From Ophelia neglecta (Eukaryota): a stretch of DNA of 64,000 nt. Numbering within the stretch: the stretch's first letter is position 1; each line of letters opens with the position of its first letter. A program made the position numbers and the translations under genes. Below are positions 1 to 64,000 of the stretch, one piece after another. The stretch spans positions 40,486,001 to 40,550,000 of the forward strand of contig OZ260664.1 in the NCBI GenBank assembly GCA_965285935.1. Direction: 5' to 3'. The notes beneath the pieces were generated by a model. The model saw only the letters and a program-made list of their open reading frames with translations, was not told where the DNA came from and searched no databases.

Positions 1-1189
1 AAACATTAGGTACAAAAATACTCAATGATAATCTCAGGATGATCTTAAAAATGTTTTAATGTAGTATGTTAATAATTTTAACATCATGCTTTTTGACTAA
101 TCCACTTTCATAAGCATCTTAAACCAGTTTTTTGTTGATTGCAAAATGGTTTATATATTTTGCTTTTGTGACTATGATATTCTATTTTACACACAAAAAC
201 TAGTTATTGCATTTCTATTTTATACAATTTTGTCTATACACTATTATTTTAATATACTAAAACTTTGTATTGAATCAAGCATAAAAAGCAAGCTTACTTT
301 ATTAAACCTCCAAATTCTTTATATATCCCTGCTTTAGATAACGCTCAAATAGCAAACGTCTGAAGTTCCCAAATATGCTTCATATGTAAACATGAAACAA
401 AGTAACATACATGTAAACTAATACATGATATATTTCTACTCTATGGCTCAAACTCCAATGCATGCTATAAGGTGAGTACACTATATAAAGCCGCAGTACA
501 ACATAGCCCTTGCATTTTGAGCTTAAAATATGTTTTCAATAAACAAACTAAAATTTAAACCAAGAACCGGAATTTGCAGTACGTTCTTGATCCCCATTAA
601 AATTCAGCAACTGTATAATTTCTGATGAAAACTAAACTTAAGGCTGATAAAGGGCAACAATGGAAGTGTAGTCTTCCTTGTTTAGTTTTGATTGTTAAGA
701 TATTTTACTGGTAAATATACAACTGATTGTGCTTCAGACCAATGTACAGTACATACGTATACATGACATATGTATACATGTACATGATATACGTATACAA
801 TACATTATACATGGAATAGATTTACCATCTTTGTTAGCAAACAGAATATTCAAGAGGTTTAGTTTTATATTACACAACATTTGTGTGAAACTATTCAAAT
901 TAACTCTCCAAGTGAAGCATTTCAACTTCTATATTGAATTTGAATCTTAACCTTGGAGAGAACAGGTAGGACTAATTTTAGTCTGCTCTATATTTAGATC
1001 TATTAGTTATAATCCTTGGTTTTCTAGGTTTCATGTACCCACACATATATTCATGAAATGGGAATACAGCAAAAAATGGAGATGTTATCAACCAAGCCCC
1101 ATATGTATATTTTTCACAATTGTCCCTGAATGATGAAAGCTTTTTAGGGAGGAGGGGAAAGGTGGAGGTGGAGTATATAGGAAGGCCGG

Positions 1190-1801
1190 TTATTCAGCTT
1201 TGGGTTCCCCTCCGTCTTCAGGAGGGGCTTCACCTTCAGTCTTGTCCAGACCTTCCTCCACCCCTGGGCCTCCCTCAGGTTCAGCAGACCCCTCCTTTGA
1301 ACCTTTAAGCTCCTTCCTTGTTTTCATACCTTTAAAGCCAGCCTGGATTTTAGTGGCTGCTTTCTCTACTTCCGGGTCATTTAGGTCAATGTCAATATCT
1401 TCTCCTTCTCCATCCTCAGGTTTGCTCTCTTTCCCCTCAGGTTTTTCTTCAACCTCTGGTTTGTCCTCCTTCTCAGGAGATGCCTCCTTGCTGGCAGCCA
1501 TTTCCTGTCTGGTCTTCATTCCTTTGAAGCCAGCCTGTATTTTTGTGGCTGCTTTCTCTACCTCCGGATCATTGAGGTCTATATCGATGGTCTCCTTTTC
1601 TGTGGCTTCTCCTTCCTGAACAGCTGCTGCCTCTGGCGCTTCCTCTCCAGTGGCCTTTGTGGCAGCTAATTCCTGGCGAGTTTTCATTCCCTTGAACCCT
1701 GCCTGAATCTTTGAAGCTGCTTTTTCCACCTCTGGATCAGATAGGTCTATGTCAACCTTTTCTTCTTCTGCTTCTTCGGGGGCTGCTTCATCATCTGCAT
1801 C
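1190..1801 (-). CDS. SPA17: SPA17-like terminal exon, three acidic + IQ modules
   Basis: Acceptor CTTTTTCAG. DADDEAAPEE..VDIDLSDPEVEKAASKIQAGFKGMKTR plus two further near-identical copies; stop at 1190-1192. Confidence 0.9.
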   Translation of the reverse strand, partial: DADDEAAPEEAEEEKVDIDLSDPEVEKAASKIQAGFKGMKTRQELAATKATGEEAPEAAAVQEGEATEKETIDIDLNDPEVEKAATKIQAGFKGMKTRQEMAASKEASPEKEDKPEVEEKPEGKESKPEDGEGEDIDIDLNDPEVEKAATKIQAGFKGMKTRKELKGSKEGSAEPEGGPGVEEGLDKTEGEAPPEDGGEPKAE

Positions 1802-4800
1802 CTGAAAAAGTCAAACCTCTAATTAGGTCTAGCTCTTTGTATAAGTATTTTCACTTCTTGTAAAGGATTCACATACAAAGTTAATTGCTTTTTGTTTGTT
1901 CTCTCATGCCCTAGGAGGTGTACCAGTAATTACGGCTATTTGTTGACTAAAGCACATGCATATATATGTAGGTATGGTTAAATGGTAAAATAATGTTCTT
2001 AGCCATTTTTTGAATTAAAACTTCAACTAATAAATATTCTTAAAACAAACAAGACATGCTTATTGTAATTAAATAACTAAATACTACTATATACAGTACA
2101 TAAACTAAAAATAACAAATTGAATAGTAACTCTCTAGAATATTTGTAAAGTTTACATGTATATATATATTTATATACACAGTTTTCTACAAATTGGACAT
2201 ACATGTACTGTACATTACTACAGTTATAGCCAAAGACAACAAATGTTCACGTGGCTGACTACTTAAATGGAATGGGACATGGTCAAGGCAATCAACTAGC
2301 ACCCATTGTAATCGGCCATGAAATGATGCATAGTTTAAATGTAATTAAATATGTCACATAAATTAAAAAATAAGTTACATACGAATGCACCATGGGAGTT
2401 TCACCATTCTTGTTGCAATTTGGCTCATGTATGAAATTTATGTTTTTCATTGTCCATTTTATATTACAAAATTATTTTAAAACATTTTGAATCACTGAGG
2501 GAGTTACCCAGATCAGGGTATCCCAGTGTCTCCCTTTCCTTAAATGGATAGCCACAAGGACATCCTTATCTATGTTTTTCTTTACCTATGCTGCATGGAA
2601 ATTATATGTAAAAATTATATGGATACATTTAATTCTGTCTGAAATCTACATTTACAGATGGTATTCATGAAAATCATAATTATACTATGGACATGAGTAA
2701 ATACACCTGATTGTTAGGAAATGGTCTGATTCACTGAAGTAAAAATATGAATTAATAAGTGTTACTTCTGGTCATCTGAAATGAAAAAGCTCTATTTAAA
2801 TATATACATATATACATGTAGATGCCTCAGCTTATGAGGTCTGATCCTCAAACTTAGTCGGCAGTTCTCTCAATAAACTGAGCTCTAAAGCCTTGCAGGC
2901 AGTGCTATGACCCATTGTAAAAAAAAGCTTTGAAAGTGACCTCTGTTATTCAGAGTAAATATATAAATAATAATAATAATAGTAATCAAGATGTGAGATA
3001 AAATATACCCACGTGAGAGCCCGCTATGTACTACTTAGACTTAGTTTACAAGTCAAAACAGTTTGATTTACAGTAACCTCGAGAAGTCCAACATGAGAAA
3101 AGGGGAAGTCCCCAAGTAAACCCAAATTCAGCCACAGATTATTCACAAAAACTATAAACTCCAACTGGCACCCAACAGAGAAAGAAATGGTTCAAGACAA
3201 AGTCATTTTCTTTTGTGACATGCACTGTACTGCTTCTAAAATAGTCTGGTACAATCACCAAGTACTATGTAGTTCTGATTCCACCTTCCACCATACCAGT
3301 ATTTATTGAGAGGCTTGGTAACTATGAACATAGTGGGTAGTTTATGTGCAGATAGGCAGTAAGCAGTGGCCATATTGTTTGTACCTCCTTCGGTTCTATG
3401 CTGTTGACATCCTGTGTCTGTGCCACCTTGTCCTCAGCTTCTTTTTCCAGCTCAGTTTGACAATCAGCAGATAAAGGCAGTGTGGACTCTGCTGGTGTGA
3501 AGTCTGCCAGAGGTTGAGCTTCACGACCATTAGCATCTTCTATTATAGGTGCATCTGCCAGTGGTGTGGCCTTAAGCTCTCCCTCCTGGACAGTCTCAAC
3601 GGCCAGTTTCTGCCCTTCAGCGTCCTCTTTACCTGTCGGCACTGAGGGAGCCTGTTCACCACCTGGCATTTCATCTTTATCTTCCTCCAACTCGGTATCA
3701 GGCTGGACATTCTCAAGTTCAGTGTCTGCGGTGTCTGCACCTATAATCTCAGACTTAGTGTTATCTTCAGCAGCCAGTGTGGCAGGCTCATCAGAAGCTG
3801 AGGCTTGTATATCTGCCTGGTCAGCGCTAGGATCAGCACACTCAGGGATTACACCCTCCTGTAACATATCATTCTGTTATATTGGCCTGACCATGGAATA
3901 ATGAAAACACAGTGAAAACCAGGCAACATTTATACTGAAATTTTGTTACTCCTATCCTGATATCTATAAGGAAACAATACCAGTGACCAATATTCAAAAG
4001 TAAGTTAATAACTACATTAAATAAATAAAAAATCAATGAAGGCTCTTTTGATCATTTGAAAACGAAATGCATAAAAATTGAATCATAAAAATATTAAAAC
4101 AAACATAAATAAATGATAATCAAAACGACTTTAGTTTATTATTTTTAAGGATACCCTTCCACCATTTAGTAAAGAGGAAATAACAATGATCTCTTGTTGG
4201 ACTTTAAAAAAGGAACCTTTCCCTATGCTGGCAGTTTTCATTTGAATGAGTTTTTAACTGTTATATTTCTTTCTTAATTTGACGTGCACAATTCACAGAA
4301 AATTTGCATTGTTTACATAATTCATAGTAATTCCCATTTGTTGACCACTCGGAATTTGCTGGAGAGCTGCACTACAGGCAATTGCATTATTTTGGGGTTA
4401 TGTAATTTACATGTACATATATCATACAAGCCGATACCAAACAATAAGCTAAAGATGAATCCTTTTCTGAGGGAAATTTGTTTAAATAAATTATATAAAA
4501 TTAGAATTCTGTGCTGAGGCTCTTCAGTAATTTGCAATAAAAAGGTAGAAGCCCATATCAGAACTGACATGCATGTTGCTCAGAACCTAGAGATTTTAAG
4601 CCTTTAGAGATGATTAATGTCTGAAAACAATATTAAAAACTAGGTGTTATTAAATTAGGGATGAATTTGTCTTCCTGTGTCTGGTGGCAGTCTAGATGGA
4701 CCGAGCAACCCCCTACTGTCATTTTCTAAATGTGTAAACTCATAACCTAAATGTTGAAATTAATATTTTTCTTGTCATTAGTATAATGTTTGATATTTGT

Positions 4801-7800
4801 TCTAACACTCAGAATGTCCATTGAACCACCATTCTGGGACAAAGTATTTTTATCTAGGGTTTTTTTCAACCTGACTGACAAGACTGGCGTGCATTTATTA
4901 CAATTTTTTTAAACCAGTACTAAAGCTGAAGACAAAATATACTTGGTGTGCTCCTTAAATACAAGTTCAACAAGTCTTATAACTCTGGAATAATGAAAGC
5001 AATGAAATGAAGTTAACTTTTTAACTTAATAACAATTATTGGAAAGGAAATCCTGTTGGTCAAAGCATATCAAGTGAATTATGGGATTTCTGTGGTACCA
5101 ATGCATCATTCCTGCCCTTCTTAACAATGAAATGAGTGCAACCATCAGAAAGCGAAGAAAAAATAAAGATGACTTATGACACAAATATCCACAAAAAATA
5201 GTTGATTGCAGTAACTGGCTCCAAATGAAAGTCAATAATTATAATCCCTTCTATTAGGAAACACTAATGCCATTAAAAAATATGAATTGAACATTGCCTC
5301 TGGAGATAGTAGTAGGCAGAATATATGAAGGAAAGGCAAATAGTAACAAATAAATGAATACATGGCTGTCAGCCAATGTAATTGAAATCCTGAAATATTA
5401 CAAAGGGAAACAAGGTGAATGACATCAAGAAAATAAGTCTTGGGCAAGTTCAGTTTTGTCCAGGCGGTTTCATTCAAAAGGGCAAATTGCAATCGAATGT
5501 GATTGAAAATATTACTATTCCTCTAATAATAGAGAGGAAAAAGCTGAACTTGTCCATTAATCGACAAGAATGAGTAGAGAGCATGCTCAGCAGTGGGTAG
5601 AGGGTTTGACACCTAGGCAGACGGCTGGTATACCTTCAGCGATTTCACCTCCTTCCGTGCCTTAAAACCTTTAAAGCCAGCTTGGATTTTGGTGGCTGCC
5701 TTCTCTACTTCTGGATCATTAAGATCAATGTCAATTTCTGAATCTATTTCAGGTTTTGAGTCCAGCTGGGCAGCTGCTTCTGGCTCAATGGGTTTATCCA
5801 TGGTCTCTTCTTGTTTTGTGCTATTCTGAATACGGATTGAGATCATCTTAGCAGTGACATGTGCAAAAAATATAGATTATGAAAAAATAGCTGGCAAATT
5901 GAATGAAAAAAACAAAGGGGTAATCAGCATACCTGCAATTAAAAGGACTGTATTATATCAGGTTATTAATAAGAAGCATGAAATGAGACAAAATATTAAT
6001 ATGTATAGAAAGGCATAAACAAACTCATGGCTATCACAGACAAAAAAGTGTCCTACAGATTTTGTGCACAGATTAAGACTCCTAAACTAACACACTCCAT
6101 CAATATGTATGTAAGCATTCCTTGCAATATCACTGACTAGCCGTGTTACACCGGACACCACAAAGAAACAAGCCGACACAGCTGTGTTTTAACTTGCCTA
6201 GCTCAGTACCTTACTCACTGACATCAAATAACCAACCAATCACTACATTAATATGCTGAACATGTATATTCTATGCATGGAAAAAATGAGGTGATACCTT
6301 TCCTAGCCTAGTCTTCTGAATACCCAGTTTTGACCCCTCTGTCTTGCTGTTCATTGCAGCCCCTTCCGTCTCAGATTTAGTAGTATCTGCTGTTACATGT
6401 ATTACTGCACAATTCTTTTTAGTCAGGGGCAAGTCCACCGATGTCTGTTTGCTGGAGATGGCACACTTTTCAGTGTTTTTTTCAGGTAATGAACCTACTT
6501 TTCTCAAGTGACTTTTTGAAAATCTATTTTGAATCTTTAAAGCTGCCTTTTCAACCTCTGGATCTTTCAGGTCTATATCAATCTCCTTCATTGTCGGAGT
6601 TTTCTTGTCAGTGTCAGAACCCCCAGCAACAGACGACTTGATGTTAAAGTCTTGTTGATAAGATGTTGTCTTATCATTCTGTGACTCTTGTGGGATAGAA
6701 GACTTCTTTTTCAATTTCAGTTTTGAAAATCGACTTTGGATTTTAAGAGCTGCTTTCTCTACTTCAGGGTCCTCCAGGTCTATGTCTATTACTTCTTCTT
6801 GTAACTCTTGGGTCTTTTGGTTATTAATGGGCAGTATGCTTGCCTGGGAAACAACAGATGTTGTGCTTGTCTTGCGGACAAGCTCTGAATTGTGTTCAGT
6901 TGATGGATTTGATGTACCCTAAGAAAAAGTGGTGACTGTGAAACCAGGAAATTGAAGCAAAAGTGAACGTTTATGTAGCACATCTAACCAAGTTGATATA
7001 TTTTGGTCATGCAAATTTGTTACTGTAAAGTGCTATTAAACTCCCAGATCACATGAAATTAGGACCAAGCGCTGGGAAACTTAAGTAAACTGCCAGAAAC
7101 ACATTTATTTTCATTTATCAGTTAATGCAATTTTTTGATCAGCTTTCAATGAATAAGATAATAGTGGTACATGCTCCAGAAACAAAAGTTTAAATACTAT
7201 ACCGACGCACCATCAAATTTGACTTTCTTGATTTGAATTTTGAAAATTTAGCTTGAATTTTTATGGCAGCCTTTTCCACCTCAGGATCATTCAGATCAAT
7301 ATCAATTTCTTCTCCTTGTTCATTATTTTCCCCCGGCACTTCTGTTGGCTTTTCTTGAATAGGTTCCTTAGAAAGCATGACAGGAAGTGGAAAATACATG
7401 TAGGTTTAAGCTAAGATCTACATGTACCATTGGTACAGTGGCAGAATATGGCAAGACACAGGGAACACTATCGATAGACATTTGATTTAGAAATAAGCTG
7501 CCAAATAACCTTGAGAAAATAATCTGCCCAATACTTCTGTATATAGTGACTATTTTTTCACATTGTGAAACAGATTTATCACAATCGATGTATTTTTTTA
7601 ATTTCCAAAGAAACACACATCAAAGAAAAGAGAGGGCAGGGGTTTTTCTGGAATTACTACAACTGGAAAATGCTTTATGGTCAGAAGCCTGTAATACGAA
7701 ATAAATCTATCAAACTAGTTAGCTAGCTAAAGAGCCCATTTTAATACCTGAACGGTGCTTGGGCTCTGTTTCTTAGATTTGAACCTAGAGAATCCAGCTT

Positions 7801-10800
7801 GAATCTTTATGGCAGCCTTTTCAACTTCAGGATCATTAAGATCTATGTCTATCTCTTCCTGTTCTGCTACTGTTGCAGCAGGAAGTGAATCTGATCCATC
7901 AGTTTGTTTACTTCCAATATCCTTTTTAATGAGAGCATACACAGATAGAAAGGGTAAGACATTAGGCATACAAGTAAGCAACACACTCAGGAAGATTTTC
8001 AGATAGTCTTATGACCCTTGAGAGAAGGTAAAACAATATTTTTATAATCATATATACAAATATACATTATCAAAAGTATACAGGGGTTAGTAGCTAAATT
8101 TGTTTAATTTGTTTTATAAAGAATACATTAACTTTACCAATAACAAAAAAATCTACAAACATCTACCTCAAAAGCTACAATTCTTTAGGACATGTAACCC
8201 TGGACAAGCTGTTTCAGTAGAGTCCATACAGGTATCAAATTAAGTCCATGGACAATAATATTATGGAATTCTTTTTCCGGCCGAAACACATGATAAAAAA
8301 AACCTCATTGATATACATAATAGGGCCCTGTGTAAATGGTTACTGCAAAAGTTCTTGGTCAGGTTTTTCAGTATATATGTATTTGATGACTACAGAAAAT
8401 TAATTTGATATAACACTGTTAGTTTTTCTGATTTTTTTAAATTTGAACAAAATTCGACTAATTAACCTCACTTTATGAAAGACCTAGAAACTAGAGTTAA
8501 AGGAGAAGGAACTTTAATGTTTTAAAACTTGCTAGCTTGTGCCCTAAGATAGAACTAAAGTAAGAGTACAGGGGGGTATAATGGGCTGTGTTGAATAACT
8601 ACCAGTGTACCTGTACATGAATGATTAATAATAATAAATAACTATCAGTGTTCATCACTGGTTAATTATGATAAATAACCATCACTGTACATCACAGATA
8701 GATCCTATAAACACAAATTCATTTAATCTGATTTCTAACTATGGTGTTGGTGACAGTTTTTGAATTCAATTTCAACTTCATATGCTGATTAAGATAATAT
8801 TGCTGACCAGTATGATATTTAGGACCATCTGGAATTTGTTTTGTCATTTTATTCTTCATTAATATACCTTTTTTTCTTCCAAACAACATTTCAAACCAAG
8901 TCTATTTGCAGAAACTGTTCATTACTTGTGTTTATTTTTAGTTTAAGCAGCTCACTCTCAGGCACAACAACCTACCTTGGAAGCAATGTCTTTTCTAGTT
9001 TTATAACCCTTAAATCCAGCCTGTATTTTGGTAGCAGCTTTTTCCACCTCTGGGTCATTGAGATCTATGTCTATTTCTTCATCTGCCTCTTCAGTTTGTG
9101 TGGCAGGTTTATCTTGCTCGCCTGCCTTTTCTGCCTGTTAGTTTTACATCACATGCAAATATTAGCCTCAGTAACCAGCTAAGATAGATTATCATGCCTG
9201 AAGAGAGCTGTTGCAGCTCAAAACTGGCAATTACTTGGAAATTCTGATTGGATTCCTAAATATATAGCATTGGCTAAAATATCGCCAGCCTTGTCTGCAA
9301 CAGCTGAATAGGTTATTTTATTTAAGTTATAAATAAGTCATACTGTTAAATCACAAGGATGCATAATTTAAATTAAATTCTAGAGCAACTAGAACCTTTC
9401 ATAGCTTAATGCCACCAATGATGCCAAAAAATTTTTAACATTCAACTTCACAGCCAATTGAAATTATGGATTATACATTTCTTTATGGTACACTGTTAGG
9501 AAAAATCTTTGTATAGGACACAGCAGGGATTACATGCATTTAAAATGGATGGAAATAAATGAAAACAAAAATAGGAGTTGATTAGAAGGTTGTTATGTAT
9601 TAAAATGCATGTTATAGTTATCACCAATGTATTCATTCACAAAAGTCAATATTTTCTGCCTTCTGTGTCATGCATGCACCGTTATCTGGAACTCTGAAAG
9701 AATGGTACATCTTCATGCAAAAGCATGTGTTGTTGATCATTGTGAAGTAAACCAGTGCTGTGCCTACCTTCATGGCCTGCACCTCCTTTCTGGCCTTGTA
9801 GCCCTTGAAGCCAGCTTGGATTTTGCTGGCTGCCTCCGCCACATCTGGATCGTCCAGGTCGATGTCCACTTCCTCCGCGGCGTCATCGCCGTCAGCCTCC
9901 TCTACATGAGGCTCTGTCTCTCCGGCTCTGTAAACACACAGACCTTACAGACTCCACTGAGTGATAACACACCCTCAGCTCTGCCACATGGCAAACACCG
10001 GGCTTCTGCTCTAACTAACCTGATAACCATTATAACAGAAAAGCAATAGGGGCAAGAACCTTTTTGCTACGTTGCTCAATTTTATGAAATCTGCTCAAAT
10101 CCCAAAATATATTCCAAATACTAAAAATACAAAGGTGTTAATATCTGGAAGTTCAACTCTAGTAAAAGTGATGTGAGAAAGGTATTCGTTTTAATAGCTA
10201 ATTTTTTATTTGGTTTACATCATGATTATTCTTATTATCAGAGATCCATTTAAATACTGCATGTGTACCCTTATCTGCAAGCAAACATCTATGGTTTTGG
10301 CACTGACACATATTTAAATAAAAAAAATCAAAATTTCAAGAAAAAGTATCATTGGAAATCAGCAAAGGGACCTATACATTGGTAAAACTCACTAAAATTA
10401 AGCCAGATTCAAACATGGTAACCTGAAAGTATATACATGTACCTAAGTTTCTTAACCCTCTGGCGATCCTGGTATCCGCGAAAACCAGCCTGGATTTTGA
10501 CAGCAGCCTGCTCTTCCTTCTTCTCCGAGACAACCTTCTTGGCATTGAACTGTCTGTATTTGGTCTGGATGGTAAGAGCTGCATCCTGCTGCTGAGGGTC
10601 GCTGGGGTCCACATCAGGCTTCTACAATGACAACCGGCATACAATTAAACCAACAGTATCATCTTCACTTCATTTGTTTGCATTGGAAATTGCGACATGG
10701 AGGAAATAAATCCACCCACAGCTAATACAGTGATTCTCAAGCACCACCCGTGTCCTACCCACTCAAATTATTATAAACAATTTTTGCTTCTTACAAAAGG

Positions 10801-13800
10801 CCACCACCCACAACTGGCATGCAAGAAGCAAAAATGTCACCCGCAGTCTGCATAAGCATACTGGTAGTGGGGTGTAGAAAGAAAGAGCCTGCCGCCTAGG
10901 TTTGGTCGACTACAAAATTATTCTCAACACAGCGTTTGACATTAAAAATACAACTACATTATGTGATTGTGGTTCAATGACTGATCTAATTTTATTCCTA
11001 GTTAAAGTCAAAATAAAGAGTCATTTTTAAAGGCAAACCAAATGCATACCACTAGAAGATGCTCTATGTGATGTGAATGTTAGGAGGTACTTTAATACCT
11101 TAACATGCTCTATGTGATGTTAATGTTAGGAGGTACTTTAATACCTTAACATGCTCAATGTGATGTGAATGTTAGGAGGTACTTTAATACCTTAACATGC
11201 TCAATGTGATGTAAATGTTAAGCGGTATCTTAATACCTTAACATCCTCTATGTGATGTAAATGTTAGGAGGTACCTTTATACATATACTGTAATAAAAAT
11301 ATATATTTACCTCAAATGCTTTATTATTATAAAATCTATCCTCTTGTAGGGCTCCTTGTTTAGCTGGATCTACACCGCCTTCTGTAAGAAAAGGTATGAA
11401 GTTAAAAGGCAGGTAATATCACATCTAAAACAGGCTAGCTAGTGTCCTTGAATAACAAATGAAAATCATTAATCTTTCAACATTATCTACCCAATAGATG
11501 GTATCAGAATGTTCTATTGAGAACAAGAGTTCATTTCAGGTATTTCCATTTGCACTCATAAGCATCACAATACCTATCATTGATATTTCAATAGAAGAAG
11601 CCAAAGCAGGTTTGCCATGAATGGCATGAAATATTACTTGAGTGAGGTAAATACTTGACATGCCCAATGATGCTAACTGAAATTGGTTCTGATGATCCAT
11701 GTTGAGAGCAGACACGTGCAGACACTGGTGCTGCTGTGTCAGTTAGTCCCATCCTACCCAGCACACAAAACCAGCATATCAAGCTATTTTTTACATGTTA
11801 AGAACAATAACTCAAGCAACATAGGTTGAAAGATCAGCAATCCTTCATGGTTAGAAGCTATTTTGCTCAAAATACCTTTGATGGGGAAAATCAATGATAT
11901 GCTAGGAGCCTCCACCAAAACATGGTCGACATGATCAAGGTAATGTGATATTCCACAGATAGGCCATTAATGAATTCACATTCTTTCATGGCCAAGCTCA
12001 GCCTAAAATGTTGGCTTCTATTGAACAAAGTGGCTTGATGAATAGAGAATATGCACGAGCAATTTCCAGTTAGTGCAGTGTGGCGAGAAACGGCCGACTT
12101 TGCTGCACGCTGGGATACTTTGGTAGGTAAGAAAATCAGGCTTCCATCACTCCACAGCCACTGTCACGTCTCCGTGCTCCTCTGCGAACTAACCGCTGCA
12201 ATTTAGAGGGCATTCATGCTTTGTCTTGGGATGTGATAAGCAACCATGCATATTACAAGGCTGCTTTCCCAAAGATCATGTCCAGGTTAAATTGTGTCTA
12301 AAAAAATGAGCAGACAATGTTTGGCTGATATATGTCAGACTATTAATGTCATGTTTGTTTCATTGGTTTTTCATGCACAATATCTTCCACAAAGACTTTT
12401 TACTTTGGTTTTATAAGGATTTTCCAATAAGATCGCTTAAGGTTCTGACAAAGTATTTTTTTACATTAGGTGACATGTTTTGTGACATGTGACATGTAAT
12501 TTTGCCATAGCCACACTTAATACGCTACATACACATGCGCCTCCAGTGTAACCCATTACATTATAATAACAGTTACTTTTAATATCAATAATAAAGTCCA
12601 TCATCTCGAACAATATGAAGGTTAAATGTACTGAAAGCTTTTACAACTTTTCCTTCAACATAACTTAATTGTTCTTGCACTAAGCTTTTCTACTACACAT
12701 ATTTCCTGCTGTATAATAATCAATTAAATTGGTGCCTTAATTCAGTTGCTGTCGGCCAGTGTCAGGGGCGAAGAGTTCTGTTTTTCTTGCATCTACTTTA
12801 TTTATAGAGTACATGAAGTGGAAATTTATGTTGTCACGTGTAATAAATAAAATTTATTGATTAAAATTATTTAGAGCTAAAAATCAAAGAATCAATGCCA
12901 TCCACTGTAGAGCATCCACTGTGACTGCACTAACAGCACTATGTAGGTTTCTATGTGGTGTCTTGTTCAGCTGCAGTGATCACACCAAGATTTTGGCAGT
13001 GAAGCCATTGACTAATTGGGAAACAAAAGTGCTGTGAGAGAAAATTGGCTCATGCATATCCCCTATTGAGACCACAGACAAGCAGTGAGCTACTCAATGC
13101 TTGTGGTCAAGTTACCACTGTTCAAACAAATTACAAAGCCATACTTTTAGGTGGGTCAAAACAGAGAACAACAGTTTTATTTGAAATCCTTGTAAAATAT
13201 TCAACAAGAAGTACCATCAATGATAATAAATGACAAGTGCTGTCATTTTTATTTCAAAGCAACTTCTGCTGTGTACCCTTGTTCAGAAGCCAGCAGGCTG
13301 CTTACTTAAGCTGTACGGTAAACAAGGCATTTAGAAACGCAAGACCCACACCAATTATAAGGGAAAGTAAACATTTTTGTCGCAAAAACCACTTCTGGAC
13401 AAAGTCAAATCCAGTGTAGATCCCAGACAATCCCCCCCCCCCCCCCCAAAAGATTCATTTGTCCAAAACACTGGAAATCTCATGAAATAGCAAAAAGGGA
13501 AAAAAAGTTGACTATTTGGCCAATCATATTTTTTACTTGGCGTTGCTAGTGCAACTTACTATATTCAGATTCCTGCCAAAAGTTCATCAGTCGAATGTTT
13601 TTCTCAAAGGAGGGGGGCAACTAAATAGTGGAATGTTGATTCCACGGCTTGGATACATTTCTTACACTCTCAAATGTAAAATACTTGAAATATTTTAGTT
13701 TCATTAGTGGCATTATGACTGCTTTAATCCCTACTTAACACCAAAGAAGGCATTTTTTTTCTGCATGCCTGATTTTACGTCATATACATGTACTTGGGTT

Positions 13801-16800
13801 TTTAATGTTTGTTATGCAATATTAATCTTTATCTTCCCCAAATGACATCATGTTAACCACTGATATCATAGCTGTGACAGAGTTGGCAGTAAATATATTT
13901 TAATAAATAAGTAGACATGGTTGAACGCATATATCTACATATTTTACTCTTCATTTAATTCTCAGTAATTGGCCAATTGCAGGCATTCTAGGACATTCTT
14001 ATATATGGTGACATGCGTGTGTTGAATTGCTCATAAAAGTACAAGAAGTGAGAGCAACATGGCAGTTTGGGCATGCAAAGATGGCTTGATGACTCAGAAA
14101 TACAGCACCTATGCACTTGTCTTACCCCCAACACTTCCTATAACCATACCAGCCTCCCTAGATCTGTCTCAAAACAACATCCCAGCCCTTAGCTCCACTT
14201 CAATGGCCACTCACAGAGAGGAAACAGGTTACTACCCCTAACCAGACAAACTTCAACCATCTTTTTCCAATTCACAGTAAGGTGGTTACACACATCAGCA
14301 TCCATGTCATTACATTCATGTCCCCACATCCTACCACTATTAAGACACCCCTGAACTGTCTCCTACACAATCAGCCCACACTGATGGACCGATCTGTTCC
14401 ACATTTTCCATCAACTTAAATCACTTTTCCTGTAAAATTGTGTATGCCACCCTCCATTTTAAGATGGCTCCCTAGCTAAGTCCCAAAAGGACATTTTTTC
14501 ATAAACATATAAAATCCGAAAACTCAGAAGGTTCTTTATATTTTACTTTTCCCTAAATGAAATAAAATAAAAGGATCATGCACTTTTTAATAGTTGCTGA
14601 TTTCCCCATCCACATATACTTCCATAGGGCAGAATTTCTTTTCTAACATTACTTCTAAAATTAACAACTTTACTACCCTCCCCCCCCCCCCCCCCCCCAC
14701 CCAACCCAACACCCAAACCCACCCCCAGGAAACAGTAGCCTTCTATTATCACTAATAAATGTTTTTAAATCACTTCTATACCTCTGTGTTGAGGCTTTTA
14801 AAAATCCAAATATTTTTAAGACTAGAAAGTTGAACAGTGACACATCCACAGACATCAGGTTACTGCCTTGGCCTCGTAAGCTAGGCTAAGGAAACAGACA
14901 TGACTTTTATTTGCCACCAGTGGTTCTCTCCACTACAGAGAACATGCCCTATTGATGGCCACTTATTTTTTTACATATGAAACAATTGGTCTGGTAAAAT
15001 AGGGAGGAATTCCTAATCAGCCAGTTTATGAAATCAATTCCCATTAGAACAGTGAGGGTCCCCACCTGGTGATCACAATTCAATGGCTGATACTGAATTT
15101 CCAAGTCAGAAAGGTCATAAAGGTCATAAGGTTCAACAAGACCAGACACATACCAACCGGTACATTCATTTTCATTAAAATTTGTATGCAGCAAACCTAA
15201 TGGACTACTTACATTTCAGAAACACGGTCACATCAGACAATTAGTTTTTGTAGAGTCTGATACAGAAATTATGTTGCAATTTGCAACATAATTCTGTATT
15301 AGACATTACATGTGATATCCATCCATGTCCAGTTATCAAGCTTAATTTTTGTTAATCAAATTGGCAATGGATCAATTAGTTCTTAATGGATAACTTTGTA
15401 ACCTTTGTACCAACTGCCTTTCATTGATACATTAAATAATGCCATTTGCCATTGTGGGTCACCAAACAAATGCAATTACATGTACATATCATGTACTTGG
15501 CATACATCTGTTCATAGCGAAATGATATGGAACACATAATTTATATTGAAAATTTATAATTTAAATGTAAAATTGTATGATAGATCTTGTAGACAATATA
15601 CATATTCATAGAAACATGCCCCAATAGTTAGGTAGCCTTCTATATTACACAAGAGGTCATTGGTCAATCTGGTAATTATTTCAGGTACCTTGAATCAAAC
15701 AAAGCTTGTTACATTAATGCCAAACTGATTTGATTTTTAAGCAGTAATGACTGTGACGCAGGGAATGTAATTCAATTTATATACCAATATTTCTGATGGC
15801 ACCAAAGTTTGGTATTACTGTTACTCTAATAAAATTATGCCAATTCCGATGTAATTGATATCAATAATAGTTGACAATATAAATCAAACCTTTTTACACT
15901 GACTTACAATGATAGAGTCTTCAAACAAGCAAAATATCTATATTGTCCTACCTGTCACAGTGGTTTGACCCCTAGCATGTTTTCTCCCATTCACAATTTC
16001 ATATTTGCCTTTAGCTCTGATACATGGACATTCCTGGCTCATACAATGTCCCATTATCAGTTGGTACTCAAATCAGGTAACAAGGATAAAAAATCACTCA
16101 ATGTTCTGACACCTCCAAACCCTTGGTGCCACACTGGTACACTGAATAGCAGATATTGTATGACATGTCACATCTTCATCAATCACAGTGCTTCTCAGGA
16201 GATTCTCTGCACTTCCTGGTGGACAAGTGGCTATATTAACATTTTTGCTGTGTTTCTTGGTCAGTGATATGTAGCAATCCAGCAATAACTGGTTTTGTAT
16301 TCATAAAATATCTTAAAAGCCACTCTACCTATTTCAATGGACAGAACATTGTCCTATCTAACAAACAATCACATAAAATCCATTTCACTTTCATAAATAT
16401 TCAGAGTTTTCTAATGTACACATTATAACACAGCCTAGAACACCATATTGCAATTTGAACCTGTTTGAGGAAGAATCCAAAATCAGCTGTGATTTAGTAT
16501 ACATTAATTTTTCTCCTTAAATGAGTTATACACATTCAAGGCACACTTTTAAATCATTGCTATTGTGGAACTTGCAACATTTACTAATCAGTCCATTTGG
16601 CAATTACTGAGCTAAAAATCCTTAAAATTCCCATGAACTGTGTTGTGTTCACTCTCCTGCCTTGAGACTGGTGGTAGCTCAGTCCATCCTATGTTATCAG
16701 CTAACCAGTGTGTTTGCTCACATGCAATCCAGAGTAGACCCCTGCAGGCGACAGAGAGGTGTCTACTGTTTGGTTCCAAGCTTTATGTGACTAGTTGTGG

Positions 16801-19800
16801 ACTCCAGATGAGAGAATCCATCCTCTGATCATGATTATGTACCAGAGCTATTTCTAGATTGCTGGCAATTTCCCTATTCCTCTCTCATACTCAAATTGGA
16901 TTTAACCCTAGGCATATATGAAGATTTTTTTCTGGAATATCTGGGCATCCTCCAGTTAATCCATATTTATCTTGTAGAAAAACTTCAGGTGTTGACTAGA
17001 AAATGTGTCGTTCTTGCTTCAGACAAGAAGATTTGTTGCTTGGGTCATTGATTGCCATGGGTTGTGCCTCACCCAGTGCTAACACCATTTATCCCCAGTG
17101 CATCTCTGATAATGTTCTTATGGACAGAGCATGATATGCCATCCAATTTATCCTGCGGCAATTCTTTGCGAAGACAAATTCCACACTGACATTGATGGCT
17201 AATGGACATCAGATTTAGATATGCCGCTCAAATGGTAAATCAGCAGGTAATTTGCAAAAGATTAGTAACAATGGCCATTTGGAAGGGTATTCCAAGTTTC
17301 CCAAGAATGATATCCGAGGCAGAAATTCCGTTGTGAATATGGTAATGTAGATTTCCAATTTTCATCACAACATAAAGGTAGAGATAAAGGTGGTCGTGAC
17401 AGGCATTCTAGTGACACTGTGAAGGCCCTTCTCACTACAGGGTGGGGTCTGGTATTTGAGGCGCTGTGCGGTGCTTGCCATTAGTGTCATGTACAAGGTT
17501 TACTCTACAGTGTGTACCTGCTCTACTTGTATGTGCTGTCTCCAGCAGCAGCTCTCCAGGCAGTGTCATGTCAGGTGTGCACTCTCTCCTACATGCCATT
17601 GGCAGTCAAATGCATACTTAATCAAGTAGCTTTAATGTTGACAGTGTACACATAATAGCTGGTAATGGAGAGCTCTAGTAACAGGAGGGCTGCTCAATTG
17701 AGTCTGCTCCTTTGGCAAAATATACCTTCTGGTGATAAATCAACAGCAGCAAGTACACAAGCATAATTATACCTGTTTTAGTCACCAATTGAAATATTGC
17801 AAAAATGTCATTTAAAATGAATGATAAACTTGGTAGGGACATTCAGGAGAGATGTGTAGGTTATTGATTATGGTGGGGACTTCATATGGCATGCTATTGA
17901 TTTCTTAAATAACCTTCACAGTGTCCTCATCTTCATGAATGCAGACCAGTCCTTAAAACATTAAATAACCTTCATTCAAATGGGGGTTGTGATTCATAGT
18001 TCTGGATACTTTAATAATACATGTACATAAAACACTGCCTATATGTAGAAAGAAATTCTGAATGAAGTGAATCCTTTTGGAAGGAAGCAGGGATTATGTC
18101 CTGACCATGGGTGTGTCCAGCGTGTGCCTGTGTGGGTGTGTCCAGCGTGTGCCTGTGTGGGTGTGTCCAGCGTGCCTGCATGTGTAATGTAATCTATCTC
18201 CTTCTAAGCTGTACAAACTTGAAACTAAGGAATATTGAAAACCTATTACTAGGGTAGCGCCCAACACTTCCCAAATTTCAATGTGATCCTAGAGGTGGGG
18301 GGTGGGGGGGGGGGGGGTGAGAGACAGGTGGCTCCAAGTGAATTGCCATCCCCCTGAAAATGTACATGTACATGCATCCAGTGATTTACAGTCATAAATA
18401 CCTGTGCTACCCGTCATTTCTGCTTCTATCTTGATCCTTCTCAACAATAAAAACAGTTACAAGTACAAATAAAGCTCAACAAAATTGTAATTTGTTAAGG
18501 TTCATTTTTAAGGCCATTTAGTGCTGGAACCATGTTTGGTTGTAAATAGTCCATATTCTAATCTAATACTGCAATGACACTCCAATGGCCACAAAAATTT
18601 TAAAATTTGTCATGCTTACGTCTGACTGATAAAGCAACAAGGATAGCAAACCTACTTTTGAGTAGTGACCTTGACATATCAATCCCTTTTTCAAGAACTT
18701 TGTAATTGTGGATGTACATAGTTCCCTGAAAGTATTTGCTGTTATACTACACCATTATTTGTTTTAAAGATGTTTGACCTTGGATGTATGACCTTGGCCT
18801 CCAAAATCTTGATCCCTTTATTTTCTAGTCTGTCTTAAGGTCTTGTGATGCAAAAAAAAGGCAGGATAAGTAATCTGACCATTAATCTGAGCTTGACCTT
18901 TTTTCAATGAAATTGAAACTGAATGTTTATTTCTGGTACTTAATTGTACCTAATGGGGCAAAATAGCCACATCAAACTTATTGATTACTAGTATAGGGAA
19001 ATCATGTGCTCTCTATAATTATGTGTGGGTAGGCTCTATATTTATGCCAAGTATGGTAACCAAAACTGATCTATTACCAACAAAATAATGAGTTCAAAGA
19101 TATCAGGTACTACTTATACAGAAATATTCGTGTACAAGGAAATGGAGTCTAAAGATAGGCAAGGTGAAAAAGGGAGGGCTTTGGAATTGGGCCAGATGTA
19201 AAAAAGGAGGGTGAGGTCTTTCCTGCAGAGTCTTTCCGTACAAAAGTCCATTGTATAAAGGGACTACCCCCACCCCCTCCTGCCTGGCTCAGAGGTGCAA
19301 GATACAAGTATCAAATGTATCACCTCAATACTACCAGTTGCAAGGAATCTACTCATAACCCTAATTCTGTAACTACCTTTTAAAGTGCAAAGAGAAAAAC
19401 TTTATATACTTTTTGTATTTAGTTTCAGGCCTAGAGATTGAATAGAGCATATTTCATTTTCAAAAGACAATCCCCCTTATTAAGATTAAAAGAAGTATAA
19501 AATAAACATATTGTATTGAGAAAGGTTGTGACCTATTAAAGGTAGTGACAAAAAAAAATTGTGTTTATGAGAAGGTGTTGAACACCTTTTTGTGGACTAG
19601 TAGTGCCAGTGGGTATATCAAAACCAAGTAACTGGCTATGGGGCTCTGCCTCTTTGCAGTCTATTTTTTACTGCTGCATGCAAGCTCCCTTTTGTCTTAA
19701 ATTCTAGCACATATAAGCTCACAAAATTCCTTATGAACATCAAGTATGGAATGCAATAATAATAATTTGGCATTATTGCTGTCTGGATGTTCGGTATGCT

Positions 19801-22800
19801 CATTTATTCGCCACATTCATTTAAATTTATGCGAGATACAAGCCTGATATTGTTGCTCTTACGTCATGCATATTGCCTTCACATTGAGTTACATGACCCA
19901 AGTTTTCCTGGTTATAATCCTCCTGACAGGCCTGAGGCTCAGGAACAAAACACTGATACACACAGCCATAACAAAACTAAATCCAATTGAGCCGAATAAT
20001 ATATAATTATCAAAGATGTATATACCCATGGGTATATACATCGGTATACACATCTCTGTAATTATGCATCAACATAAAGTCAAAATATGGATGCATATTA
20101 CACTTTCCAAATATCAAGATGCATGGCATGTAGGCCTCAATGCATTCTTACCTGTCTTACACAGTACTGAGGTGATGTTACATCCCATGACTCTACCCTC
20201 TTAAAGACATCTTAAAACAATAGACCACGCACTGTGCAGGGAAACCCCAACCGGGATCAAACAATATGTATTCCAAATGACCAAATGGGCTGGACATCAA
20301 TTTTCTATTGCAGTGCTCCCAGCCACCATTTCACTAACAGTAACTTCAAGCCAGATGACGTTTTCAACTATATAACATATGAGTACTTATGTTCAACAGC
20401 TGTGGCCAAATAGCAGATCTTCAAATCCCTTTCTGGCCCTCCCAGCTTTGTCGCAATGTGCCCAGATCATCAACCATGCATGAACAGGCATCTAAATTTA
20501 TTTCCAAGATGATCCATCAGTACCTTTCTTGACAATTTAATTTACCATTCTCACCAAAGAGCAATCACATATGAGCATCTTTTTGGGGATTTGTGCTTGG
20601 ATAACATCACAGATAAGGGAACATTGTAAAACAGATCTCATTATTAGTGATAGTTATACATGCGCACATAGTGGTTTAAGATACCTCATTTGAAGAAGAC
20701 ACCGAAATGTGTACCGTTGACAGAAACCTTCTTTATAAGAATAGTTATGGTTACAAAAACTGTTCACAAACTGTGCAAGTGCAAGTAATGTACAGACTTG
20801 GTCTTTGTTAGTTATTAATATATGATCTGATGATAGAGTGTGGGCATGCTTGCGCTAGCACTGCAAAGGCTTTACATCAATATAGCTACAAGGAATCTGG
20901 CATTATACCCCTAATTCCAGCATAATTATCTCGTACTGTGATATTAATCAATATCAGTCTATTAAACCTACATACAAATATATAAACGGACAATGCAGTG
21001 AGTGTCTGACTTGTAATACCTGGTAATAGGAGTGGGTGTAGGAGCATATGATGCCAGTACATTGGAAGCTTATGCCATCAAATGATATTCATGTACAACT
21101 TGATAAACTAGTCAGCTAGAGTCGTAATAACACTAAATGACTACATGTGAAGTTGATAATTTACATCAGGATCTAAGCCTGATTATACTTAACATGGCCT
21201 TAGTATTAAGGTGTACAAAAATGTCAGCCCCAGTATCCTACTAAATGTAAGGCTTAACTGGGCTGGTCTGTTAGTGGACTTGTCTATTGATTAACCAGTG
21301 TCTGTAATTATGTTGGTTTAGGGCATTGAGTCCTGTCACACCCTGTTATGAGGAGGAAAAATACACAGTGAAACCTGTGTATTAAGACCCCCCCCCCCCC
21401 CAAGGAACTGGCAAGTATAGGTCTGATTAATGTGGTGGTCTGTTTATACAGGTTACTTTATAGTGAATGAGTATCATATGGTCTTCATATTAATGGTCTG
21501 AATTGGCAGGTGGTCTAAATATAGAGATGGTCTTTAAGGCAGGCTTCACTGTACTTAAGCCCAGTCATGAGAGTTTTGTATGTATACCATTCCAATGAAT
21601 GATAAGAGTGTGTGGGTCACTCAAATCTTGTTATACAGGTAACATATGTACTTCTACATTTTCAGTAACTCAAATGGTGCAACTAGAATAGCAATAGAAC
21701 ATTGTCATTTTAAAGTATTATACTTAATTTCACAAATTTCAAAGATGGACAAATAATCTAATAGATACAGTGTTACACAAATAACCTTCTCATAGCACCC
21801 AAGGTTACTGACTGATTTTGTAAAAAAAGGCAACCATGAGCACTAAAATGCTGAGTGTATACACCATACACATGATACACTTGAGATATTCAAATGGTGG
21901 TCATTCATATGTCCATTGCACAGATGGTTTATTTTATGCCATATTAAATGTATATCACTGTCAACGATAGATCAGGTTGACACAAACATATAGATATTCA
22001 GCTAATCAGAAGAGCATTTAACCAAACACATAAACCAAAATATGTTGTTCCATAGCTACTTTCAATACAATAGCATGCATAAATAGGTTTATTTATGGCA
22101 TACAATATATTCCTGCATATTTTCTCTTATAAAAAATGTTAAAAGCAGAAAGCAGTATTAAAATTTACAAATTAGAGCCCTCTGGTGAAAGGAAGAAGCA
22201 CAACAGGTACTTCTTCAGACCATCCTGCAGGCCTGAAAGGAAGGCTATTTAGCACATGTAACATGTAGCTGTTCATGTAACCATAATACTACTGATGAAT
22301 TATAATGTCCCATTACCATTAGATGACATCTGATAAAACCGTCTTGTACCAATTTATCATACATGTAACAGCTTGGATCATTTAAGGATATAATGTCCCT
22401 GTTATACTGTTTAACAAGTTTGTAAAAATATGATGAATTATGACAAAGGCAAAAGGTTATATAACAAGTAAACTTGAAGCATACACAACCATGTGCATAA
22501 TACAAGTATGCTTGTGAGTGATTTTGTTTTTTGAATACTGACCCAGACATTGGTTATTTAAAAAAGTTCCTGGTTCCTGCACATGTGTATACATTAAGTA
22601 GATGTCTCCAGACCCTACTGGCAAGTACTGTATAATCACTTGGACTGCTAGTCAATGTCTGAGCTGCTGAGCAAAACACTTGTTAGCCGTCTCAGCCCCC
22701 AAACAAGCAAAACACTTTTTTTAACTGTAAGAAGGTTTCCGGTAATGTTTGTATACAAAACTCTGGTCATGTAAACTAACATTATTTTCTGATTTACCTG

Positions 22801-25800
22801 CACTCACACACACTTAAACAAAGTGTATTTTTCACAGATCTGCAGGTCTGGTTCAATTCTACATGTTCTTTAAATATGGTGCCTTCATTATAACCATGTT
22901 CAAATATACATGATGTTTATTTAAACATGATGGTCACGCAGATAAAATACCATTGAGTTACAATAATATTTTCTCGGTATCTATGGGATCCACGAGTAAA
23001 CTAACAATATTGTGTGAGTGATTTTAGAGAGAGGTGTGTTTCTTGAACATGACGATTTCACCGATGATTTTGGTGCCATGTACTTGATGTCATGTAGTCT
23101 GCCAAACACTTGTCATACAGCAACAAAACAGGCCAACTCCAGTAAAACTTTCACCAAATGTAGACTGATATATCATCCCCAATAATCAGTCACTGCTTGA
23201 TGTTGTAAGGCAATGTTTAAAACTGATCTTATTATAACAGGTAATGTGCTGAATAATCAATCATTACCCATGTGTACCTGTACATGCAGTATAATTCATG
23301 ATGGTTGCCTTACCTTCAACTTGATCCCCTTCTTTATCCTTTCCATATTCTCTGTCTTTGATAAGTTGAACATCTTCCCTATGGACATTTTCCAGTAAGC
23401 CTTTGCCATATTCGGCCATGTGATTACCTTCAACCTTGACACTCTCGTTGCCTTTAAGGGCTTCCTCGTCACCATCTTCTTCAGACTTATAAGACTGTCT
23501 TGGACTAGGTGAATGGCTTAATCGTAAACTGCTGTCTACCTTGCCCTCTTTTACATGTTCCATGTAAATTACCTTTTCTTTGACATTGCCCGTACCTCCT
23601 TTTTCTCGTTCTCCAATCCAAGCTGGGGGTGAAACTGGAGCTTCGCCCTCGTCACTTACATCTGCCTTTTTCTGAATCTGCTGTGCAGCCCCTTTCACAT
23701 AGCCATCTTTATCCATTGGGGGATCATAGAGTTTGTGTGGGCTCTGCTGAGTAGCAATTCCCAGTTTGCGATCCAGTACTGAGAAATCTGGCTCAGGTGA
23801 TCGCTGCTTTTTCTGTTTTGTATCAGGATCAATGCCAAAGAATTCTAATTTAGCCCTTTCTTTATCTCTTCGCAACGTAGCACTCTTGTCCAAGGAGCTA
23901 TAATCTCCAGGTCCTTTATCATTTGGAGAAAGGTTTCCTTTCTGTACATGTCCATTTTCACCCGCCTTTTCTGGACTTCTTTCTGGTTTTGGTGGAGCAG
24001 CACTTTGGGTGTTAGCAGATGAAGATTTGACTATTTCTTCACCTCCATGTTCATCCCCCTTTAGACCTCCTTTTTCAGCCTTGGTTGGTGTGTAAGGAGC
24101 ATCTCCCTCCTTGTCCTTGACTTCTTTGCTCGCGTTACATCCCATTTTGAAAATTCAGTTAATTTCCAAACACTTTCCAATAAAAAGAAAACACCCCACA
24201 GTTGCACTATCCTCAGTTCAGGCGAAACGATACATCAAAAGCAGGCAAAATTCTAGGTTTTCAAAAATTTAGCAGTAACTCATAGAGTTATCCACGAGAA
24301 AGAGCTCTGTCTGTCATCTTGGAAATGTGATACTAACAGAAACTCAATTACTTCCTTAAAAACACTTCTATGCCATCACTAGTCACAAGTTCTTCAATGG
24401 CTAAAAGGAATATATAACACAACTGTAAACTGTCAATGGAAAACTGGTTAGATTTACCTCCTAAAGTCTAGTGATCAATGTTTTAATTTCTTTGTATTTT
24501 ATAAATAAAACTAATGCACTCATACTTCATGCTGAGGGGGTAAACCACATTTATTTCAGAGGATTTGTCTTCATCTACATACATGTACACTGACGTTGGC
24601 TAGAGGGTTTGTTTTCACCTACATACATGTGTATGTTCACTGATGTTGGCCAGAGGATTTGTCTTTACCTACATACATGTGTATGTTCACTGATGTTGGC
24701 CAGAGGATTTGTCTTTACCTACATATATGTACACTGATGTTGGCCAGAGGATTTGTCTTTACCTAAATGTTTATGTGTACTGGGTACTAGTACTGGTGTT
24801 CACCATAGGATTTGTCTTCCCCTATGTAGGGACTGATGTTGGCCAATAATTATAAAAGTTGCATGAGCATGTGACTAAACAGTTGGCTAGAGTGTGGCAA
24901 GTGTTATTTACAATGTTGCTTTTATCAATTTTATGTATATCATTAATTGAGTTTGTTACAAACTATTCACTTAGTAATAAACTTTGTTTGCCATGTGACA
25001 GTGAGTCAATGACATCCTTACATTTTTTCCGTTTAATACATGTGTGGGTGGTGCACTAACTGATATTTTTCACTGTATGAGTCACAAGCTGCATTGAAAT
25101 CTGCAGTCATGGATGTTTTGAAAGCTAGAACTTTATGAATTTTATTCTACTAACATTTTAGAACCCTTGCAACAAAGTTAACCTAATTACTTTTCTCGGC
25201 CATACCCCAACTGTAATACAAATCTCAAACATAACCAAACTGTAATGGAAAAGCAAAAATGACCTTCAAGGGGTGATCAAATTCAAGGACACCAAAAGTA
25301 AACTGGCCTGGACATTGCACATTTCCACTTAAATCACATAAAATGTCTCTCTTTTCTGAAACCCTTGTGAAAAAAAACCTCTTCCATATATTACCAAGTT
25401 ATTAAACTTTATGATATAGATATAGCAATAGATAGAGTGGAGCAATGGTAATATATCAAATTGATTTTATCATGACATTTATCAGCCTGGCTGGTTTACT
25501 TTTACTTGATACATTATGAACCAGAACTCCTAACATAATTGACCTCCATACAGTGTTTAGATCCAGACTTCATCTATCTCTCTCTCAGCTATATCAAAGA
25601 TAAGCTATCATTTTAGTCCTGGTCTTCTAAGCCTGCTCCAAGTCACAACAAACAATTCTTCAAGCACATTTTCCAAATGCCTTTAGAATAGTCTATTAAT
25701 TCTGATGTGTACAAATTTAGAACTAATCTTGTATTATTAAATAGATATAAATAGTTGGGTAAACTTTTGAAAATAATTCTTGTTTTATAGCCAAAACCAA

Positions 25801-28800
25801 ATAAAAGCATTGGAAGGGACATAGCGCTCACATATTATTCAGTCACAAATTGTACTTTTTCAGGTAATAGTTACCAAATTTATGATCAAAGAACAGCTCC
25901 GCTCATATTCATGCAGACATACATGATGTATATAGAGCAGGATACTATTACCAAGTGTTTTTCAGGCACATACAACCACAGAAATAGCAAAAAGGTGCTG
26001 GCATAGCTTCAACAAAACAACATTGCTAACCAGTTAAATGGGGCCATGTGAATTTCAATATGATTGGACCTATGTTTGCAACATAAGAGGTACATATTGT
26101 AAAACTAGATCAGATGACTCATGGACCCCTCAGACAGGCAAATCAACACAACTGGACCACTAATAGTTCCAGCATAAGTTACATCATGTATAGACAGTTA
26201 TTGAGGTTTTAGCCTTTGAGATAGGCAAGCCCAGCCATAGTGTTATTTGCAGACATGACAACTGAAGTTAGGGGATGCTGACCTCTTTTGTGCCAGGGAT
26301 ATGCAATATGATAGCAGTCAGCTAACTGACTAAACAAATTCAAATTATGAACTTAAGCCTATAATATGAACAATAGGCTGGATTTGACTGTGATTATACA
26401 TGCATATTTGCTAACAATAAAGGTATGCCACTATCAATTATAAACACAAGTGGCCGAGACCTGATGAGGGACCTGGAGCATGGACCACATTAGTCATTGT
26501 CAACTATTAAGGCCGGACTCCTCAAGCAAATTATATACAAAAATGATTACAACAGTGGGCACAGACACAAACATACATTGACAAAGTTTCTAAGATGGTG
26601 TACAAAACTGTCTGCCACTTTAATATACATGTACATGTACATGTACATGTATACATGTACATACACTAGTGCCGGAAATACACTGAACAGTCAATACTAC
26701 GGGGAATGTCAGGTTAAATCAACTGTTTTCTAGCCTATGAAAGATCCAAACGAACTTTTCAAAATTATCCTAACATTTCTAAAGGGTCTCATTGTAGCAT
26801 TTATTTCCATTAGGTTTATATATATATAAACAACTATGTGAGAGCAGATGGACTGGGTTTACACAGAATGGACCTCATGATGTGACACACCCATCAGTGT
26901 ACCAGAGGATGTTAGCATTTTAAACAGACACTAGTGAGCAGCTAGTTTTTGTACTGATACAATTGAATGAGAGTGTTTAAATTATATCTCAGGGACTGAC
27001 ATTTTGATAATTTGGACTGCAGGAGTCTAGAGTCAAAGAAAGCCCCTTTGCTTGGACTTCTTATACTGTTATGTGAGAAATGTGTAAGTTTGCTGGCCTG
27101 ACCTGCTAAATCCACACCTACTATAAATAGCTAGCAGATCTGCATCACTCAGCTGTCTGTTTATACTGAAAGAGCCATATTCTAGGCAAACACGAGCAGC
27201 TCTGCCAGATTGTAACTTCTATGTTCTTACTCTTGGTATATATTCCCTGATACAGTAGACGAGATATTTTGAGATTTAAGTTTAGAAATTCAACAAATAT
27301 GGGGGACATCAAAGTTTTGGTAATTTGAAATTGATGTACTGTAAAAATAAGTGAGTTTTGCTTTAATATAGTATTGCTTCTTGTGCTGTCTGGATTTTTT
27401 CAGGCCAATTCAGTTAAAAATTGAGTAAAAGTTATGTACTGGAAGAGAGTTACAATAAATTTTAGTAACTGTTGTTATTTGTGAATCATCCAAATTCCTT
27501 GGAGCAAGATAATTGATTTATTTCAGTACTTGTTGATTTAGCGCCCTGTTCTGGTGTGGATTGCCCCGTCACATGGAGGCCTATTATCTTATCTGGTTTA
27601 GATACAAATTTGGTAACTTTTCCCAGGGAAAAAGCAACTGATATCTTCTTATCTGTGTTTGGTTGATTATTTGAAAGGATCTTATAGGTTGTTACTGTTT
27701 ATTTCAAAAGTTCATAACCCTTGACATATTATTTTGTCATACGCTTGGTGTTTTATTTTGTCATACCCTTCGTGTTTTATTTTGTCATACGCTTTCTGTT
27801 TTATTTTGTCATACCCTTCGTGTTTTATTTTGTCATACGCTTTCTGTTTTATTTTGTCATACCCTTCGTGTTTTATTTTGTCATACGCTTTCTGTTTTAT
27901 TTTGTAATACCCGTGGTGTTTTATTTCGTCATACCAATGGTGTTTGATTTTGTCATACCCTTGGTGTTTTATTTTTCATACCTTTGGTGTTTTATTTTTC
28001 ATACCTTTGGTGTTTTATTTTTCATACCCTTGTTATTTTATTTCGTCATACCAATGGTGTTTGATTTTGTCATACCAATGAGTTTGTTACTGGTATCATA
28101 CTTATAACAGCAGAAACACTACCAATAGGTCCCTCTATATATGTTCATCATAAATTATAGAATTGATTTTCATAATGGCTTAAAGATTAAAATATTCCAA
28201 TATTCATGTGGTTCATTCCATCATATGGAAATTAAAGATTGCCTGTGCATTATATATTCTGCTTTAAACATGTAGGACAGCATTACATTAGGCAGCTTAT
28301 GCAGATGCAACAACATCCTTATTCGGCTCATTGGAAAGTACGGTACATTAAGGCAAAAACACTGCAACACATGTACCAGTATGCTGGTACATGTATATAC
28401 AATGTGTAGAAATTCTTGTCATACTAATTTCTATAGTAAATTCTGATAGCATTCCTAAATATAAACTACCTATCATATTACAAACTATTTATAAAATTTC
28501 TTATATAAGTACTCTTGCAACAGTTTAGGAGAATGTCAGTTCTGACCATGGCAGCACATATATCTATAAGCTCTATCTTCACGCTCAAAATTCATTTTAG
28601 TCATGCATAAACTTGAAAGAAGCATTCTTATAAAGGGTCCACATGCGATACAGATGTGTTTCTGTGGGCATTACCAAATGCATTCCTGTCATTGGACCTT
28701 AAAGATGAAGGTAGGGTCCTATTCAAGGTCACCATCAGACTTCCTTCATATGACTTCCAAGTTGTACGTGTACTTACAAAATAGATCATACAAATTTGTA

Positions 28801-31800
28801 GAGCCAACTTCTTATTGTACAGAGCAGAAGATTTAAAAAAAAATCTTTTCCAAAACTTAACCTTGAAGTGGAAAGTCAAGGCTAAATTTAAAGTAACCAT
28901 TGGCTGAACATGGCTGTTGTGTTTATGATTATATTATACCACATAGTAGTTCTCAGCTCTCTCATCTCTTGGATGTAGTCTAATGAACTACCTCACTGTG
29001 GCAAATAAACTAAGGTAAACTTTTATTATGTAAACTGTTTATTATTGTCTTAGAAAGGCTTGCTAATAACTACCAGACACTTCTGTGCCTAACCATGTTG
29101 TATTTTGTGCTGCTGTCCAGTTCACACATGGATGTTGAAAAAAAAACCATGACGTTGAGGGGATTGATATTTTAAACTTCTAAATCTAAGGAAATATGTT
29201 ATGGGGTTTGGTTGGGTATGTTACCAATATTTATATTTACCATAATTGTATGAAAGGAATGAGCCATTAATCATAATAACAAATTTAATCAATATCTATT
29301 AAGGCCATTTTTAAATGGAAAAGTTCAATAAAAGTATCAGACCAAATCGAGAGTAACACAATGGATCACTTGAAGGACGCATGATTACTTCTCTTTAGTG
29401 AAAAGTTGGTAAACTGAACACAATGTCCCTCTTAGCTAGTATTATTCCTGAGCACTCATAAATCCCAGGTAGGATTGGAAATTTCATTTATTCAACAGAT
29501 TATAAATATTTTTTCATAATGAGACAATTTAGTGTATGTCCAGTTGTTCCATATTTATAATGAGGATAATGAGGCTACACATAGGGCAAAGCTGGCCACA
29601 CATAGAGCAGAACTGGCCACACATAGGGCAAAGCTGGCCACACATAGGGCAGAGCTAGCCACACATAGGGCAAAGCTAGCCACACATAGGGCAGAACTGG
29701 CCACACATAAGGCAGAGCTGGCCACATATAAGGCAGAGCTAGCCACACATAGGGCAAAGCTGGCCACACATAGTGCAAAGCTGGCCACACATAGGGCAGA
29801 GCTGGCCACACATAGGGCAGAGCTGGCCACACATAAGGCAGAGCTAGCCACACATAGGGCAAAGCTGGCCACACATAGGGCAGAACTGGCCACACATAAG
29901 GCAGAGCTGGCCACACATAAGGCAGAGCTAGCCACACATAGGGCAAAGCTGGCCACACATAAGGCAGAGCTAGCCACACATAGGGCAGAGCTGGCCACAT
30001 TTAAGGCAGAGCTGGCCACATATCGGGCAGAGCTGGCCACACATAGGGCACAGCTGGCCACACATAGGGCACAGCTGGCCACACATAGGGCACAGCTGGC
30101 CAAACATAAGGCAGAGCTGGCCACACATAGGGCAAAGCTGGCCACACATAAGGCAGAGCTGGCCACACATAGGGCAGAGCCAACCTCTTTCAAAATATAA
30201 TGAAATGCAGCCTACCTCAAAACATACTTAAAAGTTTAATAATTTGATAATAAGCGTGCATGTAAATATGTTTTTTCAAGAAACAAAATAAATGCCTGAA
30301 TTATATTTCTGACATGAGCTGTCAACTAATCATTTCTGGTTCATAGTTGCCTAAACAGCTCATTGTCAGACAGAATAATGAAACCACAACTGCTTTAATT
30401 GAATATGATGACCAATTTTATGTAATAGGCTGATGTTAATGTAAAGAAATATATTCCTATCAATATTTCAACATTTATGAAGCCTTCATGTGCAATTAAA
30501 GTGAAAGCAGTGCAATACAATAGGTATTAATCTTGTACCAGGAACATTTATAGATGTGAAGTACATGTACCTGATGTATAGTGGATTTTTGTGTATTTGT
30601 TCAGGTGAACTAGAATGTATGAGATGTTATCTGATGTCCTATTATCATCTGTTAGCATGCTTGCCTGTGTTATATGTAATACCTATACCACCCAGTTACA
30701 TGTACATGTGTCCCTTATGGCCATACAACTTTAATATTTGCCTATAGTACATGCTCCAGGGGTAACATCATTTACATAATCACCACAAGTGTGCACCATT
30801 AATAGGCCAAAATCCTTAAAGACAAACCCTCTGATACTGTGTTCTCTTCCACTCTTAAATGCCAACTTTCTCAATCCAAACACTATATACTGAATTTCTT
30901 GAAAGAATTGACTGTGTGTTTACCCAAAGCATAAAGTATGTGCACTTAATTCAAAACCCATTAAGTCTACTCTTAATTTACATCATCTTAAGTCAAACTT
31001 TAGTATGAAACTTACTTTTGTATCCAATGTACATGTAACACAGAAAGTTATCCCAATAAGAATGCAACTTGTGCTGAACTCCCACGAAAAAGATTTAGGG
31101 CGTGCTTGCTGAATATTTTCAGCTAGCAGGGCAGCGCAGCACTCCCTCCGAAAAGTATGAAGTCTGGCACTTGTATGTGCTATAGATGTGTATATCCTAC
31201 AGGCAGAGATATGCCAGCCGTCCACATCTGGTTTGTAGGACTAGCTATCAGTTTAGGTTATCCTATCAGTGCACATCCAGTTTGTTTCCCAGTGTACTAC
31301 CAGTTGGTCGTGCAGGTTATTTGTTGCACTACCACTGTAAGCTATCTGCTACCACAGGCCTGTCCTTAACTAAGCTTATGGCCGCTTCCTTTCACCTGTA
31401 ACCTAGAAACTTTTTATGGCTGACTACATCAAAGTACAAGTAGCTTCAATAATTAACATTCAAATATACATACATGTTCATGTATAGCTATTTGCAACAC
31501 AACAATTTTGCAAAGTAAAAAAGTACTGAAAACCTTACAAAATCAAACAGGTAGACTTGGGTCTATATAAATAGTTAAACTGGCATACAAAATTGCCTCT
31601 AATGTATGGAACATATTGAACTAAGGTAATTTGCTGATAGCTGTGTTTACTGCCTATGACTTTAACCAACCTCTAGCAAACAGTGGTGACGTGTATTGCA
31701 GGGAACCTTAATACACAGCTTCAGCCCATTTTGGAAACTATAATGGGCCCCTATGCTAGCATATTTAGCACACTAGTCCGATCCCCATAACTCATTGGCT

Positions 31801-34800
31801 CGGGCAATCATTTTGTAGTTTTCATAAATACCAACGTCACAGTTTGGTATAGCAGCACTGTAGCACACTGCACTGCTGTTCAATATCAGACACCCTAACA
31901 TATACAGGTCGAACAAAACACACTTTCTTCTACAAAGTTCAGTGATTTAACTAGGCCAGATGCCAGAGCTAATTTAACCAGGTATCAAATACATCAATAC
32001 AGGTGTTTTATTGAAATAATTCCTATTATGCAGGTAACTGAAGTGGACACTAGTGTGGCTAGTCTTAATAATTATCTTGTCTTGTTTGACTGAAAAGACC
32101 AACCTTATTTACTGACACAGAAGTTTTCTAAGCACAAACCCTGGCAAGTAAGTGCAGACACGGGTCTATGAAATAATTGGACTATGTACCAACTTGATAA
32201 TTACCAACTAAATATCCTGTATTGTCCATTGGTAAATAAGATAATTAAGGCAAATATGTATAAGTATCTATACAGGGTCTACATTTAATCACAAAGTAAA
32301 TACCAAAACCCTCTGGAAATCCTTATGTATTCATACATGTACATTCAATGTACATTCAATTTGGCAGTTGACTTGGGCACTTGGATCTTGCCAGAAAATG
32401 GTGCAGACTTTTTATCAAGTGAAGTAATACCTGAGCGTTGTTCATACTTATCTCAAACCTCCTAGCTAGGGTATTAATGTATTGTATAGACCTGTTATCA
32501 CCAATACTGGTCTGTGGTGCATGACTCGGCCCCGCACATGGATTTTAAAGTTGTTTACCCAGTAACCAAGAAGCTTAAGCTCCCCAACAGAGCTCCATGT
32601 CTGTAGCAATACATCCAATGGACATTTTAGGCTCTATATATCACCCCAATGATTAGTGACAGAGATTAGTGACTTACTGGAAAACACAATGTCAAATAGG
32701 CCTGCTGGCGTCCACTTACTCAAACAGCCTAAATAACTTTACATGAAATTAACACATGTATTCCTGCACAAGCAGAAAGTACAGGTATGGCTGCATTTCA
32801 TTAATGCACCACAATACATGTATTTTCTGCCAGACTTTCAATCATAAAACTAATGAAGTCATATTAGTCACTACATCTTTTGCAATTTATTTTTCAGAAA
32901 ATATGCCATTAAATAAAAGTATAAAAGTTGTAGTGTAATAGTTGCATGATATTTATAAATGAAATGTTTTTCGTCTGTAAAACTGCTACTTGTGCCTGCA
33001 TATTGAGTATATTTTTAAATATTCTAAAGGCCATTCTTAGGCCACTAGCATATCCTACAAACAGGCATCATATCTAACAAACTGTCAGCATGTTTACTTT
33101 TGTTTAAAAAAATGGAAAAAAAGGGAAGATAAATCACCTTTCATCAACAAAAGGAAGTCACGTTAGCTGCATTTGAATGCATATGTGGGAGTGAAAATGA
33201 CATGAATTGTAAACCCTTTTTTCTTACAGTGATGAACTTAATGGCCTCCAATTCACATGGGTCGAAGGGGCATGAACCTGGGCCATGTAGACGGACAGCT
33301 CACAGTGCAGGTGGACAGGGGACTCATCAGAGCCTGACATGAACCGTATCCCAGACATATAGTATTCCACACTCCACTGCTCCTTGTTGACAATTCTTGA
33401 TGTGTCTGGGCTTACACCTTTGAAACAAACATTAAAGCTGGGTTTTTGCCACAAAGACAGAAAAAAAATTCTGGGCGTATTTTAATACCTATTCTTCTGG
33501 ACAACAGTTCCCAGACTACCGGTAGCTAGTTTTTAAGGTAGCTACCTTAATGGTTCAGTGCCTGTGAAGACTTTAAGGCAAGTTATATAAATCACTTTCT
33601 ACTGTAAATACATGCATATGTGGGTGAATATTTTCTTTGTGTATGTTTTGTTTTAATAAATGAATTATGATATATAGCTTTTGTTTGTTGTCTTGCAAAG
33701 GTGTAATTAACTTACCAAATTATCACTACCATTTATCACAATAAACATGTTACATGCAGGCTTTATTATTTATTAACGTACATAATTCATATAAAATCCA
33801 GACGCTTGATCATCTAAACATCAGATTGTTCTTACAAATTAACTATCCCTGGAGATTTTTAGATAATCTGGCCTGTACTGTATATGTATATGAATATGTG
33901 CAAGACAAGCATTCTCAGAGCAAACTTTATAGCTAGCAGGGTTAATTGTGCCTCTGGCAATATGCCAAATTGATCAGTTTTAAGTACAAGTTAGCTCTCA
34001 TAATGCTTGAATGTCTTACCTTCCCTATTGTACCTTACACCCAGATAAATGGTCTAGTGGTCAATTATGTGTGTAAGCTGGTTTGGCAATGCATGCTAAG
34101 TACAATAGTACCAACTCAAAATATAATAGTAAATACTGCAATGTATAGTTATTTACAGTTGCAGCAATCAGGAAAATAGAATTTAAAAAGCACAAATGCT
34201 GTTTGTTTACTCTCCATCAAAAATACTGGAATGTCAACTTGAGCTTGGATTCCTTGAGCTTAGCCATACTTATGATTCATGGGCATCATTTAACATAATT
34301 TGACTGGAATTAAATTGCCTTGCTTTTGGGGCACAAGGCATTTACAAACACAAGCCGCCACCCCCTCCTGTTGGACAGACCACTCTGGACAAAGTCAAAA
34401 TAAAGGCCAAACTTATCAAGGTAATAAAAAACATTTCTCCTAAACTAACTAAGAAATGCAAAGAAGGAAAAAGTACTGTTCACACCCAACCCTTCTCCTG
34501 CATGGGAAAAAAAGAGAGTAGTAACCAGCACAAAAAGTTGCTTACACATATTTGCTGATATGACACTACTTGCTTTGGGATCTAGACAGTAGTACTGGAT
34601 TACATATAAATCCCACTACCCAGCTAGCCAAGGGAAAGTTTACTACTCAAGGAAACTAAGCAGAAACATTTTGATACTCAATGAATGGACTGCATCATCG
34701 GAGTATGGCATTTAAAATGTCAAAGACAGTATTGACTTTTATTGATATTGCCCTTTCACTGCCAACTTTTGTTGACAATATGTTTCGTTGCCATTTACCA

Positions 34801-37800
34801 AGTAGCACATTTACCAAGTAACACAAAAGTACGGTTACCATGGCATCTGCCAGAATATTCCATATGTAGCTACACACGTTACCTATTGGAATGCAAAGTT
34901 TAACAACGATATCTATTGATACCATGTTTGTAAAAACCTCAAATTTGAAACATATAAGGGAACGTTCATTATTTATGGCCGGGGGGGGGGGGGGGGGTGG
35001 TAAATTTGGGGGGGACAGTTTTTTTTCAACCCATTTCCATGGGGGGGACAGTTTTTTTTCAACCCATTTCCATGGGGGGGACAGTTTTTTTTTAGTCTAT
35101 TCACAGGGTGCGCAATTTTATTTAGAAATATATATTGTACAAAAGTGTGTAGTGAAACTGATAAAACTTAGCCAAATTCTGTCTTTGATGGGGGGGGGGA
35201 GGGGGGGGCAATTTTTTTCCCACCTATTTCCAGGGGGGGGGGCAATTTTTTTTTGACGTACTCATTTCAAAAATTTACCACCCCCCCTGGCCATAAATAA
35301 TGAACGCTCCCTAAATAGGAAGAAACTGGCACACACAGGTTTGCAGCTACGATAATCTTTGTCAGTGAAAGTATCAACCTAGTCTGCACTCCTATCAAGG
35401 CAGCCATTAAGGTGCAAATCTCAAGAGGGATTTTGCAAGCGTTAAGGGGTCTTTGAGGAATAGGTTTTAAAAAGCCAGGATTAAACATCATAAGCAGCAG
35501 GTGGTTTGTACTTACTACACTCATCTATCAACAGTTTTTTGTACAGGCAGCTTTTCACACCAAAAATCAGACTTTTTCATAGCTGCCAAGACCCATCTCA
35601 GACTAAAAGTAAAGTATTAAATCACCTGAAACTCAAACTCATGAAAGGTTTTAATTAAAGAGAGTCCATACATGGAACGGTACAGTTACTCAAAATATAA
35701 TCAAAGCATCATGCAAAATGGCTGTGAACATAGCATTATTACAAATGATCTGAGCCGGCCTAGGATAGGTCAAGTATGGCCACCCTTAAATCCAACAAAG
35801 AGTGGCCCTACATTGCAAGTGGCCCTCCTTTAGAGGTAATTTAACATGAAAAAGATAGGAAATGGGAATTTAAAAACTAACATGCCATCGCAGGTGGCCC
35901 TTCATCAGAAGGGGCCTAGATCACAGGGACCACTGTATTGTCTGGGTCTGCCAAATCAAGTCAGTAGAAAACCGATGCATAATGGTTGATGAAGAAGTGG
36001 GCTCCAGATCCATGTTGCCATGGGGACATATCCCAGCAAACTTTATCATATGAAGGGGGGGGGGGGGGGGAGGATGCATGTATGGTTACACTGGCAGGTT
36101 AAATGATGTTCTATGCTTTATTTTGTGTATTATCTTGGCAAAAGGCAGGTATAACCATACAGGCCTGTTTGTAGATAGTTTATAAATCTAAAGTTTCTAA
36201 ATGCAGTGAATGCATTGAAGGGGACAGGTGGTCACTTGTGGATGAATAGTGCTATGGGCTGTGGGCATTGATGCCCTGGGTAATATATTGCCTGTGCTGA
36301 GACCATCTACCCTGCTCACACTGCCTTGTGTTACTTATTGGCTGAGCCATATGGGATGAAGATAAGAGTCTGCCAGCAGTGACCCAACAACAGCAGGAAG
36401 GACCTGTGAGATTATAGTGTCACAGTTCTCTATGTTCTCCTTCACAGGCATGTGGGTGGGTGATACCTATTCATAGCCAACTGCCAAAGAACCTTACCTG
36501 GTGTGCCAGTGCACATTTAGGAGGGGATCTGTTATCTGTTATTAAAAATGGACTGGTGATACATGTATGTATATGCAATATATATAGAGGCAGGAGACAT
36601 TCACGTAGACACTGGGACAAAGATCCACAGGTAGACAGACAGACAGACAGACCAGACAGTCACATCTCAGTAAAAGTACCTATCTACCTTTTCATCATCA
36701 GAGGTGTCAAGTGTAGATCAAACATACCAGTTAGTGAATATTTATTATAATTATTATAGATTATCACTCCAGTATATTGCCGAGGAGCTATAACAAGGGT
36801 TAAACAATTGATTTACACAGAAACTGTAAATGGCAATAAACATGAATTACTGGTACTAAAAATCCAGGACATTACTGAATTACTGGTACTAAAAATCCAG
36901 GACATATTGATCCCAACTGTTTGATTGCTTAATAGCTGAGTCTGCAACTTTAAAACTATTTTTCAGCTATTATTATGGCCCTTGTACCAAGAAAAGGAAC
37001 AAAACAGGATAGGGATTGTAGTTGAATAATCAAAAGTAGCCAGGACAGAAAGATGTTGATTGTCTTAGCTTGATCATCACCAACTATGCAAAAAGTTCTA
37101 AATTGACACGAAACAAAAGTACATGTAGCAACATTATTATGTCAGAGAGGCAGCTTTCTGATTTTGTCAATCGAGTATTATTGATCAACCAACCTGTGTT
37201 TCCAATTGTATGTTTAAGGCTGCTGCATCCAAATCCCATTTGCTACTAAGGAATTTCTGCATTCACTTGATAATTAATATAAAGACTAATAATTCAGAAA
37301 CATGTGCTGCAGCTTAGAAACTTCTAGAATCATCCACATATCTTTAATCCAACAGAGCACACAATGTAGAAGACAGCTAATATATCAGGACCAGAAAACC
37401 AGAAAACTGACTCCTCCGCTATGACAAAATACATCTAGGCAGATGACTAGAGGACCCTTATACCTGGATTACCAGGTATATGGGACTACATGTACACACA
37501 TCTTTATACACGTTGATCTATAGGTGCGTAAGTACACCATTAATAGTCATTAGTGCCAATGCCAGAAGCTTGGCATTAGACATTCAGTAATTGGTCTGGA
37601 TCCCATGCACTTCTGAGAGTATGATCAGCCTCTTTCAGAAAATGACATTTGGTACATAAACAAACAGCTTGTTAGCAATTATTGCTTTTTGTCTAGGGTA
37701 GAATCAGATTTATGGCAGTCACAAACTGCAACATCGCTGTCCTGAAAAACAAACCACTCAAAGAATATAGGTTCAGCTACAATACTTTATAACCCAATAA

Positions 37801-40800
37801 CTATAGATATCCTTGACTTCTAGTACTACCATTGAAAAAACATATTTTTCCACAAAATGGGTTGATCCCATTTTGCACCTGCTTGAAAATACTGCGTAAT
37901 GAAATCCTCAGCTATATAATTCAACAAGGGCATCAACTGACAATATAAGCAAAATTAATGCCAGTGAAATAGTACTGAAACCAAAACTGCAACATTACTG
38001 TGGAATTGGTTGTGCCATTAATACTCAAGACACACCATATAATTTTATGTGCCATGCTTTTATTGTCTTTCATTTTCTGAAGAAAAAAGGTCATTTAAAT
38101 TACAAGGAACAAGTCTGAGACAAACTTTCCTTAGTTTTATAGAAAAAGTAACAAAAAACACATATAGTGAAACCTGGTCTAAAGGGCACCTGGAAATTAG
38201 GGTCACCTGGTAATTAGGGACTTCTACATTAGGACCCAATATATCATTTTATATGTACATTAACCCTGAAATTAGGGGCACCTTAGAAAACAGGGCACTT
38301 TAACACAGTCCCTTGCCTGTCCCTAATTTCCAGGTTTCACTGTAGATAATAAATTGCCTTATATTGCTATTAAATCATTTAACCATGGAAAAATGAACTA
38401 AAACAAGGTGTTTAGAAACACAAGCCCCCCACCAATTGAAGTGGCAAGAAAAGCAAAAAAGAGTTTCCTTCACTGGTGTCACTGTACATATATACCCTCC
38501 AACCCCTGCCCTCCCTTCTTCCCAACTCTTCCCCAACCTATCCCCCACCCACCCACCGACCCACCCACACACACCAACCCCCCCCCCCCCCCTCTCCTGC
38601 CTTCCACTCTTATTAAACCCTCCTTGGCATTCAACACTAGTACTTATGTAAGCTTATACACTGTACATGCAAAACATACATAATGAAGCAGGAGGCAGAG
38701 CTTTTAAATTTATAGTGCTAATTTAACTATGAGTCGTCAGAGCCTACAGACTACAGCTGGACCTGTTTTCCTAGATTGGCCATTTCAAGCAAAAATGTAA
38801 TTTAATATTTTGTTCAAATAAAACTAATCCCTACCAAAAAAAAAATTTGCTCAAAACATTTAAAATTACCTGATTTTTTATTTAACCAGTTCATGTTAGG
38901 CTTAAAACGCTTCCTCACTGTCAATTCAGCCCTGGAGCTCCAATACATTTTGCGCAATATAGTTAACAGCTTTTGCCACCATATTGCTGTAGAGGAAGTA
39001 GTATACACACTAGGGTGGCACCACCTATCTCAAACAAATATCCCAAGCCTATATACCATACCTGTGCGATATAGTAAATGTAGGCCTAATGGTTGCCGAG
39101 CCATACCCAAAATAAATGGTGGCAGTGGCGGCGGAGGATGTGGGAATTAAACACCAGGTTTAATCGTATTATACCTAGAGTACAAGGTAGGTCACTGCAT
39201 CATATGGTAAAAATCAGATAATTTATATATGTACAAACTATTTTTTAAAGACAATATGGATCATTAACTTTAGATGGTATTTGAATAATACCCATATGTA
39301 TTACTATGGTCCAGACATCATTTCTTCTAAAAGTCTTGTAAGATACTTTAAGGCTGCTGCACCAAAATCTCATTTACTACTTATGAAATTCTTCATTCAC
39401 ATGACAATTAATATATGACTCTGAGGTAAATTGGTGTATCCAGGTATGACATTATTTTAAGGTATCATTGCACCTCTTTTTTCCTGTTTTTTCCCATTTT
39501 CAGTATAAAAAAAATCCCAATGGAGACACAAGGAAGAAATTTCCATCAACACTTTCAATCAAATCCCATTTGGTTGTTTAAATCATTTCTATCTCAAACA
39601 AACCAAAGGTTTCCAGAACTATAAATCAATTTCTTGTCAATAATTATGTATGTTAATGTTGCATGAGTTATATTTTCACTGGGAATCCTACACTGAAGAA
39701 ATAGGAAAAATGGAATAAATATAACTACTGTATTTGATCAAATAGAAGGCACGTGCTATTCTTAGTTTTAGAGTAAAGTTGGGCCTTAGCTCATCTTTGG
39801 ATTTTTATAATTAAAATCTTATAAAGGAATTTTGTTTTTCAAATACCCAAGATTAGCACACAAATTCCATTATTTACAAGAACTGAAAATAAACAAGTCT
39901 TCCATGCTCTTAAATATGGTAATGCATTTGAAGTTGTAAAAAGGAAGTTACTAATTCCAGCAAAGGTACATTTTTTCATATTGCTAAATTTCATTCAAAA
40001 ATTTAAAATGGTATCATAGCATTTGGCCCAGTGCCAAAATCACTGTGCCATCGATTTTGATTCAGTAAAACCAATGTCATCGCAGCAGATGCATGGACAT
40101 GAAAATAAGAGAGAAATCAAACAGAAATCAAGACCAGAGTAATGAGAGGAGCGATCTAGATTCAAGCAAGTAGGAACAGATAGTACTTTTGTATCTGGCA
40201 CCAGGGGGCGGTAAGAAGCAGGACTTCACATTGACATTCACAGAACCGGTGCTAAAGACCCTTTGCCGGCTGTGTGCAAATCCAAACATGCCAATGCCAG
40301 AAGTGAACAAGTACCTTGCCAAAGCTGCTGCAACAAGTGCCAGCCTGTAGTTTAGCTTCGTATAAATTTGCTTCTGATGTTTATCAAATTGCTGTCAGAC
40401 TGTGCATCGGTGCCATTGACACCCGTAAGAGATAATACCAAATGTGATTACCATATCTCAAAGAGTATTTATTGAATCCACTGGACAAAGCACTGATTTC
40501 GTCATGGTGGACAAGACATACCAATGCATGCCTCATGGCATCCACCTTGTTTTTGGAAATGTTGATATCCATTACCATCTGAACTATTGGCACCCTAAGA
40601 GTCATGCCAAGTATAATAACAATATCCCCTTTTTTTGTTTAATTCAAGGGACAAGATTAGAAAATGCACTAATTGCCTCATGCCAGATATCTTTATTTTT
40701 ACATTTACCTAGCTTAAACCTAATACCATCTGAGCTATAAGCTATTGGCTTCCTTAAGATTCATGTCAAGTTTGATAACCATGCCTACAAGACAAGATGG

Positions 40801-43800
40801 GGACAGACGGACAGGATGCATGGACAGATTAAACTAATAGTCAACCGTCCCACTCTTCAACTGATGGGGAATCAGAATACAGATTAAGCAAAAATAGAAT
40901 TAAAATCTTATTTAAGATTTTAAGTCTCAAACAAACAAGCCACACAAAGAACAAAACTGTGTAATGATGTAGGACATTCACTATTTTAACCTCCTGAAAC
41001 ATACAGAATAGCAGAGCTTTATCAAAATTAGTTCTAAAATAATATACAAAACACTATTATAATACTAGACAAAAAGTCCACCTGGTTCACAATGTGTAAC
41101 CTTATGTGAGACCTGCTGATTCGGAGCATGGCTGCAGAATAAGACTGAAAGAAATGGCAATATCAGCTGGCTTGGCTTAAATGCAGCAAGAAAGGTTAAA
41201 AATTTAATGAAGATGTATCCAGAAGAGGTTAATATACATACAAAAATTAGTATAGTTGAAACCATGAAATAGAAATCTGTTGACATGTTTAATTGTGATT
41301 TTCCAAAAAAAATGCCCATCTGTATGGCTCCTTAACTGGGGTGTTTCAATGAGTTACTTATGTATTACAATGCTATAATGACATCATTTGAATGCAGGTG
41401 TCACACTGTGTCAATGAGCAATTATAATGTACACAATTTAATTATAATAATATTCTTACTGAAGAGAAATTTCTGCAGGAAAAGTTTGGAGATCATAAGT
41501 CTGTCTATGTGGAAGTCCTCAAACATGGGATTATTATCCATTAAAAAAAATCACCGTACAAATATCACCAGTTTTACGTGTCCAAAACTTTTACTTCTTC
41601 AATTGCAAAAGTGGGTATGCATGAGCAATTTTTTATGTTAGGGCCAGCGAGAAACAGAAGGCTGTGCCGCATGCTAAGATCCTTCGTTAAGAAGAATATC
41701 AAGATTTCATTATCTTCTTGAGCCACACTCTTTTGTTACTGTTTTTTCAGCAAAATAACCACAAGAGTGATATGGAATACGTGCTTTGTGGAAATGACAA
41801 ACATGGGTATCGCTAACCTAGTTTTGTAACTGCATTTCAAAAGATCATTTTAAGTTAAGTTGTGACTGAAAAATGCCCTACTTGCATGGAAACAATATCT
41901 TCTGGTTGTTATAAGAGTCAACTTAGAAGGTCAGGTCTGTTTCATTGGCTGTCTCGCCCAAATACTGCCTAGGCTAAGTTGTGTTTTATAAATATTTTTT
42001 GATAAATCACTTAACTGACAAAAATACTCTACATTAGGTGACATGCTCGTAATTTCACCATTGCCAAATTTAAAATACTACATACATGGGGAGTGCCCCT
42101 GGTATCTGCCATTACGCTATTACAGTAACTTTAATGTCAGTAATAAAGTTTGCCAACTTGCGCCCACAACATGAAGGTACAACACAAAGAAAGTTTTCAA
42201 AATTTTCCTTTAACATTACTTAATTGTTCAAACATCAAAGAATATGTTTTCTGATTTTTCACACCACATAAAGTATTGGCCTAGGTGTACATCAAAGAGT
42301 CATTCAGCAAGAATTTTAACAATGCAAGAACAATTATTATTATTTGAGCAATGCATTTCTAAAAGCCTTTAAAAATACTTGTCAATAATGAAGAATAACC
42401 AATTTATTTTAATAATATGGCAACTTTGAAATGAAAAACAGTGCCGTAAGTTGAATCAGGGGAACCAGTGTCGACAAGTTATGCATTCTTCCAGAGTCCA
42501 GTTTAGGGGTATACTGAACCTCTACTGGACTTTACATGATATAATTGATTTCTGTCAAAGATTATCATATATACAACAAATCTTTCATAATATTTTGTGT
42601 CCACAAGGTACCAAAAAGCCAATGAGTGGAAATTTCTGAAAAAAATTGAAAATTATGACTTTGAAGCACTTTTTATGAGCAAATATAGGTATTTTTTACG
42701 AAGGTTGCCATGGAGCACTGAAATTAATTATAAGTGTGACAGTTGTGCCAATGAGTTCCTAAGAGTGTATACTAGTAAAGGATCATTCAGAATTTCCAAA
42801 TTCCTCTCCTAACCAGTGATTTTGATAGGTTTTGTAAGTAGTCAACTAAAAGTGGACACTACATGTACATGAAGCACAATAATCAGTATTTGTCGTCATT
42901 TTCATCGGGCTCTATGACAAAGCTTGCTATATATTCTGTAGACCTATTACATAATATTATTGACAAGTTTATTGTCATATGAAAATTTGGACACAGCCTC
43001 TTTCTTGGAGCCATTTTACACATGTTCTATTAGTGATTAATTGGGCACACTAACATTTTATGAACAGGTATCCCTCCTGTTATAATATTCAGTTTATCAC
43101 AACTATCAGTGATCCAGTGAGAGTGGGGAGGAGTCTAATTGCCATTATTATCACTTACAAGGGCATTACCTGTAGGATAGCTCTATTTTACATGGGCGGT
43201 AAAACAGCGTAACCGTTGACTGGTGACGTCAGAGCCAGTCCGCTAATGAGAGGCAGTCCGCTAATGATTAGCAGACTGGTAGTGTTATATACATGCTCAT
43301 TAGTGACGTAAAGCCGGGTGGTACGATTATAATGATTAACCTTTAAATGCATTTATTAATATATATTTCCTGGAAATAGCTGAATTCCAAGATTTCACTA
43401 CAAATATGTGTATAAAATGTTTATTTTGATCATATTGTTTTCGAGAAAATTGGATAAATATTGCGTAGAGAGACATAAGTCGGCATATACATATCACAAG
43501 CATAAGTAGTATTACCTAGCAGTCTTATGGTGCCGATCACTGCTATAAAATACACATACTACTCGATAGGATACACAAAGCGGGGGCTATATTTCTTTCA
43601 TGTAGACACCAGAACGTCATTTAAGAAAGTGATAATAATAGTAATAACATGATTTTGACGGGCGTTACGTTACTTCAGTGTCCCTCCATAACTTATTAGC
43701 AGCCCTTCATAGTCATAGTACCCTCGGCTACCCCTTGGGCGCTATGACTATGGCGGGCTGCTAATAATTTATGTCGGGCCACTGATATATTGTAACGCCC

Positions 43801-44928
43801 TGCAAAATCATGTTATTGGTTTATTGCTTAATGCTTGGTCATGCATGGCTGATCACTATGGTCATGTGACTAACAAGACCATAACATGTCTTGTTTGTAA
43901 ACAAACAATTAGCTTATGGGCATGTTTAAAATCCCGTATTTGAGTAAAAAAGAAAATGCTAAGAATGAAGATAAACACACCAATGGATAGAGCAGATTTA
44001 GCTCTATCTAAAACAGTTAATTTTTAAAAATCACACAATTATGACATTTATCATCAACTAGGGGTTTGGTATATCCTTAAAAACATTAAAATAACCATAA
44101 CAATAAAATTAAATGGCGTTTTTCGTTTAAATTTTAAAATTGATGTATCTTATAATTTTTATATCTTGGAACTAAACTTCAAACAAATACATTACATCAA
44201 TTGATCCAACATAACTGCATAAGCTTTCATGGGGTGTATTGTCCTGCTTCGCAGGTTTCACACCTACCATGGCTGTGGCAATGGAACCGTTTAATAATTG
44301 GGTCTTCAATATGTAGCAAGAGAAAAACAGTTTTTGTATTCATTCAAATTCTAGGAAGCAATTTTTGGAGGTGGGAGGATTCTAGCCGCATAGAAGATGA
44401 AATATTTGTTAACTGAGATGTGGGCAATCTGAATCCCCTACCCCTCCCATATAATTTACAACACACAAAATTCCTTACTTTGCTAACGAAAAGCAGGTAA
44501 CTGTTTTAATTATTAATGAGAAATAAATAGGAATTTATATCTGATATGTTCGCCATTGCATTGTAAAAGTAAGAGGTGGTCAAATTCTCAGCCTAATATT
44601 GACGAGGGGGTCTCATGAATACTAGCCCGCTATTCGAAGGTTGATGTAACTGAACCATTTTGCTTAAAACTCTGATATTAACAGACCTTTAAATGTTCAG
44701 CCTTTTATATATGGCCTACCTACAATATTTCTCAAACAGTTGAAACGAGGAGAATGCATTAATATGGTACTTACCATTTTTCATTCTTAGCATGTTTTCA
44801 AAATAAACTGCACTGAAGGCGTAAATATCGCTAGGCTGTGCCCTCAGGACTTCCCGAGCCAAGCCCTCCAGGATATTTTGGAACCCTTTTGGGACTCGAA
44901 GTTTGGTGTTACTGAAAGGTACGGCCAT
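1190..44928 (-). CDS. SPA17: SPA17/Sp17-like RIIa-domain protein with expanded multi-IQ (PEP-19/neurogranin-like) tail; full gene span, 11 coding exons, about 983 aa
   Basis: Manual join 44928-44775, 11381-11311, 10621-10443, 9927-9768, 9134-8976, 7921-7748, 7366-7211, 6918-6298, 5825-5634, 3858-3385, 1801-1190. All introns are GT-AG and phases are consistent (1,0,2,0,0,0,0,0,0,0), total 2952 nt. The N-terminus and DRFYNN segment match Sp17. Confidence 0.85.
3385..3858 (-). CDS. SPA17: SPA17-like exon 10, acidic low-complexity linker without IQ
   Basis: 474 nt, EGVIPECADPSAD...SIEPKE, rich in E/D/A/P. Acceptor TTACAG, donor GAG|GTACAA, phase 0/0. Confidence 0.72.
5634..5825 (-). CDS. SPA17: SPA17-like exon 9, acidic + IQ module
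   Basis: NSTKQEE...EIDIDLNDPEVEKAATKIQAGFKGFKARKEVKSLK. 192 nt, acceptor ATTCAG, donor AAG|GTATAC. Confidence 0.82.
6298..6918 (-). CDS. SPA17: SPA17-like exon 8, two acidic + IQ-like modules
   Basis: 621 nt open frame GTSNPS...IDIDLEDPEVEKAALKIQSRFSKLK...IDIDLKDPEVEKAALKIQNRFSKSH...TRLGK. Acceptor TTTTCTTAG, donor AAG|GTATCA. Confidence 0.8.
7211..7366 (-). CDS. SPA17: SPA17-like exon 7, acidic + IQ module
   Basis: EPIQEK...EEIDIDLNDPEVEKAAIKIQAKFSKFKSRKSNLM. 156 nt, acceptor TTTCTAAG, donor ATG|GTGCGT. Confidence 0.78.
7748..7921 (-). CDS. SPA17: SPA17-like exon 6, acidic + IQ module
   Basis: DIGSKQ...EEIDIDLNDPEVEKAAIKIQAGFSRFKSKKQSPSTVQ. 174 nt, weak AAG acceptor, donor CAG|GTATTA. Confidence 0.78.
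8976..9134 (-). CDS. SPA17: SPA17-like exon 5, acidic + IQ module
   Basis: AEKAGEQDKPATQTEEADEEIDIDLNDPEVEKAATKIQAGFKGYKTRKDIASK. 159 nt, acceptor CTAACAG, donor AAG|GTAGGT. Not in the ORF track. Confidence 0.87.
9768..9927 (-). CDS. SPA17: SPA17-like exon 4, acidic + IQ module
   Basis: AGETEPHVEEADGDDAAEEVDIDLDDPDVAEAASKIQAGFKGYKARKEVQAMK. Acceptor TTTACAG, donor AAG|GTAGGC, phase 2 to 0. Confidence 0.9.
10443..10621 (-). CDS. SPA17: SPA17-like exon 3, two IQ motifs
   Basis: KPDVDPSDPQQQDAALTIQTKYRQFNAKKVVSEKKEEQAAVKIQAGFRGYQDRQRVKKL(R). Acceptor TTGTAG, donor AG|GTACAT, phase 0 to 2. Confidence 0.9.
11059..11277. repeat. 46-bp tandem repeat, about 4.7 copies, next to the exon-2 donor
   Basis: Unit ATGCTCTATGTGATGTGAATGTTAGGAGGTACTTTAATACCTTAAC. 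Confidence 0.9.
11311..11381 (-). CDS. SPA17: SPA17-like exon 2 (common acceptor exon)
   Basis: Acceptor TCTTACAG, 71 nt, (E)GGVDPAKQGALQEDRFYNNKAFE, donor GAG|GTAAAT. Matches Sp17 DPAEWG..VEDRFYNNHAFE. Too short for the ORF track. Confidence 0.9.
12463..12690 (+). repeat. Dispersed repeat; diverged second copy at about 42031-42240
   Basis: Both copies share ACATTAGGTGACATG, CCATTAC..ACAGT(T/A)ACTTT..AATAA(T)AAAGT and TTTTCCTT..ACAT.ACTTAATTGTTC blocks. Confidence 0.65.
13311..13600 (+). repeat. Dispersed repeat; inverted copy at about 51520-51660 and partial copy at about 34335-34400
   Basis: Similar pseudo-translations (ANHIFYLALLVQLTIFRFLP vs [22 protein letters not shown]) and a shared CTGGACAAAGTCAAA. 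Confidence 0.6.
15952..16054 (-). CDS. Putative alternative first exon C (MGHCMSQECPCIRAKGKYEIVNGRKHARGQTTVT)
   Basis: Start context ataATGG, 103 nt open to the phase-1 donor ACAG|GTAGGA. MGxxxS motif, three Cys and a basic stretch. Confidence 0.58.
18108..18180. repeat. 25-bp tandem repeat, about 3 copies
   Basis: Unit GGGTGTGTCCAGCGTGTGCCTGTGT. Confidence 0.8.
20152..20188 (-). CDS. Putative alternative first exon B (MGCNITSVLCKT)
   Basis: gtcATGGGATGTAACATCACCTCAGTACTGTGTAAGACAG|GTAAGA. 37 nt, phase 1, strong donor, acylation motif. Confidence 0.6.
21366..21551. mobile_element. Tc1/mariner-type MITE
   Basis: CAGTGAAACCTGTGTATTAAGACC ... GGTCTTTAAGGCAGGCTTCACTG|TA; same terminus as the 38165 element. 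Confidence 0.7.
23314..24145 (-). CDS. Putative alternative first exon A of the SPA17-like gene (277 aa, MGCNASK acylation motif), or a nested single-exon gene (293-aa ORF to 23264)
   Basis: Long hydrophilic ORF, start context aaaATGG, MG-C-x-x-S-K motif. Strong phase-1 donor GAAG|GTAAGG at 23314/23313; further phase-1 donors at 23428 and 23278. Confidence 0.75.
24559..24846. repeat. 44-50-bp tandem repeat, about 5-6 decaying copies
   Basis: Unit GAGGATTTGTCTTTACCTACATACATGT(GTATGTT)CACTGATGTTGGCCA. Confidence 0.85.
27728..28080. repeat. About 24-bp minisatellite (TTTTATTTTGTCATACCCTTGGTG-like)
   Basis: Direct inspection; source of the FYFVIP repeat ORF. Confidence 0.9.
29575..30180. repeat. 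21-bp minisatellite, about 29 copies (GCTGGCCACACATAGGGCAGA)
   Basis: Direct inspection; produces the ATHRAEL-type repeat ORFs in several frames. Confidence 0.95.
34958..35311. mobile_element. PIF/Harbinger-type MITE
   Basis: TIRs GGGAACGTTCATTATTTATGGCC and GGCCATAAATAATGAACGCTCCC, TAA on both flanks (34955-34957, 35312-35314), internal G-run tandem repeats. Confidence 0.8.
38165..38342. mobile_element. Tc1/mariner-type MITE
   Basis: TA|TAGTGAAACCTG ... CAGGTTTCACTG|TA with internal AATTAGGG repeats. Confidence 0.75.
43643..43817. mobile_element. Fold-back (palindromic) MITE-like element
   Basis: Imperfect inverted arms of about 75 bp: AATAACATGATTTTG..GGGCGTTAC..TTATTAGCAGCCC..CATAGTCATAG and its reverse complement. 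Confidence 0.7.
44775..44928 (-). CDS. SPA17: SPA17-like coding exon 1: RIIa dimerization/docking domain
   Basis: MAVPFSNTKLRVPKGFQNILEGLAREVLRAQPSDIYAFSAVYFENMLRMKN resembles the Sp17 N-terminus (MSIPFSNT..RIPQGFGNLLEGLTREILREQP..I.AFAA.YFE.LL). 154 nt, phase-1 donor G|GTAAGT. Confidence 0.93.
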
Positions 44929-47101
44929 TGTAACTAGGTTGGTTTTCGTATCAGTAAAATAGGGAAGAAATTAAAATGGAAATCGTCTGCGAGAGTCCCC
45001 GTTGGCAATGAAGTCGTCAGCTTTGCTTGACACTGCTAGGCTTACTAGTACACTAGTACATACAGGCTCAGCGCGTTGACTTGAGGGGGTTGCTTGACTA
45101 CCACATACACATGTCAACACACACATGTTGGGGGAGAGTTGGCGCCAACTTTAAAAGGTTAAAAGTAGTATCACTTTGTACAATCTTTCTGTTTCATCGT
45201 ATTTTTATAGTCTTTTTTTGTGGTTCATTTCAAAAGATAACTATGTTATTCTATATATTGACGACAAAATGTTTAAAAAGACAGAATAAAACATTCGAGC
45301 CAAATGTTGGACGTTTTATCTGGGACTAGTATGAATATTCAATATACTAGTCCCAGGTTTTATCAACCAAACTGAGTTACACGACATTTGTTCCATTTGG
45401 AACCTTTCGGCCCATATCCAAGTCGTCACAAAGGCTCATGGCAAGCTGTGTGCTTGGTTACGACTTGGAAATAACACTCCAGATGGAAGCTAACCAACCA
45501 TACTTCAAAACCTGAAACACTTGTTAAGTTATGGCTCATAATTGCGAATTAGTCTGCAAAATTCTATTGATGGTTATGAAGGTATATAAAAGACAAAGTA
45601 AAGAATGAATCTTCAGGATGTGAACCAGAGACTTATAGAGCTATAGCAAACTGTTATTAAACTGAATGCTAATAACAGAAAATTGCTCTAAGAAGAAAAC
45701 GTTGTTTCCAGTGGTTGTCAAGTTTTATCACAGGTTCCAGAAACTTATTTTAAGTGCTTAATTATAATTTGCCTTATTGACCAAAGCTAGCCTTTGACTG
45801 TTATAAATGTATTGTGATAGATCTACAAGCACTAATTTGAAATTTGCATATGTCAAGTTTGGAGCACTTATTTTTAGGAGAAAATGAACTTTAAAAAACC
45901 AAGTTTACCTCTTTTTATACCTTTCCCCAAGTTTTTTTCAAAGTTAAATTGTTTTATTAGTGGTAATTATTCATCTTGTTGTTAAATTGACCTAGTGCTT
46001 TATACTTGACAATGATTGCAATGTAGCTTCCCTATGTGCTTTTTGCTCTTCTCTTGCTACATGTGCTAGCATACCTTTTTACTCACTATCCCTTGTTGCT
46101 TATTTTTTCAACAATACCAGAGATTAAAATAAATCTCTTAAGAATACACATTTTACTTCCCAACGAATGCTCTTCACTTCATTTGCACACTCTACACGGT
46201 TTGTTCGAGCCTTGTTCATGTTCTCTGCCTTTTGTGATACTCAATGTCATATGAAGCATCGATATGTTCCAATGTGTTTCCCGGGTGAAACACGTGGTCT
46301 CACATTAGTGGCATGGAGGGTTACCAACTAACGTTAGTGCACTGTTTTTTTTTGTATGTGATTTGCATCCAGATGGTGATCACTGTATACATAACTGGAT
46401 AAAAAATTTATTATATTTATCTAAAGCTCTTTCTGTGTGATGTCGACTTTTCAAAAATGCTGTTTACTTGGCAATGTGATATTTTCATGGAACGCGCGCT
46501 TTGCCATGTACTTTAATTGTGATATGGGTAATTTGGTAAACAAGGTCCTCTTTACTAATGCAATTGTAAAGTTTAACCACAATTGAGACTCCATACATAT
46601 CTTAATGTGCAATATTTTTTTAGCTCTTCTTTGTATGGCAACGGTAAAAAATACGGCGTGATCATAAAAAACTGACCTCCAAGACAGGTTCACGAACGTT
46701 TTAACTTACACTGAAACTGAAAAAAAAAAGCTTATGCAATCTCTTTAGTTCCAAATTTCCCGTTCTCGACGAAGTTAATAATGAACACTCCTTAATGCAT
46801 CATCACGGGTACATGGTGTGACCCTCTTATGAACAGCCGAGTAAATCTTCGGAGTCTGGAGCGTCTGCGGCCAGCTTATATTTGAGACGAATTGACCGGT
46901 TTCCGATTATTTTGTTCAAAACTGACGGACAGCGTACTTAGATATAATGCAAGTTGGGACTGATACAAAAAGAGTGCCACTTACTTACTTTACTAGTAAA
47001 TGCTCTCTCTTTTATTACGTATATTAATCATTACGAAACCAATGTTGCCATTCTGCTGGTATAGCTAGCTTTGGAAGATACAGATCATTTCCGGTGTAAA
47101 C
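44929..47101. promoter_or_regulatory. Divergent intergenic/promoter region between the SPA17-like gene and UFC1
   Basis: Start codons are head-to-head with 2173 bp between them. CpG is raised near 46750-47100 and an ETS-like TTCCGG lies just before the UFC1 ATG. Confidence 0.55.
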
Positions 47102-47224
47102 ATGGTGGACGAAGCTACAAAAAAAAATCTTGCCGAAATCCCTCTTTTAAAGACAAAGGCGGGCCCTCGTGATGGAGATTTATGGGTACAGAGACTCAAG
47201 GAAGAATACCAATCTTTAATCAAG
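47102..47224 (+). CDS. UFC1: UFC1 exon 1
   Basis: 123 nt, MVDEAT...EEYQSLIK, donor AAG|GTATTA. Confidence 0.95.
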
Positions 47225-50200
47225 GTATTACCGCTGGTGTTCAATACCAGACAATAAGTAACTTTGCTCCAATATGTTTCAAAAGCTATTTATCATGCCC
47301 CCGCCTCAAATGCCCCGCCTTGCCATGGACGGGATCAGGACGTTCCGTCCCCAAACCAGTCCGGCCCCTAGTCGATCCGGCCCCACCACCTTAGTCGATC
47401 CGGACCCAATACCTTAGTCAGTCTGGCCCCTGCTCCGGCTACCAGACCATGGGTGCTCTTGGTATCCAGTCGATTCGCCCCAATTACCAACTCACATCGA
47501 AATCTGAAATTGTTGATTACTGTTATGTCATACCTCAAGGCTATGTATATGTACAAGCATAAAGGGTGGCCGTTTAACTGCTTAAAATGTACTCGCACCA
47601 TAACATGGCTGACAGCTGTATGAGCCACCAGATCATCAGATCATTGTGAAACATAGATAAAATGGAGAAACACCAATTATACAAAATCAACCCAATGTAA
47701 CTTTAATGAACCCCAGGGCCCAACAGCTTGCGTTAACATACGCCATTTATATTTTGTAGCGCCAATGGTGTATCCTTGGCAGAACACTGTTCAAGGTTGA
47801 GATTTTGGCGGAATTTATGTTTATTTTTAGGACACAAATTTTGAGTACAGTTAAGTTGAAAGTTTTGTTTCTCTGAAACTTCATGATGACATGACTCAAG
47901 CTATGTCTTTCCACTGCTGTCTCTGCTAGCTCTACCAGTTCTAATTAATTTCTTCTCATTATGGCTTGGAACATCATAATCTTACCACAGTTTCTTCATC
48001 CAAGCTGTGAAGTGATGGCAGAAAAAGTGGCGGTCCAGGAAATTCAAAATATCAAAGTAGTTTAGGCAAGTTTTACAGGTTTGAGCCATGTTGGATACCC
48101 AGGGTTCAAAGTTCGGCCTGAATGGCATAGCCACACTTTTTCCAATTGTTTAATATTTTCATCATTAGCTTCAGTTGAAAAGAAACACCTTGTATATAAA
48201 AACAGTCCACTAGAAAGCTAAGCACCAAGTACTACATTATTATTCGCAAATAGCTCAAGATTGGCAAAATTCAGTACAAAGTTAGCAACTCATGATTGAT
48301 CCATCATATGAAGCTATTGAATTGTTTCGTCTAATTTGCCCATTTTCTTAAATGTGAGATATCAAGGCATATTCTAAAAGCAGGTCTGTTATTTGGGGAC
48401 TAGCACCAGTGCAATTTCTTTGCATTGACTGTGTTATGATTTCGATATTTTCGTTATAAATCTAGAATTGGACGCATACAATTAGGACGAAAAATATAGT
48501 TAATTTTTTTGTATCAATTTAAATGCTTTGAAAATTTGGCTCATTGTACATATTAAATTTTGATCTATTTTTAGTGGCAATTTTATTTGCCTCTTTTTTT
48601 CTTTCTAGTATGTGCAAAATAACAAGGAATCTGACAATGACTGGTTCAGACTAGAGTCAAACAAAGAAGGCACGCGATGGTTTGGTAAATGTTGGTATAT
48701 CCATGAACTCCTCAAGTACGAGTTTGATGTGGAGTTTGATGTAAGTGTGACATTTTGTACTTATGACATGTTTTCCTGAAGCATCAACATGTAGCTGTTA
48801 AAGGGCTGACGAAGATATGTGTGTGGGGGGGGGGAGGAGGAGGGGTTAGAAAAAACAGCTTGTTTAATTGTTTATTTGCTAAAAAGAATTATGTTTCCAC
48901 TCTCAGAAGAGAAAATTTGTGACAGTGATAAATGCACTTTTCTAGGATTAAACCAAATTAAAATATTCTGTTTCCTAGTAATTTAAGTCAGCTCTAATAT
49001 GATTTAATACATTTTAATTAAATTTTTTTGAAAAAGGACAAATTCAATTGCAGCAGTTTGTATATAAATGATTGATTAATGGAGATAACATGTCTTGCTT
49101 GCTCTAGATTCCTGTCACCTACCCAACAACAGCACCAGAGATAGCCCTTCCAGAATTAGATGGCAAGACTGCTAAGATGTACAGGTTGGTGAAGCTCTGT
49201 AAACATTATATGTAATATTATCATTGCCATATTAGATATAAGGGAAACACATTGCTTTTCATGGAACTGTGTCCAGTGTCTGGTATCCACATTCATTTTT
49301 GGGCCCTTATAATATACCAAAATTTGGTCTGGGATAGTTTATTATCAGCCTTCAATAAACAACATGGATACCAGTGGCACAAAATTGCATTAAGGCCTCC
49401 ACATTTCCTTGTCATGCAATTGAAATAAAACCCTTGCTGTGTATCAAATTAAATATTTTTGGGCATTTTCGAGGAATTAACTTTAAGTAACCTCTTAACT
49501 TATTTTGTTGCCATAGCAACTGGAATAAAAAATATGACTGTATTTTGTATTCTAACTTTTTAAAGATGCCCTTTAGACCTTAAACTGATAAAGGAAGGGT
49601 ATAAAAAAGGGCTTGCCGAGATTTTTTTTCTTCAGATTAACTCTTTTTCTGTTTTTATATCTTTAAAATCATAATTTCCACCTTTATTTATTTAGCTACA
49701 ACCCAGAACTAATTGGGGGCTTATAGAAAAGCACATCAAATTATGCTTGCCAGCGTGTCCCATCCTCTGGTTTTGCTCCCTTGTTTTTACCAGATGCAAA
49801 CCGTCCAAGGAACATATTTACTATCCCTTTGAGAAGGTTGACTTCATTTTCTTCTTTATGCTTTTTGTTTATCTTTTGCTTAATTACCCATAATTGTCTG
49901 TTTCAGAGGTGGAAAGATTTGTTTAACAGACCATTTTAAACCACTCTGGGCTAGAAATGTACCTAAGTTTGGCATAGCACATGCAATGGCACTTGGAGTA
50001 AGTATTCTGTCAAACATTTTCCATCTCTGGGTGAGTGTCATTGAACTATGGGGTCCTTCACAATTTTATTTAAATATATTTTTGGCATAATGGGATATGT
50101 TTTATGAATTTTGCCAATTTTCCTGGAAGTAAAACTGATGTGAGTTCCTGCATCATTTTTAGACACGTGTCACACATGCTGATCATCCTTCCATCCACCC

Positions 50201-51942
50201 CTCCCTCTGTCCAAACGTACTCCCAATAACAATAGAATGCATTGAGCTACACTCACCAAACATACATGTACATGTATGTCAGATAGTTCCCACATCAAGG
50301 CCTTTCAAGAGTACATTGGTGGTTGACTTTGGCATATTTTTTAAAGTAACAGACATGAAAGATGGGTAATCACTATAATCGCAATGATGTTGCAGTAATT
50401 TGAGATAGCACTACAAAATCCAGGTCCGTTATTGACTACATCAGGACTTTGGATGAATTTATAGATGGGTATCTTTGGCCTATTTTTCAAAATTTCTGTT
50501 AATCACTGTTCTCACAATCATGTGGCAGCAGTTTCAAATAGCTCTACAAATCTTATCTAACTTAATCACCATAAAATGTCCTTTGTTGAGTTCAAAGATG
50601 GGTGACCTTAGCCAATTCCATATTATCCTATGGCACTTTCATGTCACTACATTATGAGAGACCACTGCCCGGGTCAAATTGCTTCAGGCTCTGAAAGCAA
50701 ATGCTGACCTTCAGATGTACTTTTGTAAATTGATGCTTTCCCAAATGCTTATCATGTACACAGGCCTTTAAGATGATCAGGGATCTAGCTGGTGTCATTG
50801 ACAAAAGGGGTCATGTATTGGGGGTCCATCCTCTTCTGCTGATGCCTACTAAACCCATTTCTTTTGGCTAATGCATGGAAAATATTGGGGTATCAGTAAT
50901 ATATTTTATACATATAGTGTTATATACCTGTTGAATGTGGGATACTTAGGTGTGACTGATTATAATGTTCAAAATTAAACAAGTCAACTTAGACATTTAA
51001 AACCTAAAAGAGGAAAAAAACAGTCAGACATTAGTGGGTTCTTTATTTATTACCGAGACAATCTCCGCATAAAACAAATAAGCACACCACTCATCCTACT
51101 GTCCTGGAATATGAAGCTGATTCAACCTATTTGCCCCCCCCCCCCCCCCCCCACTTTTTTGGAGAATACTTGAGGGGATATTTATTGGACCTCATCCTCT
51201 GCCGACACAGCCACAGTTTCAAATGGCTTTAACTTCCCAACCCCTTAGATCTCATATTGAACTTATGGGGAGTGTAGTCCCCCATCCTTTTTTGGAACAA
51301 AAGTAGCAGAAGTGTTTTGGGCCATGTCCTCCATCACTGCCATTTGTTTTAGCTATATGTCAGCAACCTTTTGGCCACAGTGACTTTATTCCACAGGTAT
51401 TGTATATACCTGGAAGATTTGTTTACAGCAATATGGTGACAAAAGTTCGTTTACAAGATTGCACAAAAAGTATCAGAGCTACAGGACTGCAATTGACAGG
51501 AAGGAAGTGTTGTAGGCTTAATATGAACTGAATTACTATTGGCAGAAATCTGAATATAATAAGTTGCCATAGTAATGCAAAATAAAATTTGAAAATGCGA
51601 TTGGCAAAAAATTTCAACTTTTTTTGTTCCTTTTTTTCCCATTGCATGCCATTTCCAGTGACTTCTAAAGTATTTGGGGGGTTCTAGGACCTAGTTTCTC
51701 AGGAAAATTTGCGTAAATTTTATTTTTGCTTTTCTCGTATAAAAACTTTGGGTGCTGTTTTCTAAGGCCTCTCATACTTATAGGAATTGTAAGCATGATA
51801 TATGTAATTTAAAAAAAAACTATGTTCATTTTGCATTTTTATCTGTTTTCAGCTTGGGCCATGGTTAGCTGTTGAAATACCAGATTTGATATCTAAAGAA
51901 ATTATCTCTCATAAACAGAGTGAACAGGCATCTTCTAGTTAA
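47102..51942 (+). CDS. UFC1: Ubiquitin-fold modifier-conjugating enzyme 1 (UFM1 E2), 5 exons, 170 aa
   Basis: Join 47102-47224, 48609-48740, 49108-49184, 49907-49997, 51853-51942 gives [173 protein letters not shown] motif and catalytic Cys116 present; all introns GT-AG. Confidence 0.97.
48609..48740 (+). CDS. UFC1: UFC1 exon 2
   Basis: Long polypyrimidine tract then TAG; YVQNNK...EFD; donor GAT|GTAAGT. Confidence 0.95.
49108..49184 (+). CDS. UFC1: UFC1 exon 3
   Basis: [25 protein letters not shown](R), 77 nt. Confidence 0.95.
49907..49997 (+). CDS. UFC1: UFC1 exon 4 (catalytic Cys)
   Basis: [30 protein letters not shown], 91 nt, donor GGA|GTAAGT. Confidence 0.95.
51853..51942 (+). CDS. 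UFC1: UFC1 exon 5
   Basis: [29 protein letters not shown], acceptor TTTTCAG. Confidence 0.95.
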   Translation, partial: LGPWLAVEIPDLISKEIISHKQSEQASSS

Positions 51943-52160
51943 CACAAGTTTAGTTTAAAGTGTAATTCATGTCTTCACTATATATGCATACATATGTTGA
52001 TTCTTTTGTGTTTAATGGCATGCATATTGGCTAAGATAACTACTAGAACTGTAATATCAGTTTAAAATTATTAAAAACTGATAATGAGGCCCATTTTAAC
52101 ACTTATTCACACTTAATGAATATCATATTGTTCATGGTTTTGATTCAAAATTAAAAAACT

Positions 52161-52166
52161 AATAAA
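52161..52166 (+). terminator. Candidate UFC1 polyadenylation signal AATAAA (second copy at 52267-52272)
   Basis: Canonical hexamer about 220 nt after the stop, followed by a T-rich tract. Confidence 0.5.
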
Positions 52167-55100
52167 TCCATTAATCAGTTTTCACTTTTTTGCTCCCCAC
52201 TCTTTTTAGAAGAAAGTGTTATCATATTCATTTGTTCATATTTGTTTCAAAATTAAAAGACTGCTTAATAAATGAATCAAGGCATACAGTTTCCACTTAT
52301 TTGCACCAATTGTTTTGTTGTAAAAAGTGTGATGAGTAGTGTTTAGGCAAACAAGAGTTCTGTATCACAATGTTCAAAGTTAAAGGGCATGCATCAATCT
52401 CATTGAGCCCACTGTCACAAGTAGGCACTGTAACGATAGGACCGATAAGTGTTGAAATCCACGTAAAACCCCAAACTACAACAACAACAATCAATCTCAA
52501 GTTTGAATCAATACTATCACAACGTACGTAGAGTTCTGGATTACGAAGTTAAAACCAAAGAGCATGATCCCAAGGATGTTGAGGATAAATCACAATCTTC
52601 AAATTTCTGGATCACAAGATTCAAACTTCAATAGCAGGATCCCTAGTATCATAAGTTTGAATCAATCTAAATAAAACACAACTTTTCTGGATCATTAGGA
52701 CATAGATATGTATAATCCATGTATTCTCTATATCTATGATTAGGAGCAACATCAAAAAGGATGATCTCAATGGGGGTAAGGTTGAAGAATAATATATATT
52801 ACTAAAATGCTAGATCACCAGTTTCAAAAAAAAATTGATTATCACCCTTCTTCAGCATCTGTGTGCTACTGAAGAGTTTTGGATAACTCTCCTTCATGAT
52901 TGATGTATTCACACGCTAGATCAAGACTCCATCAAGCATGAATCATAAAAACTCTCCAACAAGTATCCCTACATCATAGTACCCCTGCAAGCACAAATAA
53001 TAAAACTTGTCCTGAAGGTGCCTCAAATTATAAGCCCCTTTTCATCTGTCCTGAGTTTTTATGAAATTCGCTTTCTCAAATATAACATTGTTAGCTAGGC
53101 TAATTCATAAAAAAAACTTTTGAAATGGACTGGCTTATATGTCAAATTAGGCACAGTTCAAAATGTCAAAAAGGACCATATCTGATTCCGACCTCTTGAT
53201 CCGATTGATGTTATGTCAATCGGAGCAATAAAGTGTGGTTCTTTATATATCATGGTAACATTTATGCATACATTGCCTTTGGTGGACGATCGTTGCCCGT
53301 CAGTGGTGTGTGACATGTATAGTTTTGTCATCCTGCAACAGTGTAATTGAACAAAATCTCAATGGCAACCAACCATAAAATCTGTTGGCAAATCTGTTCA
53401 TGCAATGTTATTTTGCCAGCCAGCAGAAAGTGGCAGATCTTTATCAGAACAGACAGTTGGGACCCAGCAGCTTTAGCAGTGTATACAACAACTGCCCAAA
53501 ATGGCACATAAAAGGACAGAAGCCTCGCAAATCATTTACAGATTTGTGTCACATTCCGGCAATGTAGTATGGCAGCCCCCCGTATTGGCAAAATAAACAG
53601 TATGTTATTGTGGTGTTCATTTATGTCATTTCAATGTCAACTTGCTGTATTGACAGGCAATAGTTAATATCAAAGGACTGCGATGTTGTGTCCTGGCCGA
53701 GTGTTTAGCCTACCATACGACCATATATCTGTTTATGCCAATGGTTGTACCAGTTTAAATGGCTCGTGACAGTGACATGGCTGATCGAAGGCACTGTTAT
53801 TAGACGTATTGTATTTCAAACTCTTAAATGTAGTATAGACTCTAGACTAATTTCAGAGATGGAGGCTGACTAGCCCTAGTTTTTTTTATCAAGAGACATT
53901 CAAATACAAAGGCAAAAACAAATGAAATATAAATGCCCAACACTGGCAATCATTCTGCATACCACGAGCATGCAAGTGATCCACATTTGTCTTATACATA
54001 ATTAATCTGTTCAAGGAAAATATGGTAGTCAACATGTCCAAACATTATAAAAGCAAGCAATATTATTGCAACAAATCTCATCATTGGAAAGAAGATGACT
54101 TGAAGCATATGTGATGCATCGCCGATCAAGTATTGGAATGATTACAGTAAGATTTGTAAATTGTATGTTGACTTTCCACAACGGACATTGATAAAAAGGG
54201 TGTATGAAATGCAACAATATAACAAGAGACACCCATAATTATATGATATGATCTACCAAAAAGCAAGATAACACAGAATCTAACTGGATATAAAATGATG
54301 GATATGCTGATAAATTTAACCGATGTTGATATCATCCAAGTCTTATAAGGAGTTATATAATGGGACTTCATCATCAAGAAGTGTTGTTGTTTATCAAGTT
54401 GGATATATCCGTCCTTTAAGCAGGACTAATGCACACAGTATACATGGCCACATTATTTGCCGAGTATGCATATGGTATATGTGAGTGCTTATTGAGGAAT
54501 CACATGATGAAGAGCTGTCTGCTGTTCAATGAAAGCTTCTCATTTGATATCATGTTTGAATTTGAGTGGCTCATTAATAACCTTCTGTGATAATCTGCCT
54601 GAGATCTGGTGCATACACTGCCACAAATATGTCTTGTTTCATATTCGCTAAGTTTCATAGCTCTGGGCCCATTTCTAATGTCATATTGGTTGGCTGTATG
54701 TGAACTTGGGAGCCTTGGATGTGGTCCCAAGTTAACATATATGATTTCTGCTTGATTTGAACACAAGGCATAATTCTGGTGTCCAAATTATCAACCCATG
54801 AAATCTGAAGTTTCAAATGTACATATATTTCTAAATTTGCAGATACATATTCCAATGGTTTATCATAATTAAGGTGTGTCTTGAGGTATTGTGGTATCCT
54901 ATAAAGAAATCAAACAAGCTTAAGAAGAGTTATAAATATCCTCAAAAGTGCAATATAATGTTAACTATATGAAGTGAACCAGTCACTCTTTTATTGTTCT
55001 GAACATGAGCAACGGTCACAAGCAATGTTATGTCAGTCTGATGCAGATGGACATGGCCCCTAGCCTTTAGGATGAGCGGAATAGATGACTCAAAGACATT

Positions 55101-57139
55101 GCATTCTTTTACCCCGTATATGTCAAAACAGTGGCAACTAGAATCTAAACATCCCAGGGGTAGCTCTTCCAAAACTTTTGCATACAGGTGTGCAACTGCA
55201 GGTTCCGAAACTATTCCCTTGTTCCGAAACTATACCCTTGGCTAGGGCAAAAATCATACCATTGGTTAGGGAAATCTGACAAAAAAAGCACCCTTGGTTA
55301 GGGAAATCAGGCACACAAAGAAACGAAACTCGGTAGGAATACAGGGTCTTTGAAAAACAACCAACTTTCATGACTGCCATGCCTTAAATGATACTATTTG
55401 TTAAACAAAAGAGAACACAGGGTGCTTTTTCAGATTTATTATAGTGAAAATGACTCTTTGTGACAACTTTTAGAGTGACTAGTGTGAAAAACCGACCATT
55501 GGTTAGGGACTTATAGCATCTGGTTAGTGACTGGTTAGTGACATGTTTTCCTAGAAAAACAACCCTTCATAATAGTGCCGGGGGGGGGGGGGGGAGGAGG
55601 TCATGGTGATTTTAGTGGCTGGGCACCTATTTTGTACCTGGGTCAGTACGGTGGTGGAATCTGTTTTGAACCTAATGTCGCAAATTTGGAGAAGGCGAAA
55701 TTTTCACATTAACAGCCATGTCCATGGCAACGGGACATGGAAGATCCGCATAAATCCGCCAAAAATGGCTAAAATGCGCCAAAAACCGCGAGAATCTGGC
55801 CTAAAGTTTTCCATGAGAAATATAATTTGTTATGCTAGGCAGAATTTGCCAGGTTTTTTGGCAGAAATTATCGAAATTTGAAGGAAATTGATAGAATTTC
55901 GCTTTTTGAGGAAATTGTTCGAATTGCAAAGATATGGATAGAAGTAGCGGATTTCAAAGTCCACTAAAATAACTTGTCTATTGGCATATTGTAGCATCAA
56001 TCCGCGAAATCCAGAGTTTCGGTAGAAAATTTAGGCCTATACGCAATTCAACTATAGACTGAAATTGACTGTTCACAAAATAAGGCATATTACTGGATTT
56101 TTTCTGTTGGCCCATCAACATTTTTTCCAGGGTCGGACAACAGTCCACGCAATCCGCGTTTCCCAGTGGCTCGTAAATACTGCAAATTAAGCATGTAGAA
56201 ATCTAGATGCAAATCTGCTATTGTATTTCAAAGCTGGATTGAGAAGATTTGGTACAATTTCAAAAAAATATTATGCTAGAATTAACGTTAATTTTGCAGC
56301 ATTTCTTTTCTCCCGACCGACTACAGCCATTGTCTCTTTCATTCGACCCAACCAACTGACTCATTTTGGGGGAGTTTTCAAATTTCCATAAGCCAAGAAA
56401 TTAAAAATTAATCACTTTACAGTAGGCAGATTTGTTGCCCTTTTAGTAACTGTACGGTTGAATGATATTCATGTTGGCTCTATTTAGACTGATGTGGTTT
56501 CAGTATGTATCAGCTATCGATTTTCTCTTAAGATTAACCGTAAATTCAATGTTCACACAAACCCTGCCAGTCAATAGTAATTTCATAAATCTAAAACTTG
56601 AAATGACTTCTTTTGAACCCGACCACCATGACCATCAGTCCGACAAGCAGTTATGTAAATTGCACAAAACTATTTAATACATTTATTTCAGTGTAGTTCC
56701 TCAAGATAATAATAAGTGTTAATTTTCAGTGTACTGCATATAGCATTATCAAATCAACTTTCAAAGTACTTGTAGATGCAATCTATATGTACATGTATAT
56801 CTAGAAATTTTTCAAATCAGCAGTTTTATATTCTGTAGTTAAGGCCGAATAGCGAGGAAATGAAAATATATACGCTTTATTCAAACTCAAAAATCTCTGC
56901 TGATTTAAAAATCACTTAAAGGGGTGAAGCTTTTGCCTTCTTCACAGTCCCTTGAACTTTTATACATGTTCAAGTCCAAAGTTTCAATATTTATCGAGCT
57001 TTATGAAAGCAAATTATTACTGGTATTTATTTCAAGCAACATATATGAGCTCGGTTATCTATATATGGGCCGGTCAAGTGCAAAATAGGAATTATTTCAA
57101 GCAGCATATGAGATTATAATTATACATGTATAACCCAAT

Positions 57140-59077
57140 TTAATAAACTTGGCTTGCCATTGATGCTGCTTCATCTACTTTGGTTACAGTAAGGAATACA
57201 TTGAGTCTACTTTGGAGTCTTCTTGTCTGTTCATCCCAGGATATTCTTTTAGCATCGGACTTGTTATCATCAACCAATTTATTAAGTTCTCGTTGCCTTT
57301 GTGACTTAGACATGACTAATGCCACTTTAACTGGTTCTTTATTGGTAAAAATACTGGGAGGAGCTTCCACCATCAGATCACGGCGCCAGCGCGACACTCT
57401 CCGACCAATACACTGTTGCTGCTGCTGCTCATCAGCTGAAGGAGGCGGTATGTCAGGAATATCGACCTCCTGGTTAAGGCTTCGTCGACTGTTCAAATCT
57501 CTTGACTCCGAATAATTCTTTTTGATCGAATTTGGGGCACTTAATTTTTTACGAACTTGCGAGGTGCTGGGTTCAACGTGAGCACTACCTTGTGGTAAGA
57601 TTTCACTGTGTTTGAAAGGTCCACTCGGTAATGTGTGCCTTCTTCTTTCCCTTCGTAAAAGTGCCTCATCTTGACTGCTTACATCTTCTGATCCTGGTTC
57701 ATTTCTGGTCAAATTAAACTTGTGCTGACAGCGTGACTCCTGGTCTAAAACTGTTGGGGTCAAGACCCTTTCGTCTTTTTTATTGTCAACTTCTTTACTA
57801 AGCGATAAAGTTGGTTTTGAATCACCAATTTTTGGAGTAAGGGTATTATTTTCAGAATCTGAAGATGGCCGAGATGGCATCTCATTTGTTGAAACTGGTT
57901 CGCTTTTCGGCAGACCTTTGTTTGCGTGATCCTTACCACAGTTGACTACATCTTTGCCTTCCTTACCGAAATGCTGGTTTACTGAGTGAGAAAACAGTGC
58001 GGAAACCGGTCGTTCTTCCAGCGATTGTTTTCTTCCATCACACACGTGTACTGAATGAGGTCGAATGACCGAGCCTCTGGAACTGACGCAGACAACTGAT
58101 TTCTCTTTGTTTTTATTCCTTCTCAGCCTCCTCACAGAAGGAACAATATAAGGCTGATCTATCTTCCCATTAGGCTGAGCGCTTTCCACCCAGGCCACAG
58201 CAGTTTCCATGTCCCAATTCTTCTTGATTTTTTCTCCATTTGAAAAACGTGCAGACTTAACCGGCCTACTTTTTGCACGCTTGTTATTTACCACCGGTGT
58301 TTCTGTAACGGATGCTGAAATATTAGACAAATAGAGCATAACGTATTGTTTTTCCCACTCTGTTACGGAGAACGCAACATCATGACCTTCGACTCCTGGT
58401 TCACTTTTAGCGCATCTTTTATTAAAAGCGTCGTGTTCCGATTGACTTTGCAGGCATTTGAAGACATCCACCGATGGTGATATTTGTCCATTCTCTCCCG
58501 GCAATGTCGATTTCAGGTACAACCTCCTTTGGCCCGTGGATGAATTGGGTGTCGTTTGGTATTTGGAGGGTTTTGCTATCCCTATCGGATCCTCGTCGAT
58601 ATCATCTGATACCTCGTAACCCATTTGCCGCATCATTGGGCCAAGTTTATCTATTCTGACACCAGCCGAGGTATGTTCACTAGGCCGAGTGAGTGTGTCG
58701 TTCATACTAGAAAGCGTTTTCCCTAGTTGTTTTTCCGCGAGCCTCCATTCCTGTAGACGTTTTATGCTTACTGTAGCTCCGCTTTGAAAGTAAAAAGACT
58801 TTTCGTGTTTTCGGTCTCCTGGGCCGTCTGGTGGCCTACTCTCTTGGCTAATACCAGAGCATTTGCTCATTTTCTTTTGAGCTTTGACAGCTTGGCGCTT
58901 TTGTTTTTCAATCTGCCACTGTATTATCGAACATTGACGGTCGTAATATCTTTTAGTCGTCCGAAGCTTAGCACTCTCCATCCGGTTTTTCATTTCAACC
59001 TCGACAGCTTTATCACACCGCTGTTTCGATGCCATCCTTTTCGCATTTTTCATGTGGAAAGTATCTAGAGCGGTCAT
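57140..59077 (-). CDS. Uncharacterized intronless 645-aa basic, largely disordered protein with predicted N- and C-terminal helical/coiled-coil segments
   Basis: 1938-nt uninterrupted ORF in AT-rich DNA, start context gtcATG, no transposon motifs recognised. Terminal helices EVEMKNRMESAKLR...QIEKQKRQ and WDEQTRRLQSRLNVFL. Confidence 0.8.
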   Translation of the reverse strand: MTALDTFHMKNAKRMASKQRCDKAVEVEMKNRMESAKLRTTKRYYDRQCSIIQWQIEKQKRQAVKAQKKMSKCSGISQESRPPDGPGDRKHEKSFYFQSGATVSIKRLQEWRLAEKQLGKTLSSMNDTLTRPSEHTSAGVRIDKLGPMMRQMGYEVSDDIDEDPIGIAKPSKYQTTPNSSTGQRRLYLKSTLPGENGQISPSVDVFKCLQSQSEHDAFNKRCAKSEPGVEGHDVAFSVTEWEKQYVMLYLSNISASVTETPVVNNKRAKSRPVKSARFSNGEKIKKNWDMETAVAWVESAQPNGKIDQPYIVPSVRRLRRNKNKEKSVVCVSSRGSVIRPHSVHVCDGRKQSLEERPVSALFSHSVNQHFGKEGKDVVNCGKDHANKGLPKSEPVSTNEMPSRPSSDSENNTLTPKIGDSKPTLSLSKEVDNKKDERVLTPTVLDQESRCQHKFNLTRNEPGSEDVSSQDEALLRRERRRHTLPSGPFKHSEILPQGSAHVEPSTSQVRKKLSAPNSIKKNYSESRDLNSRRSLNQEVDIPDIPPPSADEQQQQQCIGRRVSRWRRDLMVEAPPSIFTNKEPVKVALVMSKSQRQRELNKLVDDNKSDAKRISWDEQTRRLQSRLNVFLTVTKVDEAASMASQVY

Positions 59078-61265
59078 GACTATTATCTGATTATCTCCTA
59101 ATTCCGAACAACATTCCTACCATTTTGAACGCCAACGAGCCAGTGAATATGGAGGTTTATTTACAAGTGCTTTAAATGTGAACCAGTGTGAAGTGCGTAT
59201 TCACCGCGTACTGTTCTCTTGAGTTCTGAACATCCCCTTTGTTTGATTTTCTCTTTCGATTTACTTTCGTTTTATTTCGTTTATATAAATACTGGTTAAT
59301 CCCTCGACATTGCCGATTGGATAAAATAAATAGAATAATCATTACTGATTGTATCTTGTGGAGAGGTACGCGGATATGAATTATGAGTTACCGCATTTTG
59401 ATATCCTTGCACAGTTCCTACATTTGGCCTCCCAGATTTGCCACAAGTCAGCTTCCTAACCACTTTATATTAGCACATCAATCCGTGCAGTTAGTTAACT
59501 GATAATACCAGTGGTAACGTTCTATTCAAATGAGCTCCAACAATGCTTAGAAATGTACAATGGCCACCTGACACTTAAGTCGTTACTTACTTCGAACGAA
59601 ATGTATCCTCACGATGTCCTCAGATTTTACAACTCTGTATGTCATAGAAATGCCCATTGTAAGCTACTGCATATTATGATAGACTGAGAGAGATGTAAAC
59701 TCTACACTGGTATCATAAATGTATGACTTTGTAGGCCTATATAGTTGGTTCACATATCATGAATGCCGGTGGTAGCTATGTGCTTTTGAATGAGCGGAGA
59801 ACTACGTAAGTTTCGTTGCCATTATCTAGGTAGGTCTAGTTCTACTATCTCCTGTTATCACTATGAATAAGAGTCATCATTCGTGATAAATTTGTCGCAC
59901 ATATCCACTAATAAAGCTGTATCAGGCGGCGTTTCACTGATCCTAGCTACATATCATATCACGGTTACCGTTTTTTGCCTCGTTGTTAACAATTTAATTA
60001 GCTTCACGCGTGCCTATCCTTAGAGATGTTAGAGAGCGGACTCTGTCCTTACACGTAGACTCTGTGAGTCTTTGGTAACGTTAAACAATGCCGGGCCATT
60101 AGTTATATGCAGTATCTGTGGTGAGCGAGTTTGTGCTTTGCATTATTGCAGCAAACATTTGCAGCTGACAAACACACGCAAGAACGAGAATGATTTAATA
60201 ACATCATCGGATTATGGCGCACCCTTCAAATCATTATTTGCATATACTTCATCTATTTATTACAGGGCTCGGAATCTGCGTGAAGCAGAACCGAGAGGAT
60301 GGATCTACCCGCCTGAATATATAATTAAAACGGAGATTTTGTCCATTATCTAGAGGAGCGAAATTAAGCACATTTTTTAGGCCTAAAATGTGTCAATTAT
60401 GTGGAACCAGTATCGGAGTCTATTGGGGCGGTTATTTACTATCAGAGGGGGTGGGGTCATGGAATGGTGACATCATCAAATGGGTGAGGGGGGGGGGTAT
60501 AACAAAATCCCTCCAATAGGGGGGGGGGGGGGTCATCAAACCAAATTTCCTATCAAAATTGGAAATATCATGTTTAATTTTATGTAGGAAAATAAACTTT
60601 TTGCGCGGCTTTGCGCAATATTCTTCATTCGTTTTCCTTTGGTGTAACATATTTCTATTGAGCTCAGACGTATTCATTGACGGTTGCCATTAATATATAA
60701 TTCGTACTTTATGCAGAAGGGGCTTTGGGCAGTATAGGCTTAATTAATAGTCAATTAGATTTACTGTTTTAACACCAAAATTGAAAATCAACAAGGTTGG
60801 GGGGGGGGGGGGACAAAAACATGCAAAGTGTAACCTGCCAAATAAAAGCAAAGTGTAGTTTGGGGCAAAGATTTCCATCACGGGGGGTGGGGGGGGGGTC
60901 ATAGAAAGAATTACCATATCAATCCAACCCAGGTGGCTATTACCCAAAAGGAACACCACCCCTACGGTTACTAATTCCAACTTTTTTCAATAATAAGCCG
61001 AGGGTGCACAAGTAAAAATGGATATTTACGGGGTAATTTGAATTCATCCCGGTGTATAGGATGTGCGAGAGGGGGGGGGGGGGGAGGGGGTCAAAGAGTC
61101 AACGGGGTCGCTTGTCCACAGCATGAGTAAGGCTAAGATAGTGATTTTGCAGCGGTTGCAGGCATGCCCAGATTTACCTATCTGAGATTGGTCAAGTTCA
61201 ACAGCCCATAGTGGGTTAGTTGTTGTAGTGTAGAAGAAGAAACCTAGCTGTATCTAGTAATGAGT

Positions 61266-62003
61266 GTCTTCGGGAGACCTATCAAGGATTTCATCCCCAT
61301 CCTTCCAGGTCGCTAAAGGCTTGTGTGAAGTACGCTACAGACCGCACAACGCCTGGCGGGAGACGTTGGCTGCGAGAGAGTTGGCACTGAGAAATCGAGA
61401 CACACGAGAGCTGCTGAGCGCTTAATCGGAAAATACTAAACAGCTGCAATCCCTTGCAGTTGGCAAGCAAGTAAGAATCATAAACCGAACAGGCCCCAAC
61501 CCCGAAGATGGGGTAAAAATGCCACGTGATTGAGGTTCGGCGATGGGACCAGTACGTGGTGCGAGTCTATGGCTCAGGGAGAGCGACACTCCGCAACAGG
61601 AAGTTCCTTCATAAATAGTTCCCAGTCATCCACATAGACCAAGACTTTGGAGGACGACTTCAGTGCCCGCATCTTCAAGCCATACCATACCCCTCAGAGC
61701 TTTCCCAAGCCTGTGTACATCGGACAGCGTGTGCCGTCGACAACAATATCTCTTCTATCCTCTAGGCCTACGCAGCGGCCGTATGACGCCCACCCCTCAC
61801 TACCCAACGTGACAAGGTGCCCAGCTGTCCCCAGCTGCATCGACAAAGGTTTCATGAAACCACCACCCAGCTTGCTCACCCTGCTCAGGACACGGATGAA
61901 GCACGAAGAATCCTACCATTGCCCTCGAGTAACTGCCACCCACCTGCTGGACAGGTACCCAAAAGAAATTAAGGATCTGCTGTGGGCAGACCTTGTCGAA
62001 TAA
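61266..62003 (+). mobile_element. Degenerate Ty3/Gypsy (K02A2.6/Mag-like) pol C-terminal relic
   Basis: Broken frames read VFGRPIKDFIPILPGR, RPHNAWRETLAARELALRNR, LAVGKQVRIINRTGP and VIEVRRWDQYVVRVYGSGRATLRNRKFL, the typical post-integrase tail. Stops and frameshifts are present, followed by a Pro-rich ORF (61647-62003). Confidence 0.8.
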
Positions 62004-62802
62004 GGTTTTGAGGCTGCAGCACACAAAAAATGACAAGTTTTACATTGTTATTTGACGGTGCTGATTTGAACCACTTTTGCATTGTCACTGAAATAAGCGA
62101 CGAGTTAAGTGACAAGATATAACTTGTAGTCCGGCAGCCAAACACTGATTTTTCACCCAACCCAAAATTCTCTGTTATATTTTTGGGATGAGGGAACCGA
62201 CTCCCTTTACTATGCCCGCAAATTTTACAAATCGTGACGTCACCTGGATCGGAGCGGCAGTTAAAATTGATTATGGCACTTGTCTTGTAGCCACATTGTG
62301 GTGTAAAGGGTTCAAAGCCGCCAGTTCACAGCATTATACAACACATGCAATGGTAATTTGCTAATATACCCGGTCGAATTCTTGGAGAAATGAGTTTAAA
62401 CATTTGGGCCCCCTGCTGCAAAATCGCCATGTATCCAGAGAAAGTCCGGCTGCATGGGATGGGTGAGTCAGTAGCGCTAAGGCCAGTTTGGAGGCGGTGG
62501 TTTCGTGATTAACCTGTGAGCTGTGCGTAGATGCCATGTTTTTGTCATGTGATTTGTGTAGCCTTTCACGTACATTGCTGTAATACAATGTCAATAAAAA
62601 TTATGAGAAAATCATGGCAATACTGCAATTAAGCGCTGTAACTGTCCGCAGAAATGAATTCCACTGCGGCAGATCGCTGCAGCGGCCGTGACCTTAAAAC
62701 ATCCAGGCTCTGATATTGTAACTAACCAAACACAGCGTGTGGGGGAATCCCCATTCACAACATCCGAGGCCTTTATGCTTCTCATTAACATATTTAAATA
62801 TA

Positions 62803-62960
62803 CAGTTGTCCCTGCAATGTGCGGTCCCCGGCATGAACGGCCACCTGCTATTTTAATGTACGAACTGTTTCTCCAGTCCCTGCAACGAGCGGTCACCTGC
62901 TATACGCGGCCGCGGACAGTCCTCCAGTGAACTTTTTCACCTGCTACGAGCGGACAAACA
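62803..62960. mobile_element. One end of a Tc1/mariner/pogo-type DNA transposon
   Basis: TA|CAGTTGTCCCTGC followed by three subterminal CACCTGCTA repeats. A related decayed end (CAGGGACCACTG|TA) lies near 35750-35937. The other end was not found in the window. Confidence 0.5.
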
Positions 62961-64000
62961 ACATATTTATTGATATTTTTGTACTGAATTTCCTTGCCTT
63001 CGATCGCGATCGGAATTAAAAATATCTGCGCGCGGCAGGACGCGAGTACCTTTTTGACCGTTCTCCATAGCAGCAACACGGTCCGAGTCGTGAAAGTTAT
63101 AGTGCTTGTAGACACTTGTGAGATGGCAGAGCGATGTAAAATGCCTTCAAAAAGTTAATGATTTTACCAGTAAGGCAACTTGTGTTGAACAGCAAAGGAA
63201 AATAGAAACTAATATATAAAGAAATGCGTAAAATGTTTTATTTTGAGGTAACTCGGATGTAGTCCGTGTGACTCGGCACTCAGCGCATCCCATTGCCAAG
63301 TGGCCGGCCGCCATGTTTAAATTGTTAACGATCTCCGACTTGTTGCTCACAGGTTCTTCAAGTTGTTGATCAAACATTTGATCACACTCAAAGAACAAAG
63401 ACTCGGTGAATAAATGTGTTTGTTTGTTGTGCAGCGATTACACGGGCATCATGCGTGTAATTATGTGTATCGTCCCGATCGATTACTGGCTGACAGTCGA
63501 ATTGTTTGTAACAGCTTTGTCACGCTAGCCAAGATCCGTAACTCTGGGCCCCTTCCTCGCGTATTATTTGGGACCTCTACGGTCCCACAGTGTCTGCATA
63601 GCCCAAATATGACATTATAAATGGACCTAGAGCTACGTATCTTGGCTAGGGTTACGCTACTCTGAAGGACTGAACTTAAGAATATGTCCGACCGCTGGAC
63701 CGTAATCCACAAGTGACCGCATGCTGATCGAGTAGAATGCATGTAAGTTTTCACAATGTCTTCAAGAGGACTTTGTGAAAAGTTACATTCAGAATTTCAT
63801 ATTATTCTGCTGGAAATTAACACAGTTAACTTTTTCATGGAAAAAAATAATTAACATATAAGACACCAAAGATGAAATTTTGCTATATCTTATTGGTTTT
63901 TGACTTAACTCTCAATACAAAATGACCCGCGAAATGCTCGACCTCATAACGTGCATATATTTATTTTACTCTCAAAAAGAAACATTGGAACCATACATTT

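Follow-up and report, generated by a model that had tools for sequence, protein, structure and literature searches.

Local calmodulin availability is thought to be set by small IQ-containing calpacitin buffers such as GAP-43, neurogranin and PEP-19. The origin of this family outside the vertebrates is obscure, and to our knowledge Drosophila igloo is its only recognized invertebrate relative. A 64,000-nucleotide stretch of Ophelia neglecta contig OZ260664.1 (the window) raises the question of whether a single gene can build one calmodulin-binding body and equip it, by choice of first exon, with either a docking domain or a lipid anchor. A preliminary description of this DNA had proposed such a swap between an RIIa first exon and an array of three lipid-acylation start exons lying within intron 1. 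On balance, we favor a reading in which alternative starts put either an RIIa dock or a lipid anchor on a shared calmodulin-binding body via exon 2. The features of the locus are collected in Table 1.

Table 1. Features of the Sp17-like locus, in window positions (a slash marks the exon–intron boundary at donors)
Feature	Positions	Strand	Details
Exon 1a, RIIa docking/dimerization domain	44775..44928	(-)	Coding part, 51 codons + 1 base; ATG at 44928; phase-1 donor G/GTAAGT after last exon base 44775
Fourth, weak candidate start exon, MGFGCSS	37194..37239	(-)	15 codons + G; donor ACAG/GTTGGT
Conserved stretch directly 5′ of the MGCNASK ATG, putative 5′UTR or core promoter	24146..24292	(-)	
Candidate alternative first exon 1b, MGCNASK	23314..24145	(-)	277 codons + G; donor AAG/GTAAGG
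Candidate first exon 1c, MGCNITS	20152..20188	(-)	12 codons + G; donor CAG/GTAAGA
Candidate first exon 1d, MGHCMSQ	15952..16054	(-)	34 codons + G; donor CAG/GTAGGA
Exon 2, shared acceptor	11311..11381	(-)	Starts in phase 1 (AA), ends in phase 0; Sp17 DP..G..EDRFYNN segment
Exon 3, two Sp17-type IQ motifs	10443..10621	(-)	Phase 0 to 2
Exon 4, first acidic-IQ module	9768..9927	(-)	Phase 2 to 0
Exon 5, acidic-IQ module, cassette	8976..9134	(-)	Phase 0-0
Exon 6, acidic-IQ module	7748..7921	(-)	Phase 0-0
Exon 7, acidic-IQ module	7211..7366	(-)	Phase 0-0
Exon 8, two acidic-IQ modules	6499..6918	(-)	Phase 0-0; a second in-frame donor gives last exon base 6298
Exon 9, acidic-IQ module	5634..5846	(-)	Phase-0 acceptor, first base 5846 or 5825
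Exon 10, acidic low-complexity, no IQ	3385..3858	(-)	Phase 0-0; inferred solely from splice sites and an open frame
Last exon, three acidic-IQ modules	1190..1801	(-)	Stop TAA (1192-1190)

Homology searches with single exons or database proteins identify the gene as a lophotrochozoan orthologue of Sp17 (SPA17). The RIIa exon matches the Pfam RIIa family PF02197 (E 3e-13; 49.6 bits, cut-off 22.4) and the Sp17 chains of PDB entries 7MY4, 9FQR and 8J07 (E 6e-18 to 1e-15), and 48 of its 51 residues are identical in a second species that we compared. Exon 2 shares 11–15 of its 23 residues with mollusc orthologues, the Ruditapes orthologue segment that matches it aligns with mammalian Sp17, and the alignment of a mollusc orthologue with mammalian Sp17 extends over residues 1–144. 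The Sp17-like identity first proposed is borne out by the joint presence of the RIIa domain, the DP..G..(E/D)DRFYNN segment and the IQ motif. Docking of the RIIa domain on AKAPs, as first suggested, is better put as radial-spoke or AKAP docking, because solved axoneme entries have Sp17 as a radial-spoke component.

The body that follows is also as first described, with two Sp17-type IQ motifs and ~10 acidic-IQ modules of the PEP-19 type. Exon 3 matches the Pfam IQ family (E 1.5e-9), and calmodulin binding by its motifs is predicted. When a profile of ten repeat units was searched against the PDB, the best match was PCP4 (2N77; residues 29–58, 30 of 31 positions, E 4.9e-7), followed by the IQ chains of neuromodulin, Sp17 and neurogranin. 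The last exon has 409 homologues at E<=0.001, and the 120 of these that were listed include igl and neuromodulin-like proteins. Seven of the ten modules carry IQAGF, with IQAKF, IQSRF and IQNRF in the others, and the PKC-phosphorylatable Ser found within the IQ of IQASFRGH is present in 0 of 10. From the profile and homologue matches, we assign the modules to the calpacitin type, homologous to those of arthropod igloo and neuromodulin-like proteins. From the tandem array of ~10 PEP-19/igloo-type modules and two Sp17-type IQ motifs, the encoded protein is predicted to be a high-capacity apo-calmodulin binder.

What could be joined to this body is constrained by splice phase. Intron 1 spans 33,393 nt, and exon 2 begins after a pyrimidine tract and CAG, with the first bases AA, from 11381, completing a Glu codon (G+AA). 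Among the mapped exons, exon 2 has the only phase-1 acceptor; exon 3 and the later cassettes are entered in phase 0, and exon 4 in phase 2. Minus-strand ATGGG starts number 27 in intron 1; Cys occupies residue 3 or 4 in just three, all of them with Ser or Thr at residue 6. Across the window, 110 ATGGG sites occur on the two strands, and this motif is confined to the starts at 24145, 20188 and 16054. In 300 dinucleotide shuffles of the intron, motif starts averaged 0.31 and a count of three was reached in none. Each ATG is preceded by an in-frame stop (3, 4 and 6 codons 5′, respectively), each frame ends with G in phase 1 so that the AA of exon 2 makes a sense codon, and the donors score 11.4 (24145), 11.0 (20188) and 9.1 (16054) on a position weight matrix (PWM). 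With the ten mapped body donors at 3.1–10.0, the MG-frame donors are as strong as most of these or stronger. The three exon regions are neither repeats nor mutual duplicates, except that the frames at 24145 and 20188 have their first 12 bases in common. In these anatomical particulars, from the phase-1 end of exon 1 and an exon 2 lying ~33.4 kb away to the open frames, donors and sole Cys-bearing starts, the preliminary description was correct to the base and coordinate.

The MGCNASK exon is certainly coding, and its pattern of conservation shows it to be real and constrained. In the closer related species, compared over a 1-kb contig, the ORF is 86–87% identical, with dN/dS 0.087 and dS 0.875; in the second species it is 56–60% identical; and the starting MGCNASKE is invariant in all three. 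Conservation ends exactly at the phase-1 GT donor in 3 of 3 species, beyond which the read-through tails are unrelated. The stop upstream of this ATG is a TGA at 24157-24155, and in the stretch directly 5′ of the ATG 102 of 147 aligned bases (~69%) agree with the related species, compared with ~48% identity at synonymous sites. In the second species, the long exon is preceded at a distance of 20.1 kb, on the same strand, by an RIIa exon with a phase-1 donor. No Pfam family was found for the MGCNASK exon, and an AF2 prediction from a three-sequence alignment was low in confidence and mostly disordered (mean pLDDT 54). A search of a 5.8-billion-protein collection and a 1.84-billion representative library returned two genomic read-through ORFs and no spliced product; among the annotated proteins of these collections there was no detectable homologue, and tblastn did not find the exon in the Ruditapes, Solemya or Crassostrea loci. 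The ~270-residue conserved region after MGCNASK, which has no known family, is a new target in itself. A phase-0 donor inside the exon (23660; GAT/GTAAGT) would offer a direct route to the phase-0 IQ cassettes, but was rejected as the main route because the related species does not conserve it.

Might this exon instead open an independent gene that is nested in Sp17 intron 1, lacks the IQ body and splices to exons not yet recognized or to some acceptor besides exon 2? The micro-exons would then be irrelevant. Such a gene would account for the finding that annotated mollusc Sp17 isoforms have no detectable homologue of the long exon, and Ruditapes does have nested genes at its Sp17 locus. Nevertheless, we consider it improbable. 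The comparison with the second species, which covered 5.8 kb downstream, reveals no other conserved coding block, and the intron has no other ORF of at least 110 codons apart from tandem repeats. Moreover, the phase of the long-exon donor fits exon 2 and is wrong for the ten further body exons that were mapped, MG exons positioned 5′ of exon 2 in bivalves do join exon 2, and arthropod igloo has an architecture in which MGC precedes the same IQ modules.

These bivalve exons show that splicing of an MG start to exon 2, the step on which our preferred reading turns, has already been modeled in relatives. Isoform X2 of Ruditapes (XP_060585649.1) equals isoform X1 with the RIIa exon swapped for a 27-residue MGNNFS exon, which lies in the 33.4 kb intron 1, 22 kb from its start, has a phase-1 donor and is joined to exon 2. 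Solemya KAL5019500.1 starts with MGGKLS, encoded by an exon that maps upstream of exon 2 and is joined to it. Because annotated proteins of both bivalves join MGxxxS exons to exon 2, the start-exon swap is, at the level of gene models, real in relatives. MG frames with phase-1 donors occur at the orthologous loci of Ruditapes and Crassostrea virginica. In the latter, the 3.6 kb intron 1 holds one long ATGGG frame, in which MGTKFS is followed by a basic cluster and a phase-1 GT and which resembles the Solemya MG exon. The annotated bivalve MG exons have no Cys at residue 3 or 4, and for this reason are predicted to be of a myristoyl-plus-basic rather than a dual-acylated type. Isoforms of oyster, abalone, limpet, Mya and Dreissena returned by our search all start with RIIa. 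The arrangement had been put forward as undescribed. Our literature searches turned up neither an account of acylated alternative starts in Sp17 nor a link between Sp17 and igloo, but the swap is already present, uncommented and under misleading names, in RefSeq/GenBank gene models. If the isoforms are real, there is reason to re-annotate mollusc genes now called ‘abnormal spindle-like’, ‘triadin-like’, ‘merozoite surface protein 9-like’ and so on.

For the micro-exons at 20188 and 16054, the evidence is statistical, and we treat both as candidates. A simpler reading, quite possible though we rate it below even, is that the long exon alone is real and that the ATG-GGN frames at 20188, 16054 and 37239 arose by chance and happen to run into GT dinucleotides, leaving one alternative anchor rather than an array. 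The frames at 20188 and 16054 have no counterpart in the second species, where the 5.8 kb lying 3′ of the long exon contain no MG-Cys frame; the frames are just 12–34 codons long; in two of the three, residue 3 breaks the PROSITE rule discussed below; and, once the true exon is removed, two motif starts against 0.31 expected give p ~0.04. Several features are harder to ascribe to chance. With thresholds chosen during the analysis, 7 of 16 sense-strand MGxxx[ST] frames at four loci have a phase-1 donor (PWM>=5). Phase-0 donors follow 1 of the 16 and phase-2 donors 0 of the 16, antisense frames contribute 0 of 14, and the phase-1 background for short ATG frames is ~4%. Among the seven remaining MGxxx[ST] frames, three have strong phase-1 donors ending in G (binomial p ~1e-3 to 3e-3). 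The motif is absent from the antisense strand and the rest of the window, and Ruditapes intron 1 likewise contains two further, unannotated MGxxxS frames with good phase-1 donors. In addition, the sequences are not repeats, that of the MGCNITS frame being unique in the window, and the MGHCMSQ frame combines Cys4, Cys9 and Cys11 with a basic cluster of the type shared with bivalve MG exons. The MGFGCSS frame, with Cys at residue 5, is also open to its phase-1 donor. The short exons at 20188 and 16054, and perhaps 37239, probably add variant anchors.

Whether these N-termini could serve as anchors depends on their fit to known acylation signals. PROSITE pattern PS00008 describes N-myristoylation sites after Met removal as G-{EDRKHPFYW}-x(2)-[STAGCN]-{P} and is permissive. 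At residues 2–7, MGCNASK and MGCNITS satisfy it, and MGHCMSQ (His3) and MGFGCSS (Phe3) violate it. Gly2 is followed by Cys3, a predicted palmitoylation site, in the exons at 24145 and 20188, and by Cys4, Cys9 and Cys11 in that at 16054; Gly2, Cys3, Ser6 and Lys7 of the MGCNASK exon constitute a dual-acylation consensus. Two-signal anchors that add Cys3 or a basic cluster are known from Src-family SH4 domains, G-alpha-i, MARCKS and BASP1. One could argue that the MG N-termini are used without being lipid anchors, simply yielding a soluble, RIIa-less calmodulin buffer like PEP-19. PEP-19 and neurogranin do work without myristate, and the PROSITE pattern is weak and frequent. We nonetheless regard this reading as the least probable of those considered here. 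Gly2 and Ser/Thr6 recur in every alternative start at four loci and in four arthropod igl proteins, MGCNASKE has stayed invariant despite overall identity of 56–60%, and Cys3 or basic clusters follow as they do in the known two-signal anchors. The anchor-swap gene originally proposed is thus partly supported. It stands in its anatomy, its long exon, conserved together with the phase-1 donor, and its bivalve isoforms; the array is weakened by micro-exons with no counterpart in the 5.8 kb of the second species and by the failure of MGHCMSQ against PROSITE.

Because a conserved MG start exon lies in intron 1, one gene could supply either a cilium-docked or a membrane-anchored calmodulin buffer. 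Under the anchor-swap model that we favor, at least two starts of transcription and translation would converge on exon 2. The upstream start would give an RIIa N-terminus able to bind amphipathic helices in AKAPs or in radial-spoke proteins. A start ~20.8 kb into intron 1 would instead give MGCNASK and a 270-residue, mostly disordered conserved region; the initiator Met would be removed, Gly2 N-myristoylated and Cys3 palmitoylated, and the acylated N-terminus could then hold the calmodulin-binding body at membranes, in the manner of arthropod igloo and vertebrate GAP-43. We infer splicing of the MG exons to exon 2 and use of the micro-exons in Ophelia neglecta from phase, conservation and the bivalve models, and the acylation, localization, promoter use and tissue choice of the MG isoforms are likewise predicted. 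If the isoforms are real, the locus would amount to a natural experiment on a calmodulin sink that differs between isoforms in its address alone, axoneme or membrane.

More broadly, this locus joins Sp17 (a radial-spoke protein of cilia and sperm), ~10 calpacitin acidic-IQ modules and predicted igloo/GAP-43-like anchors in one unit, which would, if the isoforms are real, provide a concrete, testable origin for the calpacitins. More speculatively, and with the odds in our view against it, the Sp17 locus of early bilaterians may already have been complex, with the whole calpacitin family descending from Sp17 and some lophotrochozoans still keeping the gene undivided and equipped with several anchors. 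In such an ancestor, a choice between promoters would have equipped a shared PEP-19-type array with an RIIa dock or with an acylated MG/Cys anchor. The anchored isoforms would then have given rise, by fission or duplication, to arthropod igloo, vertebrate neurogranin (still beside Spa17) and perhaps GAP-43 and PCP4. The original suggestion that a single gene covers functions divided among four vertebrate genes is an evolutionary hypothesis of this kind. Mouse Nrgn adjoins Siae/Spa17 (PMC4098794), and zebrafish nrgnb was formerly named spa17 (PMC9415131). The neighbors of the gene described here are UFC1 and an uncharacterized 645-residue ORF. The upstream neighbor in Ruditapes belongs to GDSL-lipase families, presumably not those of SIAE, and for these reasons an argument from SIAE–Sp17 synteny was dropped.

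Several known systems share parts of this architecture. Like mammalian Sp17, the gene has an N-terminal RIIa domain, the exon-2 segment and IQ motifs. Mammalian Sp17, however, has ~150 residues and one IQ, whereas the body here would reach ~900 residues if every exon were used, has ~10 additional acidic-IQ modules and is preceded by candidate alternative starts that lack the RIIa domain. The igl and neuromodulin-like proteins of Penaeus, Scylla, Oratosquilla and Pycnogonum consist of MGC and three acidic-IQ modules, and resemble the anchored form proposed here in following an MGC N-terminus with repeated DIDLNDPE...KIQAGF modules. Igloo (Drosophila igl) is counted among the calpacitins (PMC9618489, which refers to Neel and Young 1994). 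Like the MG exons here, the MGC-encoding first exon of Pycnogonum has a phase-1 end on a G, and the first IQ exon of Penaeus needs a G from a phase-1 donor, its MGC exon lying outside the locus sequence examined. In contrast with the Ophelia gene, the arthropod proteins have only three modules, they lack the Sp17 exon 2/3 segment, and their IQ exons begin in phase 1, compared with phase 0 for the Ophelia cassettes. An ancestral RIIa–MGC linkage in arthropods gained no support; no RIIa exon was found in the Pycnogonum gene or 10 kb upstream, nor in the part of the Penaeus locus examined, which lacked the MGC exon.

PEP-19/PCP4, neurogranin and GAP-43/neuromodulin share with the modules described here the unit of an acidic stretch and an IQ motif, but have one module each and are encoded by separate genes; the PKC-site Ser of the vertebrate IQASFRGH is replaced by Gly (IQAGFKG) in most modules here. 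The anchor of GAP-43 is formed by N-terminal acyl-cysteines, which are palmitoylated only, with no myristoylation. The start exons also resemble Src-family and G-alpha-i SH4 sequences and BASP1/CAP-23 in combining MGxxxS(K) with Cys3 or a basic cluster, and the Solemya MGGKLS start resembles that of BASP1. This likeness is limited to 6–8 residues dictated by the enzyme consensus, and homology cannot be claimed from it. Parallels in logic come from unrelated proteins. In PSD-95 and SAP97 (alpha versus beta) and in AKAP7 (AKAP18), alternative first exons exchange a lipidation motif for a docking domain on an otherwise identical body. The arrangement proposed for Ophelia neglecta follows the same logic, with an RIIa dock, a calmodulin-binding array and maybe several anchors.

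As the preliminary description proposed, the host is an Sp17-like multi-IQ gene, with an RIIa exon 1, the Sp17 DP..G..EDRFYNN segment in exon 2 and IQ exons downstream. Exon 1 matches the Pfam RIIa domain (E 3e-13), and its closest solved relatives are the Sp17 chains of 7MY4, 9FQR and 8J07 (E 6e-18 to 1e-15); queries throughout were single exons or database proteins, not the joined window protein. Nine exons 3′ of exon 2, mapped via open frames and splice sites, are nearly all phase-0 cassettes, which would make very many isoforms possible, as in annotated mollusc orthologues. Among the mapped exons, exon 2 alone accepts a phase-1 donor, so the phase argument singles out exon 2 rather than any IQ cassette. 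Intron 1 (33,393 nt) contains the three myristoylation-type frames exactly where they had been placed, and among the 27 ATGGG starts of its minus strand they are indeed the sole ones with Cys3 or Cys4; all three carry Ser/Thr at residue 6. The same three frames account for every occurrence of the motif in the window, whose two strands together hold 110 ATGGG sites; across 300 dinucleotide-shuffled versions of the intron, motif starts averaged 0.31 and never reached three. Each ATG has an in-frame stop 3–6 codons 5′, and the three frame regions are single-copy within the window.

Features of the Sp17 locus, its neighbours and the related Ruditapes locus (L006); positions refer to the window unless a locus is named
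Feature	Position	Strand	Details
Exon 1	44928 (ATG) to 44775	-	51 codons + G; donor GTAAGT, phase 1; RIIa domain
Exon 2	11381-11311	-	opens with AA after pyrimidine tract and CAG; donor GTAAAT
Exon 3		-	phase 0 to phase 2; two Sp17-type IQ motifs
Exon 4		-	phase 2 to phase 0
Exons after exon 4		-	phase-0/0 cassettes; last exon has stop at 1192-1190
Exon 8	6298-6918	-	two in-frame donors, last exon base 6499 or 6298
Exon 9		-	two in-frame acceptors, first exon base 5846 or 5825
MGCNASK frame	start 24145	-	277 codons + G; donor AAG/GTAAGG
MGCNITS frame	start 20188	-	12 codons + G; donor CAG/GTAAGA
MGHCMSQ frame	start 16054	-	34 codons + G; donor CAG/GTAGGA
MGFGCSS frame (Cys5/Ser6)	37194-37239	-	open to phase-1 donor ACAG/GTTGGT
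Ruditapes MGHVCSKS frame	L006:23294-23318		good phase-1 donor; unannotated; upstream of MGNNFS exon
Ruditapes MGSFLSIPAS frame	L006:30896-30926		good phase-1 donor; unannotated; upstream of MGNNFS exon
46-bp tandem repeat	11059-11282		4.9 copies, 92% matches; begins ~30 bp past exon 2 donor
50-bp tandem repeat	24557-24765		~4.5 copies; 410-620 bp 5′ of MGCNASK start codon
24-bp minisatellite	27729-28076		14.6 copies; intron 1
21-bp minisatellite	29573-30180		29 copies; intron 1
UFC1 gene	47099-51942	+	at least 5 exons; Pfam UFC1, E down to 7e-17
645-residue ORF	57140-59077	-	single exon; upstream of Sp17, same strand

The long MGCNASK exon is under coding constraint. Two genomic read-through frames resemble it, P0001 on a 1-kb Logan contig (L001) from a related species (~86–87% identity) and P0002 on a 45-kb ENA contig (L002-L004) from a second species (~56–60%). 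Both have GT at the same codon phase (GAGG/GTGAGT and GAAG/GTACCA), and residues beyond the donor are unrelated among the three species. Compared with L001, the exon has dS 0.875 and dN 0.076, a ratio of 0.087; in the comparison with the second species, dN is 0.30 and synonymous sites have reached saturation. MGCNASKE is invariant, and so are about ten blocks within the exon. The 147 nt 5′ of the ATG are ~69% identical to L001 (102/147 aligned bases), compared with ~48% for synonymous sites, in keeping with a 5′UTR or promoter. On the ENA contig, the MGC exon is preceded at 20.1 kb, in the same orientation, by an RIIa exon that shares 48 of 51 residues with exon 1 and has a phase-1 donor (G/GTAAGT), so the nested position is conserved as well. 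Judged from these comparisons, the long MGC exon is real. It belongs to no Pfam family, has no detectable homologue save P0002 in 1.84 billion representative proteins, and is predicted by AlphaFold2 to be a mostly disordered chain with a few short helices. A phase-0 donor within it (GAT/GTAAGT, 23655-23663, minus strand), which could reach the phase-0 IQ cassettes, is not conserved in the related species and was rejected as the main route.

The ENA contig also carries the window's upstream neighbour gene. The 645-residue ORF has no Pfam family but is conserved, with a 713-residue ORF in syntenic position on that contig (L004:16601-18742). The gene for UFC1 (ubiquitin-fold modifier-conjugating enzyme 1) is head-to-head with the Sp17 gene, and its protein is 74–93% identical to that of the same contig.

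In relatives, annotated isoform models mapped to the genome establish that the RIIa start is swapped for an MG start. Residues 52-136 of P0020, a spliced relative, cover the exon-2/3 region; as a query they retrieved annotated orthologues in oysters, Dreissena, Mya, Ruditapes, Haliotis, Patella and Pomacea. Two of the mollusc orthologues retrieved lack an RIIa start. First, Ruditapes philippinarum isoform X2 (XP_060585649.1) equals X1 (XP_060585646-8) except at the N-terminus, where a 27-residue MGNNFS exon replaces the 51-residue RIIa exon; the MGNNFS exon sits 22 kb inside intron 1 (33.4 kb), ends in phase 1 (GAAG/GTTTGA) and is spliced to exon 2. Second, Solemya velum KAL5019500.1 starts with MGGKLS, and its first exon ends in phase 1 (GAAG/GTAGGC) and is spliced to exon 2, 16 kb downstream. 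In Crassostrea virginica, the sole long ATGGG frame of the 3.6-kb intron 1 is MGTKFS, followed by a basic cluster and a phase-1 GT (L007:6097-6196, 650 bp upstream of exon 2). This frame resembles the Solemya exon and is apparently unannotated; the annotated oyster proteins retrieved included no MGTKFS isoform. In this oyster, exons 2 and 3 seem to be fused. The mollusc orthologues (P0123-P0158) were auto-named abnormal spindle-like, triadin-like, DNA ligase 1-like and merozoite surface protein 9-like, among others, and the repetitive acidic-IQ body likely lies behind these unrelated names.

The proposed array of acylation start exons fares less evenly. Using a donor weight matrix from textbook frequencies, on which known window donors score 3.1–10.0, and a cut-off of at least 5, we found phase-1 donors in 7/16 sense MGxxx[ST] frames 5′ of exon 2 in the window, Ruditapes, Solemya and Crassostrea. 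The corresponding counts are 1/16 for phase 0, 0/16 for phase 2 and 0/14 for the antisense strand, against a background of ~4% for short ATG frames. The seven cases are the three original frames, MGFGCSS (left out of the earlier description, its Cys being residue 5), two unannotated Ruditapes frames and the annotated Solemya exon. With thresholds chosen during the analysis and not beforehand, this enrichment supports several MG starts per locus and, with the constraint on the long exon, sustains part of the proposal. By contrast, comparison with 5.8 kb of second-species sequence downstream of the long exon gave no direct conservation evidence for the micro-exons at 20188 and 16054, and the PROSITE N-myristoylation pattern excludes residue 3 of both MGHCMSQ (His) and MGFGCSS (Phe). 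That the micro-exons are not used is an appreciable, if somewhat doubtful, possibility. The intron 1 minisatellites yield long spurious ORFs on both strands.

A 31-residue unit recurs ten times across the body exons (consensus EIDIDLNDPEVEKAA.KIQAGFKG.K.RKE; mean column identity 80%). Its profile matches PEP-19/PCP4 (2N77) across the entire acidic-plus-IQ unit (E 4.9e-7), followed by radial-spoke IQ proteins and neuromodulin, Sp17 and neurogranin IQ chains. The last exon retrieved 409 homologues at E<=0.001; the 120 listed include RIIa-plus-module proteins from Logan assemblies, a flatworm and Oikopleura, as well as arthropod igl or neuromodulin-like proteins with an MGC start and three modules (Penaeus MGCNSSKD, Scylla MGCSSSKD, Oratosquilla MGCTPSQD, Pycnogonum MGCHVTKE). 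As with the mollusc MG exons, the MGC exon of Pycnogonum has G as its last base, in phase 1, and the first Penaeus IQ exon requires a G from a phase-1 donor, the Penaeus MGC exon itself not being recovered. A search for an RIIa exon found none up to 10 kb from the Pycnogonum gene, and none in the portion of the Penaeus locus examined. Igloo, GAP-43, neurogranin and PEP-19 are classed together as calpacitins (PMC9618489), and spa17 is a former name of zebrafish nrgnb (PMC9415131). A hypothetical origin of the calpacitins from anchored isoforms of an ancestral Sp17 gene is compatible with these facts, though not proven by them.

We propose that at least two promoters choose the N-terminal exon of the Sp17 gene, perhaps in a tissue-specific manner. 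The RIIa form would dimerise and bind, as a docking module, to amphipathic helices in radial-spoke or AKAP proteins; in solved axonemes, Sp17 is part of the radial spokes. The MGC form is predicted from its N-terminal motif to be myristoylated at Gly2 and palmitoylated at Cys3 and, by analogy with igloo and GAP-43, could gather a ten-module store of apo-calmodulin at membranes. In Ophelia neglecta, exon 2 is probably used with the long MGC exon, if not with others. The arrangement was unfamiliar to the author of the preliminary description, and our literature search likewise found no description of the isoform, nor of a link between Sp17 and igloo or the calpacitins. The isoform already stands uncommented in RefSeq/GenBank models of two bivalves. 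More broadly, the exchange of a lipid anchor for a docking domain is already known from other genes: in PSD-95 alpha/beta and the AKAP18 isoforms, alternative first exons make the same trade at the N-terminus.
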